Part shown: positions 1 to 64,000 of the stretch, one piece after another
Position numbering within the stretch: position 1 is the first letter of the stretch
Layout: each line of letters begins with the position of its first letter
Origin: a virus
IMG/VR virus record: IMGVR_UViG_3300028571_002266
Span: 104,479-168,478 of that record
Strand: one strand, 5' to 3'
Length of the DNA stretch: 64,000 nucleotides
Translations under genes and position numbers: made by a program
Notes under the pieces: generated by a model
Told to the model about the DNA's origin: nothing
Database searches by the model: none
What the model saw: the letters and a program-made list of their open reading frames with translations, nothing else

Positions 1-35
1 ATTGTAGGTTTTGGCATAATGGTATAAGCGACCAC

Positions 36-587
36 ATGAAGGTCAAGAAAGAATTTTATATTGATTTGGTTAATTTCTTGTCCAATAAGGATGTTACTTG
101 TGTTTTGTGGCAAAATGCATTTTCTTATGATCTTGCTGATTCTCTTGAAGAAAAGTGTGTGTTTTTGAGAGAGCAGGACGTAACAAAGGCTTTGGCAGCG
201 ATGCGTGCTTGTGGTTGTGTTCTTGACACGTTCAATGGTTTGTCGAGGTTGTCTTTGCTGGCAAGAACTCCCTTTTTGTCTATTGATGAAAGGTCGAGGT
301 TTTCAGGAACGAAGGAATTCGAGATTGATCATTTGAGTGGCAATCAAATTCCGTATCAGTATATTTTTTCATTTTCTACTATCATAACTGATGGCGATGC
401 TGGTTTGTGGAAGAGTGATATTTTTCCAAGTATTTATCGAAAGCTTGAGGAATTTTTACCTAGCCTAAACCGTGATGAATGGCCTTCTACTGCGGAGAGT
501 ATTGAAAATTTACCTTATGAAGATTTTGTGCAACCGCAGAAAAAAAAGAAACTTGGCACAAGATTTATCAAGGTAGCAAAAGAATAA
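36..587 (+). CDS. glycosyltransferase family 9-like protein (probably 5'-truncated by the window)
   Basis: CGCVLDTFNGLSRLSLLARTPFLSI resembles the GT9 D-S-G-x-x-H-L-A-x-A-x-x-x-P segment. Confidence 0.4.
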   Translation: MKVKKEFYIDLVNFLSNKDVTCVLWQNAFSYDLADSLEEKCVFLREQDVTKALAAMRACGCVLDTFNGLSRLSLLARTPFLSIDERSRFSGTKEFEIDHLSGNQIPYQYIFSFSTIITDGDAGLWKSDIFPSIYRKLEEFLPSLNRDEWPSTAESIENLPYEDFVQPQKKKKLGTRFIKVAKE

Positions 588-597
588 GGAATAAAGT

Positions 598-885
598 ATG
601 GCTTGTAAAGTTGAATTGCGTGATCTTCCTATGAATCCAAGTTGGTATGAAAAGGAGATTGCATTCAAAAAAATGTTTACTGCTTTCAAAAAGCAGGTTG
701 CGGAAGCTGGTATTCTGCATGATTTTAAGAAGAGAGAGTACTATGAGACTCCCGGTCAAATTCGTCGCCGTAAGAGTCGTGAGGCGGAAAATGTGCGTTT
801 GAAGGAAAAGCTGCGTGAGAATTTCCCAGAAAGACGTAAGCCGAAGAAGTCTGATAACAAGAAAACAAAAGCCAAGGGTGAATAA
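598..885 (+). CDS. rpsU: ribosomal protein bS21
   Basis: FKKMFTAFKKQVAEAGILHDFKKREYYETPGQIRRRK is the bS21 signature; AAGGA RBS upstream. Confidence 0.9.
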   Translation: MACKVELRDLPMNPSWYEKEIAFKKMFTAFKKQVAEAGILHDFKKREYYETPGQIRRRKSREAENVRLKEKLRENFPERRKPKKSDNKKTKAKGE

Positions 886-1148
886 TGCCATCTAAAAAAG
901 GTACGATCATGAGCCTGAATGTTGATCCCAGCATTCAGGAAAAGATGAAGGCAGTTGCCAAGAGGCGAAACATTAGTGTTTCCAAGCTTGTTCGTGATTT
1001 GGTTGACAATAATCTTCCAGATGCTGACGAGGAAGTAGATGTTGTGATCTTTAAGATTCCAACTGCCATGAGGACAACTCCTGATTCTCTTAAGCAATGG
1101 CTGCAAAATCGTATTGATGCTGTAGTAAGGGCTTTGACAACATCATGA
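885..1148 (+). CDS. ribbon-helix-helix (CopG/Arc-like) DNA-binding protein
   Basis: IMSLNVD...MKAVAKRRNISVSKLVRDLV strand-helix-helix pattern. Confidence 0.65.
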   Translation: MPSKKGTIMSLNVDPSIQEKMKAVAKRRNISVSKLVRDLVDNNLPDADEEVDVVIFKIPTAMRTTPDSLKQWLQNRIDAVVRALTTS

Positions 1149-1639
1149 AATTCAAAGAACCTCTGAAAATTGTTCCAGTTGCTGATATCCCTAAGGCAAA
1201 AGATGTTCCTCTTGAAAGCCTTATGGATATATTCCGTCTTTGCACAAAGATGGAAAAAATTTGCGATGAAAATGATGGAATAGGTTTATCAGCAGTTCAA
1301 GTTGGAGTTCCATGGAATCTTTTCATTGTTAAGCGCAATCGTCATTTTGAATATTATGTCAATTGCGAGTATACAGGCCATGGAGACAAGATAAAGTCAG
1401 TTGAGGGCTGCTTGTCTCTTAGGAATGAGGATGGCACTTTTAGAAGGTTTGAGGTTGAGAGATTTTCTAAGACACGAATAAAAGGCAAGCAACTTGTTGT
1501 TTCAGGGATGCCTTCTCTTGTTTTGAATGATGTTGATCGTGAAGAGATTAATCTTTTCAGTATTGTTTTTCAGCATGAATGCGATCACAGTCGAGATGTA
1601 CTCGTTTCGCAAATAGGTCGTGAGGTGGAATTGGCCTAA
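1145..1639 (+). CDS. def: peptide deformylase
   Basis: all three PDF motifs: GIGLSAVQVG, EGCLS, QHECDH; short C-terminus. Confidence 0.93.
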   Translation: MKFKEPLKIVPVADIPKAKDVPLESLMDIFRLCTKMEKICDENDGIGLSAVQVGVPWNLFIVKRNRHFEYYVNCEYTGHGDKIKSVEGCLSLRNEDGTFRRFEVERFSKTRIKGKQLVVSGMPSLVLNDVDREEINLFSIVFQHECDHSRDVLVSQIGREVELA

Positions 1640-1666
1640 GAAATCCGTCTTCCGTTAAAGGACGGA
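1640..1666 (+). repeat. dispersed GAAATCCGTC hairpin element copy
   Basis: GAAATCCGTCTTCCGTTAAAGGACGGA directly after the def stop codon. Confidence 0.75.
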
Positions 1667-1682
1667 GCTAAGGGAATGAATT

Positions 1683-1961
1683 ATGTTAAGTCTCAAACAA
1701 TTAGAAGATGTGTGTCTGAATTCAGATGCGACTTCTCAAAAATGTCGATATATTTGTCAAGATGAAGTTGACAAAAATAAGTTTTACTGCTTAAAACTTT
1801 CTGCTAAAGCTAGCAAAATAGATAATGAAATTGAAAATTATATCAAAGTAATTAGCTTAAAAGGCAGAGATCCTTCTGATGAAAATTTACCATTAGGGGA
1901 CAATTGTTCTGGTTATCCTTTTCTTAGGCATATCGAACAAGGTTACGACAAGAAAAATTAG
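1683..1961 (+). CDS. Cys-rich hypothetical protein
   Basis: 92-aa ORF with RBS, operon-like position. Confidence 0.6.
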   Translation: MLSLKQLEDVCLNSDATSQKCRYICQDEVDKNKFYCLKLSAKASKIDNEIENYIKVISLKGRDPSDENLPLGDNCSGYPFLRHIEQGYDKKN

Positions 1962-2458
1962 AGACTTTCTAGTCTCTCTCTGATTATCTGGTAGATATCC
2001 TTTCCTTTGTTTTCTTCAACAGCAGAGGAAAGGATATTTGCTTCTAGCTCATTACTGTTAAATCTTGCTATCTCTCTTACCATTAGTTCGTTCGTCTTTT
2101 CGCTGCTTATAGCTCTGTTTCGATAGTAGAACAATAGCATTGCTATGACAACTAATGCGAAGATGAAGATTAGTGCTCCATCGCCTTGGATTATTTGAAC
2201 TCCTGTGTTTTCGTTTCGTGAAATTGCGCCGTTTATGTTGACTAGGCCGCTTTGTATTTCTTTCAGAAGACTATTTTGGGCTGATAGATCTTGCCTAGTC
2301 TTCATGAGTTCGGCCATTACCCCATTTTGGTTTGTGCGTATATCCTCTATTTTACCATTTTGATTTTGTATTTTGGGGTTGTTTCTTGGGTTGAAGTTTG
2401 CACATCCTACCAAGTTTAACAAGGTTGCGGCTGCAATAATCAACAAAAATTTGTACAT
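1958..2458 (-). CDS. lipoprotein with coiled coil and a second TM segment (spanin-like architecture)
   Basis: GGAGG RBS before ATG 2458; signal peptide ending LVGC lipobox; TM GALIFIFALVVIAMLLFYY. Confidence 0.6.
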   Translation of the reverse strand: MYKFLLIIAAATLLNLVGCANFNPRNNPKIQNQNGKIEDIRTNQNGVMAELMKTRQDLSAQNSLLKEIQSGLVNINGAISRNENTGVQIIQGDGALIFIFALVVIAMLLFYYRNRAISSEKTNELMVREIARFNSNELEANILSSAVEENKGKDIYQIIRERLESL

Positions 2459-2477
2459 ACATCCTCCACAATATGTA

Positions 2478-2537
2478 TTTACAAGTGGGGAATTTCTTTG
2501 TACACTATGCTGAGAAATCCGTTTCATGTTGACGGAT
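2478..2537 (+). promoter_or_regulatory. sigma-70 promoter followed by hairpin element
   Basis: TTTACA-17bp-TACACT, then GAAATCCGTTTCATGTTGACGGAT 7 nt after the -10. Confidence 0.7.
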
Positions 2538-2561
2538 GATCAACCCGCTGGAGGATTTGGC

Positions 2562-2972
2562 GTGGCTCAAGGCAAGGATGTTTTTTTCTTTGGTGATGAA
2601 TTTGATGATGAAAATTCATCAAGTGAAAGCGCACAGATTGCAAATGAATTTAAGCAGAATGCTAATTCATTAGTTGTACATCATTTGTCAAATTACTTCA
2701 AGGACAAGATGTTGCACACAGGAGGAAATGTTCCTGATCAATTACTAAATAGTCATAAAAGAATATCTATGGTTTTGAACTACACTGTTTCTAATGGTGT
2801 AGATCATGCTCATGAAAGACTAGAATTTTCTGAGGGGAGAAACAATGATGATGAGAATTCAGAGCTTATCGTCACTGTTCTTCATGGAATAGCCAAAAGT
2901 GGTGTTCCGAAGGAATTTGCTGGTGGTATGCTTTGTCTGCACTTGGAATTAATAGAAGGGATAGATTTTTGA
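2562..2972 (+). CDS. hypothetical protein
   Basis: GGAGG RBS before in-frame GTG at 2562. Confidence 0.6.
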   Translation: MAQGKDVFFFGDEFDDENSSSESAQIANEFKQNANSLVVHHLSNYFKDKMLHTGGNVPDQLLNSHKRISMVLNYTVSNGVDHAHERLEFSEGRNNDDENSELIVTVLHGIAKSGVPKEFAGGMLCLHLELIEGIDF

Positions 2973-3283
2973 ATCTTGATTTATTATTGTTGTCAAGGCA
3001 ATTTGAGACTGTCGAATTGCCGAAGGAAAAGAAATACCTCCTGAGATATTTTGAAAATCCAGTTCAGGAGGCTTTTCTTAAATATTTCTTTGTATTTGGT
3101 AATTATGTTAATTTTTGTGACCACACTGGTCATTTCGTGCAGAAAAAATGGTTAAAACATCTGCATGAAAAATTAAAAACAATTGAAAAAGCCCACAAAG
3201 ATGCCAGATCTAACTTTGACATGGCTGGACTTGTTGAAATTGAAAAAGGTGAATTCAAATTCAGTCGTCATCTTCCTAAATAG
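2933..3283 (+). CDS. hypothetical protein
   Basis: ORF track; start uncertain. Confidence 0.55.
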   Translation: MSALGINRRDRFLNLDLLLLSRQFETVELPKEKKYLLRYFENPVQEAFLKYFFVFGNYVNFCDHTGHFVQKKWLKHLHEKLKTIEKAHKDARSNFDMAGLVEIEKGEFKFSRHLPK

Positions 3284-3286
3284 TGT

Positions 3287-3529
3287 ATGGCACTAATATC
3301 ATTCGGCGATTGGCGTAAAAAATTTGATGAAGCAAGCCCTACTACAAGATTAAGGGCTGGAATTGAGGCGGGTAATTATCCCATGTCTGCTGGGGTGGCT
3401 ATGTCTCGATCCACACCAAGCCCATCTTTTGTAAAGAAGGCAATTGAAGAATTAGGATCACCTGAACATCCTAAAAGGAAAAATAAGACTAAAAAGAAAC
3501 GTAGGAATTCCAAGAAAAGGGAAAAATGA
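3287..3529 (+). CDS. small basic protein, putative internal head protein
   Basis: N-terminus ISFGDWRKKFDEA, Lys/Arg tail, TAAATA 4 nt before ATG. Confidence 0.55.
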   Translation: MALISFGDWRKKFDEASPTTRLRAGIEAGNYPMSAGVAMSRSTPSPSFVKKAIEELGSPEHPKRKNKTKKKRRNSKKREK

Positions 3530-3924
3530 TTTTTTTCAATGAATGGATGCAGGAAAGATTCGATGAGGCTAAAAAGTCTCGTCGCACCCCTGTTCCTCAT
3601 TCTGATGTTGAAAAATGGATGCGTTCTTTAGAGCTTCTCAAGAAAGATCTTGAGGAATTGCAGAAAGCCAAGAAGAATGCTGCCCAAAGATTTGCTAGAG
3701 AAGCAAAAATCAAGAAGGAAAAAGAAAAGAAGGCTAAAGATGCCAAGAAGTTAAAAAAGAAAAAAGATTCAGAAATAGATAAAAAATCTGAAAAAGAACC
3801 TGAAGTTGAGAAGAAAGATAAAAAACCTGAAGTCAAAAAATATGATTCCAAGAAAAATGTTGTATCTGATAAGTTCAGACAGATTAAGAGTCAAAGGCGT
3901 AAAAATAATAAGCCTAGAGACTAA
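3526..3924 (+). CDS. Lys/Glu-rich protein, putative internal head protein
   Basis: N-terminus MIFFNEWMQERFDEA; highly charged low-complexity body. Confidence 0.55.
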   Translation: MIFFNEWMQERFDEAKKSRRTPVPHSDVEKWMRSLELLKKDLEELQKAKKNAAQRFAREAKIKKEKEKKAKDAKKLKKKKDSEIDKKSEKEPEVEKKDKKPEVKKYDSKKNVVSDKFRQIKSQRRKNNKPRD

Positions 3925-3974
3925 TTATTTTTAAGTTGGCAGTCTCCACTATAATTAAATAGCGGAGATAGATC

Positions 3975-4421
3975 ATGAGTACTGAAAATATTTGCAACGA
4001 TGATTCCTTAGATCAATCTAAGGCAAAAAATGCCAGAGATGTTCTGAAAGGCATTATTGTTTCAGAATCAAATCTTGAAACATATTTAATTGCAGTAGCT
4101 GTTCATAAAGATTCATCCAAGAATTTTATCAATAGAATAAGTTGTAAGAAGGGCATACCTCTTGATGGATATGTTTATGATGCTCAATCAGACAGTTATT
4201 TCATAGAATGCACTGATTTTTTGCATGTAGGGGTAATTCCTGTTTCTTTTGTTGCTACTGCTAAAGATTCTTATTTTTGGAAAATGAATATACCTTTGCC
4301 TGAAGCTGTCATTAAAAAGTATTTGACTGAGATCCAAAAGAAGGATTTGAAAAACTTTAAGAGTCATTTTAGCTCTCAAGATTACATGATTAATTATGTT
4401 CAAATGGTTAATCCAAACTGA
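3975..4421 (+). CDS. hypothetical protein
   Basis: GGAG RBS, 148 aa. Confidence 0.6.
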   Translation: MSTENICNDDSLDQSKAKNARDVLKGIIVSESNLETYLIAVAVHKDSSKNFINRISCKKGIPLDGYVYDAQSDSYFIECTDFLHVGVIPVSFVATAKDSYFWKMNIPLPEAVIKKYLTEIQKKDLKNFKSHFSSQDYMINYVQMVNPN

Positions 4422-4459
4422 ATTCATGTTTTTCTGGTTCTTCTGCCATAAATAATTTC

Positions 4460-5287
4460 ATGGCATGCTCATCTACTGGAATAGGCTGTACTACTACAAC
4501 TGCAAAAAGTTGTCCTGACGAATATGGATGCGTTAGCGGCGTATGTGCCGATTTCATCATTCGTAGGCATGATACTAAACCATCTTTCAAGGTTAAGATC
4601 GAAGATTGCGATGGACCTCTTGATCTTACAGATCTTGTTCTTGAGGCCACAATGTGGGCCAAGGGGAAGCTTAAGGTTTCTCTTGATCAGAATGATTCAG
4701 TTATTGGTTTGGCTGATAATATTGGCTTTAATCAAGTAATGCAGGGCGATGTGATTATCATGGATCAGGCTAGATTGCCTGAGAAGATGCTTGTTGTTGG
4801 ATTTGATGAAGTAAATCGCCTCATTCGTGTCCAGAGAGGTTATCATGGAACCCCAGTGCAAAACTGGAGACGTGGCACAGGATTGAAAATCATTAAGTTT
4901 TCTAACGCAACTGCTACAACTGAAATGTTGTATCAGGACATCATTAACATTGATGGAACAACGACTAAGGATGTTTTAGTCGATAGTTTTTTAATTTATG
5001 ATTGGCAGAGTGAAGACACATGTCTTCCGGGTTGTTATTATTTGGAATTTAAGCTTTTGAAAATGGTGGTTTCTTTTGCTCTTGCTTATGATTCTTCTGT
5101 CCCAAGCAATCAAATTCCTAGTAATCTTTTGCCTGATGGAGTTATTCCGAGTTTTACTGATCCAAGTTTTATACCTTCCGATTTTGGTTGTTCTATGAAT
5201 CCACTTGTTGAATGGATAAGAAGGTTTCCTATTGATAAAGAAGGCTTTATAATTAAAATAACGAATACTTTTACGGCTGATGATTGA
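4460..5287 (+). CDS. putative virion structural protein
   Basis: FIIRRHDTKPSF...PLDLT and YDW...DT..PG.YYLEF resemble BppU-like baseplate/fibre domains; TAAATA upstream. Confidence 0.5.
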   Translation: MACSSTGIGCTTTTAKSCPDEYGCVSGVCADFIIRRHDTKPSFKVKIEDCDGPLDLTDLVLEATMWAKGKLKVSLDQNDSVIGLADNIGFNQVMQGDVIIMDQARLPEKMLVVGFDEVNRLIRVQRGYHGTPVQNWRRGTGLKIIKFSNATATTEMLYQDIINIDGTTTKDVLVDSFLIYDWQSEDTCLPGCYYLEFKLLKMVVSFALAYDSSVPSNQIPSNLLPDGVIPSFTDPSFIPSDFGCSMNPLVEWIRRFPIDKEGFIIKITNTFTADD

Positions 5288-5312
5288 CATCATAGAATTT
5301 AAGTCGTATTTT
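5284..5312 (+). promoter_or_regulatory. sigma-70 promoter for infC
   Basis: TTGACA-17bp-TATTTT. Confidence 0.55.
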
Positions 5313-5353
5313 TGTATAGGGTCTTTTTTATGTTGGAGCATGGATTTCACAAG

Positions 5354-5899
5354 ATGCAGCAAAACAAATTTCCTAGAGAGCGAAGCGAAGATCAAAACAG
5401 AGTTAACTGGCAGATAAGAGTGCCACAAGTTAGGGTTGTTCGTGAAGAAGAGCAACTTGGCATTATGGCTACTGATGAGGCAAGAAAACTTGCCATGGAC
5501 AATGGTCTTGATCTAGTAGAGATCGCTCCTACTGCGAAGCCTCCTGTTTGTAGGATTATGGATTATGGTCGTTATAAATACGAACTGAAAATCAAGAAAA
5601 AAGAAGCTGCAAAGAAGCAGCGTGAGTCACAAGTCCAGATAAAGGAAATTAGACTTCGTCCTGCTATTCAAGATCATGATATTGAAACAAAAATTAATCA
5701 GGCGAAGAATTTTCTTGAAGAAGGTTGTAAGGTTCAATTTTACCTTCAATTCAAGGGTTACCGTGAATTGAATCATAAAGAGCAGGGTTTCGCTGTTATG
5801 AAAAAAATTGTTGAAACAATGGAGCAATTTGGAGTCGTAGAGAAAAGACCTGCGATGGAAGGCAATCGAATTACATGCTTTTTTACTCCCAAAGTATAG
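5354..5899 (+). CDS. infC: translation initiation factor IF-3
   Basis: N..IR..QVRV, LDLVEIAPTAKPPVCRIMDYGRYKYE, KEIRLRP.I..HD. Confidence 0.96.
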   Translation: MQQNKFPRERSEDQNRVNWQIRVPQVRVVREEEQLGIMATDEARKLAMDNGLDLVEIAPTAKPPVCRIMDYGRYKYELKIKKKEAAKKQRESQVQIKEIRLRPAIQDHDIETKINQAKNFLEEGCKVQFYLQFKGYRELNHKEQGFAVMKKIVETMEQFGVVEKRPAMEGNRITCFFTPKV

Positions 5900-5910
5900 T
5901 GGGAAACATC

Positions 5911-7119
5911 ATGATTGATAATGTTTTGGCCAAAAAGGTCAACGATGTTCAGAATGAATTCAATCGTCGATTATATCATCATGTTCAACTAAGAGATAAT
6001 TCATCAGGTCCTCCTCTTTTTTTTAGAATGATTCATGATTCCAATCAGGATCTTCTTGAATTTGCATTTGGTCATTTTGGTAAGAATCTTGGTGATTTGA
6101 CTCATGTCCTAGACATGACTCATCCAGACCTTGTAACCATATTTGATGGTAGTTTTTCAGACGAGCATATTTTTTCAAAGCAATGTATAGAATTTTTGGC
6201 GATGGCACAATATGCTAAAAACAATGGAATGAGTCATATTTTCCCGTTATTGGGAAATCTTTTGATCAAAGAATCATTAGATAAAACTATTGTCAAAAAG
6301 ATTGATGGTGCAAATTACAATAAATCTTATGTTCGTCTTATTCTCGATTCAGAAGAGAGAGATGCAATAAGATTTTGCAAGAAAATGCAAGTTATTGATC
6401 TTCAGGCCTTTTATAAAAAAGGCGAAGAATCATGGAATGCACAGCCAGATTCTTTTAAGCAATTTATCAGATATGATTCTGCATATATGCGTGAATTAAA
6501 GCAAGCTGAAAAGAAAATGAAGAGATATGAGGATTTGGGTTGTCAAAGTCTTGCTTCTGAAATTTCTAAGAGTATTGAAGTTTTCCGTGAAAACATGGAA
6601 CAGGCATATTATGGATTCAATCGCATTACAATGACTAATGCTGCTATTATTTTAGCAAAATCAATGTCTTACAACTATAGTCCTTCCTGCCAGATTTCTG
6701 CTGGTGGGCATATAATGAAAATTGAAGCTCAGGTTACAATAAATCGTTCATTCTTCAAAGATATTTATTTTGATTCTTCCCTTGTAGTTGACGCAACTTA
6801 TCATTATGAGCCAAAAGTATATCCTTTCCATGAACTTAAAGATGTGGCTTCGGATGAAGTTCTCCAAACGATAAAAATGCTTGAAAACTTCCCAGAAGCA
6901 AACAATAAACCAATATTCGATCATTTTGGCGTTATTGTGCCTTCAATAGCTTATAGGAATAAAATGTTTAAGAATGAGAAAGGTATATTGCAGGATTATG
7001 CCGTTTTAGAAGATTGTCAAAAAGAAATGGACAAAATGTTCATCAGGAATAAATGTTTTTATCCGATAATTGTTGGCGAGAAAGATGGAAAATGCTTTTT
7101 TATATGTTATTGGACTTGA
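5911..7119 (+). CDS. hypothetical protein
   Basis: long ORF, no family recognised. Confidence 0.7.
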   Translation: MIDNVLAKKVNDVQNEFNRRLYHHVQLRDNSSGPPLFFRMIHDSNQDLLEFAFGHFGKNLGDLTHVLDMTHPDLVTIFDGSFSDEHIFSKQCIEFLAMAQYAKNNGMSHIFPLLGNLLIKESLDKTIVKKIDGANYNKSYVRLILDSEERDAIRFCKKMQVIDLQAFYKKGEESWNAQPDSFKQFIRYDSAYMRELKQAEKKMKRYEDLGCQSLASEISKSIEVFRENMEQAYYGFNRITMTNAAIILAKSMSYNYSPSCQISAGGHIMKIEAQVTINRSFFKDIYFDSSLVVDATYHYEPKVYPFHELKDVASDEVLQTIKMLENFPEANNKPIFDHFGVIVPSIAYRNKMFKNEKGILQDYAVLEDCQKEMDKMFIRNKCFYPIIVGEKDGKCFFICYWT

Positions 7120-7128
7120 GGTTGCGTA

Positions 7129-7380
7129 ATGATTTATAATTTAACGAAGGAAGAACTTCTGGAATTTGCACATGTGATTTACGAGCAATCTGTGAATGGT
7201 TATTTAGATCTGAAAGAAAGTACTTGTCACAAGTTGCTAGTAAATTTTTTAGCAAACAAAAAAACTTCTATTCCAGATACTAATGTAAACATGAGTACTA
7301 ATTTTGTGGATACAAATCAGATTTTTAATTCTGATGTTTTCACGGTAACAGAAAGTTTCATCATCAGTCAAACTCAATGA
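7129..7380 (+). CDS. hypothetical protein
   Basis: GAGG RBS, 83 aa. Confidence 0.55.
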   Translation: MIYNLTKEELLEFAHVIYEQSVNGYLDLKESTCHKLLVNFLANKKTSIPDTNVNMSTNFVDTNQIFNSDVFTVTESFIISQTQ

Positions 7381-7404
7381 GTTTGTAAATTTACGGGGAT
7401 AATT

Positions 7405-7776
7405 ATGTCGAAGAGTAAGATTCTCACTCCTATGGGTTCAGTTTATGATTCTACTATTATTGGTGGTGGATCAAAAGTTCCTAAAATCAAATCTGTCAAG
7501 CCAACTGGTTCGCAGGTTCTAATTGAATTCTTGACATCTCAGGAAATGCTTGGGACAAGTCTAGCTGTCAATGAAAAAACAGATTTGAAAGTTCCTTTGC
7601 AAGGCTATGTTCGCTCTGTAGGCCCTAACTTCAAATCATCAGATTATGGGTTTAATATAGGCGACAGAGTCACTGTTTCAGGTCCCGGTATTCATGTTCC
7701 TAATTGGGACAATATTCACCGTGATCGCTTCCTTATGGAACCTTCTTCAATTAAAGGCGTGATCATAGAAGAATGA
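7405..7776 (+). CDS. groES: GroES-like co-chaperonin
   Basis: VKPTGSQVLIE, G.VRSVGP, IGDRV, LMEPSSIKGVI follow the GroES pattern. Confidence 0.75.
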   Translation: MSKSKILTPMGSVYDSTIIGGGSKVPKIKSVKPTGSQVLIEFLTSQEMLGTSLAVNEKTDLKVPLQGYVRSVGPNFKSSDYGFNIGDRVTVSGPGIHVPNWDNIHRDRFLMEPSSIKGVIIEE

Positions 7777-8828
7777 AAGACTACTATGTCGTTCTAGGTA
7801 TTCCTAGAAATGCATCTAAAGAAGATATTGTTAGGGCATACCGCAAGGGTGCCCAAACACATCATCCTGACCGTAATCCCGGCGACTCAGAAGCCGAAAA
7901 GAGATTTCGTGAAATTCAGGAAGCGTATGAGATATTAAACGATCCAGAAAAACGTGCTGAATATGACAGTGGAGGCCACTCCATGCATTTCAGGATGCGT
8001 GGATTTGAGGGTAATCCTTTCAGTGGTTCATTTGGTGATATTTTCCAGAATAGTTCTTATCGTGGAAGAAATCTAACAGTAAGATTAGAAATTGATTTAT
8101 CAGAAGCTTATAACGGTTGTAACAAAGAAATAATTATAAAAGTTAAAAATACATGCACGACATGTAAGGGTCAAGGCCAGATAAGTAATGAATCATGTGC
8201 TAATTGTAATGGTCAAGGATTCACTAAAGTAAATAATGCTCCTTTTGAATTCAGAACAAATTGTCCAATTTGTAATGGTTTGGGAAAGATAAATCCAATC
8301 ACATGCGTTGATTGCAGTGGTTCTGGAATGCTTTCTGGATATAAGGAAAAAAAGATACAGGTTCAAATTCCATGTGGAGTTGACAGTGGAATTAATCTGA
8401 GAATGCCCGGTCAAGGAGAGGAATCAATCAGGGGAGGAAATCCCGGTGATTTAATTATTCATGTCTTGGTTAAAGAACATGAATATTTTCAAAGAGAAGG
8501 AATAGATCTTCTTGTTGATGTCCCTCTTTCCTTTTCCCAGTTGACATTTGGCTGTGAAGTCGAAATACCTACAATTTGCGACGAGACGCTTACTTGTAAA
8601 ATTCCATTGGGAACACAAAGCCACGCCAAGTTTAAGCTTGGAGGCAAAGGAATGAAACTTCCAAATGGTGTTTATGGTGATATGATTGTTACTGTAAAAG
8701 TTGAGATACCAAAAGGAATAACAGGTGAATATAAAGAAGCAATTTTGAAACTACAGGATTTTGAAAAAAATAACTTTGGATCTAGAAGACAAAGATGGCA
8801 AAAAATTGTAGGCAAAAAAGATAAATAA
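7773..8828 (+). CDS. dnaJ: DnaJ chaperone (class A)
   Basis: J domain with HPD, four CxxCxGxG repeats, C-terminal domain. Confidence 0.96.
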   Translation: MKDYYVVLGIPRNASKEDIVRAYRKGAQTHHPDRNPGDSEAEKRFREIQEAYEILNDPEKRAEYDSGGHSMHFRMRGFEGNPFSGSFGDIFQNSSYRGRNLTVRLEIDLSEAYNGCNKEIIIKVKNTCTTCKGQGQISNESCANCNGQGFTKVNNAPFEFRTNCPICNGLGKINPITCVDCSGSGMLSGYKEKKIQVQIPCGVDSGINLRMPGQGEESIRGGNPGDLIIHVLVKEHEYFQREGIDLLVDVPLSFSQLTFGCEVEIPTICDETLTCKIPLGTQSHAKFKLGGKGMKLPNGVYGDMIVTVKVEIPKGITGEYKEAILKLQDFEKNNFGSRRQRWQKIVGKKDK

Positions 8829-8848
8829 AAGTTAACTAGGAGAAGAAA

Positions 8849-9052
8849 ATGAATGCTTTGCACAATAAGTTTTTTTGGGTAGTCGCCGCTCTTACCGCAG
8901 CACTTTTAATTTTTGGAATTGGCGGTAAGTTATTTGTGGACAAGGTTGCTGATGTTGTTATTGAAAAGCTGAAAAAAGACTATAGCCCTTCTCCTTACGG
9001 TCCCGGTATTGATCCTGATAAGATTGATGTTACTAAAATTAAGAAAAATTAA
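8849..9052 (+). CDS. small membrane protein
   Basis: AGGAG RBS; one TM helix. Confidence 0.6.
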   Translation: MNALHNKFFWVVAALTAALLIFGIGGKLFVDKVADVVIEKLKKDYSPSPYGPGIDPDKIDVTKIKKN

Positions 9053-9399
9053 ATAACGTGACAGCTTTTTATTTGAGAAGGAGCGAGGCTGTTGTCATGC
9101 GACAGCCTTAACATTTTTATTACCATTGTTTTTCCAGTTTCTGGTTGGCCCTTTATCCTTCTAAATTCATCATGTGTAAAATAAAGTTTTGTCCCATCAC
9201 CTAGTTGAATATAAATAGGGTTCTTTTTTCGTATGATGATGTGAATTTTTGCTCTTTTTTCTATTACTGGTAAGTCTAAATCAATATTTGGCAAAATATA
9301 AGATTTTGCCCAATCAAAATTTTCTGAAACAGAAAAAGCCCCAATTCTATCTAGGCAATCTCTTATATTGATAAATTCTTGAAAATTACTGCTCATCAT
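9049..9399 (-). CDS. hypothetical protein
   Basis: TAAATA 4 nt before ATG; N-terminus SNFQEFI. Confidence 0.6.
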   Translation of the reverse strand: MMSSNFQEFINIRDCLDRIGAFSVSENFDWAKSYILPNIDLDLPVIEKRAKIHIIIRKKNPIYIQLGDGTKLYFTHDEFRRIKGQPETGKTMVIKMLRLSHDNSLAPSQIKSCHVI

Positions 9400-9416
9400 T
9401 ACTTATTTAGTTTACT

Positions 9417-9719
9417 ATGTCTGGAAAATACAAGATTGTTTCATCTTCCAATATTATCACGATGGTCATCAATTTCAAGGATGAGAATGATGAAAATAGA
9501 ACTGTTAATGTTGGAGTTGATTATTTGATGAGCAAAGTATATTTTTTCGACGAAATTTCAAAAAAAATAGATTATGATGAACTAGAAAAGACTATTCTAA
9601 ATCATATCATTCCTGATATATGCGATTTACCTGAAATACCAGAAGATTTATTGATCAAGGTTGATGAAATTCGTCAGGGCAAGTTTGACAATGAAAGTCT
9701 TTTTAACATGCAAGGATAA
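9417..9719 (+). CDS. hypothetical protein
   Basis: ORF track. Confidence 0.55.
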   Translation: MSGKYKIVSSSNIITMVINFKDENDENRTVNVGVDYLMSKVYFFDEISKKIDYDELEKTILNHIIPDICDLPEIPEDLLIKVDEIRQGKFDNESLFNMQG

Positions 9720-9721
9720 AG

Positions 9722-10096
9722 ATGGCAAATAATAATACAGAAAGATTTGGATTTAGTGTATCTGCTGGAAACAATAGGCCAGATCCATGTAACTTGAGAA
9801 TTATGACTTTGGAGCGTGTCAATAAAATCATAGAAAATAAAAGATACGAGCCAAAACTAACTTCTCAACTTAAGAAAATGGCATCTTTGTATCCACAACA
9901 AGCATTGGAAAATTTTGTTCAAAATTTTGATCATCATTTACTAAAGGCAAGACAAGCGATAAGAATAAGTAAGCCAACTACATCGCCTGTAGAAGTCACT
10001 GAGGTTGCTGAAATAACTGAAGTCACTGAGGTTGCTGTAGAAGAAATTGTCACTCACGAGAATTCACATGCCCCGTCAGTCGAAGAATTTGAGTAA
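9722..10096 (+). CDS. hypothetical protein with EVTEVA repeat
   Basis: 19-bp direct repeat GAAGTCACTGAGGTTGCTG at 9992-10010 and 10019-10037. Confidence 0.6.
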   Translation: MANNNTERFGFSVSAGNNRPDPCNLRIMTLERVNKIIENKRYEPKLTSQLKKMASLYPQQALENFVQNFDHHLLKARQAIRISKPTTSPVEVTEVAEITEVTEVAVEEIVTHENSHAPSVEEFE

Positions 10097-10571
10097 AGAA
10101 CTACCTTTGCCGGGATCAAAAATTCCAGTAAAGATTGTAGCAGATAGCCCACAGTTTGTGCCGAAATATAAAACTTCTGGTGCGGCAGCAGCAGACTTAG
10201 TTGCTAATATTCCCACAAATGATGCTGGTCATAATTTTGTCAGTGTCATGCCAAGCCAGACAGAAGTGATCGATTGTGGATTCAGCATGTCTCTTCCTCA
10301 AGGCTGGGAAGCGCAAATCAGAGCAAGAAGCGGTCTTGCAGTTCAAGGTCTACAAGTAACCAATGGACCCGGAACTATCGATAGTGATTTTACCGGAAGA
10401 ATCAAAGTAATTGTCAATAGTGCAAGCAAAAACATCATCAGGATCACTCATGGTGATCGTGTAGCACAGATTTTAATAAAACCTGTGTGGCAAATTGATT
10501 GGGTTGAAGTTGATTCTTTAGAAGTTACTGAGCGTGGTGATAAAGGTTTTGGTTCAACAGGAAAAAATTGA
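10047..10571 (+). CDS. dut: trimeric dUTPase (start may be later)
   Basis: AAADL, RSGLA, GTIDSDFTG, GDRVAQ, RGDKGFGSTG. Confidence 0.95.
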   Translation: MSLTRIHMPRQSKNLSKELPLPGSKIPVKIVADSPQFVPKYKTSGAAAADLVANIPTNDAGHNFVSVMPSQTEVIDCGFSMSLPQGWEAQIRARSGLAVQGLQVTNGPGTIDSDFTGRIKVIVNSASKNIIRITHGDRVAQILIKPVWQIDWVEVDSLEVTERGDKGFGSTGKN

Positions 10572-10578
10572 GGTTAAA

Positions 10579-10794
10579 ATGAAAATATTTGCTGTAATTA
10601 GCGTTGCCAGACAAGTAGACGGAGAATGGGTCTGTGTCAAAACAGAAAAAGCATTCAAGAGTTCTTCTTCGGCAGAAAAATATGCAAATAATTTAGCAAG
10701 AAATTATGCAGAAAAGATCACTACTGCTAGTGGTGTAATGAATTGTATTTGTGAAAGAGGAGTTTTTGAAATAGATGTTGATGAACAGGAATAA
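10579..10794 (+). CDS. hypothetical protein
   Basis: GAGG RBS before ATG 10579. Confidence 0.55.
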   Translation: MKIFAVISVARQVDGEWVCVKTEKAFKSSSSAEKYANNLARNYAEKITTASGVMNCICERGVFEIDVDEQE

Positions 10795-10832
10795 TCAACA
10801 TTAACCCCATTATAATTAACTGAGGAGAATCC

Positions 10833-11570
10833 ATGGCCACACAGAATAATTACAATCCACTTGAAGGCGACCGTCCAGAAATGACGGTAAAGCTTCACGA
10901 AAATTCTGACGATCATATTTCAATTATTGTCGTCCATAGAGATAGACCTGAATATTTGAACATTTGCCTTCAGTCAATTGCAGTCACCAGCTTCAACAAC
11001 AACTACGAAATCATCGTTGTCGATAACGGAAGCGGCAAGGAATCACAAGAATTCCTTAAGGATATCGAAGGGGAAGTCAAGGTCGTAAAGAATGAGAAGA
11101 ATCTTTACTGGTCAGCAGCTTGTAATAAAGGCGTACAGGCTGCTGATAAAAACAGTAAATATTTTATCTTCATGCATTGTGACATCGTAGTAATCAATCC
11201 TGCTTGGATTGACTTGCTTGTAAATGTGTCAGAAGCACAACATTCAGGATTCGTTGGGGTTGACACTCAATCCTATATGATGGGAAATCAAAAGGTTGAT
11301 TTCCTCCAAGATCATATTACCTTGATAACAAGAGAAGCTTGGAGTGATATTGGTCCTTGGCCAGAACAACTTCCACAAATAGGCCCATCTTTCATTCTCA
11401 CAATCAGAGCTCAACAGAAGGGCCATAAGCCTCAGATTATGAAAAATCCAATCATCCATCACTACAAGATTTTTAGCATGGATATTTCAGAATATGAAAG
11501 AATGACAGAGCAGGCGATGACAACATTACCAAAACTAATGACTGATGTTTACTCAAAGGCTGTTTCATGA
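10833..11570 (+). CDS. glycosyltransferase family 2
   Basis: ISIIVV, YEIIVVDNGS, N.G, FMHCD. Confidence 0.85.
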   Translation: MATQNNYNPLEGDRPEMTVKLHENSDDHISIIVVHRDRPEYLNICLQSIAVTSFNNNYEIIVVDNGSGKESQEFLKDIEGEVKVVKNEKNLYWSAACNKGVQAADKNSKYFIFMHCDIVVINPAWIDLLVNVSEAQHSGFVGVDTQSYMMGNQKVDFLQDHITLITREAWSDIGPWPEQLPQIGPSFILTIRAQQKGHKPQIMKNPIIHHYKIFSMDISEYERMTEQAMTTLPKLMTDVYSKAVS

Positions 11571-12220
11571 AACAGGTCGTAAGGACCGATAAATTCGCAA
11601 TTTTTGATGATGTGTTCAAACAAGATTTGTTTGACACATTGGTTAGACATTTTTGCGAAATTGATTTCGTAAAACATAATCAAAACTTGATTAAAGTTTG
11701 GAAAATAAGCGATGGAGAAATTTTTGGTGGAGAATCTCATAGCTCCAAAAAATTTCCCTTTAACAGTCCTTTGGATTTTGTCCATAATACTGTTTACTAT
11801 CTTGCTAAAAATAATATTCAAGATTTGGTTGGAAAAGAAGGAGAAGAATGGACAGAAATAATTTATCGTCCTTACATTTACCCAGTAGGAACAAAAATAT
11901 CTTGGCATAATGATTCAGGTTATACTGCTGCATGTATTTTTTATTGCCATAGAGAATGGAGTCCTTTTTGGGGTGGCGAATTAATGATTGCAAACACTCC
12001 AAATAGCGAACAATATCCAGAATTGAAATCTAGCCCAGACGATCTTTTTTCTAAAGACTATACTAAACCTTTTTTGAATTACTTTGGATTTGGTCAATAC
12101 ATCACACCTATTCCAAATAGAATGGTTTTCACTAAAGGTGGAGTTTGGCATGGGATTAACAGAGTCGATGTGGCAGCAGGAGATAACCTTAGATTTTCAA
12201 TTGTAGCTTTCTTCAAGTGA
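11567..12220 (+). CDS. 2OG-Fe(II) oxygenase (prolyl-4-hydroxylase-like)
   Basis: WHND, WGGEL, PNRMVF, WHGI, RFSI. Confidence 0.85.
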   Translation: MKQVVRTDKFAIFDDVFKQDLFDTLVRHFCEIDFVKHNQNLIKVWKISDGEIFGGESHSSKKFPFNSPLDFVHNTVYYLAKNNIQDLVGKEGEEWTEIIYRPYIYPVGTKISWHNDSGYTAACIFYCHREWSPFWGGELMIANTPNSEQYPELKSSPDDLFSKDYTKPFLNYFGFGQYITPIPNRMVFTKGGVWHGINRVDVAAGDNLRFSIVAFFK

Positions 12221-12224
12221 GAAA

Positions 12225-12704
12225 CTAATCTTTCTTTGTATTTTCTAAATTCTTGACAAAATTAATCCAATCTTCATTAACCCATATAACTGGTGAATGG
12301 GTGCAGTATGCTGCTGCATAACTCATGCAGAAAATTTCTTCTGCATTTTGTTGCAAGGCATGTTTTTGTTCCTTATGTGGGAATTTATCTATTTGCGTTT
12401 GCTTAGTCTTCTTGACTAATTCTTCCCATTTCTTCTTCAAATCTTTGGTCATAATATATTCCCAGACCAAATGAGCAATTTCATGCAATGTTGTGAACGC
12501 TCTGCTGTAGTTCCATGGAGCAGCTACAACGATCCTGTTTTTGAAAATATAACCAATATGATCATTATCGCCGTCTAAAGTGTTGCCACTTGTATATTTG
12601 AATTTATATCCATTGAGAAGATCACGATGTTTCTTAGGAAGAGAAGAAATTAACTTCTCAACATCTTTTTGTTCTTCAGATTCAAGAAAAGTTTTGAATT
12701 CCAT
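12225..12704 (-). CDS. HExxH zinc-metallopeptidase-like protein
   Basis: TLHEIAH plus downstream EEIFC; N-terminus MEFKTFLESEE. Confidence 0.6.
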   Translation of the reverse strand: MEFKTFLESEEQKDVEKLISSLPKKHRDLLNGYKFKYTSGNTLDGDNDHIGYIFKNRIVVAAPWNYSRAFTTLHEIAHLVWEYIMTKDLKKKWEELVKKTKQTQIDKFPHKEQKHALQQNAEEIFCMSYAAAYCTHSPVIWVNEDWINFVKNLENTKKD

Positions 12705-12788
12705 CTTTTTCTCCCAAGATATAAATGATTCAACCATATTATTTAACAATAAATTCGACTATATTGTTTTCAAATTCCTAATACATAA

Positions 12789-13031
12789 CATCACAATGGA
12801 AATGTTCAATATGATACTTCAGCGACATCTTTGGCAAGTGGAAGTGGTACTGATGTCATAGGTGGTTATGTGAATAAACAAGGCAGTTTGGATATTACTA
12901 GCATAAATCAATTCAACTTCCAGATTGGAAGGTTTTTGGATGGCACGAGTGAAGTTATCACAGTTGCTTTTGCCCCAACATCAGCAAACACTAAGGTTTT
13001 GGCTGATTTGGCTTGGTTTGAAATTGTTTGA
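12789..13031 (+). pseudogene. orphan C-terminal fragment of a phage structural-type gene
   Basis: coding-like frame HNGNVQYDTSATSL...LADLAWFEIV starts right after TAA 12786 with no ATG or RBS. Confidence 0.45.
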
Positions 13032-13044
13032 TAATTTGGTAAAA

Positions 13045-13078
13045 AAAACCACTCAAATATTTTTATTTGAGTGGTTTT
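13045..13078. terminator. bidirectional intrinsic terminator
   Basis: AAAACCACTCAAATA-4nt-TATTTGAGTGGTTTT between convergent ORFs. Confidence 0.7.
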
Positions 13079-13096
13079 ACTGTAAAAAATAAATTT

Positions 13097-14041
13097 TTAG
13101 ACTATTGCAGATGTGTCAACACTCTTCCATGCTCCGCCAACATAGACCTCTATGTTGCCTGTCGCTGTGTTGTAGCAGAACATACCGTTAGTTGCAGTGC
13201 CAGCAGCAGCGTTTCTTGCAGTATTGTCTGCATAGACTGGCATTCTTGGCATAGAATTCAAATAAATATGACCATTTCTACCAGCACCAGAATTAGTGCC
13301 ACAAGTAAGGTTCATATCACCAGCACGATCTGTGCCAACGCTATTACCAGAAATCAAGGTTAAATCGCCACCACGACCATCAACAGTGCCATCTCCAGCT
13401 TCAATAGCAATATCTCCACCATCTATATCTGTAGTGGCTAATGAATTACCAGCATATATAAATATGTCACCTGCTTCTGGATCATCTCCAGTGCTACCAT
13501 CTCCATTGCCACTATCGCCAGCATAGATGTAAACATCACCAGCTTGACCATCATCGCCAGAATCTCCAGCTTCTAATCTAATATCGCCACCATCGCTGTC
13601 GCCAATGCCAGTAGATGCATTGCCACCATATATGAGTACATCTCCTGCATCGGAATTATCGGCAGCATCTGCATTGCCACCTCTAATCGTTACATCTCCA
13701 GCGTTTGCATCTGGACCATCTCCAGTATTGCCAGCTTCGATGTTGATGTTTCCGCCTTCACCATTACCGTTAGCGTGACCACCTTTTATGAAAACACTAC
13801 CACCATCAGCATCGATACCATTAGCCGCTAATGGATATCCATTTCCACCTTTGATAGTAATATTTGAAGCACTAATGGAATTCACTATTCCGTCTGCTGT
13901 GGAAATTGTTATATTCGATGAAAAGTTTTCAAAAATTTTACCCTCTTGTATGTTTACTTTTTTTACTACACCGTTTACAATTTTCGGTAAAGATTTTTCT
14001 GCCGATCCTATTCCTGTTCCTTCTTGACTTGTAGCGCCCAT
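13097..14041 (-). CDS. Gly-rich repeat fibre/structural protein
   Basis: about 9 repeats of (G/A)GD.x.I.xG; C-terminal R.A...NGM..YNT.T..IEVY.GGAW fibre motif. Confidence 0.65.
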   Translation of the reverse strand: MGATSQEGTGIGSAEKSLPKIVNGVVKKVNIQEGKIFENFSSNITISTADGIVNSISASNITIKGGNGYPLAANGIDADGGSVFIKGGHANGNGEGGNINIEAGNTGDGPDANAGDVTIRGGNADAADNSDAGDVLIYGGNASTGIGDSDGGDIRLEAGDSGDDGQAGDVYIYAGDSGNGDGSTGDDPEAGDIFIYAGNSLATTDIDGGDIAIEAGDGTVDGRGGDLTLISGNSVGTDRAGDMNLTCGTNSGAGRNGHIYLNSMPRMPVYADNTARNAAAGTATNGMFCYNTATGNIEVYVGGAWKSVDTSAIV

Positions 14042-14132
14042 ATTTTCTCCTTAATAAAATAAAATAAAACTATTGTCTCTATATTTATTGTTTTGCATTA
14101 AAAAATAAATTACTGCATTGCTTAAATAAGGC

Positions 14133-14867
14133 ATGGCAAAACCAAGAAAAAAACCCGTCAAGAATGAAAAGACCAACACAACACCAGCACAGCATGCTAG
14201 TGGTAAAAAGCCATTTCATGTTGAGTTTATGAATGCTGCTCAAAAAATGGCTTGGGGTGCATTTGATCAGCATGATGTTTTGTTTTTGCTAGGAGCTCCC
14301 GGTACGGGGAAGTCACACCTCGCTTGCGCCTTTGCAATTAGTGAGATTTTAGCTAAAAGAAAAGAAAAAATTATTATAACAAGACCAACCATTGAAGCTG
14401 GTGGCCGAGGACTTGGGTTTTTACCGGGCTCGGCGGAAGAAAAATTAAACCCTTATATGCTTCCTCTTTTTGATTGTATGGATAGGTGTTTGGGAACATT
14501 TTCTCCACAGAGGGACATAATCAATAAGAGTGTAGAGCTTTCTCCTCTTCAGTTTATGCGTGGTAGAAGTTTTCATGATTCAGTTTGTATTCTTGATGAA
14601 GCTCAGAATTGCAATTATGCTGAAATTAAATTGTTTCTTACAAGATTTGGACAGAACAGTAAAGTAATCATTACTGGTGATCCGATGCAAAGCGATTTGC
14701 CTTGGAAGGACAGGGCTTTGATGAATGTTGTTGATAGGTTGTCAAGCTTAAAGGGAGTTGGAATAATAAACTTCAAGGCTAATTCTATTGTTCGACATCC
14801 ATTGATTGCATCGATTCTTGAGAAGTTGGAAGAGGATAAGGAGGAGAGTGGCACTAGTAGTTCCTGA
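14133..14867 (+). CDS. phoH: PhoH family ATPase
   Basis: GAPGTGKS, ITRP, LGFLPG, FMRGRSF, ILDEAQN, GDPMQSD, IVRHP. Confidence 0.95.
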   Translation: MAKPRKKPVKNEKTNTTPAQHASGKKPFHVEFMNAAQKMAWGAFDQHDVLFLLGAPGTGKSHLACAFAISEILAKRKEKIIITRPTIEAGGRGLGFLPGSAEEKLNPYMLPLFDCMDRCLGTFSPQRDIINKSVELSPLQFMRGRSFHDSVCILDEAQNCNYAEIKLFLTRFGQNSKVIITGDPMQSDLPWKDRALMNVVDRLSSLKGVGIINFKANSIVRHPLIASILEKLEEDKEESGTSSS

Positions 14868-15258
14868 TCTTGGCGAAATTGAACTTTTGACTAAATTGTT
14901 AAAAAACACTGCTGATACAGAGGATTATATTCTTAAGCTTTATAAGAATAATTACACTCCAATTGCAGCAACTGTTGTTGGTAGTTTTACTGAGGCTGAT
15001 TTTACAAATTATGTAGATAAGACCATTGCAAGATCAGATTGGGCCACACCTTCAACTGTAAGTAATAAAGCTGAATCTAGTGTTGCGACACAATCATGGA
15101 CATGTGGTGTTACTACCAACACAATTTATGGTTATTATGTAGTTGGCGCAACTTCTGGTGTTTGTTTGTGGGCGGAAGAATTTGCGGCAGCAAGAGTTCT
15201 TGCAGACGGAGATATTCTTAATCTTACTCCAAAATTTAATCTTTCTAGCGCCAATTAA
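14848..15258 (+). CDS. putative virion structural protein
   Basis: AAGGAGG before GTG 14848; LKLYKNNYTP, EADFTNY, IYGYYV, LWAEEF pattern of phage tail-associated proteins. Confidence 0.55.
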   Translation: MALVVPDLGEIELLTKLLKNTADTEDYILKLYKNNYTPIAATVVGSFTEADFTNYVDKTIARSDWATPSTVSNKAESSVATQSWTCGVTTNTIYGYYVVGATSGVCLWAEEFAAARVLADGDILNLTPKFNLSSAN

Positions 15259-15281
15259 TATTCTTAATTAGTAAATAGGTA

Positions 15282-16064
15282 ATGAGTAATTTAGCATTAT
15301 CTTTTTCTTATAATGGGACTCATCATAAATCAGATGGATCTATAAATCCTATTGAACATTTGAAAATGTTAATTGCGGCAATTGATTGTGCGAATCCGAA
15401 AGGAGAACACGATGTTATTGTTTCTGCAATTTGTTTTGATATTTGGAATATGGATCAAAGAGAAAGAAATATTGCTTTAGAAGTTTATAAGAGGGCAAGA
15501 ATAGTTCTCTCTAACAGTATTCAAAAAAATCATCAAGATGGAGCGGCTACTTCAATAAGGATGGCAACTGAATTTGCTGCTGCAACAGGGAAAGATTATT
15601 TAATTCATCTTGCCGAAGATATAGCAGTTGCTCCTGATTTTGTTGAATATTTTCTTAAACATTTGGTCGATTGTGATTATGTTGGTACTTATTGGAACAT
15701 GTATCCGGGAAAGTCGTTCAATACACAAGTATTTGGTTGTAGAGTTTCTTCTTTTGCTGATTTGTGGAAAAATAATTTTATGATGCCTTTTTCTATTCCT
15801 AGAGAATCAGATATAGAGAGAGAGTTATATAATAATATTACTTCTAATAAATTAATCTATAAAGTTGGAGATCCAAACAGTGATTATAGATTCTCTTATC
15901 CTGATAAAAGAGGATGTCCTCATTTGAATAGCGCACCAGTTCTTTTTCAGCATACACATAATTCAAATAATTTTCGCAAGATAGTAGAAGGTTATGGCGT
16001 GAAATGGTTTGACGAAACAAAAGAAATAAAAAAAACAAACAAAAAAAATATTTCTATGCTTTGA
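15282..16064 (+). CDS. hypothetical protein, possibly GT-A fold
   Basis: DYLIHLAEDI resembles the GT-A DxD region. Confidence 0.45.
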   Translation: MSNLALSFSYNGTHHKSDGSINPIEHLKMLIAAIDCANPKGEHDVIVSAICFDIWNMDQRERNIALEVYKRARIVLSNSIQKNHQDGAATSIRMATEFAAATGKDYLIHLAEDIAVAPDFVEYFLKHLVDCDYVGTYWNMYPGKSFNTQVFGCRVSSFADLWKNNFMMPFSIPRESDIERELYNNITSNKLIYKVGDPNSDYRFSYPDKRGCPHLNSAPVLFQHTHNSNNFRKIVEGYGVKWFDETKEIKKTNKKNISML

Positions 16065-16092
16065 TTTAATTCATTTGAGCATTAAATATGTT

Positions 16093-17316
16093 ATGAATTT
16101 TAGATTATGGCTTGAAAGCGAAGAAAAACAAGATGTCATCGATATGGAAATACCGATGCCTGATGACATTGTTTTTTTGAATGAATTATTCAAAAAGCAT
16201 GGTAAAAAGTTGTATGCTGTTGGTGGAGTTATCCGTGACTTCCTGATTAGTCACTTCCATATGAATGGGAAGGGTGGAGGTCCAAAGGATGTTGATTTAA
16301 CAACTGATGCTAGGCCAGAAGACATAACTAAGATTTTATCATCAGAAGAAGCGCAAAGACATGGGATTAGAGTTCTTCCTAAGGGAGAAGCATTTGGTGT
16401 TATTTCAGCTATTATGGATGGAAAAGAATATGAGATAGCAACATTTAGAGAAGAATATTATGATCCTATTCATGGTGATGGTCGAAGACCAGATAGAGTG
16501 AGCTATTCTACGGCAGATAAGGATGCACAGAGAAGAGACTTGACTATGAATGCTCTTTTCTACGACATAGACAAAAAAAGAATTATAGATTACAACACCA
16601 TTGATGGTCGTGGGCAAGGAATTAATGATATTAAAAATCTTGTTGCTAGGCCGGTTGGGAATCCAGAAGAAAGATTTAGAGAAGATAAACTTAGAGTTCT
16701 TCGCCTTGTTCGCTTTTTCAGCAGGTTTAATCCCGGCTTAATCAAGGATAATGTTGACAAGGACACTTTGAATGCAATTAATAAATTCAAATTTTTGGAA
16801 GGTGTTTCAGGAGAAAGGATTGTGGCCGAATTCACGAGTGGTTTTAAGGCAGCGATAAATAAAAATAACTTCTTCAGAAATTATCAAGACTTAGATCTTT
16901 TCCCTGCTGTTTTGCCTAATTTGATTATTGATGTTCAAAACTATGAAGAAAGCAATAGTTTTCCTGCTTCGTTAGCTTTTATTCTAAGAAACAATACGAA
17001 TTCATCAGTAGTAAGAAAACAATTGTCTGCATTAAAATATCCAAATGATATTTCTGATAAAGTGGAATTTTTCTTAAGATTAACAGAATTTGATGGAAGC
17101 GAAATTATTACATTTTTGAGGCGTAGAGATGCTTTGCATGATGTTAAGAAAGATTTACTGGAATTTGCAAAGTTAGAAAAAAATAATTATTTAGTTCATT
17201 TTGCTAATTATAAGCAACAAACTAACAGCAAAGATTTTATGCATCTTAAAGGCCCAGATATAACAAAGGCTATGAATCAGCGAGAAAAAGAAATTTTCTT
17301 GGCCAGTGCTTATTAA
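16093..17316 (+). CDS. cca: class II tRNA nucleotidyltransferase (CCA-adding enzyme)
   Basis: YAVGGVIRD, KDVD, EIATFR, flexible loop GRRP, RRDLTMNA, EDKLR templating motif. Confidence 0.88.
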   Translation: MNFRLWLESEEKQDVIDMEIPMPDDIVFLNELFKKHGKKLYAVGGVIRDFLISHFHMNGKGGGPKDVDLTTDARPEDITKILSSEEAQRHGIRVLPKGEAFGVISAIMDGKEYEIATFREEYYDPIHGDGRRPDRVSYSTADKDAQRRDLTMNALFYDIDKKRIIDYNTIDGRGQGINDIKNLVARPVGNPEERFREDKLRVLRLVRFFSRFNPGLIKDNVDKDTLNAINKFKFLEGVSGERIVAEFTSGFKAAINKNNFFRNYQDLDLFPAVLPNLIIDVQNYEESNSFPASLAFILRNNTNSSVVRKQLSALKYPNDISDKVEFFLRLTEFDGSEIITFLRRRDALHDVKKDLLEFAKLEKNNYLVHFANYKQQTNSKDFMHLKGPDITKAMNQREKEIFLASAY

Positions 17317-17352
17317 TTGTTGGATTTTCTGTTTGGCCAATAAATAGTTTAT

Positions 17353-18756
17353 ATGACAATTTACAATGATACAATGTCTGATGGAGTTCTGATTGATGGA
17401 ACGGCAGGTGTTGTACAACAATTTTCGGTTGACTTGCAGGTTTATTACGCTGTAAATGAAGAAATTGAATCTGAGATTTCTTTTTATTGGTCTGTAGGCG
17501 AGTTGCCTTTGTATTGGTGGGTTATAGAAGGATATGTTCATCCTCCTGATGACACAAAGTCTTTAGATGTATCTGTTCCAGAAAAGCAAAATTTTATACA
17601 AACAATTCTTGCAAGAACTCCCAAAGAGGTTGGTGAATATTTTGCTCGTGAGTCTCGAAACTGGGAAATAGTTTACCTTAAGAGGTATAGCCAGCCTGCT
17701 GATATTTACCTCAATGATCCTAGTCTTCCGAATGACTTACAAGTTGTTGATTATAAATTTCCTCAATTTTCTGTAAGCACTAGATCTTTGATAAAGATGG
17801 GCATGACTGTTTCAGTTGTGCAGATTTATCAAAGATATCAAGGAAGTGGAGGTGCTACATTTTACGGAAGTGCAGATGCAGCAATTACAAGTGGAGCAGT
17901 AACTCCGACAACATCTAATTTTGTTTATGATAGTTCTGGTGGTCATGTTTTAACTGGTGGATCAGGTGGAGCGGTTAGTTCATTTGCTACTAGTTTCTTG
18001 ACATATGGTGGAATAAAAACCTTCTTGTTAAGTGATGTTATTTTTGGATTAGGATCTGCTCCTGCTCTTATCGCTCCTACCAACACAGTTGCCACAGCTT
18101 GTGGCTCATGTATAAGTTTCCCATTAGAGTTATTCATAGAAAATAACTTTAGTAATCCCGGTGTTTTAGGTAATTTCTTGCAGCGTAATGCTTATACTTT
18201 CCCGTCAATATTGCCACTTATTTACAGTGGTCGTAGTAATTCATGGTTGGCTTTTAAGCATTTTGAAGGTTCGTCTGGTGATAATGCAAATATTGAAAAT
18301 TGGCGTTTTCAGTTTGAGTGGGCTTGTACAAATAGTCCTTTCGGTCAAGAAAACGCAACAAGCACTCCTGCTTTCAAATTTTCGATTATAGTTACAAGAA
18401 AGAATCTTGGAACAAATATTGCCATTGATACAAGAATTGTAATTATTTTTTCTTCTGACGATGTTTGTGAAACAGTGAGGAATTTCAAAGAAGATTTTAT
18501 TTTCAATTTGAACACGAAAACAAACTATATTAATAATGGGAATGGGATTGTGCCAATTAGCGTTCTATTGAATGATAGAATTGGTATTTTCAAATCTTCA
18601 TATTGGACTGATAATCCTTATTTGAACATAAGGATTTCTAGTACAAATATTTTCAATAAGGGTGAAAACAAGGACATTAGTTCGATTATCCCTAAACCTC
18701 CAACTTTATATCAGTTGGGGACAAGTTTTGCGAGATCTTCGACTGCTGTGATTTAG
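17353..18756 (+). CDS. putative virion structural protein
   Basis: Gly/Ser/Thr-rich central region; TAAATA upstream. Confidence 0.45.
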   Translation: MTIYNDTMSDGVLIDGTAGVVQQFSVDLQVYYAVNEEIESEISFYWSVGELPLYWWVIEGYVHPPDDTKSLDVSVPEKQNFIQTILARTPKEVGEYFARESRNWEIVYLKRYSQPADIYLNDPSLPNDLQVVDYKFPQFSVSTRSLIKMGMTVSVVQIYQRYQGSGGATFYGSADAAITSGAVTPTTSNFVYDSSGGHVLTGGSGGAVSSFATSFLTYGGIKTFLLSDVIFGLGSAPALIAPTNTVATACGSCISFPLELFIENNFSNPGVLGNFLQRNAYTFPSILPLIYSGRSNSWLAFKHFEGSSGDNANIENWRFQFEWACTNSPFGQENATSTPAFKFSIIVTRKNLGTNIAIDTRIVIIFSSDDVCETVRNFKEDFIFNLNTKTNYINNGNGIVPISVLLNDRIGIFKSSYWTDNPYLNIRISSTNIFNKGENKDISSIIPKPPTLYQLGTSFARSSTAVI

Positions 18757-18765
18757 GAGAAAATT

Positions 18766-19062
18766 GTGGAAGCAATTATTTTGTCGTTGTGTTTTATGAT
18801 TCTTATTATCAATTTGGTTTTTTTGTTTTTCATTGGTATCTTTCTTGTTAGGATGAATGATCGTTTTGACAATATGTTTGCAGAATTGGTTGAAATTATT
18901 TCTGATTCTCCATCGGCTGTTCCTCCTTCTGCTAAAAAATCTCAGACTTGGGATGAAAAATATGAACGTGAGATGGAAATGATTGCAAGGAGAATGAGGG
19001 GAGAGTCGGCTCTTGATGATTTGCCAAATTTGAGATCATACGATGTTCCAGAGCAAACTTAA
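18766..19062 (+). CDS. single-pass membrane protein
   Basis: AGGAG RBS, GTG start, N-terminal TM. Confidence 0.6.
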   Translation: MEAIILSLCFMILIINLVFLFFIGIFLVRMNDRFDNMFAELVEIISDSPSAVPPSAKKSQTWDEKYEREMEMIARRMRGESALDDLPNLRSYDVPEQT

Positions 19063-19078
19063 TCAAAAAAAAACAGTC

Positions 19079-19145
19079 TTGTTTTGCCCCTCTGAAAAGT
19101 TTATGATGCTGCTTCATGGAAATCCGTCCTCCGCTGACGGACGGA
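19079..19145 (+). promoter_or_regulatory. sigma-70 promoter followed by hairpin element
   Basis: TTGTTT-17bp-TATGAT, then GAAATCCGTCCTCCGCTGACGGACGGA at 19119. Confidence 0.6.
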
Positions 19146-19157
19146 AGAGGTATGGTA

Positions 19158-20165
19158 ATGGAACAAAAGAAGTTAAAATATGTCAAGTTTGATAGTCAAA
19201 GGAGATTTGGCGTTGAATTAGAAGTTGGCAATGAGGTCAAAAAGAAAGCTGTTCAATCTGTTATTTCAACTGTTTCCAAGTACAACGCTTATGTTTCTCG
19301 CTATGCTCTTTCCAATAACAATTGTTATTGGCACATAAAGGATGATGCCACCTGTGGATTGAAAGGTCGCAATGGTCCTAAGGGTGTTGAGATTGCTTCT
19401 TTTATAGGAAAAGGAATAGATGATATTGATCATGTATCGTTTGTAAGCTCGAAATTAAACGATATTGGCTGTAAAGCAAATCATAATTGCGGCTTACATG
19501 TTCATGCAGAGGTTTCTGATCTTACCATGGATCAGGTTGCAGTTATTGTTGCTTGTTGGATCAAGATTGAACGATTAATGAGCATGATTTTACCAATAAG
19601 GCGCTATCAAAGTGAACACTGCAAGTTCATGTTTGCGCCATCTTGTAATGATAATGTTTTTGGTTTATGTCGGGAAAAATCATATACTTGTCATGATTTC
19701 TTGGAAGCTGTTTCTCCAAAGAATTTAAGTTATTTCGACAATGATGATAGAAGGTTTAATCTTAATTTGGTTAATTTGGTTCGTGCTGTAAATGACAACA
19801 GTCCAAATCGTCGCACTATTGAATTAAGGTGGCCAGAAGGCACTCTTGAGCCTCGTGACATTCGATGTTGGGTTAAGCTTTTTCTTTTGTTTATTGACAG
19901 TTGCAAAGACAGAAAGATGCCTAAAAATTTGCATCATTGTGGACTTGAAGAGGGATTGCAAATGTTTGGTCTGAGCCATTCAAAAAATATTTTTATTATC
20001 ATGAGCGAATCGATACATGAAACAAAAACATGGTTTTTGGAAAGAATTTTGAATCACAATGGTGACGCTGTTGAATTTTATAAATCTAAAGATGTTTTGA
20101 AGATTGCTAATGAGGCGAAGTTTATTTTGAATCAAATGTGGTCGCCAATTCGCATTTATGAATGA
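19158..20165 (+). CDS. putative amidoligase (COOH-NH2 ligase type 2)
   Basis: RRFGVELE, W.IKDD.T, GVEIAS, NCGLHVH, RRTIELR. Confidence 0.85.
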   Translation: MEQKKLKYVKFDSQRRFGVELEVGNEVKKKAVQSVISTVSKYNAYVSRYALSNNNCYWHIKDDATCGLKGRNGPKGVEIASFIGKGIDDIDHVSFVSSKLNDIGCKANHNCGLHVHAEVSDLTMDQVAVIVACWIKIERLMSMILPIRRYQSEHCKFMFAPSCNDNVFGLCREKSYTCHDFLEAVSPKNLSYFDNDDRRFNLNLVNLVRAVNDNSPNRRTIELRWPEGTLEPRDIRCWVKLFLLFIDSCKDRKMPKNLHHCGLEEGLQMFGLSHSKNIFIIMSESIHETKTWFLERILNHNGDAVEFYKSKDVLKIANEAKFILNQMWSPIRIYE

Positions 20166-20249
20166 TTTTTTCAAAAAAACGGTTGAATGATTTTGATTTT
20201 TACTATATAATTTAACTGCTTAACTTTCAAAAACTTTCGAGGTACTACA

Positions 20250-20792
20250 ATGGCACGAAAAAAACTGATAAAAACAAAAGAAGAAATTGAAATTCTTACG
20301 CTTTCTCATATTGATTTGGCTGATAAAATAGCAAGGATGAATCAAAGCAAATATCCTTATTTTAGTTATGACGAGTTGCAATCAGCTGCATATATGGGTC
20401 TAGTTAAAGCTGCTAATGAATATAATAAAAATAAAAATACTAAATTTTCTACTTTTGCGTTTTCTAAAATTAATTGGTCTATAGTGCAATATGCAATGTT
20501 AGAATCAAAGCGTCTTCCCACAGTTCAGATTGATCCAGATTCGGAAGAACTTTCAATATATTCTTGTGATTATGATGAAAAAGAATTTTATGATGTTCTG
20601 TTAAAGTTTATGGACAAGAGAGAGAAAGAGATTTTTCTGGATTACTATGTTAATGGCAAGAGAATGCACCAAATCGCTGATGAATTGCAATTGGATGAAT
20701 CTAGAATCAGCCAGATAATTAAAAAAATAATTGAAAAAATTCGTATGACATGGAAATATTATGAATTTGAATTATACGAAAGAGCGGCTTAA
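20250..20792 (+). CDS. sigma-70 family factor (FliA/SigB-like, regions 2 and 4)
   Basis: DELQSAAYMGLVKAANEY...KFSTFA; region 4 QIADELQLDESRISQI. Confidence 0.85.
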   Translation: MARKKLIKTKEEIEILTLSHIDLADKIARMNQSKYPYFSYDELQSAAYMGLVKAANEYNKNKNTKFSTFAFSKINWSIVQYAMLESKRLPTVQIDPDSEELSIYSCDYDEKEFYDVLLKFMDKREKEIFLDYYVNGKRMHQIADELQLDESRISQIIKKIIEKIRMTWKYYEFELYERAA

Positions 20793-20821
20793 ATAATTTA
20801 ATCTATGAGTTGGTGAAAATT

Positions 20822-21685
20822 ATGCTTAAAAATTTGTTCTTTATCTTTTTTTCTTTGCAAAATTTGATGGCGCAAGATCAAGCTACTCCTGTCCAAGTGG
20901 AAGCTATTGATCCTCAGATTAAAAATTTGGAATGGAACAGATATACGTCAAAGAATTTCACTGTTTTAAGCATTGACAATCAAAAGGGTAAGGATCTTTC
21001 GGAAACAATTGATTCTTTGAAGTCATCGGTTTTGACTCGATGGGGTTTTCCAGATGTAAAGTTCACGAAGGAGTGCCGTGTTTTTGTTGTACCAGATTAT
21101 GATCTTCTTAAGAATCTTTTTAATCTAAATGCTGGGAAGGTTCAACTCAGAAAAGAACTTAATGTCATTTGGTGTGTTGGCGATGATAAGCCTAATAAAT
21201 CATTATTGCCTTATTTGACACAAGTTTGTTTATATGAATATGAGGTTGCTGAATCAACAACTTTGCCTGTTTGGTTCAAGAGAGGTTGTATTCTTTTGAA
21301 TGGTTCTGTTACTGATGTTCGTCAGGTTCTAAAATCATTCAATGATATTGCAAGAAAAGAACAGTTTACTAATTCTGCTGATCAAATATTCACAACTTCA
21401 GAAGATGATTATAACAAGCAGACAAATGAAAACAAAAAAATATTTGATCAACAGGCTGCTTGTCTTTGTTTGATGTTGAGAAAAGAGTTTGGCGAAGTAA
21501 AGCTTCAAGGTTTTCTTAGATTACAGTCAAAGAATAAGCCTGAAACTGTTTTGGGAATGATTTATGGGTTTAAGAGCTATTCTCAGTTTGATCGACAGTA
21601 TGTTAGATACATGAAAGATCTTTGTGCTGATCTTGCTGACGATCATACTCCTGATTCTTATTTGGAAATCAAATCGGTGAGGTGA
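20822..21685 (+). CDS. secreted peptidase-MA-like protein lacking HExxH
   Basis: signal peptide; YTSKNFTV and LPVWFKRG motifs. Confidence 0.45.
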   Translation: MLKNLFFIFFSLQNLMAQDQATPVQVEAIDPQIKNLEWNRYTSKNFTVLSIDNQKGKDLSETIDSLKSSVLTRWGFPDVKFTKECRVFVVPDYDLLKNLFNLNAGKVQLRKELNVIWCVGDDKPNKSLLPYLTQVCLYEYEVAESTTLPVWFKRGCILLNGSVTDVRQVLKSFNDIARKEQFTNSADQIFTTSEDDYNKQTNENKKIFDQQAACLCLMLRKEFGEVKLQGFLRLQSKNKPETVLGMIYGFKSYSQFDRQYVRYMKDLCADLADDHTPDSYLEIKSVR

Positions 21686-21689
21686 TGTC

Positions 21690-21992
21690 ATGTTTTTTAT
21701 AATTTCTTGGATTCTGTTCGGTCTTATTGTTGGTTATATTGCTAAGTCTTTGCACCCCGGAGACGAGCCTATTGGTTATCTTCCAACATTGGGAATTGGA
21801 GTGGCTGGTTCATTTGTTGGTGGTACAATTAATTTCTTGTTAGGAATGGGTCATCAGTCATTCCAGACTTCTGGTTTGATAATGTCGGTTTTGGGCGGTG
21901 TTGTGTGTTGTGCAGCTTGGAGATATTACAAACTTAAAACTTCTTTGTCTGGTCCAAAGAGTTTTATAAGTGGTCGTTCAAAAAACGATTAA
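21690..21992 (+). CDS. GlsB/YeaQ/YmgE (transglycosylase-associated) membrane protein
   Basis: ISWILFGLIVGYIAKSLHPG...TLGIGVAGSFVGG. Confidence 0.85.
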   Translation: MFFIISWILFGLIVGYIAKSLHPGDEPIGYLPTLGIGVAGSFVGGTINFLLGMGHQSFQTSGLIMSVLGGVVCCAAWRYYKLKTSLSGPKSFISGRSKND

Positions 21993-22003
21993 GTTTAAGA
22001 GAT

Positions 22004-22032
22004 TTGATTAATGAAAAGCTGATGGATACAAT
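22004..22032 (+). promoter_or_regulatory. sigma-70 promoter, leaderless
   Basis: TTGATT-17bp-TACAAT, ATG 22038 only 5 nt later. Confidence 0.55.
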
Positions 22033-22037
22033 TTATT

Positions 22038-22262
22038 ATGCTTGATGAAAAAATTGTAGATAAGCTTAGAAAAAAATATTCAGATTTGCATCCGCTCCTG
22101 TTTCAGCGTTCAGTTGAGCGTGCAAAGAGTAATGGTGATCTTTTTGACATCGTTGATACGGTGCCTGACAAATATCCTTTGTCATGGGACGAAAAGGAAA
22201 ATAGGTGGTCTTTATTGGTTGACCCCTATATTGTGCAACAATTTCTCAATGACTTTAATTAG
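22038..22262 (+). CDS. hypothetical protein
   Basis: ORF behind promoter. Confidence 0.6.
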   Translation: MLDEKIVDKLRKKYSDLHPLLFQRSVERAKSNGDLFDIVDTVPDKYPLSWDEKENRWSLLVDPYIVQQFLNDFN

Positions 22263-22270
22263 TAAAAAAT

Positions 22271-22933
22271 ATGCGTTTATATGAAGAATATTTCAAAAGG
22301 CATCAAATAAGAGATGTGCCGTTGGTACATCATAATGCAAATTCTTGTGTTTTTTTCAAATGTAGAGATAATCATATTTGGTCAGATATTCTTGGCCAAC
22401 CTTCATTTTATACTGCAAGTAACGCAACTCCATCTTTTGGCATATTTGAAGTAAAATGGGTTTATAGTGATCATCATCCGGGTCATTATGAGGCTGCAAT
22501 ACATTATCAAATTCCTGATGGTCATGTAAAAGATCAGGTTTTTGGAATTCATCATATCACAACAATAAGATGGAGCGAATACGAAAGTTTCGTTTATCAT
22601 TTTTGTAAAAAATTAACTTCAGTCAATCTTATTCGTGATAAAGATTTAGCTTTTATCACAGGATGGGAAATGTTTGTAAGTTCATATGATAGTTTTTTAC
22701 AAAAACAAAGTGGAGATATAAAATATCTTTTATTTCAAACACTCGATGATGAAAATTCAAATGAAACAAGAATTGCATATATTTCTGAAATATTAAGGAA
22801 ATTTTCTTGTTTTAGCCCTATGGTCTTACGGAACTGGAAGAATGAAGTGTTAAATAAGGTGCAGAATCATTCAAATTGGCTTGTGAATATAATTGATAAA
22901 CATGCAAAAGAACTATTGCCCAATAAGGATTAA
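22271..22933 (+). CDS. hypothetical protein
   Basis: ORF track. Confidence 0.6.
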   Translation: MRLYEEYFKRHQIRDVPLVHHNANSCVFFKCRDNHIWSDILGQPSFYTASNATPSFGIFEVKWVYSDHHPGHYEAAIHYQIPDGHVKDQVFGIHHITTIRWSEYESFVYHFCKKLTSVNLIRDKDLAFITGWEMFVSSYDSFLQKQSGDIKYLLFQTLDDENSNETRIAYISEILRKFSCFSPMVLRNWKNEVLNKVQNHSNWLVNIIDKHAKELLPNKD

Positions 22934-23747
22934 AAATCCTAATTCAAAAAATTCTTTGGTTCGCCTTCTTGCGGGTCAAAAAATGCACGTCATATTTAAT
23001 GATAAATCTTTTCAAGATTACAAACTTGATCTGAGTGGTTCATTCTTGTCAGTCGAAGAAGTAACAGAGGTTCCTGATGGATGGATGGTTTCCGTAGCCC
23101 AAAAAACAGAGATTATCAAGTATTTTGAAAGCACTCTTTACCTTGGAGGAGTGAATTTATTTGATGGTAAAAATCAACACAAAGCTTCTCTTTGTGTTGT
23201 CAGCAATAATGAAAATAATGATTATCTTAGAGTCATCAATCCTCGTAACATTACATGCAACATTACACCCGATCAGGTTCTTGATGTAGTCTTTTATGGC
23301 AGCATGAATGAAAGATGGAACGCTTATCCATCAGGAAAAGATATTTGCGTTGAAATGCTTCAACATTACACTAGAGGCAGTAAGAACATTTGTTCTGAAG
23401 GATGTGGTGAAAAGCCATCAATAGAACATTTTTTTCGTTTTAGATTTGATCGCAAAAGCATTAATTATCTTTCTGATTTACCTTATGCAAAACATGATGG
23501 TGGTCATATACTTTTTGTTAATTCAAATAATGAAAGATCAATCCTAAAAATTACATGTAGTTGGCGTGGTAAAAGTTCAATTTATAAAGCTTTGCTTTTG
23601 CCAAGAATACCATTTGCGAATAATAATACAATTGGTAGAAAACAAGCAAAACAATGCCTTCGTTCTTCTGTTGTGATTGAGAAGATAGAATCGAATGTTT
23701 TAGAATCAGGATGCAATGTCTTATTGTCAAAGGTGTCAGAAAAATGA
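22893..23747 (+). CDS. hypothetical protein
   Basis: ORF track. Confidence 0.6.
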   Translation: MINMQKNYCPIRIKNPNSKNSLVRLLAGQKMHVIFNDKSFQDYKLDLSGSFLSVEEVTEVPDGWMVSVAQKTEIIKYFESTLYLGGVNLFDGKNQHKASLCVVSNNENNDYLRVINPRNITCNITPDQVLDVVFYGSMNERWNAYPSGKDICVEMLQHYTRGSKNICSEGCGEKPSIEHFFRFRFDRKSINYLSDLPYAKHDGGHILFVNSNNERSILKITCSWRGKSSIYKALLLPRIPFANNNTIGRKQAKQCLRSSVVIEKIESNVLESGCNVLLSKVSEK

Positions 23748-24415
23748 AGAAACAAGACAAAGATATATTCTTGCCTACTAAAGATATAACTTTGATTTAT
23801 TGCAGCCCTCCTGTTGGAAGCTTTGCTGTTGAAAAAGAAAAGAATAAATTGACACAATGGGATCATTGTCGTGAACAGTTTGCCACAAAATTTGATGATA
23901 AAATAGTTGGTTTTTATTTTTCACACAAGGCCGAAAAAGCAGAAGATGTTGTTGCATTTGTTCATAAGTTTGAAAACATTGTTCAAAAAAGCAAGACTTG
24001 TCCAAACCTGAAATTCTCTGATTTTGGCTTGACATCTGTTCCCCATATTTTATACATTGAACCATCAAATTTTTGGAAAGATTGTTTTTTCAAAAGATCA
24101 TTGTTTACTTTGGTATTGCGCTGTGGACAAAACTATTCAATCAAAGATGATAATTTCGATGATGCTCTTTTTGGATATCAACATAAAGAATCAAATTTAA
24201 TGATAGAGACAAAACCTGCTGTCATGAGGTTTATGTTCGGTTTCACAAAATACACAGGTATAAGTCCAGTTATTGGACAAGCAAATATAATGAAACATGG
24301 ATGGAAAGAAGAATTTCATAAGCTCGATGAAGCAGAAATAAAAAACAGACTTGTATTGCCTGATGGAGTCAAGAAATCTTCTAACATAGTCGGATCTGAA
24401 TCTATTTGGAATTAG
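23744..24415 (+). CDS. hypothetical protein
   Basis: ATGA overlap with upstream stop. Confidence 0.6.
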   Translation: MKKQDKDIFLPTKDITLIYCSPPVGSFAVEKEKNKLTQWDHCREQFATKFDDKIVGFYFSHKAEKAEDVVAFVHKFENIVQKSKTCPNLKFSDFGLTSVPHILYIEPSNFWKDCFFKRSLFTLVLRCGQNYSIKDDNFDDALFGYQHKESNLMIETKPAVMRFMFGFTKYTGISPVIGQANIMKHGWKEEFHKLDEAEIKNRLVLPDGVKKSSNIVGSESIWN

Positions 24416-24428
24416 AGGCAATCAAAAA

Positions 24429-25199
24429 ATGTGGCACTTTATTGCAGATCCCCATTTTGGTCATTCCAACATAATTAAGTATTGCAAAAGACCATTCCTT
24501 TCAGAAGAAGAAATGAATGTTTGCGAAATGATTAATCATGGAACTATACCTCATACAGATTTCAAGGTAAGTAAGTCATCTGTTGATCTTATGGACGCAA
24601 CCATAATTCACAACATCAATGCTGTTGTCGAAAAAAATGATAATCTTGTCATCCTTGGTGACTTCACATGTAATTCTGACAAGAAAGAAATTAAGGATTA
24701 TCGTGAAAGAATTAAATGTAAGAATGTTTATTTGATTCTTGGCAATCACGATGAAAGAAAAGAATGTTCTGATTTTTTTACTGCCTGTTACGAAAATTAT
24801 CTTTTCAATATCAATGGACAAAATATTTTTACAAGTCATTATCCGGCAAGATCATGGAATAAGGCTAATCGTGGATCATGGATGCTTTACGGTCATGTTC
24901 ATAATGGTTTTTACAACGAAGATCATGGAATGCTTTCAAGATATGATGAAAAAGTTTATACAGAAGGATTTTCCTCAGTATTGAAAAGATATGGAATCAA
25001 AAATCAAAAAATTGTTGAGGATTTGCTTGCAGTCTCATCTTCGACAAAAGGCATAGATCTGACTCTTGATGTTGGAGTCGATCATATTCGTAAGAATGTT
25101 CCTTTTGGAACACCATGGAACATGAATGACATCAGAAAATATATGCAAGACAAATTGACATCTTGGTCTGCAAGAAAAGCAATGTATAAGATGCTATAA
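24429..25199 (+). CDS. calcineurin-like metallophosphoesterase
   Basis: DPHFGH, LGDF, GNHD, SHYP, GHVH, DVGVD. Confidence 0.9.
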   Translation: MWHFIADPHFGHSNIIKYCKRPFLSEEEMNVCEMINHGTIPHTDFKVSKSSVDLMDATIIHNINAVVEKNDNLVILGDFTCNSDKKEIKDYRERIKCKNVYLILGNHDERKECSDFFTACYENYLFNINGQNIFTSHYPARSWNKANRGSWMLYGHVHNGFYNEDHGMLSRYDEKVYTEGFSSVLKRYGIKNQKIVEDLLAVSSSTKGIDLTLDVGVDHIRKNVPFGTPWNMNDIRKYMQDKLTSWSARKAMYKML

Positions 25200-25218
25200 A
25201 AATATAATTTGTTTGGAC

Positions 25219-25298
25219 TTTACATTCACATTTTTTCCATGTAGGATTCTGAGCGTGCTTCAAAAGCACAGGGTTGTTGCGATCCTGATACTCGCAAC
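25219..25298 (+). promoter_or_regulatory. sigma-70 promoter with two-hairpin 5' leader
   Basis: TTTACA-17bp-TAGGAT; hairpins GTGCTT/AAGCAC and GTTGCGA/TCGCAAC. Confidence 0.55.
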
Positions 25299-25319
25299 TT
25301 TCTGGTAAGGAAATGCCAC

Positions 25320-25667
25320 ATGTCTAGGAACTTGATTGTTTTGGTTCTTGTCTTGGTTGTTGGTTCAAGTGTTGAAGCTGGACCTTTCGGCGTTTTTAGC
25401 CGTAAAACAAATAGTCGTCCAGCCACAACAACCAATCGTCCTATTGTCAATGCATTTTTGGGAAGCGCACAGGGAGTCGCCAACCATATGGCCTCAATAG
25501 GAAGAATAGGGCATTTTGGCGGAAACAGCGGCAAAGAAGGAGTAGGCATGGCTTCTAGTCCTCAAGCTGCTATTCGCAACTGCTGCTATTACGGCCAGTA
25601 CCCAGTTCGTGATCATGGTGTCGCACAAGGATCTAATGGCATGTGGTATGCTTGCTGCCGCTATTGA
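25320..25667 (+). CDS. secreted Cys-containing protein (planctomycete-type, CAP-like)
   Basis: signal peptide; AQGVA..MA...H.GG...EGVG...A..NCCY...WYACCRY. Confidence 0.6.
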   Translation: MSRNLIVLVLVLVVGSSVEAGPFGVFSRKTNSRPATTTNRPIVNAFLGSAQGVANHMASIGRIGHFGGNSGKEGVGMASSPQAAIRNCCYYGQYPVRDHGVAQGSNGMWYACCRY

Positions 25668-25690
25668 TCTATATCAATAATAATTAATTT

Positions 25691-25725
25691 GAAACCGGAA
25701 CAGTAATTGTTCCGGTTTCTTTTTT
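25691..25725 (+). terminator. intrinsic terminator
   Basis: GAAACCGGAACA-loop-TGTTCCGGTTTC plus T tract. Confidence 0.8.
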
Positions 25726-25763
25726 CTCCCACTATATTATCATGTTGGTCAAAGGGAGAAAAA

Positions 25764-26573
25764 ATGGAACCTAGATTTTTTGTTAATCAGAGAGTTGTAT
25801 TTCAAAACCAGAATGCTGTTATTCTATCTCACATTGCAAATTCTGATGGTACAAATAAATATTACTGTCAAGTTGGAGAAGCTGAACTCACAATGTGGAT
25901 TCTTGAAAAGGACTTGAGCGAGGGAATTCCGAAAGGATCGCCACCTCTCAACTTCAACAGGAGAACACCTCATTTAATTATTGTCGATGATTTTTATAAA
26001 AATCCTGATGAAATTCGTGCTTTTGCTATGGAACAAGATTTTGTTGCTGATAATAGATTTTATAAGGGCAAGAGAACTAAAGAAAGATTCCTTTGGCCTT
26101 TCGTTAAAGAAGAATTTGAGCGTGTTTTAGGAAGACCAATTGTCGATTGGCTCAATCAGCCTGCCAATGGTTGCTTCCAAATAACAGGCTATAATGATCC
26201 ACTTGTCTATCACAGCGATGCTCAAAGCTATGCAGCAGCAATTTACTTGACTCCATTTGCGCCACCATCTGCTGGCACAAGCTTCTGGAGAGACAATAAA
26301 TATCATTCTCGTCGCCCAACAAATCATCCTTTGGAATTTGATAGATTCCAAAACGATGAACAACGCAGAGCGGCTAATGAAGAAATTTATAATGACTACA
26401 ACATCCTACATCCAGATAACTGGGAATTAGTTGATAAGGTTGGAGCCATTTATAACAGATTGGCAATTTGGGACGCAAAGATGATTCACTCAGCAAGTAC
26501 CTATGAAGGACTTCAAAGTGATGTTGTTGACAAAGCAAGAATGGTTCAACTTTTCTTCTTTACTGTTAAGTAA
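25764..26573 (+). CDS. DUF6445-like 2OG-Fe(II) oxygenase
   Basis: IIVDDFYKNPDEIR.FA, YHSD, IYLTP, GTSFW, YNRL, HS, QLFFF. Confidence 0.75.
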   Translation: MEPRFFVNQRVVFQNQNAVILSHIANSDGTNKYYCQVGEAELTMWILEKDLSEGIPKGSPPLNFNRRTPHLIIVDDFYKNPDEIRAFAMEQDFVADNRFYKGKRTKERFLWPFVKEEFERVLGRPIVDWLNQPANGCFQITGYNDPLVYHSDAQSYAAAIYLTPFAPPSAGTSFWRDNKYHSRRPTNHPLEFDRFQNDEQRRAANEEIYNDYNILHPDNWELVDKVGAIYNRLAIWDAKMIHSASTYEGLQSDVVDKARMVQLFFFTVK

Positions 26574-26597
26574 AGCTTTTGGTAATATTTTTATATT

Positions 26598-26631
26598 AAA
26601 ATATCTCTCTTTGCGGAGAGATATTTTTTTT
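26598..26631 (+). terminator. intrinsic terminator
   Basis: AAAATATCTCTC-loop-GAGAGATATTTT plus T tract. Confidence 0.7.
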
Positions 26632-26674
26632 ATCATATATAATATAAGATAAAATTTTCCGTAGAGGAGTTTTC

Positions 26675-27388
26675 GTGGAAAATAAAGAAGAAGTCATTGC
26701 ACAAGTTGAACTAATTCATTCTGACACATTAGCAGATCAGAGCATTGGAGACACGCCAATTAAATGGGATAGTTGCATGGGCGATCCCACAGCAGTTGTA
26801 AATGCCGAATTTGATGGCGATAATTTTACTGCATATTATGATTCCATAAATAATGGTGTTTATTTAACAGAAGCCACGGCTGATACAAAAGGCTCCCTTT
26901 ATTGGGATAAAGATTTTGATTATACCAAAAACATTTATATTTCTGGTACATTTCTTGCTGGAGGAGAAGGATCAGTAGAGACTGATGGAGACGGAATAAC
27001 TGTTTTTTTTGGTGTAGATGATAGTCTAACAGTTTCAAGTGATGCAACAAATGGAATAGCTGTATTTTTTGATGAATTTAATGACGATGTTGTTAAAGTA
27101 TACAAAAATGGAGTCTTGATTGACACAACATTTTACACAAATTTGACGTTAGATGATCTTCAGTGGAGAAAATTTGAAATTATTTATGAATATGTAAGTG
27201 ATTCAAGCGCCTTTGTTCAAGTCCAAATAGATAATGTATATGTTTGTCGTGTTGATGTTGGGTCTTGGGTAGGTGACGCAGGAACATATGTCGGCGCAAG
27301 CGGTTGGTGTGGTACAGCAGATAATGAACACCTATGCAAATCATTTGATGTGAAAAGCGCAACTCCTTGGCTAAAACTAAATAGATAA
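26675..27388 (+). CDS. concanavalin A/legume-lectin-fold protein (paralog 1)
   Basis: LT.A....GSLYW, GDGITVFF, YVGASG; paralogous to the next two genes. Confidence 0.6.
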   Translation: MENKEEVIAQVELIHSDTLADQSIGDTPIKWDSCMGDPTAVVNAEFDGDNFTAYYDSINNGVYLTEATADTKGSLYWDKDFDYTKNIYISGTFLAGGEGSVETDGDGITVFFGVDDSLTVSSDATNGIAVFFDEFNDDVVKVYKNGVLIDTTFYTNLTLDDLQWRKFEIIYEYVSDSSAFVQVQIDNVYVCRVDVGSWVGDAGTYVGASGWCGTADNEHLCKSFDVKSATPWLKLNR

Positions 27389-27407
27389 TTCGATAAAGGA
27401 ATAAATT

Positions 27408-28739
27408 ATGGAAAATAATCAAGAAGTCACTGCTCAAGGCGGCAGAATTGGTCATCGCAGTGGAAAAAGCAATCGTGATCCGCTTCTTTCTGTCAATATT
27501 GGAGCACCAAAAATATTTTGGAATGCTTGCCAAGGCGCTCCTTCGGATGCATTCTCTCAAGGAGATGCATCATACGATGATCATAATACAGGTTTAATTC
27601 TTACTCCTAATAGTGCCGACCAATCTGGTACGGTTTACTGGAATAGACCATATGATCTGACAAAAGATGTTTATATTAAAGGAACATTTCTAGCTGGACT
27701 TGGAACTGGTGGCAATAATTGTGGAATTTATTTCTGCGGCGTTTATGTTTATTTTAATGACACAGATAATTCCATATATGTAGAAACAAGTGAATTTACT
27801 AGCGAGGGTTATGTTTCTGGTGATATTCTTGGCGATGCCACTTGGCGTACTTTTGAAGTTATTTATGAATACAAGACAAGCGATGTGAGATATGTAACAG
27901 TTTTAATGAACGGAAAACATATTTGCAGAGTAGATATTGGTGGCGGATATATCACTGATGCTAATATTGGAGTATTTGCCAACACAGCAGTTTTAACCAA
28001 TATTCATTATTGCAAGTCTTTTGAAGTAAGAAGCGCAATTCCTTGGCTGACAATAAATGTACCAAAAATTCTAAAGAAAAGAGATGGAATTTACATACTC
28101 ATCAATGACACTTATGTTGACTATGTTGCTGATCCTATGGGCGGTAATGCTTATGAAGCCAATAATATTATGGCATACTTGGATGCTAACACCATCGCTT
28201 ATGAAACATTTTCAGATATATCAGAATCTGGATGGAATAGTGTGGTTTATGAAATCAGTTATGGCTATGTTGTTATTCCCGAAATTGAAAAGGCTGACAT
28301 TTTGCCAGACATGAGTGCAGGCGCTAAAAGTGCAGTAAATAATTTTGTTTCTAATGGCGGCAGACTGTTAATGTTTGCCCCTGACAATGGAGATGTGATT
28401 CCTTTCTTGAACGATATATTTAGCTTTAGTATCATCAGTGGTGGAGAGGGTGGCGTTAGTGAGCCAATAAGTCTCACAGTCGCTGGTTCTGCTCTTTTCC
28501 CAAGTGAAAGCCCTACTATTCCAAATTCAAATAATACTAGTTATTTGGAAACCTCTACTTTGCCAGCAGAGTCTGTGACAATTTACGAAGGAAGTGGTGC
28601 GAATGAATCTGTAGTGACAATGATTCCATATGGTTCTGGAAAAATATATGTCCTTGGTTGGGATTGGTATGATGCTTCTCCGCTAGGTGGCGAAGATGGT
28701 GGTTGGCTAAGTTTGCTTGAGTCTATTTTGCAATCTTGA
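27408..28739 (+). CDS. lectin-fold protein (paralog 2) with extra C-terminal alpha/beta domain
   Basis: shared WRTFEVIYEY and HYCKSFEVRSAIPWL motifs; tail with NFVSNGGRLL and YGSGKIYVLG (GATase1-like). Confidence 0.6.
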   Translation: MENNQEVTAQGGRIGHRSGKSNRDPLLSVNIGAPKIFWNACQGAPSDAFSQGDASYDDHNTGLILTPNSADQSGTVYWNRPYDLTKDVYIKGTFLAGLGTGGNNCGIYFCGVYVYFNDTDNSIYVETSEFTSEGYVSGDILGDATWRTFEVIYEYKTSDVRYVTVLMNGKHICRVDIGGGYITDANIGVFANTAVLTNIHYCKSFEVRSAIPWLTINVPKILKKRDGIYILINDTYVDYVADPMGGNAYEANNIMAYLDANTIAYETFSDISESGWNSVVYEISYGYVVIPEIEKADILPDMSAGAKSAVNNFVSNGGRLLMFAPDNGDVIPFLNDIFSFSIISGGEGGVSEPISLTVAGSALFPSESPTIPNSNNTSYLETSTLPAESVTIYEGSGANESVVTMIPYGSGKIYVLGWDWYDASPLGGEDGGWLSLLESILQS

Positions 28740-29590
28740 GGAGTGAAATGTTAAATCTTGATGTATCAACGGATAAACTTGCAGATTTGAAAAAGCTTTT
28801 CAACGGCGCTAATGTTCATCATCGAATAGTCGGTAAAAGTTCTGACGGTTTGACTACCACTTTGAAATTCAACAAAAAAGTTGATTTTGAAAAAGCCAAA
28901 GAAATAATCGATGGCAAGGTAGTTGCTCAAGCAACTTTGATTCACGCAAGACCAGTTTCAAATGTTAGCATTGGTGATAGCACAATCAACTGGTGTGCCG
29001 ATCAGGGAGATCCATCCATTGTTGCTGGTGCAACTATATCTGACGATGCTTTTTATGACACTATAAATAATGGTGTTGTATTAACAGAAAATGTTGATGA
29101 ACAGCTTGGATATCTTTATTGGGAAAAAAATTATGATTACAATAAAAATGTCTACATAAGGGCTACAACTTATTCTGGTGAAGGGGATGGCGCAGACAAC
29201 ATTACAATTTTTATGGGATCAAGCAGTGCTGGAGGTGGCAGTAATGGCTCAATATCTGTATACATCGATGATGAAGATGATGATGTTAAGGTTTATAAAA
29301 ATGGCTCTTTAATTGAAGACGCAATCTTAACCAATCAAGAACTTGATGATGCGACTTTTAGAGTTTGGGAAGTTATTTACGAATATGCTTCTGCAACCGA
29401 ACAATATCTTCATGTTTATATGAATAATGTTAAAGTCCTAAGATACAACATGTATCTTTTTGGCGGTGTGTGGATTCCCGGTGGTAGTTATATTGGAATT
29501 TATGGCGTTACTGGTGTAGATAACAACTATCATATTTGCAGGTCATTCAAGGTAATGAGCGCAAATCCTTGGCTTGCAATCAATGGCTGA
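28736..29590 (+). CDS. lectin-fold protein (paralog 3)
   Basis: GADNITIF, WEVIYEY, HICRSFKVMSANPWL. Confidence 0.6.
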   Translation: MRSEMLNLDVSTDKLADLKKLFNGANVHHRIVGKSSDGLTTTLKFNKKVDFEKAKEIIDGKVVAQATLIHARPVSNVSIGDSTINWCADQGDPSIVAGATISDDAFYDTINNGVVLTENVDEQLGYLYWEKNYDYNKNVYIRATTYSGEGDGADNITIFMGSSSAGGGSNGSISVYIDDEDDDVKVYKNGSLIEDAILTNQELDDATFRVWEVIYEYASATEQYLHVYMNNVKVLRYNMYLFGGVWIPGGSYIGIYGVTGVDNNYHICRSFKVMSANPWLAING

Positions 29591-29592
29591 TT

Positions 29593-30462
29593 TTAATCGA
29601 TTTTGAATTGTTGTAATCCGCCTTCGCAAGGCGGATTTTCTTTTTTAATTCTTTCTTCTGCCATGATGCAATAATCAGGATTAAGATCTATCCCAATAAA
29701 ATTTCTTTTAAGTTTATTTGCAACTGCTCCTGTTGTCCCTGAGCCGACAAATGGGTCTAAAACAAGATCACCTTCTTTGCTTCCTGCCAGCATGCAAGTT
29801 TTGACTAGTTCTTCTGGGAACACGGCAAAGTGAGCTCCTGCGTATGGTTTTTGATTTATTTTCCAAACTGATCTTTTATTTCTTTTGTTGGCTCCTTCTG
29901 TTTTTTCTTCTTTTATGGCTTCAGAATTATAAAAATAATGTGGATTTTTAGTAAGTAAAAAAACATATTCATGGCATCTTGTAGGTCTATCTTTGACTGC
30001 TTCAGGCATTCCATTGGATTTTTCCCAAATAATATCAGCTCTGAGATACCAACCTTCTGATCTTAAAGCCATTGCTACCATCCAAGGTATGCCAACTAAA
30101 TCTTTAGCTTTGAATCCGGGAGGAACTGGTCTTGGCTTTGCTTTGACTCCACGATTAGTGGATTGTTTACTTCCAGCTTGATTTGATGGTGCTGTAGGAC
30201 AATATCCTCCTCCTCCACAAAATGTATCACCAAGATTGATCCAGATTGTTCCGTCATCACGGAGAACATCACGAACTTCTCTGAATATCTGTACCATTCT
30301 TGCGACGAACTCTTCTGGGGTCTTCTCTGTTCCGAGTTGATCTTTCTGGCCATAATCTCTTAATTGCCAGTAAGGAGGAGATGTTATGCATGTTTGTACA
30401 CTATTGCGCTCGATTTGTTTTAATCCTTCGATGCAATCTGAATTTATAATTTTTGATTCCAT
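29593..30462 (-). CDS. DNA methyltransferase, beta class (N4-cytosine/N6-adenine)
   Basis: TSPPYW catalytic motif N-terminal to VLDPFVGSGTT; HFAVFP. Confidence 0.92.
   Translation of the reverse strand: MESKIINSDCIEGLKQIERNSVQTCITSPPYWQLRDYGQKDQLGTEKTPEEFVARMVQIFREVRDVLRDDGTIWINLGDTFCGGGGYCPTAPSNQAGSKQSTNRGVKAKPRPVPPGFKAKDLVGIPWMVAMALRSEGWYLRADIIWEKSNGMPEAVKDRPTRCHEYVFLLTKNPHYFYNSEAIKEEKTEGANKRNKRSVWKINQKPYAGAHFAVFPEELVKTCMLAGSKEGDLVLDPFVGSGTTGAVANKLKRNFIGIDLNPDYCIMAEERIKKENPPCEGGLQQFKID
29615..29646 (+). terminator. terminator hairpin of the lectin operon; also a variant of the dispersed element
   Basis: AATCCGCCTT-CGC-AAGGCGGATT followed by T-rich tract. Confidence 0.65.
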
Positions 30463-30540
30463 CAAATATTAAAGTTACATTTATAAATATTTCAGAGCAT
30501 TCGTGCTTCGACACGCCAATGACAACCAGTTTGAGGATTC

Positions 30541-31017
30541 TTAAATTGTTTGCACTTCGGTGCTAAACAAGCTGGTCGAGGCGGTCTTTTCTTGATAGTT
30601 TCCAAGAATTGGTAATATTAAATTTGTATTGTCATTTAGACTCCAAACAACATTCATCAAATTAGATTTTTGCAATGCGATTTCGCATTTGTAACATGGT
30701 TTTGCCATTCTAAATTTTCCATGTCTATTTATTTTCATGCTTAGTATTGTTGTTTTCCTGTTATAAAACTTTTCATCAAGTTTGAGGAGAAGGTCTGCTT
30801 CAGCATGAAGGAATGGATATTTTTTCCAGTGTGCAATATTAAATTTTTGAGCTAATTTATATGCTTTCGCTGACATCATAACAGGATTGTTTTTTCCCAT
30901 TTCTATGATTCTATTTTTTCTTATTGCAAATGCATAGTGAAAACCAGAACGGCTTTTGTCTTCGTCCCAATCCTCTAACATGAGGCAAACACATTTGTGG
31001 AGAGTTGAGGATTTCAT
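30541..31017 (-). CDS. cytidine/dCMP deaminase-fold protein
   Basis: HAE and PCYKC zinc ligands. Confidence 0.8.
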   Translation of the reverse strand: MKSSTLHKCVCLMLEDWDEDKSRSGFHYAFAIRKNRIIEMGKNNPVMMSAKAYKLAQKFNIAHWKKYPFLHAEADLLLKLDEKFYNRKTTILSMKINRHGKFRMAKPCYKCEIALQKSNLMNVVWSLNDNTNLILPILGNYQEKTASTSLFSTEVQTI

Positions 31018-31039
31018 GTAAAATTATAGCCACATTCAA

Positions 31040-31068
31040 TTGACATGGCCAATAATTCTTTGTAAAAT
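31040..31068 (+). promoter_or_regulatory. near-consensus sigma-70 promoter for the tRNA
   Basis: TTGACA-17bp-TAAAAT, 10 nt before the tRNA. Confidence 0.8.
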
Positions 31069-31078
31069 TGAATGTGTT

Positions 31079-31152
31079 GCCCCCGTAACTCAGGTGAATA
31101 GAGTAGCGTTTTTCTAAAGCGCAAGTCGTTGGTTTGAATCCAACCGGGGGTA
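31079..31152 (+). tRNA. tRNA-Arg(UCU), CCA not encoded
   Basis: acceptor GCCCCCG/CGGGGGT, D stem ACTC/GAGT, anticodon stem GCGTT/AGCGC with loop TT-TCT-AA, T stem GTTGG/CCAAC. Confidence 0.9.
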
Positions 31153-31191
31153 TTATTTTAGATCATATTACCAACCTATTCTGGTGACACG

Positions 31192-31443
31192 ATGAAAAAA
31201 GACATGGATGAAGACGATAAGATTGAAAAGATTCTTACTCCAGCAGGATCTTTTGTAATTGGCATTATTGCTGTTTTCTGTATGGCTTGTATTATGGCTT
31301 TCCCTTTTCAATATGCTTGGAATAATATTTGCGTTGAAGTTTTGACTTGTTGTAAAGAAATAAATTACTGGCAAAGCACAGGAATGATTTTTTTGATTTT
31401 CTTTACAGGAAGAATATTTAATTTCCCAATAGCTAAAGATTAG
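31192..31443 (+). CDS. small membrane protein
   Basis: two hydrophobic segments, WN and I.YWQ pattern. Confidence 0.6.
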   Translation: MKKDMDEDDKIEKILTPAGSFVIGIIAVFCMACIMAFPFQYAWNNICVEVLTCCKEINYWQSTGMIFLIFFTGRIFNFPIAKD

Positions 31444-32194
31444 TTCTAGGATAAAGTATTACATCACAAGAACTATGGTAAGGATATTGCTTAATCATTC
31501 TTTCTTTAGATATAGGGAGATTTTTTTGATCAAAAACATCGTAACCAAGTTGATATATGTGATCAATAAATAAAGGTATATCTCCATTTTCAATATGATC
31601 AATGTAGAGAGAAAGTTCTAAGAGAATGATTGGCTTAAATTTATGAATTGTTTCTTTTGCGCCGAGAAGTACTTTGTATTCATAACCTTCAACATCAATT
31701 TTCAATAAATCTACACGATTTAGATCCTTACAGTAATCGTCAAGTGTAATTAATTCTGTATCAAAAACAGTTGGTTGCAATTCAAGAGCACCGGGACTTA
31801 CTGGAAGATTTATTTCTTGTCCATCTCCACACATTACCCATGAATTGAGCAATTTAACATTTTTAAGAGAACTCTTTGAATCGCTAATTCCAACTTGATT
31901 ATAAACACATTTATCTCCAAATGATTCCAATAATTTTTTACTGCTTTCGATCATACATGGAGATGGCTCAAATAAATGAACTTTTGAATATCCTAGTAGA
32001 AGAAAAGAATGAGCCATTACTCCTATGTTTGATCCTACGTCTAAAACAACACTTTCATTGTCTTTGAGTGCTTTTTCCATAGCTTGTTGAAAAGCTGGAC
32101 CATTTGAAGCCATTGATTGATTTTCAAGTGGTTGCTGTGGTGGTTTATTTTTTGGAGGATTGTTGCTTGAATATGCCATTGTTTTATCTTTCAC
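31433..32194 (-). CDS. FkbM family methyltransferase
   Basis: LDVGSNIG, FEPS, TLDD, LLKIDVEGYEYKVL.GA. Confidence 0.92.
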   Translation of the reverse strand: MKDKTMAYSSNNPPKNKPPQQPLENQSMASNGPAFQQAMEKALKDNESVVLDVGSNIGVMAHSFLLLGYSKVHLFEPSPCMIESSKKLLESFGDKCVYNQVGISDSKSSLKNVKLLNSWVMCGDGQEINLPVSPGALELQPTVFDTELITLDDYCKDLNRVDLLKIDVEGYEYKVLLGAKETIHKFKPIILLELSLYIDHIENGDIPLFIDHIYQLGYDVFDQKNLPISKERMIKQYPYHSSCDVILYPRTNL

Positions 32195-32258
32195 AATATA
32201 TTAAAATGATTTATGAATATAATTATATACAATAATTCACTCTCTTATTAAAGAGTGG

Positions 32259-33026
32259 TTATGATTTTTTCCAGAAAACCCCACATCCATCTATTGTTAT
32301 GATTTGATCATTAATATTCTTTCTATTTCTAAAATCAACTGTTGCTTTTTGTGCTCCTTTTAAGCACCAATCATCAACAATTGCAAATCCTCCTTTGACA
32401 AGTTTTTCCCAACAAGATTCATAGACATCCATTGTTGATTTATACATGTCTCCATCCATGCGTAATATGCAAAGTTTTTCAATTTCTTTATTGTTTGGAA
32501 GTGTATCGGAAAACCATCCTTTAAGGAATATGACATTTTCATCTAAAGCACGATATATTGAAAAATTGTTTTTTACTTCTTCTAAGCCAACTCTTAGAAT
32601 AGCTACTCCGTGATGATGATCTCCCTCATCTTCAGGATGTTCAGGTTTTGGCAATCCTGCGAATGAATCGGCTATAAACACTTTTTTATTCATTTCATAA
32701 AGGTCAAGATATTTTTTCATAAAAATACAAGCCCCTCCACGCCAAACTCCTGTTTCAATGATGTCTCCATCAATTTTTTTCTCTCTTATTTCGTCAAGAC
32801 ATTTATGTAAATTGTTGAGTCGAATCATGCCTATCATCGTGTGTGCTCTTTCAGGCCAGTCAAATCCTGTTTCACGAATTTTGTCTATTGGGCTTGAAAT
32901 AACTTTTTGCATTTCATCCTTAGATGGATATTCGCCATTTTCAAAAAACTTTTCTCTTATTTTTTCATCATTGGCGCTATCTGTAAGAATTCTTTTGAGA
33001 AAATTTAGTTTAAGGCTATTTGGCAT
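32259..33026 (-). CDS. TylF/MycF/NovP sugar O-methyltransferase
   Basis: TMIG..RL.NL, IETGVWRGGA, ADSFAGLP, KGWFSDTLP, LRMDGDMYKST. Confidence 0.93.
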   Translation of the reverse strand: MPNSLKLNFLKRILTDSANDEKIREKFFENGEYPSKDEMQKVISSPIDKIRETGFDWPERAHTMIGMIRLNNLHKCLDEIREKKIDGDIIETGVWRGGACIFMKKYLDLYEMNKKVFIADSFAGLPKPEHPEDEGDHHHGVAILRVGLEEVKNNFSIYRALDENVIFLKGWFSDTLPNNKEIEKLCILRMDGDMYKSTMDVYESCWEKLVKGGFAIVDDWCLKGAQKATVDFRNRKNINDQIITIDGCGVFWKKS

Positions 33027-33607
33027 TTTTTTCTTTCAATTATTGTAAGTCCGTTGTTGTTAGTGAAAACTTCTTTAATCGTCCAATTTTTACCTTCTTC
33101 GCTTATCATAAATTCTTCTAAAGCAGGAACTAGTCCTTGTTTTTCTGAATTAATGTTAATTAACTTGCAATTTGGTTGATAAATGGGTTCATCTATTGTT
33201 CCAAATGTAGTTGTGTCGTGCATTATTATATATTTATTTACATTTGATGCATGAGCTTCTAGTTCTTTTTTCAATTGTAAATATCTGTGAAGTGTATCGA
33301 TGAAAAGTAAATCTGTTTTTTCGATTGAGAGTGTAAGAACATCTGCGTTAATGAAAATAAATTCAATTCCATCTTCTTCGGCGGCTTTCTTAGGTTCAGA
33401 AACATTAATGTTTGACACATCGTAACAAACAATTTTTTTTGGTTTGGCTGCGAGCAAAGCCCAAGTAGATATTATTCCTCTGACTCCCATCTCAGTTACA
33501 TGTTCACATTCTGATGCGTATTTTTTAATTGTTTCTAAATGCTGATTTATATCTGTTCCATTATTTTTTTCTTTTTCAAATTTTTCCAGAATGAAGTTTT
33601 TGACCAT
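33005..33607 (-). CDS. class I SAM-dependent methyltransferase
   Basis: DINQHL, EMGVR, DLLFIDTLH, IIMHDT, NNNGLT. Confidence 0.75.
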   Translation of the reverse strand: MVKNFILEKFEKEKNNGTDINQHLETIKKYASECEHVTEMGVRGIISTWALLAAKPKKIVCYDVSNINVSEPKKAAEEDGIEFIFINADVLTLSIEKTDLLFIDTLHRYLQLKKELEAHASNVNKYIIMHDTTTFGTIDEPIYQPNCKLININSEKQGLVPALEEFMISEEGKNWTIKEVFTNNNGLTIIERKKCQIALN

Positions 33608-33653
33608 ATTTGTTTCCTTGGTAATTATTTGATTTACATTTATATATAACTTC

Positions 33654-34070
33654 ATGGAAAGACTATGTTCTTTTAATGATTTTTTTTTGCTTAAAGAAGG
33701 TAATAGCCGCACGGCATTGAAGTCTTTGCTTTACCCACTTTCTTATGGTGGGCTGGGTAATTATCCTCCTGCTCACTATCTTCCTCAAGCTGCTGATGCC
33801 ATTCTATATGTATCGCAGGATGAGAGGTTATGGTGTAATGGAGATGGAGCACCTTGGGACATCACACATCTACCCGGACATAAGCAATATGGCGATAAAA
33901 TAAATAATGGCGAAGGCGATCCATGGGATATTAATATGGTTCCCGGTAAATCTAAAGAACCATTAGATCATGATGTTCCCGGTAAAGAAGTGCCATATAA
34001 GGGATTTTTAAGGCTTGTGACTAAGATCAAATGTATAAGTCCTGAATATTCAAATTTGCCACCAATTTGA
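33654..34070 (+). CDS. hypothetical protein with internal repeat
   Basis: NGDGAPWDITHLPG / NGEGDPWDINMVPG; N-terminus SFNDFFLLKEG. Confidence 0.6.
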   Translation: MERLCSFNDFFLLKEGNSRTALKSLLYPLSYGGLGNYPPAHYLPQAADAILYVSQDERLWCNGDGAPWDITHLPGHKQYGDKINNGEGDPWDINMVPGKSKEPLDHDVPGKEVPYKGFLRLVTKIKCISPEYSNLPPI

Positions 34071-34114
34071 CTTTGATTTATAATTCCCCAATAATTGATT
34101 TAAGGGGAAAAACT

Positions 34115-34342
34115 ATGAACGATAAGCATATTCGCACAATTGCTGCATTTGAACAGGTTGGAGCATTTCTCAATATCTTTGCTAATTTCCTTTATTCGTA
34201 TCATAAGGATTTGGTTAATGCTGGATTCCAGCGTGATGAAGCTCTGAAGCTTGTTCGAGAACTTCAAGCTACGATTTTTAAGGAATCTTTCAACAGCAGC
34301 GCATCACCTGAAAATAATGATATTGAAAATGATGAAGAATAG
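34115..34342 (+). CDS. hypothetical protein
   Basis: AAGGGG RBS before ATG. Confidence 0.55.
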   Translation: MNDKHIRTIAAFEQVGAFLNIFANFLYSYHKDLVNAGFQRDEALKLVRELQATIFKESFNSSASPENNDIENDEE

Positions 34343-34423
34343 TGCTTTTGGGAAAAATGTTTCTGTAGGCATCAAACATCTAAAAATAGTTCGCCTTCAA
34401 TATCTTAGATAGATTAAGCGGAG

Positions 34424-35017
34424 GTGCTTGTGTTGGCCGAGAGAAAAGTTCTTGTCCTTAACAAATCATGGCGTGCTATTGCGATTATTACTCTTGAGAA
34501 GGCCCTTAGCAAGGTTTTCTCGACATATGATGATGGAACACCAAAAGCAAAAATTATTGATCCTAGCAATGATTTTATGATGTTTGAATGGCATGAGTGG
34601 TCACAGATCATGCCAAGTGATGATGAATTGAAGATTAGGACTGTAAGTGCCTCTTACAGAGTTCCTGAGGTCATACAATATACGAAGTATGATAAAGTCC
34701 CATGCACCAAGGCCCAGTTCAACAGAAGAAGCATTTACAGAAGAGACAATAGCACTTGCCAATATTGTGGCGAGAAAAAAAAGAGTGATGAATTATCTTT
34801 AGACCATATTGTTCCTCGTTGTCAGGGAGGCAAAACTAATTGGGAAAACATTGTTGTTGCCTGTGTTGGTTGCAATTCCCAAAAAGCTGGCAGGACTCCA
34901 AAACAAGCAGGCATGAAACTTCTCCGTGAGCCTAGAAAGCCTTTGTCCAATTTATATCTGGATGATTCAAGGGTTGAATCTTGGGTTCATTTTCTTGTCG
35001 CAGAAGATGTTGCTTGA
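34424..35017 (+). CDS. HNH endonuclease (McrA-like)
   Basis: VLVLN, RD..TCQYCG, LDHIVPR..GG...WEN.V.AC..CN. Confidence 0.92.
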   Translation: MLVLAERKVLVLNKSWRAIAIITLEKALSKVFSTYDDGTPKAKIIDPSNDFMMFEWHEWSQIMPSDDELKIRTVSASYRVPEVIQYTKYDKVPCTKAQFNRRSIYRRDNSTCQYCGEKKKSDELSLDHIVPRCQGGKTNWENIVVACVGCNSQKAGRTPKQAGMKLLREPRKPLSNLYLDDSRVESWVHFLVAEDVA

Positions 35018-35072
35018 TTAAATTCTTATTTTGACTACAATTGATTTGTTCGTTAATTTTTATTTCTTCAAA

Positions 35073-35094
35073 GAAATTCGTCGTCTGTTGACGG
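35073..35094 (+). repeat. dispersed hairpin element copy
   Basis: GAAATTCGTC-GTCTGTT-GACGG, downstream of TTGACT-17bp-TAATTT. Confidence 0.7.
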
Positions 35095-35109
35095 GAAAGC
35101 AGTTTTTAT

Positions 35110-35346
35110 ATGTGGTTGAAATTGTCGAATCAATGGATTAATATGTCTCATATTGTCAGAGTTGAATTTAAGGTTGAAGGCAATACTAAGATAGCCACTT
35201 TTTATTCTACAAAAACAGGTGGTCAGGATCGAACATTTGTACAAGGTCCAGATGCAGATCTTGTAGAAAAATGGCTTAATGATCAGATTGCACCTCCTGT
35301 AGAAATCAAGGCTGTCAAGGCCAAGACCAAGTCTGTCAAAAAGTGA
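35110..35346 (+). CDS. hypothetical protein
   Basis: 78-aa ORF behind promoter. Confidence 0.6.
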   Translation: MWLKLSNQWINMSHIVRVEFKVEGNTKIATFYSTKTGGQDRTFVQGPDADLVEKWLNDQIAPPVEIKAVKAKTKSVKK

Positions 35347-35356
35347 TTGGATTCTT

Positions 35357-35420
35357 GTTGATTTTTGGGTTTTTTCGTCTATGATTCCTAGAGAAATCCG
35401 TTCATCAGTTGGTGGGCGGA
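35357..35420 (+). repeat. promoter-plus-hairpin cassette, copy A
   Basis: 35357-35401 is identical to 40682-40727 except one T; TTGATT-16bp-TATGAT-7nt-GAAATCCG. Confidence 0.85.
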
Positions 35421-35442
35421 GGGAAAAGACGAGACATCAAAG

Positions 35443-36618
35443 ATGTTTTCCACTATTTTGACTTTAGCAGCATCTTTTTTTGGAATATGGGCTTTTTGTA
35501 AATATGTTGTTTTTATTGAAATAAGAGTAGACGGGAACACATTCAAGACTCTTTATGATTATTTCAAGAATGACAATAAATTTGTCTTGTATGAGGAATT
35601 CACTTCAGAAGCTCAATATCCTGTTTTCTATTCTGTTTTTTGTTTTCCAAAGTCAATTCCATGTTTTTTCCTAACTCGTAATGAGCGTCTTTTTCAAGCT
35701 GGCTGGCAAAGCAAAGATTACTTAACAGTGATCACCTGTTTCAGGTGGGATTATAATAGATTCAAGATTTTTTTGAATGTTGGTTTGAAAGATGCCAGTT
35801 TCAGAACTAGTGGTGTTCCAATAAGACTTCTTTTGCCTTTTGGAACGGATAAGATTGGTTCTTTGAAAATAAGAATGAATGAGCCAATGATAGATCCTGT
35901 TTTGTGGCGTGACTTCGACAATGAAGTTGGAGAAATGGTTTCTGGCAAGAGGATCAAGACAAGTGCTCTTCTTCATGGTTTGCCCGGAACTGGCAAGACA
36001 TCTTTAGTCAAATATTTGTCAACGAAATATGAATTGCCGATTATGATTTTCACTTTGAACCCAGAGTGGAACAACCATGACCTTTTGTTTATGTTTTCAA
36101 ACATTCCATCAAAATGCATAGTTCTTATGGAAGATTTTGATAATTATTTTGATAAAAGACAATGCACTATGGGCAATGACAGGAATTATATTAAATTTAC
36201 TTTTGATATAATTCTTAATGGTTTAGATGGTGTTTACAACACTTATGATAAAGTCGTTTTCATTATGACTGTTAATGATATTGACAAGGTTGATGATGCT
36301 TTGAAGGATAGACCGAGTCGTTTCAAATTCGTCAAGCATTTTGACAATCCATCTTTTGAGGCTAGGAGCAGGATATTGGGAGAAGATTGGGCTGATTTGA
36401 CAGCAGGAATGAATTTGGATCAAATCTATCGGATTAAGGAGTACCAAGATCAAGGACTGACTTTCAAAGAAGCTATGCTAAAATTAGGGAAAAATATTGA
36501 TTGTACTCAAATCAATAGAATTGCTGAAAATATTTATCGGCGTAGAATTGCATCTAACTTGCCCGGAAACGACAGAGACGATTGGTTTACTGCTGAGAAT
36601 ATAATCACATCAAAGTAA
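35443..36618 (+). CDS. membrane-anchored BCS1-like AAA+ ATPase with DUF2934-like tail
   Basis: N-terminal TM; GLPGTGKT, LMEDFD, LNGLDG, RPSRF; tail IY.RR...PG.D.DDW..AE. Confidence 0.75.
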   Translation: MFSTILTLAASFFGIWAFCKYVVFIEIRVDGNTFKTLYDYFKNDNKFVLYEEFTSEAQYPVFYSVFCFPKSIPCFFLTRNERLFQAGWQSKDYLTVITCFRWDYNRFKIFLNVGLKDASFRTSGVPIRLLLPFGTDKIGSLKIRMNEPMIDPVLWRDFDNEVGEMVSGKRIKTSALLHGLPGTGKTSLVKYLSTKYELPIMIFTLNPEWNNHDLLFMFSNIPSKCIVLMEDFDNYFDKRQCTMGNDRNYIKFTFDIILNGLDGVYNTYDKVVFIMTVNDIDKVDDALKDRPSRFKFVKHFDNPSFEARSRILGEDWADLTAGMNLDQIYRIKEYQDQGLTFKEAMLKLGKNIDCTQINRIAENIYRRRIASNLPGNDRDDWFTAENIITSK

Positions 36619-37543
36619 AATCTACATATTGGATTTCAAGATGTTCTCTTGGGAAAGCTGTTCCATTGGCATATTCTGGAATTTCGCTGTTTTTCCATCT
36701 TTCTTTAATTCGTCTCAATAGTATTGGATTTTGAGTGAAGAATAGTTCTACATCTCTTTTTGCTATGTTTTCTCGAATAATAGAAAGGCCAGCAGCTTGA
36801 AACATTCTTCTATAACTGGCAATTGGATTAAGAAGAGCAACTGTTTTAACTGGTTTTATCCCCATTGCGAAAAGTTCGTCTTCAGTATGTACAAGATGTA
36901 GATATGCTTTATTGAGAGTTGAGTGGATGTGGCATCCGTCACGACTGCACCATGGATGGCATCTGACGAATATTCTACAACTATCTGATTTTAATTTAAT
37001 TATTTTTTGAAGACTCTTTTCAAATTCTTGTGAATGATCGATAATATCATTGATAACAACTATATCATAAGAACCGTTTGATACTACTTCATCCCAATTT
37101 TTTGTGTAAATTAAATTTTTATCTTTTTCAAAATGATCCCAGTTATTGTCTTCGATATCATAACACACAACTTTTTTGGGTCCGAACAGTTGACTTGACA
37201 CAAAACCAATATGTCCTTCCTTGCATCCAAATACCAATATCTTTTTGTCTACAATATCGGTTGTGATCAAGTTGCTTATAATCATTGCAGCTTCATGAAG
37301 TTTCTCTTCCTCTGTGGAGACAATGTCTTCTGGACGTAAAGATTCGGGCCAGTGGTCGCTTTTTGCAAGAAGTCTTAAATCGGTAATTTCACGAATTTTA
37401 TCATTTGAATTTTTAGGTGCTTCAAAAATTGCATTTTCCTGATCAAGCAATCTTTGCATGAACATTTTCATAGAATCAAGTGTCATCATGAAACTTTTAA
37501 TTGTCATAATTTCGTTTTGTGTATTTTGATTATTAAATTGCAT
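36605..37543 (-). CDS. class I SAM-dependent methyltransferase
   Basis: KILVFGCKEGH, VVCYDI, YDIVVINDIIDH. Confidence 0.7.
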   Translation of the reverse strand: MQFNNQNTQNEIMTIKSFMMTLDSMKMFMQRLLDQENAIFEAPKNSNDKIREITDLRLLAKSDHWPESLRPEDIVSTEEEKLHEAAMIISNLITTDIVDKKILVFGCKEGHIGFVSSQLFGPKKVVCYDIEDNNWDHFEKDKNLIYTKNWDEVVSNGSYDIVVINDIIDHSQEFEKSLQKIIKLKSDSCRIFVRCHPWCSRDGCHIHSTLNKAYLHLVHTEDELFAMGIKPVKTVALLNPIASYRRMFQAAGLSIIRENIAKRDVELFFTQNPILLRRIKERWKNSEIPEYANGTAFPREHLEIQYVDFTLM

Positions 37544-37577
37544 TTTTCAAACTCATTTAATTTGGTTAACATTTTAT

Positions 37578-37856
37578 ATGAGTGTTTATATGAAAAAATT
37601 AGAAGTAATAGAGGCTTTTGACGATGAAATTGGAATGATAAAAGTCCTTAAGGTTGAAGGCGAGGTTTTTGATTGGGGTTTGGATTTAGAAAGTTTTGAA
37701 CAAGCTAGAAAAAACATATTGAATCATCAAGAGCTTGCTGAATCAGTGGCTCTTTCTATAATAAATCATTTTCTTGAAAGTTTTTCAGATTTCTTGGGAA
37801 GGACAGTAACTTTACAAGAACTTAATGAGGCAATTGTTAAAGGAAATATTGAATGA
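37578..37856 (+). CDS. hypothetical protein
   Basis: ORF track. Confidence 0.6.
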   Translation: MSVYMKKLEVIEAFDDEIGMIKVLKVEGEVFDWGLDLESFEQARKNILNHQELAESVALSIINHFLESFSDFLGRTVTLQELNEAIVKGNIE

Positions 37857-38392
37857 TTACCATTGAAGAAAACGATGACAGATTTTATATTAAAGAATCA
37901 ACTATGAAATTGGCCGGTAAGGGATTATTTGCCAAAAGAAAAATTAAAAAGGATGAATTTTTACCAATAACTGGGGTTATGGTTAAAAGAGGTTCTACTG
38001 CTGATGAGTGTACATATTTTTTTAACTCATATAAATTTGCAGCAAGTATAAAAGTAAAAAATGATCTTGTGAACATTGGCGACTATCTTATTTTGCCTCT
38101 TGGATATGCTGGGATTGTAAATCACACTGATGATGTTGCGATTCAAAGTGTGGAAATAAGATATGTTGGAGATCAGTATCCTCAGACAAGTATACATCAT
38201 GGTAAGGCTTTTTATTGGTTTTTAAGGGATGTTGAGCAAGACGAAGAGATATTTGGCAATTACGGACATAAGTGGAATGATGTTCTTGATTGGGTGAATG
38301 AGCAGCACAGCAACGCTAAATGTGAAAAAAAGGATTGGCAGCAATTCTTGGATTTTGATCTTTATGGACTTAAGAAATTGTTGCCAAGGTGA
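37853..38392 (+). CDS. SET domain protein (lysine methyltransferase fold)
   Basis: KES...AGKGLFA...I, GIVNH, RDV..DEEIFGNYG. Confidence 0.8.
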   Translation: MITIEENDDRFYIKESTMKLAGKGLFAKRKIKKDEFLPITGVMVKRGSTADECTYFFNSYKFAASIKVKNDLVNIGDYLILPLGYAGIVNHTDDVAIQSVEIRYVGDQYPQTSIHHGKAFYWFLRDVEQDEEIFGNYGHKWNDVLDWVNEQHSNAKCEKKDWQQFLDFDLYGLKKLLPR

Positions 38393-38396
38393 ACAT

Positions 38397-38930
38397 ATGG
38401 AAAAATTTGATTTCGGTAGAAAAAAGTTACTTGGCATTGTTTTCGATCTATCTATTAGACATGACAAGCAAGGCGGAAGAATAATTGATATGGTTAAAAA
38501 GCAACTTGTTTCAAGAATTGCTTCTTCTGATGAGAATCTTCTTGTTGTTGTAAGTGATGCTGATAATAAAGTACCAAGAATGTGTGGCGGAGGAATACAT
38601 CAAATTGATTCTTATATAGATCCTGTTGATTTCAGGATAGGAGAAGCAACTCGAAGAATTGCTTCTGTTGTTGGAGATTCAGTTGAGGACTCTGATAAGT
38701 ACATAGTTATTATTACTGATCGTTTTAACGGGAAATTCAAAGGTCACTATAGAGCTTTGTTTGATGCCAAGAAGAATAAAAATTATGAATATAAAGTTGG
38801 AGTAATTGCAATAGGTGATCATTGTGATTTTTCATTGCTTAAAGATATGGTAAATGAAAACAACGGCATCTTCTTAAGCTCCAACAACATGGATGAATTT
38901 AATTCTGCCTTGACAGAAATCGGGGTGTGA
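38397..38930 (+). CDS. degenerate vWA-like domain protein
   Basis: IVFDLS, IVIITD, VGVIAIG, LL..M...NGIF. Confidence 0.5.
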   Translation: MEKFDFGRKKLLGIVFDLSIRHDKQGGRIIDMVKKQLVSRIASSDENLLVVVSDADNKVPRMCGGGIHQIDSYIDPVDFRIGEATRRIASVVGDSVEDSDKYIVIITDRFNGKFKGHYRALFDAKKNKNYEYKVGVIAIGDHCDFSLLKDMVNENNGIFLSSNNMDEFNSALTEIGV

Positions 38931-38931
38931 A

Positions 38932-39711
38932 ATGGAAGAAAAAATTTTCCTAAATAAAACTATTGAGGCAAAACCATTTTATCTTTCATCTGTAGAAATA
39001 ATTATTCCATTTTATAACGAACAAGCAAAAGTTATCAATTTGGTAAATGATATTTTCAATACTGTTCAAAAGAACAGGTATCTTATTACTCTTGTCGATG
39101 ATGGTTCTGTGAATAAAAGTTTTGTAGAGCAATTGCAGAAGAAAAAGGTAGAAGGATTGAGGTTTTTGAAGAATGATAAGTGCAAGGGATTTGGAGCATC
39201 GGTCAATAATGCGCTGAAGAATCCTTTTCGTAAAGACATTCCTTTCGTTGCTATTTTACATTCCGATGTTCGTGTTCAGGATCAAAATTGGCTTTTTAAT
39301 CTTGGTCAATCTCTTGCAATTATGAAAGAGAATAATGTAAAAATGGTTTCAGCGATGACAGATAATCCAACAGTTGATTCTTCTGATCTAAAGGCCCAAA
39401 AGGGCCAAACAAGAGAAGATAAAATATTAGAAGATGGTTTCTTGCCGATGTATTGTGTTTTGGCAAATCGTGAATTATTTAATAGAGTTGGATTTTTGCA
39501 TGAATGTCCTTATGCAGGTGTAGAGACAGAAGAATTTGCAATCAGAATGGCAAAAAGTGGCTATAAACAGGGAGTTTGTGGGAAAAGCTGGGTTCAACAT
39601 GAAGGAAGAGGCACTTTGAAACAATTAGACAAAAATAAGAAAGCACAAGAAATATTGCGAAATGTACGAAGTCAGTTCGACGAAATTTATAAAAATAATC
39701 AACAGGTATAA
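38932..39711 (+). CDS. glycosyltransferase family 2
   Basis: IIIPFYN, LVDDGS, GFGASVN, ILHSD, WVQHEG. Confidence 0.85.
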   Translation: MEEKIFLNKTIEAKPFYLSSVEIIIPFYNEQAKVINLVNDIFNTVQKNRYLITLVDDGSVNKSFVEQLQKKKVEGLRFLKNDKCKGFGASVNNALKNPFRKDIPFVAILHSDVRVQDQNWLFNLGQSLAIMKENNVKMVSAMTDNPTVDSSDLKAQKGQTREDKILEDGFLPMYCVLANRELFNRVGFLHECPYAGVETEEFAIRMAKSGYKQGVCGKSWVQHEGRGTLKQLDKNKKAQEILRNVRSQFDEIYKNNQQV

Positions 39712-39741
39712 TATATAATTTGTGTACAATAAGGAGGTTTT

Positions 39742-39903
39742 ATGGGCTTTCGTTGCAAAAATGTCGATAACACTTATACAACTACTACTTGGAAATTTTT
39801 TACCGCTCAGTGTACTAAGAACCAGCAGGCTCTTGGAATCTGTTCTGGTGTTTCTGGCGCTTGGGTTCCAGCAATAACAGTTTGTAACTTACGTCTCTAT
39901 TAA
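39742..39903 (+). CDS. 53-aa Cys/Thr-rich peptide (below ORF-track cutoff)
   Basis: perfect AAGGAGG RBS; MGFRCKNVDNTYTTTTWKFFTAQCTKNQQALGICSGVSGAWVPAITVCNLRLY; own terminator. Confidence 0.75.
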   Translation: MGFRCKNVDNTYTTTTWKFFTAQCTKNQQALGICSGVSGAWVPAITVCNLRLY

Positions 39904-39924
39904 TTTAATTTAATTTAATTCAGG

Positions 39925-39950
39925 AAGGCTGGCTGATTGCCAGCCTTTTT
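39925..39950 (+). terminator. intrinsic terminator
   Basis: AAGGCTGGC-TGATT-GCCAGCCTT plus T tract. Confidence 0.8.
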
Positions 39951-39956
39951 CGTTGG

Positions 39957-39985
39957 TTGACAAATTTCTTTCTGATTGTTATGAT
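39957..39985 (+). promoter_or_regulatory. near-consensus sigma-70 promoter
   Basis: TTGACA-17bp-TATGAT. Confidence 0.75.
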
Positions 39986-40012
39986 GATCTTTCCTAATTT
40001 GGAGATCAGGTC

Positions 40013-40660
40013 ATGATTGCCAGCATCAACAGTGTTTTTTCCATTTTCAACAGATTGTTTTTTGATTCCAATCTCTCTGCTCCAGAGATTATTGTTGATG
40101 TGAGTAAAAAAGTTTCATTAAGGTGGCAATCTGACGAAAATATTATTGTTATGGGTTCTGGTTTTGTAAATATAAATAAAGAAATTATTTGCGTCAACTT
40201 GCTTCATGAAATGATACATTTATCAAATTATAAAAATAAAGTTATAGATGTTAATGATAATCAGTATCATAACTCAAAATTTATGAAGCTTGCCGTAAAG
40301 TGCGGTTTGGTTGTTTATAAAGATAAGAATCAAGGTTGGTCAAACACAACATTGGAAATTGATAACAGTTTTTCGACTAAAGATTTTAAGATTGAACTTG
40401 ATAAAAATCAAAATCTCAAGTCAATTATTTCTAACATACATATTGATAATGAATTATTGAATGAGAACGAAAAGTCTTTAGTTTTAGCAATCAATAATTT
40501 GAAACCATCAAAAATTTTCTTCTTGAAATACGAATGTTCTTGTCCTCCTCCTCACAATAGTATCAGATCAGGTCGCCGACCAGATGGAAGTAATGCCCCA
40601 GATATAATTTGCGATAGGTGTAAAACAAAGTTTAATTGTGTTTCTCCTTTGTATGATTGA
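40013..40660 (+). CDS. SprT-like zinc metalloprotease
   Basis: FN...FD..L, LLHEMIH, YHN..F, C-terminal Cys pairs. Confidence 0.75.
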   Translation: MIASINSVFSIFNRLFFDSNLSAPEIIVDVSKKVSLRWQSDENIIVMGSGFVNINKEIICVNLLHEMIHLSNYKNKVIDVNDNQYHNSKFMKLAVKCGLVVYKDKNQGWSNTTLEIDNSFSTKDFKIELDKNQNLKSIISNIHIDNELLNENEKSLVLAINNLKPSKIFFLKYECSCPPPHNSIRSGRRPDGSNAPDIICDRCKTKFNCVSPLYD

Positions 40661-40678
40661 TTTTTTTGATCTTTTGGA

Positions 40679-41119
40679 TTAGTTGATTTTTGGGTTTTTT
40701 TCGTCTATGATTCCTAGAGAAATCCGTCCGGCGTTGACGGTATGATTAGCATGAGGAATTTCCAGTTCTGCATTAGGATCAAATCTTTTGATGATTTTTT
40801 GAAAGATCAAGTATAGCATTGCTGTAACAATCGTGAATTCAAGGAAGGCGTTGACTAGATTTCCAATTTCAAGTTCAAGTCCTTTTGTTGGCGTAAAAAC
40901 TAGATTGCGCCAGTTGCCATTAGTTGCTGATATCAAGTAATTGATGATTGGCATAACAAGTGACTCTGTCATAGAAGAAGCAAACTTTTGTGTTTGAGTT
41001 GCTAGAACAAGAGCTAAGGCCATGACAAAGAAATTTTTCTTGTAAGCAAATTTCTTGTATTCTTCAAATTCTTCTTTGATTCTTTCGGATTTGATGAAAT
41101 TTCTTTCTTCGTCATTCAT
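40679..41119 (-). CDS. mscL: large-conductance mechanosensitive channel-like protein
   Basis: EYKKFA.K.N, SS....VMPII, IGN.VNA...F.IV...LY. Confidence 0.7.
   Translation of the reverse strand: MNDEERNFIKSERIKEEFEEYKKFAYKKNFFVMALALVLATQTQKFASSMTESLVMPIINYLISATNGNWRNLVFTPTKGLELEIGNLVNAFLEFTIVTAMLYLIFQKIIKRFDPNAELEIPHANHTVNAGRISLGIIDEKNPKIN
40682..40740 (+). repeat. promoter-plus-hairpin cassette, copy B (antisense to mscL 3' end)
   Basis: TTGATT-17bp-TATGAT-7nt-GAAATCCGTC-CGGCGTT-GACGG. Confidence 0.85.
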
Positions 41120-41145
41120 TGTTTTGACCTTTTGGTTTAGTGGTG

Positions 41146-41218
41146 TTGACATTTTAACTGAGTCTGCTTACTTTATTTGTGCTTCTGCTTTTTTGGAAAC
41201 AAGTTACTCTTTGACGGA
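41146..41218 (+). promoter_or_regulatory. parB promoter with degenerate element
   Basis: TTGACA-17bp-TACTTT; GAAAC-AAGTT-N7-GACGGA at 41196-41218. Confidence 0.5.
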
Positions 41219-41231
41219 ATGAGGTTAAGAC

Positions 41232-42449
41232 ATGTCAGTGAAGACACAAGACTTGGTGATGAGTGGTTTGCCAGAAGGAAGTAGGCATTTGACTGGGAAC
41301 CTTTTTATGGTTCCTTTTTCAAGTATTATTGCTCCTAAGAACAATCCACGTCTTTTGACTGAACGTGGTCAGTCTGACATTGTTGACAAGAACTTGTCAT
41401 CTCAACTCCGTGAGAGCATCAAGAAGAACACTCTTCTCAACCCTTTAGTCTGTAGGTGGGTAAAGGATGGAGACAAATTCCTTCCGATGGTTGTAGGTGG
41501 AGACAGGCGTTATCGTTCTCTTGATTTCTTGATTCGCAAGAAGGAAATGGTTGCTGACCCAAGGACTCCTAAGGTCAATGAAAAGGGCGAATTTATCAGC
41601 AGAACTGCTTCTGCTGATGAAGCTTATGAATTTGTTCCTTGTCAAATTTTCATGTGCAGAGACGATCTTGACGCTCTTGTTTTGGCATGGGCAGAAAACA
41701 AGACTCGCATCAATCTGACAGATGGTCATGAGATAGTTGAAGTAATTCAGCTTCGTGACAATGGGGCCAGTGACGCAAAGATCATGGAAGTCCTGCAACA
41801 GGATTCAAAATGGCTTTCCGACACTGACCGTCTGATTGCTTCTTTGGATTCTCATACACTTGCTGATTTGATTGAAGGCAGATTGGATCGCAACTCTGCT
41901 GTCGAGTTGGCAGCAATTGAGGACGAGAAGGTCCGTAATCAGGTAAGAGTTGCAGCGCATGAATCTGCAAATGAAACATCTGGTCGTCGTATTGCAAGGC
42001 TTGTTCGACGTGCAGAGCAGGCTGAGGCGAATGAAGACATTGCTAAGGGCGAAGTTGTGTTGGCTCAAAGCCCTCAACAGCAGGATCAAGCCAGAAGCAA
42101 TTTGGCCAGAGCGGAAGTAGAATCTCGTGCAGTTCGTCGCAAGATAGAGGAAACCACTAATCCTGTTACGACTACGAGGGAAATTAGGGAAGCAAGTCAG
42201 CAAATTGCTGGCGAAATACCTCGAACTTCAAACAAGCGTGGTCCCAAGGGTGGACCTAGAAAGATGAGAGAGTCAAAAATCATTGAGGGACGTGATTTCT
42301 TTGCCAATTTGGTGAGGAATAATGGTGAGGGAGATGACTTCACTGCTCATGTTGATGCCTTGAAGTTGGTAGTGAAAATATTTAATGACAACATTCTTGT
42401 GAATAACCCTGATTGGATTAGCACTTTGAAACGTCATTATTCAGCTTGA
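41232..42449 (+). CDS. parB: ParB/Spo0J-like protein
   Basis: NPR, LRESIKK..LLNPLV, GGDRRYR, AENK.R.NL, followed by HTH and coiled coil. Confidence 0.75.
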   Translation: MSVKTQDLVMSGLPEGSRHLTGNLFMVPFSSIIAPKNNPRLLTERGQSDIVDKNLSSQLRESIKKNTLLNPLVCRWVKDGDKFLPMVVGGDRRYRSLDFLIRKKEMVADPRTPKVNEKGEFISRTASADEAYEFVPCQIFMCRDDLDALVLAWAENKTRINLTDGHEIVEVIQLRDNGASDAKIMEVLQQDSKWLSDTDRLIASLDSHTLADLIEGRLDRNSAVELAAIEDEKVRNQVRVAAHESANETSGRRIARLVRRAEQAEANEDIAKGEVVLAQSPQQQDQARSNLARAEVESRAVRRKIEETTNPVTTTREIREASQQIAGEIPRTSNKRGPKGGPRKMRESKIIEGRDFFANLVRNNGEGDDFTAHVDALKLVVKIFNDNILVNNPDWISTLKRHYSA

Positions 42450-42460
42450 TTTATGAAATT

Positions 42461-42500
42461 AAAGCCGTCCCATACAAAATATGGGACGGTTTTATTTTTT
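42461..42500 (+). terminator. intrinsic terminator
   Basis: GCCGTCCCATA-CAAAA-TATGGGACGGT plus T tract. Confidence 0.8.
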
Positions 42501-42517
42501 CGTGCATAAATACATTA

Positions 42518-42820
42518 ATGATTCATTTATGCCCTTTTTGCGGTCACGAACTACAAGAGCAACTTTCAGATGGGTTGATTTCTTGTTCTATCTGTAGTCA
42601 AGTTTTTGATTCAAGTGATATCAACCAGTTGCTTTCGGCTGGATGGCTTGTCAGAAAAAACCATTTCAATCATGAGCAATTGAAATGGCATACAAAGCTT
42701 GATGAAGACATGATTATTCTTGTTTTGGCATATGTTGCTGACAATGAATATTCACATCAAGAATTCCTGCAAGTTCTTAAAAAGTTGGGTGTTGCCAACA
42801 AATCTTATATAAAATACTGA
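42518..42820 (+). CDS. zinc-ribbon protein
   Basis: CPFCG...CSIC; TAAATA 5 nt before ATG. Confidence 0.65.
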   Translation: MIHLCPFCGHELQEQLSDGLISCSICSQVFDSSDINQLLSAGWLVRKNHFNHEQLKWHTKLDEDMIILVLAYVADNEYSHQEFLQVLKKLGVANKSYIKY

Positions 42821-42825
42821 ATTTT

Positions 42826-43056
42826 CTATTTAGTATCATCAGTTATTGCTGAGATCTGGCCTTTGGGGGCACGGGGGTCAATTTCCATGGCGTTTGCTGC
42901 GAGTTCCTTACGCAGCACTGTCACACTCTTATTGGCTTCAATCCCGATCCTGACCTTGTTGCGGTTATCGATCCTCACAACCGTCAGGACTATGTCCTGC
43001 ATACCGGGGACCTGTAGAATGATCTGTTCGTCCTTCTTGCGACTAAGTACCAGCAT
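42826..43056 (-). CDS. csrA: carbon storage regulator CsrA/RsmA
   Basis: MLVLSRK..E.I, V.I...KVRIGIEA...V.VLR.EL. Confidence 0.92.
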   Translation of the reverse strand: MLVLSRKKDEQIILQVPGMQDIVLTVVRIDNRNKVRIGIEANKSVTVLRKELAANAMEIDPRAPKGQISAITDDTK

Positions 43057-43238
43057 TTAACTTCCTTTCTTTGCTTTCCATGTGTCCTCTGACACAATAT
43101 TAAGCGAGTAAGTTTGCTGAAATTTTACAATTTTTACTTTTTTTTCTGCAACATGGCTTTACAACAAAAAAAAATTCGTATATTAATTACTTACTGGCTT
43201 TCATTTACTAACACGCCAGTATATTAAGGAGCAAAGAC

Positions 43239-43679
43239 GTGAAGACATCTTGGGCAAACGAATTGGTAGCACTTAAGGCACAGCAAGATAAGATTGCTAA
43301 GAAGATTAACTGTATCGAGGAGCTTGTCAGGCTCGAAGAAGAGCATACTATTGATACAGATATTCCGACCAGTCATGAAGACCCAGTAATTTTTCGTGGT
43401 GACAACTCTGTTAAGGTTCGTCGCACTCGTATTGCTTCTCCTGTTTCCAGCGGTAAGTCAATGAAACTGCCCAATCTTTTGGAAACAATTGGTCAGCAGC
43501 ATCCTCATTTCATGAGGTATGAGAAAATTGCTGAACTCGTTCTTGAAACCGGCTATAAGACTAACAGTGGTAATTTGAGCAACATGGTTTATCAGTGTTT
43601 GCAGAAACTTTGCAAGAAGGGCGTTTTCACGAAAAATGATATGACCCGTGAATATCAGTTTTCTGGCAAGATTGACTAG
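43239..43679 (+). CDS. coiled-coil plus winged-helix DNA-binding protein
   Basis: AAGGAG RBS, GTG start; IAELVLETGYKT.S.N....VYQ.L.KL. Confidence 0.55.
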   Translation: MKTSWANELVALKAQQDKIAKKINCIEELVRLEEEHTIDTDIPTSHEDPVIFRGDNSVKVRRTRIASPVSSGKSMKLPNLLETIGQQHPHFMRYEKIAELVLETGYKTNSGNLSNMVYQCLQKLCKKGVFTKNDMTREYQFSGKID

Positions 43680-43715
43680 TTTTTACGATTTGAAACAATA
43701 AACTTGATTTAGCAC

Positions 43716-43744
43716 ACCCCGTTCACATACGAACGGGGTTTTTT
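43716..43744 (+). terminator. intrinsic terminator
   Basis: CCCCGTTC-ACATAC-GAACGGGG-TTTTTT. Confidence 0.85.
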
Positions 43745-43751
43745 GATTTTG

Positions 43752-43851
43752 ATGGCTGTTGCATAGCGGACAACACTTAATCTTTGCTTCTGCATAAACA
43801 GATACCGGGTCAGGAAAGTGTGAAAACGACCTCCATTATCTGACCAGCCAT
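43752..43851 (-). ncRNA. candidate structured non-coding RNA
   Basis: closing stem ATGGCTG/CAGCCAT, nested CAGATA/TATCTG and GGTC/GACC; minus-strand TTGATT-18bp-TATTAT just upstream. Confidence 0.35.
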
Positions 43852-43936
43852 TAATATATAATAGTTGTTTCTTGTTAAATTAATCAAGAATTACTGTATA
43901 ATGATTTTGGCAAGTTGAAACTAAGGAGTTTGATTC

Positions 43937-45205
43937 ATGGCGAAAAAGAAGGGTCCTTTCTGTGACTACTGTGGAATGTCTAGTTCTCAGGCAGGGATGT
44001 TAGTTGAAGGTCCAAATATCAGCCGTGAACAGAATGGTAGACCTGCTGGGAGCAAGGTTTACATATGTGCAGAGTGCATCGAAATTTGTCAAACCATGGT
44101 GAGTAAGAACAGCAAAGCTGCAAACATGAGTGCAAAAAAGATGATTCCTTCTCCAAAGCAAATTGTTGAACATCTTGACAAGAGCATCATTGGCCAAGAT
44201 AAGGCCAAGCGTTGTTTGGCAGTTGCTGTCACTAATCATTATAAAAGATTGACTCAGAATTTTTGCATCACTGATGATAATCCATTCTCTGATGTTAATA
44301 TCGAAAAGTCAAATATCCTGTTGATAGGGCCAACTGGATCAGGAAAGACTTCTTTGGCTAGGACTCTTGCAAAGATTCTTGAAGTTCCATTCGCAATTGG
44401 CGATGCAACAACCCTTACAGAAGCTGGGTATGTTGGAGAAGATGTCGAGAATTTAATTCTTAAGATTGTAAGGGAAGCTGATTTTAACATTGAATTGGCT
44501 CAGACTGGAATTATTTTCCTTGATGAGATCGATAAGATTGGTAAGACAAGCCAAAGTGTTAGTATCACTCGTGATGTATCAGGGGAAGGAGTTCAACAGG
44601 CTCTACTGAAAATGCTTGAAGGTACTGTTTGCAATGTGCCTCCCGGTGGTGGCCGTAAACATCCAGAGCAGCAGTTCCTTCAGGTTGATACTACTAACGT
44701 ACTATTCATCTGTGGTGGTGCTTTTAATGGCCTAGAAGACATTATTAAGCGTAGAATAGGTAAAAATCAAATGGGGTTCGGAAGTGCTTCATCGAATCTT
44801 GATGAAGAATGGATTCTTCAGCATGTCACTCAGGATGACCTTATCGAGTTTGGAATGATCCCAGAACTAGTTGGTCGTCTTCCTGTTGTGACACCTTTGA
44901 AAGGTCTTGACGAAGAAAGCCTTATGAAGATTCTTACCGATCCTAAAGATGCTCTCGTGAAACAATATCAGAAAATGTGTTGGCAAGATAATGTAAAGTT
45001 GTCATTCACTGACGAAGCTTTACGAGAAATTGCCAAGAAAGCCTTGAGTGTTGGAACTGGAGCTCGTGGACTAAGGACTGTCATGGAAGAATTCATGATT
45101 GACATCATGTACCATTTGACAGATCATGGTGGAGAAACAGTAGTAGTTACCAAGGATGTCGTTTTGGGTCAAACTGCTCTTTTTCAAAAAAGCCTAGCAG
45201 CTTAA
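43937..45205 (+). CDS. clpX: ATP-dependent Clp protease ATPase subunit ClpX
   Basis: C4 zinc domain, [43 protein letters not shown] loop. Confidence 0.97.
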
Positions 45206-45219
45206 ATTTTTAAGATCTA

Positions 45220-45307
45220 TTGACCTTTTGGTTCATTAGGATTATCATTATTTTGGAAATCCGCCTTCCGTTGATGAAACGGAGGGCGGAGGGCGGAGGG
45301 CGGAGGG
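45220..45307 (+). ncRNA. promoter-driven hairpin with (CGGAGGG)4 array, candidate sRNA or leader
   Basis: TTGACC-17bp-TATCAT-7nt-GAAATCCGCCTTCCGTT-GATGA-AACGGAGGGCGG; repeat array 45280-45307. Confidence 0.45.
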
Positions 45308-45430
45308 TGTGATGTTTCGATGAATATCAGCTAAAATATTGTCTTTTTGGCTGTCAATGTAACTATCATAATAAATGAAAACTAATTTTCTTGTTTTGAG
45401 AGACTTCACATGCCAAGAGGGTTGAGCTAA

Positions 45431-46051
45431 ATGAGTTATATTGTTTCTACTTTTTTCAATGAGAACAGTTGGAATAAGTTTGGCCTCAATTGGGTCCGTA
45501 ATACCAAATCTGCATCACTCGATGCTCTAATTATAGGCAAAGATTTGCCAGAAGAAGCAATCACAAAGATTGCTGAACTTAATTTTCGTTATGTTCCTGT
45601 TTTGAATAAATTCAAGACAGATTGTAATGTGGATTACACTTTGGTTCAAAATTTAGAAAAAAATCAAAGATGTCTTTGGACTCAGCCTGAGATTTTGCCT
45701 AAAGCTGGAATTTATTCTAGAAATACGTCATCTGTTGACGGAGAATCTGATTTGATTTGTGGATTAAGTTCTTTTAATGTGCAGGATTTGACTCAGTCTG
45801 TAGTCAATTTATATGACAGGGCTGCAATGATAGAATCTTTGAAGCAGAAAATTGAAAATGTACATGGCAAATACTTGTCTAGCGATTATATGCTTGGAAC
45901 ATATGATTTTTGGAATGGATTTTTTGGTTGCAAGGCCTACCTCTTTGAAAGAGGATATCTACAAGGTTCTGTGCAAAGCGATGATCTTGTCTTGAATTTC
46001 TTTGTTTCCTTCGCTAATTCTTTTTCTTTACAAATAAAGGATTACTCTTAA
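45431..46051 (+). CDS. hypothetical protein containing an in-frame element copy (45720-45742)
   Basis: GAAATACGTC-ATCTGTT-GACGGA encodes RNTSSVDG. Confidence 0.6.
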   Translation: MSYIVSTFFNENSWNKFGLNWVRNTKSASLDALIIGKDLPEEAITKIAELNFRYVPVLNKFKTDCNVDYTLVQNLEKNQRCLWTQPEILPKAGIYSRNTSSVDGESDLICGLSSFNVQDLTQSVVNLYDRAAMIESLKQKIENVHGKYLSSDYMLGTYDFWNGFFGCKAYLFERGYLQGSVQSDDLVLNFFVSFANSFSLQIKDYS

Positions 46052-46052
46052 A

Positions 46053-46187
46053 ATGATTTACAGCACACTATCTCATTTAGGTTCTTTTGTGTTTTTTATG
46101 CTAAGTGCTTTTGTAATTTGCACTTTCATTATTGCTATTACAAGAACTAATGAAGATGAGACAACAAGAATTAAGGAAGATGAATGA
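46053..46187 (+). CDS. 44-aa membrane peptide (below ORF-track cutoff)
   Basis: fills the gap between neighbours; one TM; ATGA overlap with next gene. Confidence 0.55.
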   Translation: MIYSTLSHLGSFVFFMLSAFVICTFIIAITRTNEDETTRIKEDE

Positions 46188-46612
46188 GCGTATTGCTTTT
46201 TGTTTACGGAACTCTAAAAATAGGGTTTACTAGAAATTATGCTTTGCAGGGACAGATCTATTTGGGAACTGCTAAAACAAAGCCTGAATATAGCATGCAT
46301 GCAACAGGAGGATATCCCGCCCTTCTCAATAAAAAACTTGCCGAACAAAATAATATCAAGGCAGATAAATCTATTTTTGGTGAAATTTGGGAAGTTGATG
46401 AGGATTGTCTTGTAAGATTGGATAAAATAGAAGGCGTAGAAATTAATTTGTTTGAAAGATCAACCATAAATATCGAAGAGTTTACTCTTAGTCGTTTGCC
46501 TATTGACAAAACAGTTTGGAATGATGTACAAGAAAATAAAGCTTATGCTTATTTGTACAAACAGCCGATAAATGGAGCGGCATGCTGTGGATCTTTTTGG
46601 CATAGAAAGTAA
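46184..46612 (+). CDS. gamma-glutamylcyclotransferase (GGCT/AIG2-like)
   Basis: LFVYGTLK, YPAL, GEIWEV, LDKIEG, AYAYLY. Confidence 0.88.
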   Translation: MSVLLFVYGTLKIGFTRNYALQGQIYLGTAKTKPEYSMHATGGYPALLNKKLAEQNNIKADKSIFGEIWEVDEDCLVRLDKIEGVEINLFERSTINIEEFTLSRLPIDKTVWNDVQENKAYAYLYKQPINGAACCGSFWHRK

Positions 46613-46620
46613 GGAATTTT

Positions 46621-47010
46621 ATGGATTATCTCTTTCTCTTATCAATATTCATCGCAGGATTTACTTTAGCTACATTTATATTTTTGTTTTATCGCATCTA
46701 TATGCTGAGACACATTAAATTAATTCAATCTCAATATTTGCTTGAAGATCTCGAATTAGCAACTAAAGAACAACTTTTGACTGAATTTCGCAATAGACCA
46801 AACAATTCTTATATTCTCTTAATGCCAATGTCCAGCAAAGAAGAAATGGGAATGAAAATTGAGTTGAATAGCTTCAAGCCTTATGATAGCGTTAATCTTT
46901 TGCATCTGGCCACAACCCTTATTTTCAGAGAAATGAAAAATAAAGGTATGTCAGTCCCAGAATTACCTGCAATAGATGTTCCTTCGACAGAAGACGGATC
47001 ACAACGGTAA
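46621..47010 (+). CDS. single-pass membrane protein
   Basis: N-terminal TM; minus-strand element copy at 46980-47000. Confidence 0.6.
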   Translation: MDYLFLLSIFIAGFTLATFIFLFYRIYMLRHIKLIQSQYLLEDLELATKEQLLTEFRNRPNNSYILLMPMSSKEEMGMKIELNSFKPYDSVNLLHLATTLIFREMKNKGMSVPELPAIDVPSTEDGSQR

Positions 47011-47038
47011 TCATCATTTGTCGCTTTAAGAGGTTAAG

Positions 47039-48181
47039 ATGGAACCCAAAAGGTCTAGAATCTGCTTGAATACTATGGTCGCCAATGAAGCCCATGTAAT
47101 CAAAAGGATGCTTGAATCTTGTTATAATTATATTGACTATTGGATTATTCAGGACAATGGCTCCACTGACGGAACACAAGAAATAATTCGTAACTTCTTT
47201 CAGGATAAGAACATACCCGGATTTCTTTATGAAATTTCTTGGCAGTATCCCGGATATAATCGTGATCATGCTTTACAAACAGCTTTGCAAGCTTCACACA
47301 ACTGTGATTGGATATTGAGAATCGACGCTGATGAGATTTTGCAGGTCGATGATGAACTTGATTGGAAGCTAATCAACGATACAACTATCGAAAGCTTCAA
47401 TATAGTTGCGCTGCAAGGTCAATGCAGTTATCAACGCTGTTGGCTATGGAACTCTAAGCTTCCTTGGAAATTCAAGCATGATAAGCGTCATGAAACCATT
47501 TATATGGACAAAGATAATATAGGCGAAGGATTCCAGAGGGTTTCTCTTTCTCCAAAATTCAAACACTTAATCATGGGTGACGGCAGGACTTGGTTCAATC
47601 CCACTAAGTTTTATTCCGATGCTTTAGAGATAGAGAAGGATCTTTTGTCTGACAGTAAGATGTCTAATGACACATATCATCTTTTCTATATTGGCAAAAG
47701 CTATAGAGATGCAGTTCTTGATCCAAGAACAAAGTGGCCTTTTGGAACAAATCATTTACATGAATGTGCAAGAAGAGCTATATTCTTTTTTGAGCAATAT
47801 TTGAATGTTGTTCATCAATACTCAGAAACTAAAAAGCCGAAGCACATGGATGAAATGGCCTACATGGTTCTAGTTTTCATGGCAGAGTGCCAAAGAATAA
47901 TCAAAGATGATGAGGCTGCTATTTCATTATTGATGCAGGCAGAGCCATTTTGCCCAGAAAGAAACGAACATCTTCTTGAAATTGCACAAATTTATTCTGA
48001 TCATGGTCAAAGAATAGGTTTGCTTAACGCAACAACAAGACTTGTTGGTCAATCAAGAAAGAATCCATTCCCAAGATTTTGTTTCTTCATAAATAATGAA
48101 GCTTATTACGACACAGGAAAATATGTGAAACACCTTCACAGTATTGCTTGTTCTTTCAACAATATTTTGCCAGTAGATTGA
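47039..48181 (+). CDS. glycosyltransferase family 2 with TPR-like C-terminus
   Basis: ICLNTMVANE, D.GSTDGT, RIDADE, HE, FYIGKSYRD, PERNE. Confidence 0.85.
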   Translation: MEPKRSRICLNTMVANEAHVIKRMLESCYNYIDYWIIQDNGSTDGTQEIIRNFFQDKNIPGFLYEISWQYPGYNRDHALQTALQASHNCDWILRIDADEILQVDDELDWKLINDTTIESFNIVALQGQCSYQRCWLWNSKLPWKFKHDKRHETIYMDKDNIGEGFQRVSLSPKFKHLIMGDGRTWFNPTKFYSDALEIEKDLLSDSKMSNDTYHLFYIGKSYRDAVLDPRTKWPFGTNHLHECARRAIFFFEQYLNVVHQYSETKKPKHMDEMAYMVLVFMAECQRIIKDDEAAISLLMQAEPFCPERNEHLLEIAQIYSDHGQRIGLLNATTRLVGQSRKNPFPRFCFFINNEAYYDTGKYVKHLHSIACSFNNILPVD

Positions 48182-48655
48182 TTAGAATGCCTTTCTAAGC
48201 TCATTGATTGTTCTCTCAGCATCAACGTGTAATATTCCAGTTCCTCCCCAGTCATGCCATTCTTGGATGTTACTGGGGAGATCGTCTATTAGTATTTTTC
48301 CTGAACTAGCGTAATATTTTTTCAACTTGCTTTTCTCAACACAGATAATTCTATTTCCAGAAACGCCAATATGATTCTGGCACCATATATTTTTACCTTC
48401 ACATGCTTCTTTTGACTCTGAACATGATGTCAGGATATAAGGTTTATATTCTTTGATAAAATCCCATAGGATTTGACAGTCTTTTGTTTCAGGTAGATTT
48501 GCCCAAAATTCAATTTTTTCTTTGCTTGTGAGCTTGTCGATATAACTGTTGAAGTAGTCTATGAATGTTTCTCCGTTGCTAAGATGAAATCCATATATAT
48601 CACTTAGTTTTCCAGCTAAATCAACAAGAACACCATCTAAATCACAATATATCAT
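48182..48655 (-). CDS. HAD-family 5'(3')-deoxyribonucleotidase
   Basis: IYCDLDGVL, FWANLP, GK..W, ILIDD...NI.EW...GG.GILH. Confidence 0.88.
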   Translation of the reverse strand: MIYCDLDGVLVDLAGKLSDIYGFHLSNGETFIDYFNSYIDKLTSKEKIEFWANLPETKDCQILWDFIKEYKPYILTSCSESKEACEGKNIWCQNHIGVSGNRIICVEKSKLKKYYASSGKILIDDLPSNIQEWHDWGGTGILHVDAERTINELRKAF

Positions 48656-48724
48656 AATTTTTTTTTATTCTCTGTTTACAAATTACCTTAAATTCTATAA
48701 GTTATTATAGGATAAAGCAAATTT

Positions 48725-49003
48725 TTGAAAGGAATCGATGAGATGAAAAACCCATTAGGCAAAAACGTCGATCTTAGACTATGTGTGGTCGATAGCACAT
48801 ATGACAATGAATTGGACGAATGGATGATTGATAAGATTTCTGCAACGGATTCAGTCTTGAAAATTGCAAGTCCAAGTCAAGAAGAAATATGCAGCAAGGT
48901 TAAGCTTTGCAGGAAGAAGCATATTGCTTATGTTTCCAAGAATGACATATTTGTTGTACATCGTGATACCAAACAGCCAATAGTATGCTTGAAAAAAGTT
49001 TGA
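48725..49003 (+). CDS. hypothetical protein
   Basis: ORF track. Confidence 0.5.
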   Translation: MKGIDEMKNPLGKNVDLRLCVVDSTYDNELDEWMIDKISATDSVLKIASPSQEEICSKVKLCRKKHIAYVSKNDIFVVHRDTKQPIVCLKKV

Positions 49004-49042
49004 TTTTTTATCTGAAGAGTTTTCTGAAATAACTGAGATTCG

Positions 49043-49882
49043 ATGCGAATAAGAGATGTGGAGATCAGAGTCACAGACGGAGAACTGGGAATGAACGTCA
49101 AGAAAGTTTGGTTTTACATCCATCGTTTCGATGCCGCTAAAACTGCACATGTAGCCAGAATAATTCTCAAAAAGTACCCTTTCATCAAGCCTACTGTTGA
49201 AGGTGACAAGTGCATCCTTTTGTGCAGCGATATGGGTAAAGATCCATCTTCTTGGGTCATTGAGAAGCTTGTTGAAAATAAAAGGTTTTTGGGGCATTTC
49301 CATTCAGAAAGCAAGAGATATAATGCCGAAAGGCATGAATATCTGACAGAAATGCATCATGCTGCTGTCTGTCGTTTTGGTTTTTTTGACTTATATGACG
49401 TTCCTGACGATTTAGAATTTGCCAATTTTATTGTTGGGAAGTTACAAAACACTCTTTCAGGTCAGCCAGCTTATCTTGCTGAAGAGAATGCTTCTATCAG
49501 CAGTGGTCATAAATTGAATTTTTCAAATGAGATTAAAGTGGAAAGGAGGAAGATGTATATCTATAACCTCGTGAGATTCCACAATTACTCTAAGGAATTG
49601 GCAACATTAACAATTGACCGAAAGTTTCCAGAATGGAAAGATATAAAAATCGAGAAGAAAAAGATCAGTCCTCGTGAGGAAAGAAAAAGGGCTAGAGATG
49701 AGTACAAGAAAGCTTTGGAACTTGCCAAGAAGTTAGCTTTCATGTCGGCGAAAGATAGAAAGAATCATCTCAGTCAAAATAACAACTTGTTTGAATTTTT
49801 ACTTTTCGTTAAGCTTTGCAAGGTAAAGGGCAGAGAGTGGATTTTGGAAAATGTTGGACCTGTTCCCGGAATTGTCGAGTAA
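49043..49882 (+). CDS. hypothetical protein
   Basis: ORF track. Confidence 0.6.
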   Translation: MRIRDVEIRVTDGELGMNVKKVWFYIHRFDAAKTAHVARIILKKYPFIKPTVEGDKCILLCSDMGKDPSSWVIEKLVENKRFLGHFHSESKRYNAERHEYLTEMHHAAVCRFGFFDLYDVPDDLEFANFIVGKLQNTLSGQPAYLAEENASISSGHKLNFSNEIKVERRKMYIYNLVRFHNYSKELATLTIDRKFPEWKDIKIEKKKISPREERKRARDEYKKALELAKKLAFMSAKDRKNHLSQNNNLFEFLLFVKLCKVKGREWILENVGPVPGIVE

Positions 49883-49972
49883 AAAATTAGGTCTGTGATT
49901 GCTTAGACCTGTCTTAATTTGATGGGTTTAAGCAATCTGACCTTCTTTGAAGGCGGCTTATAGTTACTTTAA

Positions 49973-49995
49973 GAAATCCGTTTTCTTTTGATGGA
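49973..49995 (+). repeat. dispersed hairpin element copy (antisense to small minus-strand ORF)
   Basis: GAAATCCGTT-TTCTTTT-GATGGA, 8 nt after TATAGT. Confidence 0.55.
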
Positions 49996-50188
49996 ATACC
50001 AAACTTATATTTTATGGCTAGAATGGCTTCAAGATATTTTTTAATTTCATCTGTTTTTTTGGAGGATAAGTCCAGTTTATTGTCTATAATCATCAAAACC
50101 CTTGTTTTTTGTGCTTGCCTTTTCAAGCACAAATGTTATGTATTATTTTGGAAATATTTTTCAATACAAAAGGAACTATAATTAAATT

Positions 50189-50881
50189 ATGGAAAGAGTC
50201 AGTATTATCGAAGGTAATATTCCAGTTATCGTAGTCGCTCCTCATGGCTATAAGGGAGACGATGAAAATACTGATGTGATGGTTGAAGCCATTGCTTCCA
50301 CTATTGGCTCTTATGCAGTGATTAACAGAGGATGGGAAAGAGGAGAAACTGTAGATATCTTCAAAGATATTGCAGATTGCAACAACATCTATCATTGTCA
50401 AGAAGATGTTGTTCGTGAAGAGTTTTTAGATCCAATCATTAGATTCAAAAACAAAATTCTCAAAACTAATCAAATAGCATATGTTTTTTATATTCACGGC
50501 ATGGGAAATAGACATAGGATAATATCAAAAGATCCTTATCTTGATGTTGTAGTTGGATATGGATCTGGTAAGCCAAATAGTTATTCATGTGATGTGTGGC
50601 AGAAAAATCTTTTCTTGCATTTTATGAATCAATCAGGAATAACTTCTTACGAAGGTAAAGCTGGTGGGCAAATGAGTGGTTGGTCTAGAAACAACCTCAA
50701 TCAGTATTTTCGTAAATGGGATTATGATCCAAATGTTAGTTCAATGCAGGTTGAGGTTGTTTATGATTTAAGACATGATAAGGAATTAGCACTTATTACG
50801 GCAGATTACATTGCTAATGCAATCATGGATTTGTCTACATCAAATGGTTATACTGGAACCGAAGTCTACAGATCTTACTGA
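50189..50881 (+). CDS. N-formylglutamate amidohydrolase-like protein
   Basis: IPVIVVAPHG, D.N, IHGM, MQVE. Confidence 0.5.
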   Translation: MERVSIIEGNIPVIVVAPHGYKGDDENTDVMVEAIASTIGSYAVINRGWERGETVDIFKDIADCNNIYHCQEDVVREEFLDPIIRFKNKILKTNQIAYVFYIHGMGNRHRIISKDPYLDVVVGYGSGKPNSYSCDVWQKNLFLHFMNQSGITSYEGKAGGQMSGWSRNNLNQYFRKWDYDPNVSSMQVEVVYDLRHDKELALITADYIANAIMDLSTSNGYTGTEVYRSY

Positions 50882-51477
50882 TTTTTTCTTATAAATTTTT
50901 TAAGATATTCTTTATCATCTTCTGTCATTTCGATGTATTTTGGCATTCTGTCCAATGTCCAATCACGATTAAAGAAAATGAAATCACTTGCATCTTTGCC
51001 GTTCATGATCATAGTGAAATTTTCGTTTATAAGTAAACCCATTAACCCAATTTTTGATGAGTTTGAATTTAATTTTGCTTGAATTGCATCAATAGCTGTT
51101 TTATTTTCTGATCTAAATTTTTCTAATTCATTTTTTAATTTGCCAACTTCAGCATCAGATATCAATTCTTTTTCTTCAGGCTGAACATTTTCTTTGCTAT
51201 GGAACGTGGACATGATTGAAGACTTTATTTTGCCACCAGTTTTGTCATCATAGATCCAAACTATTGTAATTCCAAGAATTAAAAAAAGAACAAGGAATAG
51301 CCATGTGCCGCTATCTTTAGATTTGTCATCTACAGGTTTGATTTCTACTTTTGGTTCTTCTACTTTTGGTTCTTGCACAGGAACTGGAGTGGATTGGGCT
51401 GATGGTGTAGGTTCAGCCTTAACTTCAGGACTCCCATACTCATTTCTAAGTTCTTTCTCCCAATCTTCTAGTTCCAT
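50875..51477 (-). CDS. membrane protein with coiled coil
   Basis: AAGGAG RBS; central TM. Confidence 0.6.
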   Translation of the reverse strand: MELEDWEKELRNEYGSPEVKAEPTPSAQSTPVPVQEPKVEEPKVEIKPVDDKSKDSGTWLFLVLFLILGITIVWIYDDKTGGKIKSSIMSTFHSKENVQPEEKELISDAEVGKLKNELEKFRSENKTAIDAIQAKLNSNSSKIGLMGLLINENFTMIMNGKDASDFIFFNRDWTLDRMPKYIEMTEDDKEYLKKFIRKNQ

Positions 51478-51519
51478 AGCACTCCTTTAATTTAACTAAA
51501 GTATTTAGTGTTTGTTTTT

Positions 51520-52416
51520 TCATTTTGTAAGATACTCTTTGGCGATAATCACTACCAAGTCAGATAATTTACATGCGCTCTTATTGTTTATTTCTAGAAT
51601 TTCTTCGAGATATGTATCTTTTTCAATGCATCCTCTTGCAACAATAGATTTTGGTAATTCTTTTTCTGGAACTGCAATCATTTCGTCCCCATCTTCAAAT
51701 ATGACCATGTTAAAAAGGCATTGGACTGCATTTGCTGGTTTGGAATTATTTTTATAAATTAAATGAGGCCATGGCTGTTCAAGTTTCAATCTTTCATTTT
51801 CTATAAGAACATGAAGTTTCTTTTTACCTATTTTTTTTCTATTCTCGTCATATGTTCTTCGTAGTTTAGCCACTGAATCAACTGTGAGATTGCTGTGAGC
51901 CTTCAAAGTATTGCAAGTGCTGCACATGGTCTGGAAGTTATCGAGAGTGTCTTCTCCTCCAAAAGCTTTTGCTGTGATGTGGTCTTTTGTGAAAAGAACA
52001 AGTTTGTTGTCTTCTTCGCCATAAAGATTAAAATGTGGGATCATATCAGCAGGATAACATTCAAGTAATAGTTTTTTCCCTTCCAATCCACATGAAACAC
52101 AAAACATGTTATTTTTGAATACATGATATCTGTCTGTATTCATTTTTACTTGATAGATCGTATTCTTGACTTGGTATTCTTTTCTTTCTGGATCATTTGT
52201 TATGAAAGGCATTACTTCATCAAGCGTAAATTCTCCAAGTTTTATTTTTTCAACCTTTGATTTTAACTTATCGAGTTGGAGAATTGTTCTGATGTCATCG
52301 ATTCCCTCTTTCGTGGGAATATCGTCTAGATGTTGTTTTGCTAGTTCCAAAGCTTGTTCATAAGGCAAATCAGATTCAAAGTTAAATATAATTGTGCAGG
52401 TTGCCCTGTATTTCAT
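51520..52416 (-). CDS. HNH endonuclease domain protein
   Basis: CVSCG, TKDHI..K..GG.D.LDN.QTMC..CN. Confidence 0.82.
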   Translation of the reverse strand: MKYRATCTIIFNFESDLPYEQALELAKQHLDDIPTKEGIDDIRTILQLDKLKSKVEKIKLGEFTLDEVMPFITNDPERKEYQVKNTIYQVKMNTDRYHVFKNNMFCVSCGLEGKKLLLECYPADMIPHFNLYGEEDNKLVLFTKDHITAKAFGGEDTLDNFQTMCSTCNTLKAHSNLTVDSVAKLRRTYDENRKKIGKKKLHVLIENERLKLEQPWPHLIYKNNSKPANAVQCLFNMVIFEDGDEMIAVPEKELPKSIVARGCIEKDTYLEEILEINNKSACKLSDLVVIIAKEYLTK

Positions 52417-52820
52417 AATGTCTCTTCGGCCTGAGGCTTCTCTAGAATTTGTTTTATTAGTTGAATTTCCTGTTCTAGTTTTTTATTTGTTTCCAAAACC
52501 TCGTGTTCGAGATTAAGGTCTATTTCTACCAGTTCCTTGATTTCTCTGAATAGAGCCCTGTAAATTGCGTCCTGCTTTACTTCAACTCTTCTTTGAGCCA
52601 TCATGATGAATGGCGCTTGAAAAGCTGCAATCAAGGAAAGAAACAGGTTGAGAAGAATAAATGGATATTCGTCCCAGTGGTAGAATAAATAAATGTTGTT
52701 AGATATAACCCAAATTAGGATTATAAAAAAACCAGATAGAATGAAATTCCAAGAACCTCCGAACTTGGCAACTGCATCACTGACTTTTTCGCCCAAGGTA
52801 CGGCAATCTTGTTCCATCAT
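52413..52820 (-). CDS. DUF1003 membrane protein
   Basis: D.VAKFGGSW.FI, D.YPFILLNL.LS..AAFQAP.IMM.Q. Confidence 0.9.
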   Translation of the reverse strand: MMEQDCRTLGEKVSDAVAKFGGSWNFILSGFFIILIWVISNNIYLFYHWDEYPFILLNLFLSLIAAFQAPFIMMAQRRVEVKQDAIYRALFREIKELVEIDLNLEHEVLETNKKLEQEIQLIKQILEKPQAEETL

Positions 52821-52867
52821 GATCCTTGGTTAGAGATGATATATTTAGCATCTCTAACCAAGAAAAA

Positions 52868-53122
52868 TCAAAGCATCTCATTCATGAAATCTGCTTCAAA
52901 CTGACTTTCAATAAGACGATAAACAATAAGAGCGCATGCCATCGCTCCCATCTTGTCTTTTGTCTTTTTAGACCATTCTCTGATCCATACCGCAACTATT
53001 GGGTTCTTCCTCTTTATTTGCTTGTAAAGCTTCTTGACTAGGGCTGTGTCGTCTTGATTGACGCACTCACCCTCAATCGCAAAACAAGTTTCAGGTTGCA
53101 CAATAGGTAATTCACAAAACAT
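52868..53122 (-). CDS. hypothetical protein
   Basis: AGGAGG RBS. Confidence 0.6.
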   Translation of the reverse strand: MFCELPIVQPETCFAIEGECVNQDDTALVKKLYKQIKRKNPIVAVWIREWSKKTKDKMGAMACALIVYRLIESQFEADFMNEML

Positions 53123-53137
53123 CAGTTCAATCCTCCT

Positions 53138-53596
53138 TTAGCAGCAGTTTGTTCCACATTTTTGTGGCTTTAGACCACACTTATCAGGGGCAAGACAATT
53201 AGTCGAAGTCCTCTTCAACTGGAAAACAATAGCCTGACTTTTCATGGAATTAAAGCCTCCATAAACTATAGCTTCTTCAATTTCATATAGTCCAATTGTA
53301 CTTTCCTCCAACTCAACGAGAACTTCTAAATTTATTGCGGATTTATCATCCAAATGACCAATAATTTTGGAAAGAGTATTTGTCGTTAAACGATGATCGA
53401 AATCATCACCATGCCACAACTGAAGAGTTACATATTCCTTGCTTCTTTTTACGCCACCACAATCAGTAAATGCCTTCTGCACCTTGGCAACTTCCGTGAC
53501 ATGAAAATGAGGACTCACATACTTGCCAGAAGGCAAAAGGAAACTCACATTCACATCTTCATTAGTCAAAAGATTAGACAAAAAATCAAGTTTCAT
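53138..53596 (-). CDS. DUF6428 family protein
   Basis: HFHVTEV, F.DCGG, LQLW, CLAPDKCG, terminal CC. Confidence 0.8.
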   Translation of the reverse strand: MKLDFLSNLLTNEDVNVSFLLPSGKYVSPHFHVTEVAKVQKAFTDCGGVKRSKEYVTLQLWHGDDFDHRLTTNTLSKIIGHLDDKSAINLEVLVELEESTIGLYEIEEAIVYGGFNSMKSQAIVFQLKRTSTNCLAPDKCGLKPQKCGTNCC

Positions 53597-53751
53597 AATT
53601 TTTCCTCCATTAAAGTTTAAGAAAAAAATAAGTATCAGGCAAATTATAGGTTTTTTGCTCAGAGAAATTTAATTCTGCATCTTTACGAATTTAGGAAAAA
53701 ATAATATAATAAGAAGTGTAGATCTAAAAATCATTCTTGATTTGAGAAACA

Positions 53752-54096
53752 ATGCAATATTTAATTCTTCTTGTAGCAGCATTGTTTAATGCTATATCAT
53801 GTTTTATCAGTTACAAGAAAGAATTACATGCTTTCTGGTGGTATGTCCCACTTGGAATATTAGTAGGAAGTGTTTGCAACTATCTTTGGTTTAGCGGCAC
53901 AAAAGTAATTTCAGAGCAAAAGGAAATATATGCCTTTAGCATGATGTATGACTTCACTTTGGTTTTAGTCTATTATTTTTTACCAATATTAATATTTGGA
54001 ATCAAATTCAATAAAATTGGTTTAATCGGAATCAGCATGATGTTCATAGGAATCATGCTGATTAAATTTTCTTCAGCACAAATCAATGGACAATAA
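53752..54096 (+). CDS. 4-TM small membrane protein (SMR/DMT-like)
   Basis: four hydrophobic helices. Confidence 0.55.
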   Translation: MQYLILLVAALFNAISCFISYKKELHAFWWYVPLGILVGSVCNYLWFSGTKVISEQKEIYAFSMMYDFTLVLVYYFLPILIFGIKFNKIGLIGISMMFIGIMLIKFSSAQINGQ

Positions 54097-54300
54097 TTAA
54101 AATTCTGTTTTTAATTTTTTTTGACTTTTTTCACAAAGTGATTTTTTTCGTTTATTCTTACAAAACGAATTTTTTCTAAACCATCATATAAAAATTTATA
54201 AGAAACAAGTATAGACTTGCCTTTATCGAAATAGTCAAGAATATCATCGTTGCAAATCTCAGTCATTTCTTGACTCCATCTGTTGTTTTCCATGATGCCC

Positions 54301-54831
54301 TCATCGTGGTTGTTCTTCTACGATCTCGACTAACTGATTGAGATACAAAGCTGGTCCAATACAATTTTTTGAATCTAGACCAAATTGTTTTTCCAAGTTA
54401 TAAGCTAACCAAATCGTATCTGGTATTTTGGGGTCAAATGATTTGTAAAGATCTGGAGGAACTGTTCTTTTTACCGCAACCCATTTGTTTCCTAAATCAG
54501 TCACAGCATCAGGTTCTTTTCTTCCCATGAATATCCATGTCGGAGTTCCAATCTTCCATCCTTGATGCATAATACGAATTGGACTTTTCGGCACATTAGG
54601 CATGGACAGAACTTCAGTTCCATCTGGCATTAAATGACTACGAATAACTTCATGAAGAATGCCCATTTCTTCTTTTGGCAATTTATCATCAAGATAATGT
54701 TGTGCGATTTCATAAGCTCTATGAATCCACATCGGCTCAAGATTGTTGTCGAGCCTTTTTGATTTATAAAAGTCGCAAATAATAGCAACTTTTTCTTTTA
54801 TTGATGTGGCAGCAATTAAAGATTCTAACAT
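54301..54831 (-). CDS. hypothetical protein
   Basis: ORF track. Confidence 0.6.
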   Translation of the reverse strand: MLESLIAATSIKEKVAIICDFYKSKRLDNNLEPMWIHRAYEIAQHYLDDKLPKEEMGILHEVIRSHLMPDGTEVLSMPNVPKSPIRIMHQGWKIGTPTWIFMGRKEPDAVTDLGNKWVAVKRTVPPDLYKSFDPKIPDTIWLAYNLEKQFGLDSKNCIGPALYLNQLVEIVEEQPR

Positions 54832-54846
54832 TTTATCATTGCACCT

Positions 54847-54880
54847 AAAAAAAGGGGGAAAGCATTGAGCCTTCCCCCTT
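54847..54880 (-). terminator. intrinsic terminator
   Basis: AAGGGGGAA...TTCCCCCTT hairpin with U tract on the minus strand. Confidence 0.75.
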
Positions 54881-54902
54881 ATATTAACAACTTTAGGTTT
54901 TA

Positions 54903-55850
54903 TTATCCACCCAAAATTTCCGCAGCCGCTGCGATTTTTCGCTGAGCCTGTACTGTCACAGAATCATTTGTGGCGAACTTTGCGTAGGCTGGATAGACTA
55001 CAGGTTGAATCAAGCCTAAAACGGCCACAACCTGCTCCACAGAACGGCAATAGGTGGATAGACGATCATAGAATCCAGCCTTGATTTTCACAGAAGCTGA
55101 ACTCACAACCACCAAGGCCTTCTCTTCGTCCGTTAGAGCAGCAGGAGCCTTCCCTTGTCCGTTCCAAAGGACAAGTGCAGTCATTTTTTCACCTGCTAAC
55201 TTTTCTGCTGGAGTGGACTCAATCCACTCCCTGTTTTCACCGTAACGGCCCGAAGTCAATTCCTTGGGACTGCGGAATTCGATGCTTGGCGAAAGATCGA
55301 GTTCGCTTTCAACCAAATTGTTTGCGTCATGAGGATGCAAACCTAAATCAGAAAATATGGTAGCGTAAAATTCTGCTGCATCTTCATCAACTGGAGCTTC
55401 TGGTAGCTTCACCTTGAACTTGTCTGTCATCAAGAACTGAAAAGTGCTATCGATGCTCCCATCCTCTTTGCGGAGGACAACAAGGGGGTTTGAAGGTTTG
55501 CTCTTGTTATCAAACAGCTTCTGGGCCATGACGCTCATAGCATATTGGACGAATTCATCCTTGCTGTTCTCGACACGAGCCATCACTGGTTCGAGGACAG
55601 TCTTGGCAGCAATCCATCTTTGAGCCTGCAATTGAGACTCAGGAGTCAAAGGCATTTCCCATTTCTGGGGCTTGTTGTTTGGCGACGATGACTTACTGGC
55701 AATTTTGGCAAGACCAGCCAAACCAGTTTTCTTGACACCCACAGAGGCAACAGTAGAGGAAATCTGTTGCGAAGAAACAGCACGCTTAGTTGACATGTTA
55801 TCTAACCCTTTGCTGGCACATACTTTGTGAAGGTTGACCTGACTTACCAC
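54903..55850 (-). CDS. hypothetical protein (start probably ~55796)
   Basis: long ORF with own terminator. Confidence 0.65.
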   Translation of the reverse strand: MVSQVNLHKVCASKGLDNMSTKRAVSSQQISSTVASVGVKKTGLAGLAKIASKSSSPNNKPQKWEMPLTPESQLQAQRWIAAKTVLEPVMARVENSKDEFVQYAMSVMAQKLFDNKSKPSNPLVVLRKEDGSIDSTFQFLMTDKFKVKLPEAPVDEDAAEFYATIFSDLGLHPHDANNLVESELDLSPSIEFRSPKELTSGRYGENREWIESTPAEKLAGEKMTALVLWNGQGKAPAALTDEEKALVVVSSASVKIKAGFYDRLSTYCRSVEQVVAVLGLIQPVVYPAYAKFATNDSVTVQAQRKIAAAAEILGG

Positions 55851-55928
55851 ACATTGTGAGTCAGGACCACATCGTTTGCGTCAGCAAAGTGAGTATACTC
55901 GTCTTTTTATTGAATGTAAAGCAAAAAT

Positions 55929-56831
55929 CTAATCATCAATGGAAAGTCCTAATTCTTCGACTTTTTCCCTGATCCATTCCAACCCTTTTTCCTTGAGTTG
56001 TCGGACTCTTTCTTTCGTCACTCCCACCTCATCACTGATTTGTTCGAGTGTCATTTTGTCACGTCCATTTACGCCGAAATATTTTTCGAGTACATATGCT
56101 TGCCTTACTCGATCAGTGCCTATATTCTCACGGACGAGCATTCCAATCAGTCTCTTAATCAGACATTGTCTTGATTCATGGTCCTTTTCATCAGCCTCTC
56201 CAGTGCCTCTATCTTCGATCATTTCTGCACGAGAATCATCAAGAAATGAAACTTTTTCAGATTGATTCATCTTGGTCTTAGCGTCTCTGAAGAAATTCTT
56301 CTTCACGACCCAAGTTGCATATGTGCTGAATCTATGTCCAAGTGTCCAGTTGAAATAGTCAACAGCCTTCAAAACATCGAAATAAGCATCGCTTAACATT
56401 TGTTCAGTGCTGTTTCCATCTTGCATTACATTTTTATGTTTCATGATTTGAGTTGCTAGTCGGAAATTGCATTCAGCGATTTGGTTCCTGACAGCAAGAG
56501 CTTTTCGGTATAAGTGATTGGCAAGTTTATGTTTTGCTTCTAAATGTTTGCAATTGACATTGGAAAATAAATTTTTTGCACGATATTTCAAAAAATTAAG
56601 CTTTTTGAAGAGATGTTGTTCTTGTTGGAAATTGAGGAGAGCAGATTGGTAGCAAGGAAGCATTTCTGGGTTTATTTTATCGGTTTTAATTTTTTGGACT
56701 TTGCTTAGACTTTTCTGAAATTCTTTGTATTCTGGAATTCTTTCCATGATTTTATTACGCTGATTGATATCATCGAAGCTGGCATGGTGAAAGAATTTAA
56801 TTTTTTCATGAACACAATCAGAATTATTCAT
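55929..56831 (-). CDS. sigma-70 factor, RpoD/RpoS-like, planctomycete-type
   Basis: EQHLFKKLNFLKY, RNQIAECNFRL, G.RFSTYATW, TLEQI..EVGVTKERVRQL. Confidence 0.9.
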   Translation of the reverse strand: MNNSDCVHEKIKFFHHASFDDINQRNKIMERIPEYKEFQKSLSKVQKIKTDKINPEMLPCYQSALLNFQQEQHLFKKLNFLKYRAKNLFSNVNCKHLEAKHKLANHLYRKALAVRNQIAECNFRLATQIMKHKNVMQDGNSTEQMLSDAYFDVLKAVDYFNWTLGHRFSTYATWVVKKNFFRDAKTKMNQSEKVSFLDDSRAEMIEDRGTGEADEKDHESRQCLIKRLIGMLVRENIGTDRVRQAYVLEKYFGVNGRDKMTLEQISDEVGVTKERVRQLKEKGLEWIREKVEELGLSIDD

Positions 56832-57027
56832 AACTGCCTCTGATTAAAAATAAATAACCATATAGATAAAATATTACCAATCAATGATGTTGTCAAATTA
56901 AATTTGGTAAAAATTTTATAAATACATAGATGATTTTTGATATACATTTAATGTTAAAGCATAAATTAAAAAATTTATTTGTACCAGCTATCACAGTTTG
57001 CAATTCAAGACTTTTTTAAGGAGTATT

Positions 57028-57606
57028 ATGGATAAAAATAAATTACATCAATATAGCGGTATAACAAGAAAGAATCGTTATCCTGATCTTTTCGATTACT
57101 GTTCAAAATTAAAAACAGGGAATATCCGAATTATGTCTTTCGGATGTTCAATTGGACTAGAATGCAAGACTCTAGTAAATTATTTTCCTGAATCAGAAAT
57201 TGTTGGAATTGATATTAATGAAAGGTTTATAAAAATAGCCAACTATATGAAAAATAGTGATAAAATATCTTATGATACAACGGCTGAAGGCCATGGTACA
57301 TTTGATTTTATTTTTGCTTTGTCTGTTTTCTGTCGATATCCGCAATTGCAAAACAGAAAAGATTGTAGTGAAATTTATCCTTTCTCTAAATTTGAGGAAT
57401 CTGTTGTTGAATTGTCCAATAAGCTCAACAAAGATGGTTATTTTGTAATTTATAATTCAAATTTCAAGATGACAGATACAAGTGTTGCTGATTCTTTTGA
57501 ACCATTATCATTAAAAAATGATAGTGGAAAATTCGCCAAATTTGAAAAAGACAATATGAAATCCAATGAAAATTATCCATATTCTGTTTTCAAGAAAATA
57601 AAGTGA
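57028..57606 (+). CDS. class I SAM-dependent methyltransferase
   Basis: AAGGAG RBS; RIMSFGCSIGLE, IVGIDI, FDFIFA. Confidence 0.75.
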   Translation: MDKNKLHQYSGITRKNRYPDLFDYCSKLKTGNIRIMSFGCSIGLECKTLVNYFPESEIVGIDINERFIKIANYMKNSDKISYDTTAEGHGTFDFIFALSVFCRYPQLQNRKDCSEIYPFSKFEESVVELSNKLNKDGYFVIYNSNFKMTDTSVADSFEPLSLKNDSGKFAKFEKDNMKSNENYPYSVFKKIK

Positions 57607-57760
57607 ATTAACATTATCTTCTTTTAAGTATTAACTACTTATTTCGACTTAAAAATTTTTAAGTTTTAAGTCAAAAACATAAATATTATGTTTTAATTTT
57701 GGTAGTTTTTGTGGGGTAAATAATAATTACATAAATTTACACTTTGTGGAAAGTAGTGTT

Positions 57761-59074
57761 ATGGCAGGCAATGAACTTTGGGCGTGGGGAAGTAACGGTT
57801 ACGGTGTATTAGGAGATAACGACACAATTGATAGATCTTCTCCAGTACAAAACATAATATCTGGAAGCGTTTGGGAAAAAGTTTCTACCAGTGGCACTCA
57901 TTCTCTTGCCATTAAAAAAGATGGAACTCTATGGGCATGGGGTGAAGGTAGCAATGGATCAATCGGAAATGGCACTACTAACGCACAGTCATCTCCAGTT
58001 CAGATAGGTAATCTTTTATGGAAAGAAGTTTCAGCAGGGGTTTTTAGTAATTCTGCTATTCGATCAGATGGTACATTGTGGACATGGGGTAGCAATTTTT
58101 TTGGAATTCTTGGACTAAATGATGAAAATTCAAGATCTTCTCCAGTTCAAGTGGGATCTGATAATAATTGGGAGCAAATTTCAAAAGCACTTGCACACAC
58201 TTTGGCAATAAAAACAGATGGAACACTCTGGGGATGGGGAGAAGGAAGTGATGGAGAATTGGGACAAAACGACATACTTGATTACTCCTCACCAGTTCAA
58301 ATAACAACAGATAGTGATTGGAAACAAGTCTCTAATTCTTCTTCATCTTCATTTGCAATTAAAAACAATGGAACTCTTTGGTCTTGGGGAAATGGTAGTT
58401 TTGGTGTTTTAGGAAATAACGACACGATTGATTTGTCTTCGCCTGCTCAAGTAGGAAGCTCAAGTGATTGGTCAAGTGTTTCTTCTACTGCCTCCAATGT
58501 AGTAGCATTAAAAACAAATGGAACTCTATGGGCGTGGGGAGAAGGAGACTCTGGAGCATTAGGAAATGGCTATACGGCAACAATATCATCTCCAGTTCAA
58601 GTCGGAACTGATTCTAATTGGGCAAGTGCCTATGCTGGAATTGGCAATGTTGTCGCATTGAAATCCAATGGTACTTTATGGGGATGGGGTAATAATTATG
58701 CTGGCGTATTAGGAGATGTAACCACTAATGACAGATCTTCTCCATTACAAATTGCTTCAGACAAAAAATGGAACTTTTTTTCCTTAGGTGGAAGTAATAT
58801 TCAAGCCATAACGGATGAAATTACTATAAATTATCCATTGCCAGTTTACACATTTAGAGTTAATGTTATAGATTACACATCTATATTCAGTCAAAATATT
58901 CCAGACAGTCTAGAACATATTATTCTTAATCTTGAAAATCAAACTGTTTATGTTTCTTATGTTGATAAACCTTTGAAGCATGGCGATACATTTACTTTGT
59001 ATGGACAAAAAGCAATTAAATGTTATCAGCAATATATTGGCAAATTGCCAAAAATATTAGAGATAGTTGACTAA
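57761..59074 (+). CDS. RCC1-repeat beta-propeller protein with shared C-terminal module
   Basis: seven ~50-aa repeats GTLW.WG....G.LG.......SSPVQ. Confidence 0.88.
   Translation: MAGNELWAWGSNGYGVLGDNDTIDRSSPVQNIISGSVWEKVSTSGTHSLAIKKDGTLWAWGEGSNGSIGNGTTNAQSSPVQIGNLLWKEVSAGVFSNSAIRSDGTLWTWGSNFFGILGLNDENSRSSPVQVGSDNNWEQISKALAHTLAIKTDGTLWGWGEGSDGELGQNDILDYSSPVQITTDSDWKQVSNSSSSSFAIKNNGTLWSWGNGSFGVLGNNDTIDLSSPAQVGSSSDWSSVSSTASNVVALKTNGTLWAWGEGDSGALGNGYTATISSPVQVGTDSNWASAYAGIGNVVALKSNGTLWGWGNNYAGVLGDVTTNDRSSPLQIASDKKWNFFSLGGSNIQAITDEITINYPLPVYTFRVNVIDYTSIFSQNIPDSLEHIILNLENQTVYVSYVDKPLKHGDTFTLYGQKAIKCYQQYIGKLPKILEIVD
58850..59074 (+). repeat. 225-bp direct repeat, copy 1
   Basis: 15 mismatches versus 59934-60158 (hand count). 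Confidence 0.9.
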
Positions 59075-59147
59075 TATCATAAATTATTCATGCTTGCAAA
59101 AAATATTGAGACAGTGAATTTGTAAATCACATTGAAAAAGGAACATT

Positions 59148-60158
59148 ATGGGTATTGAAGCAGTTTTGACAAAATTAAATCTTGGATATGAAACAATTAC
59201 CGAAAACATTATCAATCCATATTATTTTAGTGATGAACCAGATGATGAGGGAGTCAACACCAACATTGAGGATGGTGGAGACGATATGTATGATGGTGGA
59301 AATTGCCTGAATACAAATCTAACTCAGCTTTATGTTAATGTAGATAATGATGGTTCTGACAATGATACTGCCCGTGCTAATTCTATTCCCTACACTCACA
59401 GTGTTTCTGGCTCAGAAGGAAACGGAGATTACACCAATCCCCCCATGGATGGAATAATTGCCGATGGCAGTTCATATTTTGGTGCTGGAAGTCAATATTT
59501 TACAAATATGTATCCAGACATGTTTGTAATGGTAGCAACTGGTATTGATATTGAAGAATTTTCAATCACAGGGGATATTGGTGCTGATGACAGTGGTAGT
59601 TATGAAGTTAATGTGTTCACCTTGACAAGTAAAGGTCGCCAATTTACATGCTTTAATAAGCAAGTTTATGACTCTGGCGATCCTTCAATTAATCATTTTA
59701 TTTTTGTGCCCGGAAACGGAAGTGGAATTGTTCATCTTTATGATACTGGCAATGAGTTTGACGATCATTGTTTGCAAAATTTAACTGGAATTGATGAAAT
59801 TTATTTTATAGTAATTTCCAAGCAAGATCCCGAATACATGGGATCTTCTGAGCGTCAAATTATTGCTCAAGCATTTTTAGATGTCGCTGCTGATGAAGGC
59901 TCAAAAGGACTAACTTATATAAATCCAACAATTACATTTAGAGTCAATGTTATAGATTACACATCTATAGTCAGTCAAAATCTTCCAGACAGTCTAGAAC
60001 ATATTATTCTTAATCTTGAAAATCAAACTGTTTATGTTCCTTATGTCGATAAGCCTTTGAAGCATGGTGATACATTTACTTTGTATGGGCAAAAAGCAAT
60101 TAAGTGCAGTCAGCAATATATTGGTAAATTACCAAAAATTTTAGAGATAGTTGACTAA
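59148..60158 (+). CDS. acidic protein with the same C-terminal module
   Basis: I.DGGDDMYDGGN motif; last 74 aa nearly identical to the RCC1 protein tail. Confidence 0.75.
   Translation: MGIEAVLTKLNLGYETITENIINPYYFSDEPDDEGVNTNIEDGGDDMYDGGNCLNTNLTQLYVNVDNDGSDNDTARANSIPYTHSVSGSEGNGDYTNPPMDGIIADGSSYFGAGSQYFTNMYPDMFVMVATGIDIEEFSITGDIGADDSGSYEVNVFTLTSKGRQFTCFNKQVYDSGDPSINHFIFVPGNGSGIVHLYDTGNEFDDHCLQNLTGIDEIYFIVISKQDPEYMGSSERQIIAQAFLDVAADEGSKGLTYINPTITFRVNVIDYTSIVSQNLPDSLEHIILNLENQTVYVPYVDKPLKHGDTFTLYGQKAIKCSQQYIGKLPKILEIVD
59934..60158 (+). repeat. 225-bp direct repeat, copy 2
   Basis: see copy 1. Confidence 0.9.
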
Positions 60159-61187
60159 GCTGATGAATTCTTCATGCTTGTAATTTGGGAATGATTCTAC
60201 ATATTTAATTGTCACATTAACTTCTGCTTCAAGCCATTTTTTAACAACGGCTTGAAGTTCTTTTTCTCTTTCTCCAAGATTTTCCGCAATAATATGAAGC
60301 TCTAATTCTTCGATTGATTTTTGAATTACTTTATACTTTTTGATACCAAATTGTTCATAATAGACTTTGCTTCCTATCAATGGCCACTTCTTGTCGCCAT
60401 TTGGTAGAACGAACATATTCCTTACACGACCATTTATTTTTTTAATTGTTTGTAATTTTCTGCCGCAACTACATTCTCCAAGTTCAATGCAATCTCCGTT
60501 TTTATATCTTTTTACATATTTATTTGTCATGGTTGTGATGATCATGTTTCCAGATTCATCCACTTCAACAATTTGATTTTCCATCACATGATGGACAGAA
60601 GGATTGTCAGGGCATTGAATTGAAATAGTCCCACATTCTTCACTGCTAAACATGGTTCCACCGAGTTCGCCTGTACTTTTAACATCAATAAGGTTTGGTA
60701 TTTTAGTCAAATCTAGTTCAGCAAGAATAGATGGTCTGCTGTGAATGTAGTGAGGATTCTTTTCCTCAAGCCAAGATTGGATTTGAGAAATAGGCGCAAA
60801 ATTAATTTGGTATGTGTTCCCTTGTATTGGAGCAATATTTTGTGGAATGCCCCACCCACTCAGGTCTCTTAGTTTTGAATCTGGCCTTATAACAGCAATA
60901 TTTTTTGTGAAATCCCATTTCCTCCAGATCATTTCCCTTACATTCGTAGCCATATACCAAACATAATCTGCATAACTTTTTTGTACTTTAAGAGATTCGC
61001 CCGTTGAACCTGAAGTGCTACAGGCAAACATGCCTTTTTCCATTGGCATATTTCTTAATTCTTCTCTTGTGATAATAGGCAAATGCTTAATTGAATCTAA
61101 ATTTGGACTATAAATCCATTGACTTTTTTCAAATTTGTCTATTATATTCTTAACATCAACATTAGGATTCTGCATTAGAATCTCCAA
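60141..61187 (-). CDS. phenylacetate-CoA ligase/CapK-like adenylate-forming enzyme
   Basis: STSGSTG, SSEECG, RY..GD, CSCGR, GR. Confidence 0.8.
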   Translation of the reverse strand: MEILMQNPNVDVKNIIDKFEKSQWIYSPNLDSIKHLPIITREELRNMPMEKGMFACSTSGSTGESLKVQKSYADYVWYMATNVREMIWRKWDFTKNIAVIRPDSKLRDLSGWGIPQNIAPIQGNTYQINFAPISQIQSWLEEKNPHYIHSRPSILAELDLTKIPNLIDVKSTGELGGTMFSSEECGTISIQCPDNPSVHHVMENQIVEVDESGNMIITTMTNKYVKRYKNGDCIELGECSCGRKLQTIKKINGRVRNMFVLPNGDKKWPLIGSKVYYEQFGIKKYKVIQKSIEELELHIIAENLGEREKELQAVVKKWLEAEVNVTIKYVESFPNYKHEEFISLVNYL

Positions 61188-61624
61188 ACATAAAAATTAT
61201 AATCAATTAGTTGTCTTGAGATATATGGAGTTATCTTAAAATCTTTAGCTTCGGGAAAATAATCTGCAACTCTCATCCAAGATTCTTTTCTTTTGAAACT
61301 TCTGACGACTAAGTTTTTAGAATGTTTTTTTGCCATTTTCAAAAGACCATTTGCTAAATCTTTGGTGAGATTCATAACTCCATCGCCGATAATATTGACA
61401 AAATCTTGATTGTTATCTATCCAATCACCTTTTATGACATTTGGACCTTTGAGCCAAGGATCTAAATCCATCTGATAATCTGATATGCAAACCAGCTTTC
61501 TTGTGCATCCAAGAAGCAATGTAGATCCATCTAACATATATTCTTTATATATTTTTGCATCATGCGTGTTAGGATTAAGGGGATGAGGCTGTTGACTGCG
61601 CCAATATGCTTGATTTGCTTTCAT
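61175..61624 (-). CDS. hypothetical protein, methyltransferase-like
   Basis: TLLLGCT, GDW, IIGDG. Confidence 0.45.
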   Translation of the reverse strand: MKANQAYWRSQQPHPLNPNTHDAKIYKEYMLDGSTLLLGCTRKLVCISDYQMDLDPWLKGPNVIKGDWIDNNQDFVNIIGDGVMNLTKDLANGLLKMAKKHSKNLVVRSFKRKESWMRVADYFPEAKDFKITPYISRQLIDYNFYVWRF

Positions 61625-61695
61625 AATTTGACCAAAATATTTTTGTTGACAGATACATATATTGTATTGTGAAAACTATAAAAAAGGCAACGAAA

Positions 61696-62112
61696 ATGAG
61701 CAATAACAACCTGATGCCACCTATTGGATATAACGAAGCAGCATCATCGGGTGAAAAATCAATATCAATTCTTTTCAGTAAAATTTTTGAATCTCGTGAT
61801 TTTGCTCATTATGCACATTTGCAATCAAAGTCTTATAGCCAGCACAAAGCACTTGGTGGCTTTTATGAATCAATTGTTGATTTGGCTGATACGATGTTTG
61901 AAACATATTCTGGGAAATATGGACTTCTTTCATTCAAAATGAATTCTGTACCAACTAATCAGGATGTAATATCTTATTTTGAATCATTCGCTAAATTTGT
62001 AGAAGGCTCTCATGATATGATTGATAAGAAAGACACATTTATCCATAATCAATTAGATGAAATTTCTACCGAAGTTTATCATCTTATTTATAAGCTTAAG
62101 AATTTGAAATAA
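61696..62112 (+). CDS. ferritin/Dps-like DUF5856 family protein
   Basis: HLQ..SY.QHKAL..FY....L.D...E.Y.GKYG, YKLK.L. Confidence 0.75.
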   Translation: MSNNNLMPPIGYNEAASSGEKSISILFSKIFESRDFAHYAHLQSKSYSQHKALGGFYESIVDLADTMFETYSGKYGLLSFKMNSVPTNQDVISYFESFAKFVEGSHDMIDKKDTFIHNQLDEISTEVYHLIYKLKNLK

Positions 62113-63135
62113 TTATTCTACTTCTTGATAATAAACTGTGCGAAGAGGAGTTGGGTTTAATTCTAAATCTGTTGATTCTTTTATGAACAAAAGAATTGCA
62201 GATAAGCTTTTTTCTACAGATGGTCCTACTTCTGCGTATTCAACAAATTGGCGGCTTTTTTTGCCCCACATCATTTTGATACTACAAGATCCAGCTGAGT
62301 AAAACCAATCTGTGTCTGTCCCTGATCCATGTGCGTTTTCAAGTCTTTCAGTTTTATATCCATTCATTCCAACCATTTTGTTTATAAGATCGTTGATTTT
62401 ATTGCCATCTTCCTTTTGGCAAATCTCAGGAGCATAAATCGATTCGCCAAACGTATGCATATTGATTACAGATTTGAATTTCATGTGATTCATCAAACAC
62501 ATTGCAAGCTTAATTGGCGAAGGAGAAGGGTTGTTAGGTCTTTGAGAATATGGAAAACTTGTTGAAGGATTGAACCCTTCAATTTTATCAGATTTTAGAT
62601 ATGTATCTGGAGAAATAACAGGAATAAAGTAAATATCACGATTATCAAGAACCCATGTCATATCATCATTTTTGCCGTATCCATTTAATATCTTTTCCAT
62701 CAAATGCATTGTGGCGAGTATGGCATATTCTTCATCGCCATGTAAACCAGCCTGAATAAGAACTTTTGGTTTGTCTTTTGTACCCATCCTGAAATAATTA
62801 CATTCTGTGCCATTTGCTGTTTTGCCATATGAAACAAAATCAGTAAAGTCAGGAGCTTCTTTATTCCACTTTTTAAGTTGATTGATTATATCGCTTTGAT
62901 TTTTATAATTTTGAGCTACATCACTGATTTGCAGATCTGAAACTTTTTTAGGTAAATACTTATCGATAATTTTTTCAGCAATCTTTTCTATTTTTTCTTT
63001 GGCGTAGTTTTCAGCTTTGTTTTTAATTATTTTTCCAGCAATTTTTTGCAATACATTTTTTTTGTATAAAACAATTCCCTCTACTGCGAAGAGCAGAGTG
63101 ATCAGGGCCAAAGTAATCAACCTGAAATTGCTCAT
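62113..63135 (-). CDS. membrane-anchored M14 zinc carboxypeptidase
   Basis: HGDE, YFIPVISPD, NMHTFG, G...DW. Confidence 0.78.
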   Translation of the reverse strand: MSNFRLITLALITLLFAVEGIVLYKKNVLQKIAGKIIKNKAENYAKEKIEKIAEKIIDKYLPKKVSDLQISDVAQNYKNQSDIINQLKKWNKEAPDFTDFVSYGKTANGTECNYFRMGTKDKPKVLIQAGLHGDEEYAILATMHLMEKILNGYGKNDDMTWVLDNRDIYFIPVISPDTYLKSDKIEGFNPSTSFPYSQRPNNPSPSPIKLAMCLMNHMKFKSVINMHTFGESIYAPEICQKEDGNKINDLINKMVGMNGYKTERLENAHGSGTDTDWFYSAGSCSIKMMWGKKSRQFVEYAEVGPSVEKSLSAILLFIKESTDLELNPTPLRTVYYQEVE

Positions 63136-63145
63136 GCATTATATA

Positions 63146-63358
63146 TCATTGTTGAGTGCCAATTTCCATCAAACAATCTTTTCCTCCTTCAATGAAAGGC
63201 CAAGGATCATGAATACAGCTTGAAATTTCAACTGCTTTATCAGTTTTCCAATCATTTAATTCCATGTCATGTTCTGGCATTTTTGGATGCCAGAACATTC
63301 GACCTTTCAATCCTTTAGTGATGTATCCCGGATAGAGAAAAACAGTTCTTGGCTTCAT
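63146..63358 (-). CDS. hypothetical protein
   Basis: ORF track. Confidence 0.5.
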   Translation of the reverse strand: MKPRTVFLYPGYITKGLKGRMFWHPKMPEHDMELNDWKTDKAVEISSCIHDPWPFIEGGKDCLMEIGTQQ

Positions 63359-63386
63359 GGCAATAGCCCTAATGTTTTACTGATTA

Positions 63387-63992
63387 TCAGTTAGTGTCAT
63401 CTGGCACTGTTCTAGTTTCGATTCTTTTGATTTTGAATCCGGGTATCGTTGTATCATCAATACTTTCAACCGTGATCCTTCTAGTTGGCAATGTGGCTTT
63501 TACTTCAACTGTTTTCTTTGATGTTCCACGACGACTAGCTGAGTTTTGATCTTCATCTTCATTAGGAGAAGATTGAGAATTGGGGACACGATTTCTGGAG
63601 TAGAAAATCCTCCACAAGTTTGCCGAATCAGATTTATGGGCAGGGTCTGAATTTGGGTAAGGTCCAAAATCAACACGCCTATTCAGTTTTACAACAGCAA
63701 TGTGTGTTAAAGCTTCACGAGCAGCTTGTGAAACAAGTGGGTCATTGTCTTCCAAAAGTGTAAAAAGAACTTCGTCTGACTTGTGTGTCATACCTGCCGC
63801 AAAAGCAGCAGCAACCCTGTGAGTGGTATCTCCAGAAACAACTGCTGGCATTAGCATGTCTGAGTTGCTGCTAAGATTCCTAGCTAAACTTGTTGCGTTA
63901 AGCCTCATTTGGGTAATGCTTTCAGGTGTGTTGAAATAACTGGTTTGAGATGGCGAACAATTCGACGAACGACATCTCACAGCCTGATACAT
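63387..63992 (-). CDS. HEAT-repeat-containing protein (may extend beyond window)
   Basis: RVAAAFAAG...LLED.DPLV.QAAREAL. Confidence 0.5.
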   Translation of the reverse strand: MYQAVRCRSSNCSPSQTSYFNTPESITQMRLNATSLARNLSSNSDMLMPAVVSGDTTHRVAAAFAAGMTHKSDEVLFTLLEDNDPLVSQAAREALTHIAVVKLNRRVDFGPYPNSDPAHKSDSANLWRIFYSRNRVPNSQSSPNEDEDQNSASRRGTSKKTVEVKATLPTRRITVESIDDTTIPGFKIKRIETRTVPDDTN

Positions 63993-64000
63993 GGCATCCA

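Follow-up and report, generated by a model that had tools for sequence, protein, structure and literature searches.

Phage-encoded type V-I CRISPR systems are known from huge phages (PMC7162821), and the handling of guide RNA has been described for Cas12i2 (PDB 6LTP/6LTR/6LTU; PMC7567891). The Cas12i2 crRNA handle, AGAAAUCCGUCUUUCAUUGACGG (supplement of PMC7567891), comprises a 6-nt tail and a 6-bp stem with a bulge and loop, and base-specific contacts are made at the tail, bulge and loop. Pre-crRNA is cut between positions −24 and A(−23), a reaction that requires A(−23), G(−22) and A(−21) together with residues K18, H485 and H486 (PMC7567891). The regulatory roles described so far for CRISPR repeats are of two kinds, guidance to promoters on DNA and decoy action against the Cas proteins of a host. 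Viral solitary repeat units (SRUs), including the Racrs, are single phage mimics of a repeat that are intergenic, often directly follow a promoter and keep the features contacted by Cas (PMC10651486), while crlRNA, CreR and Cracr units combine one degenerate repeat with a spacer-like stretch and are tied to cas regulation (bioRxiv 10.1101/2023.03.10.532045; 10.1101/2024.10.29.618823). For solitary repeats upstream of cas12a, which show no targeting pattern, binding of the effector has been proposed (Shmakov et al., bioRxiv 10.1101/2023.03.03.530964). We found no description of dispersed Cas12i handles in mRNA leaders in the papers searched on type V-I.

Here, we describe a phage in which the handle of its own Cas12i recurs across the window at predicted transcript starts and over ribosome-binding sites, with gains and losses visible between relatives.

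The window analysed is the final 64 kb (64,000 nucleotides; G000 C1 104479-168478) of a viral contig of 168,478 bp whose estimated completeness is 39%, which points to a jumbo phage. A cas12i gene and a CRISPR array lie 16-20 kb upstream of the window on the same contig:

G000 C1 84707: decayed handle in the cas12i leader, 14 bits
G000 C1 84741-87881: cas12i (protein P0001), the gene preceding the array, outside the window
G000 C1 88009-88888: CRISPR array of 13 repeats, outside the window

P0001 has 1046 aa and matches Cas12i2 across residues 4-1036 (phmmer E 1e-101); its RuvC triad D616/E831/D1015 is intact, and K20/H492/H493 are the counterparts of the pre-crRNA-processing residues of Cas12i2. 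The array repeat measures 36 nt and its spacers are unique and 35-38 nt long. Judged by effector family and size (~1050 aa), RuvC and processing residues, and an adjacent array with a V-I handle, the locus is a member of type V-I. It resembles the Cas12i2 system in its effector, a homologue that has every catalytic residue, in a repeat of 36 nt, in a 23-nt handle differing at 3 nt and in the lack of Cas1 in the contig; it differs in having nine or more solo handles in mRNA leaders. We found no full protospacer for the array spacers, no Cas12i match in GenBank phages, and no locus returned by a search for relatives using Cas12i, the adjacent gene and the ParB-like gene as queries.

The dispersed element is the 3' 23 nt of the 36-nt repeat, equivalent to the mature crRNA handle; 3 of the 23 nt differ between the array handle and that of Cas12i2, two of them forming one compensated pair (−12/−8). 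A search profile built from the array handle only was used to scan the 168-kb contig outside the array and gave nine matches of 21-34 bits, all nine on the plus strand and inside the window, 17-66 kb from the array. Twenty local Markov (composition-matched) shuffles gave no match of at least 20 bits, so the enrichment over shuffled sequence that an earlier, sequence-only reading had named as a check is borne out, and the nine plus-strand copies and the degenerate copy at 41196 listed there all lie where it placed them. These results indicate that the element is almost certainly the crRNA handle of the phage's own Cas12i, copied from the array to single sites, rather than the new operator that had been proposed. 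The first base of the unit lies one position further 5' than described (AGAAAT) and its last bases are GG, the final A not being conserved; we keep the earlier numbers as names of the copies. The GAAAT and GTT whose conservation had been noticed are Cas12i contact positions, given the Cas12i2 contacts and the identity of the handle. Two further members of the earlier list, a minus-strand copy at 46980-47000 and a terminator taken as a variant, score at chance level, as does the 41196 copy taken alone. The copies and these two candidates are listed below; G004 and G008, together with G006, are the syntenic relatives we compared, all of them fragments.

1639-1665, plus strand: solo handle with extended stem between the peptide deformylase gene and a 92-aa gene; ATG 17 nt later; its 3' GG merges with GGAG
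2513-2535, plus strand: solo handle, with the predicted +1 at its first A; Shine-Dalgarno (SD) sequence 14 nt and GTG start 26 nt downstream
19118-19144, plus strand: solo handle with ACGG stutter, preceding the amidoligase gene
35072-35094, plus strand: solo handle, with the ATG of a 78-aa gene 15 nt downstream; G004 conserves it
35392-35419, plus strand: extended-stem handle, where the promoter of the AAA+ gene has its predicted +1; the ATG follows after 23 nt
40682-40740, plus strand: duplicated promoter and handle cassette (handle 40718-40740, the top score at 34 bits), antisense into mscL; absent in G004
41195-41217, plus strand: decayed handle (<12 bits), 14 nt before the ATG of the parB-like gene
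45255-45310, plus strand: extended-stem handle at the predicted +1, then CGGAGGG stutters; no long ORF within 140 nt
45719-45741, plus strand: handle as a 24-nt in-frame insertion inside the coding sequence 45431-46051; absent in G004 and G008
49972-49994, plus strand: solo handle containing G-U pairs; −10 box 7 nt upstream; next plus-strand gene 195 nt off
46981-47003, minus strand: candidate inverted or decayed copy, 15.7 bits; G004 has the same leader with an intact plus-strand handle
29618-29640, no strand assigned: bidirectional terminator hairpin of handle-like geometry, 14.8 bits; conserved in G004

Eight of the nine strong copies are intergenic, only 45720 lying within coding sequence, and A(−23) is retained in seven. 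The downstream genes (amidoligase, AAA+ ATPase, ParB-like and unknowns) have no common function. Rfam annotated nothing in the window but a tRNA, and the exact handle occurs in none of the GTDB genomes. A loose pattern scan yielded matches that look like chance, and a structure-only hairpin scan gave no separation of G000, G004, G006 and G008 (7-10 hairpins per 100 kb).

Several copies lie in register with a promoter. At 2514, 35393, 40719 and 45256 a TAnnnT −10 box ends 6 nt before A(−23), with a −35 box of 4-5 matches out of 6 at a spacing of 16-17 bp; at 49973 and in the cas12i leader the −10 box lies 7 nt before A(−23). Such promoter placement has a background of 0.8% of positions. The predicted +1 falls at or beside A(−23) in five copies and the cas12i leader, and transcripts from these promoter-registered copies would begin as mature crRNA does. 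The proposed location at sigma-70 start sites thus holds for 2514, 35393, 40719, 45256 and 49973, with the reservation that 35393 and 40719 are one duplicated promoter cassette and hence not independent; the −35 of 19119 is weak, and 35073 lacks an acceptable −10. The 19119 copy, which carries G at −23, probably escapes cutting by Cas12i.

Five strong copies and the decayed 41196 copy are followed by a start codon after 14-27 nt, which is in the spacer slot, and among intergenic copies 5 of 8 have a start codon within 30 nt against 22% expected (P ~0.015, using rough ORF starts). There is no start codon close to 40719, which faces mscL, to 45256 and 49973, which are far from a gene, or to 45720. 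Solo handles ahead of start codons recur in other contigs (L167, before a DUF444 gene; L152 and L196, before cas12i; L189; G004 at 50802). All nine copies here, and all three strong copies in G004, lie on the sense (plus) strand of the gene block.

The cas12i gene itself offers a possible starting point for this arrangement. Handle-like hairpins lie over the cas12i SD in five contigs of the same clade (L152, L196, L184, L195, L199), making autoregulation a candidate origin. This suggests that the handle system began as cas12i autoregulation, although such hairpins are missing from the closest orthologues and from distant loci: the leader handle is absent in cas12i orthologues 91% identical to P0001, and distant Cas12i loci (L162, L237, L238, L240) have neither a leader handle nor a solo copy within the flanks examined. 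A 14-nt match between an L003 spacer and the cas12i leader is within chance.

Sequence constraint within the copies follows the parts of the handle. Across ten copies, the tail shows 3% changes per site, GTT 7%, the stem 10% and the loop 47%, the last figure referring to three loop positions at which the array of this phage does not vary. A neutral simulation with uniform decay and the same score filter yields the observed pattern at P<1e-4 at every rate tried. Stem changes are mainly to G-U; covariation proper is weak (16/500 shuffles). Faster mutation of the loop, a C-to-T bias favouring G-U, or copies descended from copies may mimic selection. In more general terms the earlier reading expected a hairpin that acts on RNA, has a direction, lies where transcripts begin, carries a 5' tail recognised by its sequence and is read by a phage protein; the handle of Cas12i agrees with this.

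Comparison with the relatives suggests how the copies arose. The 1640, 19119 and 45720 copies are insertions relative to alleles in G004, G006 and G008, and in each the empty allele already has a GG at the place taken by the 3' GG of the handle; the 1640 handle is absent in all three relatives. Only the 35073 site is intact in both G000 and G004. G004 has intact handles of its own at 35985, 44964 and 50802 and decayed copies elsewhere, its leaders matching the 41196 and 46980 sites hold intact handles, and at 49094 it retains a remnant of a whole repeat with the hairpin deleted. On these alignments the copies are lineage-specific insertions, gained and lost between relatives, and with three to four of the nine lacking a nearby start codon they do not amount to the stable phage-wide regulon tag that had been envisaged.

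Traces of the repeat 5' half at 2514 and 35393 (p ~0.02 each), with the whole-repeat remnant in G004, favour DNA as the source of the copies. RNA-templated insertion is unsupported, since a search of the contig, 39% complete, revealed neither Cas1 nor a reverse transcriptase. Junctions of this kind do occur in the clade, as L167 shows: there a repeat truncated at its 5' end is joined at a microhomology to about the 26th cas12i codon, with the gene deleted. ACGG stutters trail handles in solo copies and arrays alike, and this stuttering probably accounts for the CGGAGGG run behind 45256. Post-handle sequences failed as old protospacers against 106 spacers, bar one 8-nt match: the 41196 copy and the last spacer of the array have 8 nt in common beyond the repeat.

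G008 and G006 differ in the state of cas12i. G008 (173 kb, with 75 orthologues of window genes, among them CsrA and ParB) has no cas12i at the locus and no handle. The G006 Cas12i is array-less and carries D-to-N and E-to-T changes in RuvC with intact RNase residues; no handle was found in the ~20 kb G006 has in common with the window, which include the orthologues of 1640, 2514 and 19119.

The reading that we prefer, with a probability of roughly 0.6, is that Cas12i binds or cuts the phage's own transcripts and that this binding is under selection. It would account for the identity of the element, the intact RNase residues, the tail and stem constraint, the sense strand, the +1 register, the start-codon excess, the missing handles in G008, and the microhomology joining seen in L167 and the G004 49094 remnant. 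Against it stand the fast turnover of sites, the unrelated downstream genes, the copies away from start codons, the weak covariation and the closely related cas12i orthologues with handle-free leaders, as well as G006, a nuclease-dead and array-less relative lacking handles where a domesticated regulator might keep them.

In the mechanism that we propose, repeats would recombine into non-array DNA at 2-4-nt microhomologies, often the GG of an existing GGAG, and copies in the sense direction would be retained, as the transcript then resembles crRNA. With transcription starting at A(−23), the mRNA would begin as a ready-made handle; where a copy is internal, Cas12i would cut 5' of A(−23) and remain on the downstream piece. 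The 20-26 nt past the handle would fill the spacer slot, which in about half of the copies contains the SD and start codon, and Cas12i seated on the handle would block ribosome entry or set the mRNA 5' end. The handle-bearing locus itself would be spared from cutting because the handle ends in GG, not in a TTN PAM. That the selected effect is control of translation or processing of the downstream gene, most likely translation gating, has in our estimate somewhat less than an even chance.

The chief rivals take the same features differently, and some overlap with the Cas12i-binding reading. Handle-bearing early transcripts might act as Racr-like decoys that load and titrate the Cas12i of the phage itself, or that of a relative which co-infects and shares the repeat; the gene downstream would be incidental. 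Decoys would need the same features, namely tail, stem, a promoter and the sense orientation; solitary repeats of viruses are often found directly behind a promoter and act so (PMC10651486); the copies remote from start codons would be explained; and kin with the same repeat exist, one L003 spacer matching a repetitive gene of this phage over 20 nt. Decoy action and binding in cis are not mutually exclusive, yet we think it unlikely that decoys are the main explanation: known Racrs are discrete small RNAs against a host system, the GTDB search gave no host with the exact handle, the phage would disable its own intact system, and decoys leave unexplained why start codons are over-represented in the spacer slot. 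Somewhat less probable still are neutral scars of a recombinogenic, active array, whose repeat fragments land at microhomologies, persist where harmless and decay. Such scars fit the fast gain and loss, the range from intact to decayed copies, the in-frame insertion, the ACGG stutters of arrays, the cas12i deletion through the same type of junction and the lack of handles where the array is absent; but antisense copies would be safest, and every strong copy is sense, the tail is almost invariant against a 47%-changed loop, and the +1 register with A(−23) recurs.

A role on DNA appears improbable. The handle and the next 20 nt could guide Cas12i either to repress promoters, in the manner of crlRNA/CreR, or to cut handle-less alleles and so home. 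One-repeat phage and host crlRNAs with 10-nt matches do repress promoters (bioRxiv 10.1101/2024.10.29.618823), and homing would explain the sense direction, the rapid spread and the absence from the RuvC-dead relative. However, the best TTN-flanked seed matches in the contig (39% of the genome) are 6-9 nt, the same as for shuffled guides, and the empty alleles at 1640, 19119 and 45720 show NGG, not TTN, before the would-be protospacer. We regard the readers named at the outset, CsrA, ParB, an RHH or a wHTH protein, as very improbable. CsrA and a ParB-like gene are present in the window and some copies end in ACGGA, but the element is identical to the Cas12i repeat, whose effector gene lies outside the window, and G008 has both orthologues and no element. 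The last A of the presumed ANGGA core varies, and the GG takes part in stem pairing instead of being exposed in the loop as in a CsrA site.

Set against described repeats, the copies share with SRUs the solitary, intergenic, post-promoter position (8 of 9 intergenic; 5 after a full promoter) and the preservation of features that Cas contacts. They differ from Racrs, which are stand-alone RNAs, in their number, in comprising the 3' half only and in being fused to mRNA leaders; moreover, the cognate cas12i and array are on the same contig and no host with the repeat was found, in contrast to a mimic that is unlinked to its own cas genes and matches a host. Like crlRNAs they retain the processing hairpin, join one degenerate repeat to a spacer-like stretch and have a suggested link to the regulation of cas expression. 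What fills the spacer slot, however, is the SD and start codon of the gene itself, and any action would accordingly be on RNA and in cis; no crlRNA-type match of ~10 nt or longer to a PAM-flanked promoter rose above chance in the contig (39% of the genome). The SRUs upstream of cas12a are similar as solo repeats beside the effector gene that lack a targeting pattern, but they are confined to the cas locus, whereas the copies here are spread over the genome and turning over.

We therefore advance, tentatively and at rather less than even odds, a broader picture: a phage-borne, nuclease-active Cas12i may double as a post-transcriptional regulator of its own genome, with repeat fragments shed by the array becoming instant Cas12i switches at promoters and ribosome-binding sites, the regulon being rewired by repeat spill-over, and some lineages keeping a Cas12i that is array-less or RuvC-dead purely to bind RNA. 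If Cas12i does gate mRNAs in this way, a class 2 effector would have gained a role new to its kind, and one way in which regulatory sites come about would be open to view. The role of viral solitary repeats would then become directly testable with one protein and ten natural leaders, and the solo-handle leaders would be natural designs for Cas12i-controlled translation switches.

Full-length Cas12i is encoded without an adjacent array in G006, a syntenic relative of the phage, and a further array-less Cas12i, with an intact RuvC domain, occupies the same PrkA-DUF444-SpoVR locus in L152.

L198:11231-14254 and L199:10789-13812 (G006 16393-19404), full-length Cas12i, no adjacent array
L152:10001-13081, array-less Cas12i, RuvC intact

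The L198/L199 (G006) protein carries D-to-N and E-to-T changes in RuvC and retains the K/HH RNase residues, the only such combination among the 35 homologues aligned. The SD of its gene is preceded by a hairpin (CC...GG) whose tail reads GAAAAT, and in L152 a solo handle (the 3' 23 nt of the Cas12i CRISPR repeat) lies immediately 5' of the cas12i SD. Upstream of prkA, L198 (G006) also contains a TnpB/Cas12f-like gene (369-1580); close to the 3' end of this gene lies a hairpin, CCGAC/GTCGG, that is possibly the gene's own guide scaffold.

Near-perfect handles were also found on low-GC contigs without DNA similarity to the phage, two of them (L164 and L189) immediately before genes; in L189 a partial second handle lies closely upstream.

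L164:202-224, near-perfect handle
L189:771-793, near-perfect handle
L172:2181-2203, near-perfect handle

ACGG or CGGAGGG stutters directly follow the handle end, alike in arrays and solo copies.

Arrays of L169 and L186, handle-end stutters
Window 19141-19144 and 45280-45310, handle-end stutters

A Cas12i locus with an array of 2-3 repeats (L238:13340-13470) has a different handle with a TGTGTC/GACAC stem, and no solo copies were found in the 18 kb of sequence covered.

Within the window, a block at ~50200-61700 is inverted relative to G004, and to G008 as far as genes are shared, with the 49973 handle copy at its left edge. There is a single tRNA gene.

Window 31078-31153, plus strand, tRNA-Arg(TCT)

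Spacer 12 of L003 matches positions 3613-3650 of the phage contig (20 nt exact plus scattered bases), within a long repetitive gene, a sequence match which suggests that related phages are targeted. In L167 (1600-1880) cas12i has been deleted, leaving ~26 codons joined straight to a repeat that is truncated, with three repeats still present; a junction identical in kind lies at a contig end in L166 (6780-6984). The gene cas12i and its array seem to travel as a cassette from one phage to another, because the Cas12i proteins of L160 and L161, 91% identical to that of our phage (P0001), are encoded beside DnaJ, HATPase and amidoligase genes, in a different neighbourhood with a different leader.

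Follow-up and report, generated by a model that had tools for sequence, protein, structure and literature searches.

A TANATA box abutting start codons as a predicted promoter element in a clade of huge phages

Introduction

Several described systems place a short A/T-rich promoter element close to the start point of transcription or to the start codon. The late promoter of phage T4, TATAAATA, spans -13 to -6 and is read by gp55 together with gp33 and the gp45 clamp (PMC1524935), and upstream positions are relaxed in T4 relatives, giving CTAAATA in Aeh1 and NATAAATA in S-PM2, with an ATAAATA late box in the jumbo phage CBB (PMC1524935, PMC5259590). In Deinococcus-Thermus and Actinobacteria, ORF-adjacent -10 elements of the form TANNNT are read by the primary sigma factor at a fixed short distance from genes without a Shine-Dalgarno (SD) sequence, with a spacing requirement and alongside SD-led genes (PMC12340547; PMC4633059). 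The Thermus phage phiYS40, whose host phylum commonly uses leaderless mRNAs, has a phage promoter class with mostly leaderless middle and late transcripts (Sevostyanova et al. 2007, via PMC3594737), and an explicit link between leaderless phage mRNAs and the level of IF3 has been proposed for it. A further case is the cultured T4-like SAR11 phage HTVC008M (Pelagibacter phage, KC465899.1), in which TAAATA-N5-ATG occurs 14 times versus 4 in the control and in which all seven sites checked are annotated CDS starts, including those of head-completion, baseplate and tape-measure genes; no paper on this fused layout of HTVC008M was found in the literature searched.

The DNA considered here, referred to as the window, is a stretch of 64,000 nt (positions 104,479 to 168,478) of IMG/VR record IMGVR_UViG_3300028571_002266, a 39%-complete fragment from an uncultured huge phage. 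It was compared with five related IMG/VR fragments and with LR756511.1, a published 595-kb phage. Gene calls were made with a simple ORF scorer of our own, so some starts may be wrong.

Results

The original prediction was that TAAATA, or its variant TATATA, lies 4-6 nt before a set of ATG codons in the window and leaves no room for an SD sequence. On checking of the coordinates, this was verified at 10 of 10 sites, and an SD was absent from all of these starts (duplex energy above -2 kcal/mol); genome-wide, an SD is present at roughly half of all genes. On the plus strand, TAAATA at 3277-3282 is separated by 4 nt from the ATG of an 80-aa gene (3287-3529), and box and spacing, though not the flanks, are retained in the orthologues of the relatives G002, G003 and G004. 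The box at 4449-4454 lies 5 nt before a 275-aa Cys-rich gene (4460-5287, plus strand), whose orthologues, at 51-76% amino acid identity, retain (c)aTAAATA-N4-5-ATG, with TATATA-N5-ATG in G001 and LR756511.1. On the minus strand, TAAATA at 9404-9409 stands 4 nt before the ATG at 9399 of a 116-aa gene (element 9397..9409), with a divergent start at 9417, just 17 nt off; G003 and G004 conserve this box, with 7 nt between it and the aligned ATG.

Three consecutive sites on the plus strand each have a 4-nt spacer. The first, at 14123-14128, precedes phoH (14133-14867; Pfam PhoH 7e-60), which is divergent from a gene ending at 14041, and is retained in G004 with a 5-nt spacer and other flanks. The second, at 15272-15277, precedes a 260-aa gene (15282-16064) that together with its box forms an indel cassette missing from L011/G004. 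The third, at 16083-16088, precedes the ATG at 16093 of cca, encoding the CCA-adding enzyme (end at 17316; Pfam PolyA_pol 3e-25; PHROG tRNA nucleotidyltransferase 4e-40), and the cassette 16070-17271 is missing from L007, a relative 89% identical; a longer ORF from TTG-16075 was rejected as the cca start. The remaining plus-strand sites are TAAATA at 17341-17346, 6 nt before a 467-aa gene (17353-18756) for which the 80 nt upstream are about 90% identical in relatives and the protein only 47% identical; TATATA at 33643-33648, 5 nt before a 138-aa gene (33654-34070), with TATATA-aagttc-ATG at the orthologous site of G004; and TAAATA at 42507-42512, 5 nt before the ATG at 42518 of a 100-aa gene. 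An intrinsic terminator on the same strand (hairpin 42465-42489, T-run 42490-42500, dG -16 kcal/mol) precedes this last box, its T-run beginning 17 nt before it, and box and T-rich tail are retained in G001-G004. An ORF from TTG-42446 would cross the terminator hairpin and was rejected in favour of ATG 42518. The tenth site is TATATA at 63140-63145 on the minus strand, 4 nt before the ATG at 63135 of a 340-aa gene (62113-63135; element 63133..63145). A further TAAATA site lies beyond the window, at genome position 62615.

The motif, its positions, its conservation and the statistics of its context were observed directly. The word TAAATA is not over-represented in the window (77 versus 78 expected), and its placement is non-random, with a spacer histogram that peaks at 4 rather than the flat distribution that would have spoken against the original prediction. 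In a scan of all hexamers in this genome, it occurred 10 times at spacers 3-7 before ATG starts versus 0.7 expected (P = 4e-9) and, in an unbiased scan, was the sole non-SD word in the top list of pre-start hexamers. The enrichment recurs in the five related fragments and in LR756511.1 (TAAATA 34 versus 2.8 expected, TATATA 23 versus 1.8). Pooling this fragment, the five related fragments and LR756511.1 gave 166 fused sites among 2,102 genes. The pooled spacer histogram has counts of 68, 78 and 28 at spacers 4, 5 and 6 versus 3-5 at spacers 0-3. In-silico mutagenesis defined a consensus TANATA that is strict at positions 1, 2, 4, 5 and 6 and free only at position 3: at spacers 4-5, TAAATA occurs 37 times (1.4 expected), TATATA 31 times (0.7 expected), TACATA 7 times and TAGATA 5 times. 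The base directly before the box is preferentially C or A and rarely T, and the two bases ahead of the hexamer are not TA. Across orthologues the box and its spacing are retained despite diverged flanks, and swaps between TAAATA and TATATA occur.

The fused sites fit the layout of leaderless genes, with a -10-like box held a constant few nucleotides from the start codon and the SD absent, and since the box adjoins the ATG of genes without a ribosome-binding site, their messages probably begin at that ATG. Base composition at the start points the same way. Bacterial RNA polymerase prefers a pyrimidine at -1 and a purine at +1, and 83% of sites carry a pyrimidine directly before the ATG, compared with 51% of SD-led starts (P = 1e-7), with G in 1-4% of box sites. 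Only 11 GTG or TTG starts occur at spacers 4-5, where the rate seen among SD-led genes would give 27 (P = 4e-4) and background gives 8.6, such that fused boxes are effectively ATG-only. One point against a start at the ATG is that the modal 4-nt spacer of this genome, combined with the rigid T4 geometry, would place +1 on the U of AUG, which requires the start point to vary by 1 nt. These genomes also carry canonical TTGACA-17-TAnAAT promoters that adjoin ATGs, with a modal spacer of 5-6 nt; examples are a sigma-70-type TATAAT with a 5-nt spacer before the minus-strand ATG at 31017 (31015..31028, conserved in G003 and G004) and TTGATT-17-TACAAT-ttatt-ATG at 22038 on the plus strand. This spacer is one base longer than that of the fused boxes, as expected for a box ending at -6 compared with one ending at -7 (PMC1524935). 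Considered together, these patterns indicate that transcription of fused-box genes most likely starts on or next to the A of the ATG.

The canonical leaderless promoters raise the alternative that the box is a variant -10 element read by the host primary sigma factor, which would make these ordinary early host-type promoters abutting starts as in Deinococcus-Thermus and Actinobacteria, and ORF-adjacent -10 motifs are indeed a known mode of expression (PMC12340547). However, the last base of the box must be A, and because the T-ending forms TAAATT (2 versus 2.4 expected) and TATATT (3 versus 1.7) are not enriched at spacers 4-5, TANATA is not a TANNNT -10 element. Primary sigma factors need a T at -7. 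In phiYS40, the host primary sigma factor reportedly reads the phage promoters. Furthermore, no TTGACA-like -35 element was found 16-18 nt upstream of the box, and at several sites a terminator occupies the place where it would lie. In its stead an A/T-rich, AAATTT-like partner lies about 14 nt upstream; A/T content at -20 to -15 from the box is about 90% versus 64% in controls (P = 1e-5), although with 0.2-0.4 bit per position this element is weak, and the T-runs of terminators may account for part of it. Given also the spacer one nucleotide shorter than that of the canonical class, reading by the host primary sigma factor appears unlikely.

The same box is found at a distance from genes that have their own SD. 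In the zone 12-45 nt upstream of SD-led genes, the top hexamers are TATATA (66 versus 7.0) and TAAATA (72 versus 13.0), with TATAAT below them (61 versus 14.5) and controls containing stop codons at 0.8-1.9x. One such copy, TATATA at 20204-20209 on the plus strand, is followed by a 40-nt leader with an SD and the ATG at 20250 of a small sigma factor gene, and others lie at 3956, 8822, 26636, 27378, 39712, 51502 (minus strand) and 52842 (minus strand). Roughly half of the box copies carry SD-containing leaders, and the box is thus not specific to leaderless genes. A strong intrinsic terminator precedes 10-12 of 76 sites, its T-run beginning 17-24 nt before the box, and a divergent start lies within 60 nt at 15 of the 76, some of these pairs being 14-29 nt apart with a common palindromic TATATA. 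The box therefore behaves, as far as sequence can indicate, as a promoter and not as an RNA signal, given the leadered copies, the partner element, the terminators, the divergent pairs, the -1 pyrimidine and the restriction to ATG. It is highly improbable that UANAUA at -10 to -5 instead acts in longer transcripts as a non-SD ribosome-binding or enhancer signal, read perhaps by S1 or by bS21-carrying ribosomes, since, although the box takes the position of the SD, a same-strand gene ends within 15 nt upstream at 18 of the 76 sites and the phage encodes bS21 and IF3, such a signal would not be expected at variable distance ahead of an SD, at fixed distance after strong terminators, in closely spaced divergent pairs or with a partner further upstream, and the -1 pyrimidine marks the start of transcription, not of translation.

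The comparison with T4-type late promoters made in the original prediction is borne out in part. TAAATA equals the last six bases of TATAAATA (where N = A), a canonical -35 element is absent, the distance to the start point is short and a small region-2-only sigma factor is present in the clade. In contrast to T4, position 3 of the hexamer is free, there is no conserved TA at its front, an A/T-rich partner lies about 14 nt upstream, gp33 and a T4-type clamp are not among the genes identified on the fragment, the replicase is of DnaE type rather than gp43 and about half of the boxes are fused to an ATG, an arrangement without such enrichment in T4 (16 versus 13 and 10 versus 5 in controls). No gp55 homologue was found on this 39%-complete fragment in profile searches with phrog_234 and phrog_12791; phrog_234 gave a match of only 14.5 bits, to region 2 of a 300-aa sigma factor, and phrog_12791 gave none. 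Nor was a gp55-like gene found on the five related fragments. The window does encode two phage sigma-70-family factors with regions 2 and 4, one of 180 aa that is FliA/SigF/ECF-like (20250..20792, plus strand; TIGR02479 1e-18, Sigma70_r4 36 bits) and the 300-aa factor, which is RpoS/RpoD-like (55929..56831, minus strand). A gp55-like factor was seen only in the distant relative LR756511.1, which encodes a 186-aa region-2-only sigma factor (Sigma70_r2 2e-7; gp55 family phrog_234 3e-7), and in other contigs, relatives of this factor being present in 264 IMG/VR contigs, including samples with near relatives of this phage. Its link to T4 gp55 is weak, with a score of about 30 bits against the family profile and a non-significant hhalign comparison with the single T4 gp55 sequence, and it is a clue to the clade as a whole rather than to this record.

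HTVC008M differs in being a true T4-like myophage (Kyanoviridae) whose host makes weak use of SD sequences, with a spacing of 5 nt in nearly every case and TAAATA(G) as the box; compared with the Deinococcus-Thermus and Actinobacteria motif, the phage box ends in A, has five invariant positions and lies 1 nt closer to the ATG.

A late class is not evident from the genes concerned. Box genes of the window are phoH, cca and genes without assigned function, and the tail-fibre genes, which are the only virion genes of the fragment, are SD-led and lack a box within 40 nt of the start. Box genes in G001 include HNH endonucleases and glycosyltransferases, and one box gene of LR756511.1 encodes a virion structural protein (phrog_1645, 3e-69). 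Of the proposal that late mRNAs begin at or next to AUG, the start is favoured by promoter geometry, -1 pyrimidine and ATG-only usage, and the lateness finds no clear backing.

The genes for bS21 (598..885, plus strand; Pfam Ribosomal_S21 8e-13, above the cut-off; PHROG ribosomal protein S21 8e-7) and IF3 (5312..5899, plus strand; Pfam IF3_N 1.5e-29, 1-70 of 70; IF3_C 8.5e-29, 1-86 of 86) are both SD-led, the former with a start conserved in relatives and the latter with its start at ATG 5330 or 5354 and not a box gene. The phage IF3 shares about 50% identity with the IF3 proteins of many bacterial phyla and carries no taxonomic signal for the host. All six relatives encode IF3, and five of them, namely four fragments and LR756511.1, encode bS21. 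Between the bS21 and IF3 genes of the window lie those at 3287 and 4460, both of them box genes; in G002-G004, the three closest relatives, bS21, the 80-aa gene, the 275-aa gene and IF3 form a syntenic block, and the core of bS21, 275-aa gene and IF3 is also found in G005 and LR756511.1.

Discussion

TANATA probably acts as the -10-like element for a major class of promoters in this huge-phage clade, with about half of its copies fused to start codons and leaderless, and with a phage sigma factor as its reader. We infer the transcription start, the sigma factor and the timing from the patterns described above. As at the late promoters of T4, initiation by RNA polymerase would fall about 5-6 nt downstream of the box. 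About half of the copies lie 12-45 nt upstream of an SD-led gene. The remaining half, which belong to about 8% of all genes and to ten in the window, lie 4-6 nt before the ATG, such that the transcript would start at or 1-2 nt from the AUG and be translated as a leaderless mRNA, which assumes that the host has this capacity. The reader would be a phage sigma factor on host core polymerase, for which the region-2-only, gp55-like factor of the clade is the best candidate and the two sigma-70-family factors of the window are alternatives.

The co-occurrence of IF3 and bS21 with the box class, with box genes lying between them, could be read in two directions. In the first, phage IF3 and bS21 would promote translation of SD-led messages and reduce that of the leaderless class, forming a translational switch between the halves of the gene set. 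This direction agrees with published effects, as leaderless translation is inhibited by excess IF3 in vivo and in vitro (PMC9031893) and leaderless cI is translated better by ribosomes without bS21/uS2 (PMC10491246), and the IF3 and bS21 genes are themselves SD-led. However, the argument is one of inference, and a single box drives both leadered and leaderless genes, which precludes a clean separation of classes; a switch of this kind is a tentative and doubtful proposal.

The opposite direction, put forward in the original prediction, is that phage IF3 and bS21 retune host ribosomes to the leaderless class in a joint takeover of transcription and translation. Beyond the shared synteny, HTVC008M, with its fused layout, reportedly encodes bS21 as well. 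This retuning is unsupported, as the published effects just cited run against it, both genes are SD-led, and in phiYS40 IF3 is lowered and IF2 raised for the leaderless mRNAs (PMC3594737), whereas here the phage adds an IF3 gene. Moreover, the phage IF3 carries both canonical domains in full, SD-led genes make up the majority in the phage and half of those with a box promoter, and leaderless starts also arise from canonical early-type promoters, so that translation of leaderless mRNAs must already take place before IF3 and bS21 accumulate. Retuning in this direction is very unlikely.

For the promoter class itself, the fused layout would provide a self-contained expression unit of about 35 bp, which suits its accessory and mobile carriers, namely phoH, cca, homing endonucleases, glycosyltransferases and strain-specific indel cassettes. 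A more speculative extension, of low probability, is a two-layer programme in which the region-2-only sigma factor writes a regulon that is nearly half leaderless and phage IF3 and bS21 set, in the course of infection, the balance of leaderless against SD-led translation. If true, both promoter and ribosome would control the timing of expression, and the core of bS21, box gene and IF3, conserved out to LR756511.1, would be a control module.

Phage fragment and gene content

The window forms the right-hand 64 kb of an IMG/VR phage record of 168,478 bp. With a CheckV completeness of 39%, the record represents part of a phage of approximately 400 kb. GC content is 36%, a good Shine-Dalgarno sequence (SD) is found at approximately half of the genes, and the fragment carries tail-fibre genes, a DnaE-type polymerase, a DnaB-like helicase, a UvsX-like recombinase and many accessory genes. 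The genes for bS21 (598-885), IF3 (5312-5899), PhoH (14133-14867) and the CCA-adding enzyme (cca, 16093-17316) were confirmed, along with one tRNA-Arg. Window positions 14000-20000 matched no phage record at the nucleotide level. Syntenic IMG/VR contigs were recovered through protein-guided searches, and five of these (G001-G005, 44-259 kb) were taken whole. The published 595-kb phage genome LR756511.1 is a distant relative, with a DnaB 35% identical. No related loci were found for the 405-aa gene at 41232 or for a 334-aa box gene at genome position 62615. The host could not be inferred from IF3, which is approximately 50% identical to the IF3 of Myxococcota, Gemmatimonadota and Bacillota, among others.

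A TANATA box fused to start codons

All ten sites at which the original prediction had placed a TAAATA or TATATA box 4-6 nt before an ATG, with no room for an SD (fused sites), are present with the spacers it described, and an eleventh was located beyond the window, at genome position 62615. Two gene starts were corrected: at cca the box stands and the start is ATG 16093, not TTG 16075 of the longest open reading frame (ORF), and for the box at 42507 the start is ATG 42518, the longer ORF from TTG 42446 being one that would cross a strong terminator hairpin. As a word, TAAATA is not over-represented in the window (77 against 78 expected). Its distance to ORF-opening ATGs is strongly non-random and spikes at 4 nt, with 14 permuted hexamers showing no spike at any spacer (counts of 0-5). 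Among all 4,096 hexamers at spacers of 3-7 nt before candidate ATG starts, TAAATA ranked second (10 observed, 0.7 expected, P = 4e-9) and TATATA came next (5 against 0.33), the other top-ranked words being SD variants. TAAATA was enriched at the same place in all five relatives (observed/expected 9/1.0, 7/0.64, 8/0.44, 8/0.64 and 4/0.09), with TATATA additionally enriched in G001 (25/0.71). Both words were enriched before ATG in LR756511.1 (TAAATA 34/2.8, TATATA 23/1.8), where the spacer peak comprised 27 sites at 4 nt and 34 at 5 nt. Pooled over seven genomes, fused starts account for 166 of 2,102 called genes (approximately 8%), and orthologues retain the box and its spacing despite changed flanks, at times exchanging TAAATA and TATATA.

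In silico mutagenesis, in which every single-base variant was counted at spacers of 4-5 nt, indicated that no change is tolerated at box positions 1, 2, 4, 5 and 6, and that all four bases occur at position 3, each far over expectation (A 37, T 31, C 7 and G 5 sites); only position 3 is free, which gives the motif TANATA. A is obligatory as the last base, and a primary-sigma -10 hexamer of the form TANNNT was ruled out, as TAAATT and TATATT occur only at the expected level. The base preceding the box is C or A, rarely T, and an AAATTT-like patch at -20 to -15 from the box is approximately 90% A/T, compared with 64% in 993 control boxes (P = 1e-5). The putative promoter is thus modelled as an AAATTT-like element, approximately 14 nt, TANATA, 4-6 nt and ATG, and would span a large uncultured phage group.

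Transcription signal or translational element

In this genome taken alone, TAAATA is no more intergenic than permuted hexamers and the box seems confined to the fused position, which left room for a reading of the box as a translational element; the pooled data of the seven genomes overturned this confinement and decide against the reading. At 12-45 nt upstream of 861 SD-led genes, TATATA (66 against 7.0) and TAAATA (72 against 13.0) are the two most enriched hexamers, ranking ahead of canonical TATAAT in the same zone (61 against 14.5), and TAGATA and TACATA are enriched 3.4-3.9-fold upstream of SD-led genes, where stop-codon-initial control words reach 0.8-1.9-fold. The box-to-start profile has a sharp peak at 4-6 nt (174 sites), a plateau of approximately 10 per nt at 12-36 nt and a level of approximately 2.7 per nt past 45 nt. 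Because it occurs at variable distances ahead of genes with their own SD, the box is best read as a transcription signal.

Four further features of the fused sites point the same way, namely terminators ahead of the box, close divergent pairs, a pyrimidine before the ATG and ATG-only starts. A strong intrinsic terminator lies just ahead of 10-12 of 76 fused sites, including window site 42507, with the T-run beginning a regular 17-24 nt before the box. Divergent gene starts fall within 60 nt in 15 of the 76, and in several divergent pairs the entire intergenic space is 14-29 nt and holds a single palindromic TATATA or two back-to-back boxes (221029/221044, 165710/165725 and 203787/203817 in G001; 32619/32635 in G002). 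The window pair 9399/9417 is 17 nt apart; its plus-strand gene at 9417 has no SD and no sense-strand box, and the reverse complement of the neighbour's box (TATTTA) is found 7 nt upstream. A generic sigma-70 and terminator scan of window positions 1-20000 performed no better than on shuffles.

A pyrimidine precedes the ATG in 83% of fused sites but in only 51% of SD-led starts (P = 1e-7), and at fused sites G hardly occurs there. Bacterial RNA polymerase prefers a pyrimidine at -1 and a purine at +1, and the pyrimidine excess corresponds to this Y(-1)R(+1) preference. GTG or TTG at spacers of 4-5 nt was counted 11 times, where background alone would give 8.6 and the SD-led rate 27 (P = 4e-4); such ATG-only starts are expected if a 5'-terminal AUG is required.

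The late box of T4 runs from -13 to -6 (PMC1524935), which therefore leaves five bases between box and +1, and the TANATA-to-ATG distance is 4-5 nt. Canonical TTGACA-17-TAnAAT promoters abut ATGs in the same genomes too (e.g. TTGACA-17-TACAAT-atcgtc-ATG in G001), and their -10-to-ATG mode of 5-6 nt is one base more than that of TANATA, as expected for a hexamer ending at -7. Window examples, both kept in G003 and G004, are TTGATT-17-TACAAT-ttatt-ATG 22038 (22004-22040, plus strand) and TATAAT-tttac-ATG 31017 (31015-31050, minus strand). Judged by sequence, these clear-cut sigma-70 promoters fused to ATGs show an independent sign of leaderless expression in the clade, and show that such expression is probably not limited to the TANATA class.

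Candidate sigma factors

Multisubunit RNA polymerase genes (PF00562, PF00623) were not found in the six fragments (approximately 770 kb). Two sigma-70-family factors are encoded in the window and present in relatives too, a FliA/SigF/ECF-like protein of 180 aa (20250-20792) and an RpoS/RpoD-like protein of 300 aa (55929-56831). In the leader of the smaller gene (20204-20249), a TATATA box is followed by a repeated TTAACT motif (taactgcttaactttcaaaa), which is kept in G002-G004 though the protein is only 26-46% identical; this may be a regulatory leader.

A counterpart of gp55, the T4 late sigma, had been proposed as a search target, and the gp55 family profile found nothing convincing in this fragment or the five related ones. 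The profile matches a 186-aa protein of LR756511.1 (464260-464820; 3e-7), which also matches Pfam Sigma70_r2 (2e-7) and lacks region 4. A 124-aa paralogue in the same genome (400520-400950) directly follows a terminator, and its start reads TATAAT-atggt-ATG, a predicted canonical leaderless promoter for a gp55-like factor. This region-2-only family (55-84% identity) occurs on 264 IMG/VR contigs, some of similar GC and from the same samples as the closest relatives of the window phage. Its layout is the gp55 architecture and fits a promoter without a -35 element; hhalign of the family against the single T4 gp55 was not significant. On homology evidence that is thin, a region-2-only sigma, whose gene is absent from this record, would be the leading candidate for reading the box. 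Sigma-28 promoters have the form TAAAGTTT-N11-GCCGATAA, and a sigma-28-like promoter is a lead only, suggested by the two-block layout and the FliA-like small sigma in the window, but its -10 half has only ATAA in common with that of the TANATA class and the distance to the start does not fit.

Genes carrying the TANATA box

With regard to the late timing originally proposed, the gene content of the class is mixed: besides phoH and cca, the fused genes of the window encode proteins of unknown function, and the tail-fibre genes of the fragment each have an SD and lack a box up to 40 nt from the start. Among the G001 fused genes are those for three HNH homing endonucleases and two glycosyltransferases. 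Two adjacent window fused genes (region 15261-17271) are strain-specific cassettes with indel junctions just upstream of their own TAAATA boxes, namely a 260-aa gene (15282-16064) and cca (cassette within 16070-17271); the related contig L007 (89% nucleotide identity) is without cca only, and contig L011 and G004 are without both. Relatives without cca share the final 46 nt of its ORF, which thus represent intergenic sequence that was already in place. The ~35-bp promoter-plus-start unit appears portable, moving with accessory and mobile genes.

Pointing the other way, one LR756511.1 fused gene encodes a virion structural protein (phrog_1645, 3e-69). In HTVC008M (KC465899.1), a cultured T4-like myophage of SAR11, TAAATA-N5-ATG occurs 14 times against 4 in the control, and TAAATA(G)-N5-ATG coincided with annotated starts in all seven cases checked, among head-completion, baseplate, tape-measure and DNA-end-protector genes. 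Box starts of this phage (6269-19458) also mark accessory genes. Unlike HTVC008M, T4 itself has no such box-ATG enrichment. Pfam searches for sheath, baseplate-J and HK97-capsid proteins returned nothing usable for the question of lateness, and only G005 and LR756511.1 yielded a terminase.

IF3, bS21 and putative leaderless messages

All six relatives have an IF3 gene, and five of them also have one for bS21. G002-G004, the three closest relatives and the only ones in which the 80-aa gene was found, share in synteny the block of bS21, an 80-aa box gene (3287), a 275-aa box gene (4460) and IF3, and the core of bS21, the 275-aa gene and IF3 (window 598-5899) extends to G005 and LR756511.1 (325993-332357). 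The 275-aa Cys-rich protein had no Pfam or PHROG match, and AlphaFold2 with eight orthologues gave a model of very low confidence. Both domains of the phage IF3 are intact, and the bS21 and IF3 genes are SD-led. The IF3 start is ambiguous, a TTGACA-17-TATTTT promoter (5285-5313) being followed by ATG 5330 without an SD, and the alternative ATG 5354 lying 15 nt past GGAG. Bacterial infC genes often have an unusual start codon for autoregulation.

It had been predicted that phage IF3 and bS21 retune host ribosomes towards leaderless messages. The co-occurrence is real, but nothing links these factors to the leaderless class, and the effects described in the literature run counter to the prediction: leaderless translation is inhibited when IF3 is raised (PMC9031893), ribosomes without bS21 and uS2 are better at translating leaderless cI (PMC10491246), and in the Thermus phage phiYS40, known for leaderless middle and late mRNAs, IF3 is lowered and IF2 raised (PMC3594737). 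This literature would at least fit a reverse coupling, in which phage IF3 and bS21 give SD-led messages the advantage.

Implications

Both leaderless messages in phages and late boxes of the T4 type have been described, each separately. The literature searched held no case that combines a strict TANATA box at the ATG of approximately 8% of genes across a huge-phage clade with leadered box copies and a candidate minimal sigma. The TANATA class proposed here from comparative sequence evidence would include the leadered half, the upstream element, the pyrimidine at -1 and the ATG-only signature. Approximately 8% of the genes in the clade, to which a published 595-kb genome belongs, have no ribosome-binding site at their start. 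Gene finders expecting an SD choose wrong starts. The clade has IF3 and bS21 genes beside many predicted leaderless messages, and the reason phages carry translation-initiation genes is therefore open to direct test, with HTVC008M an available cultured model.
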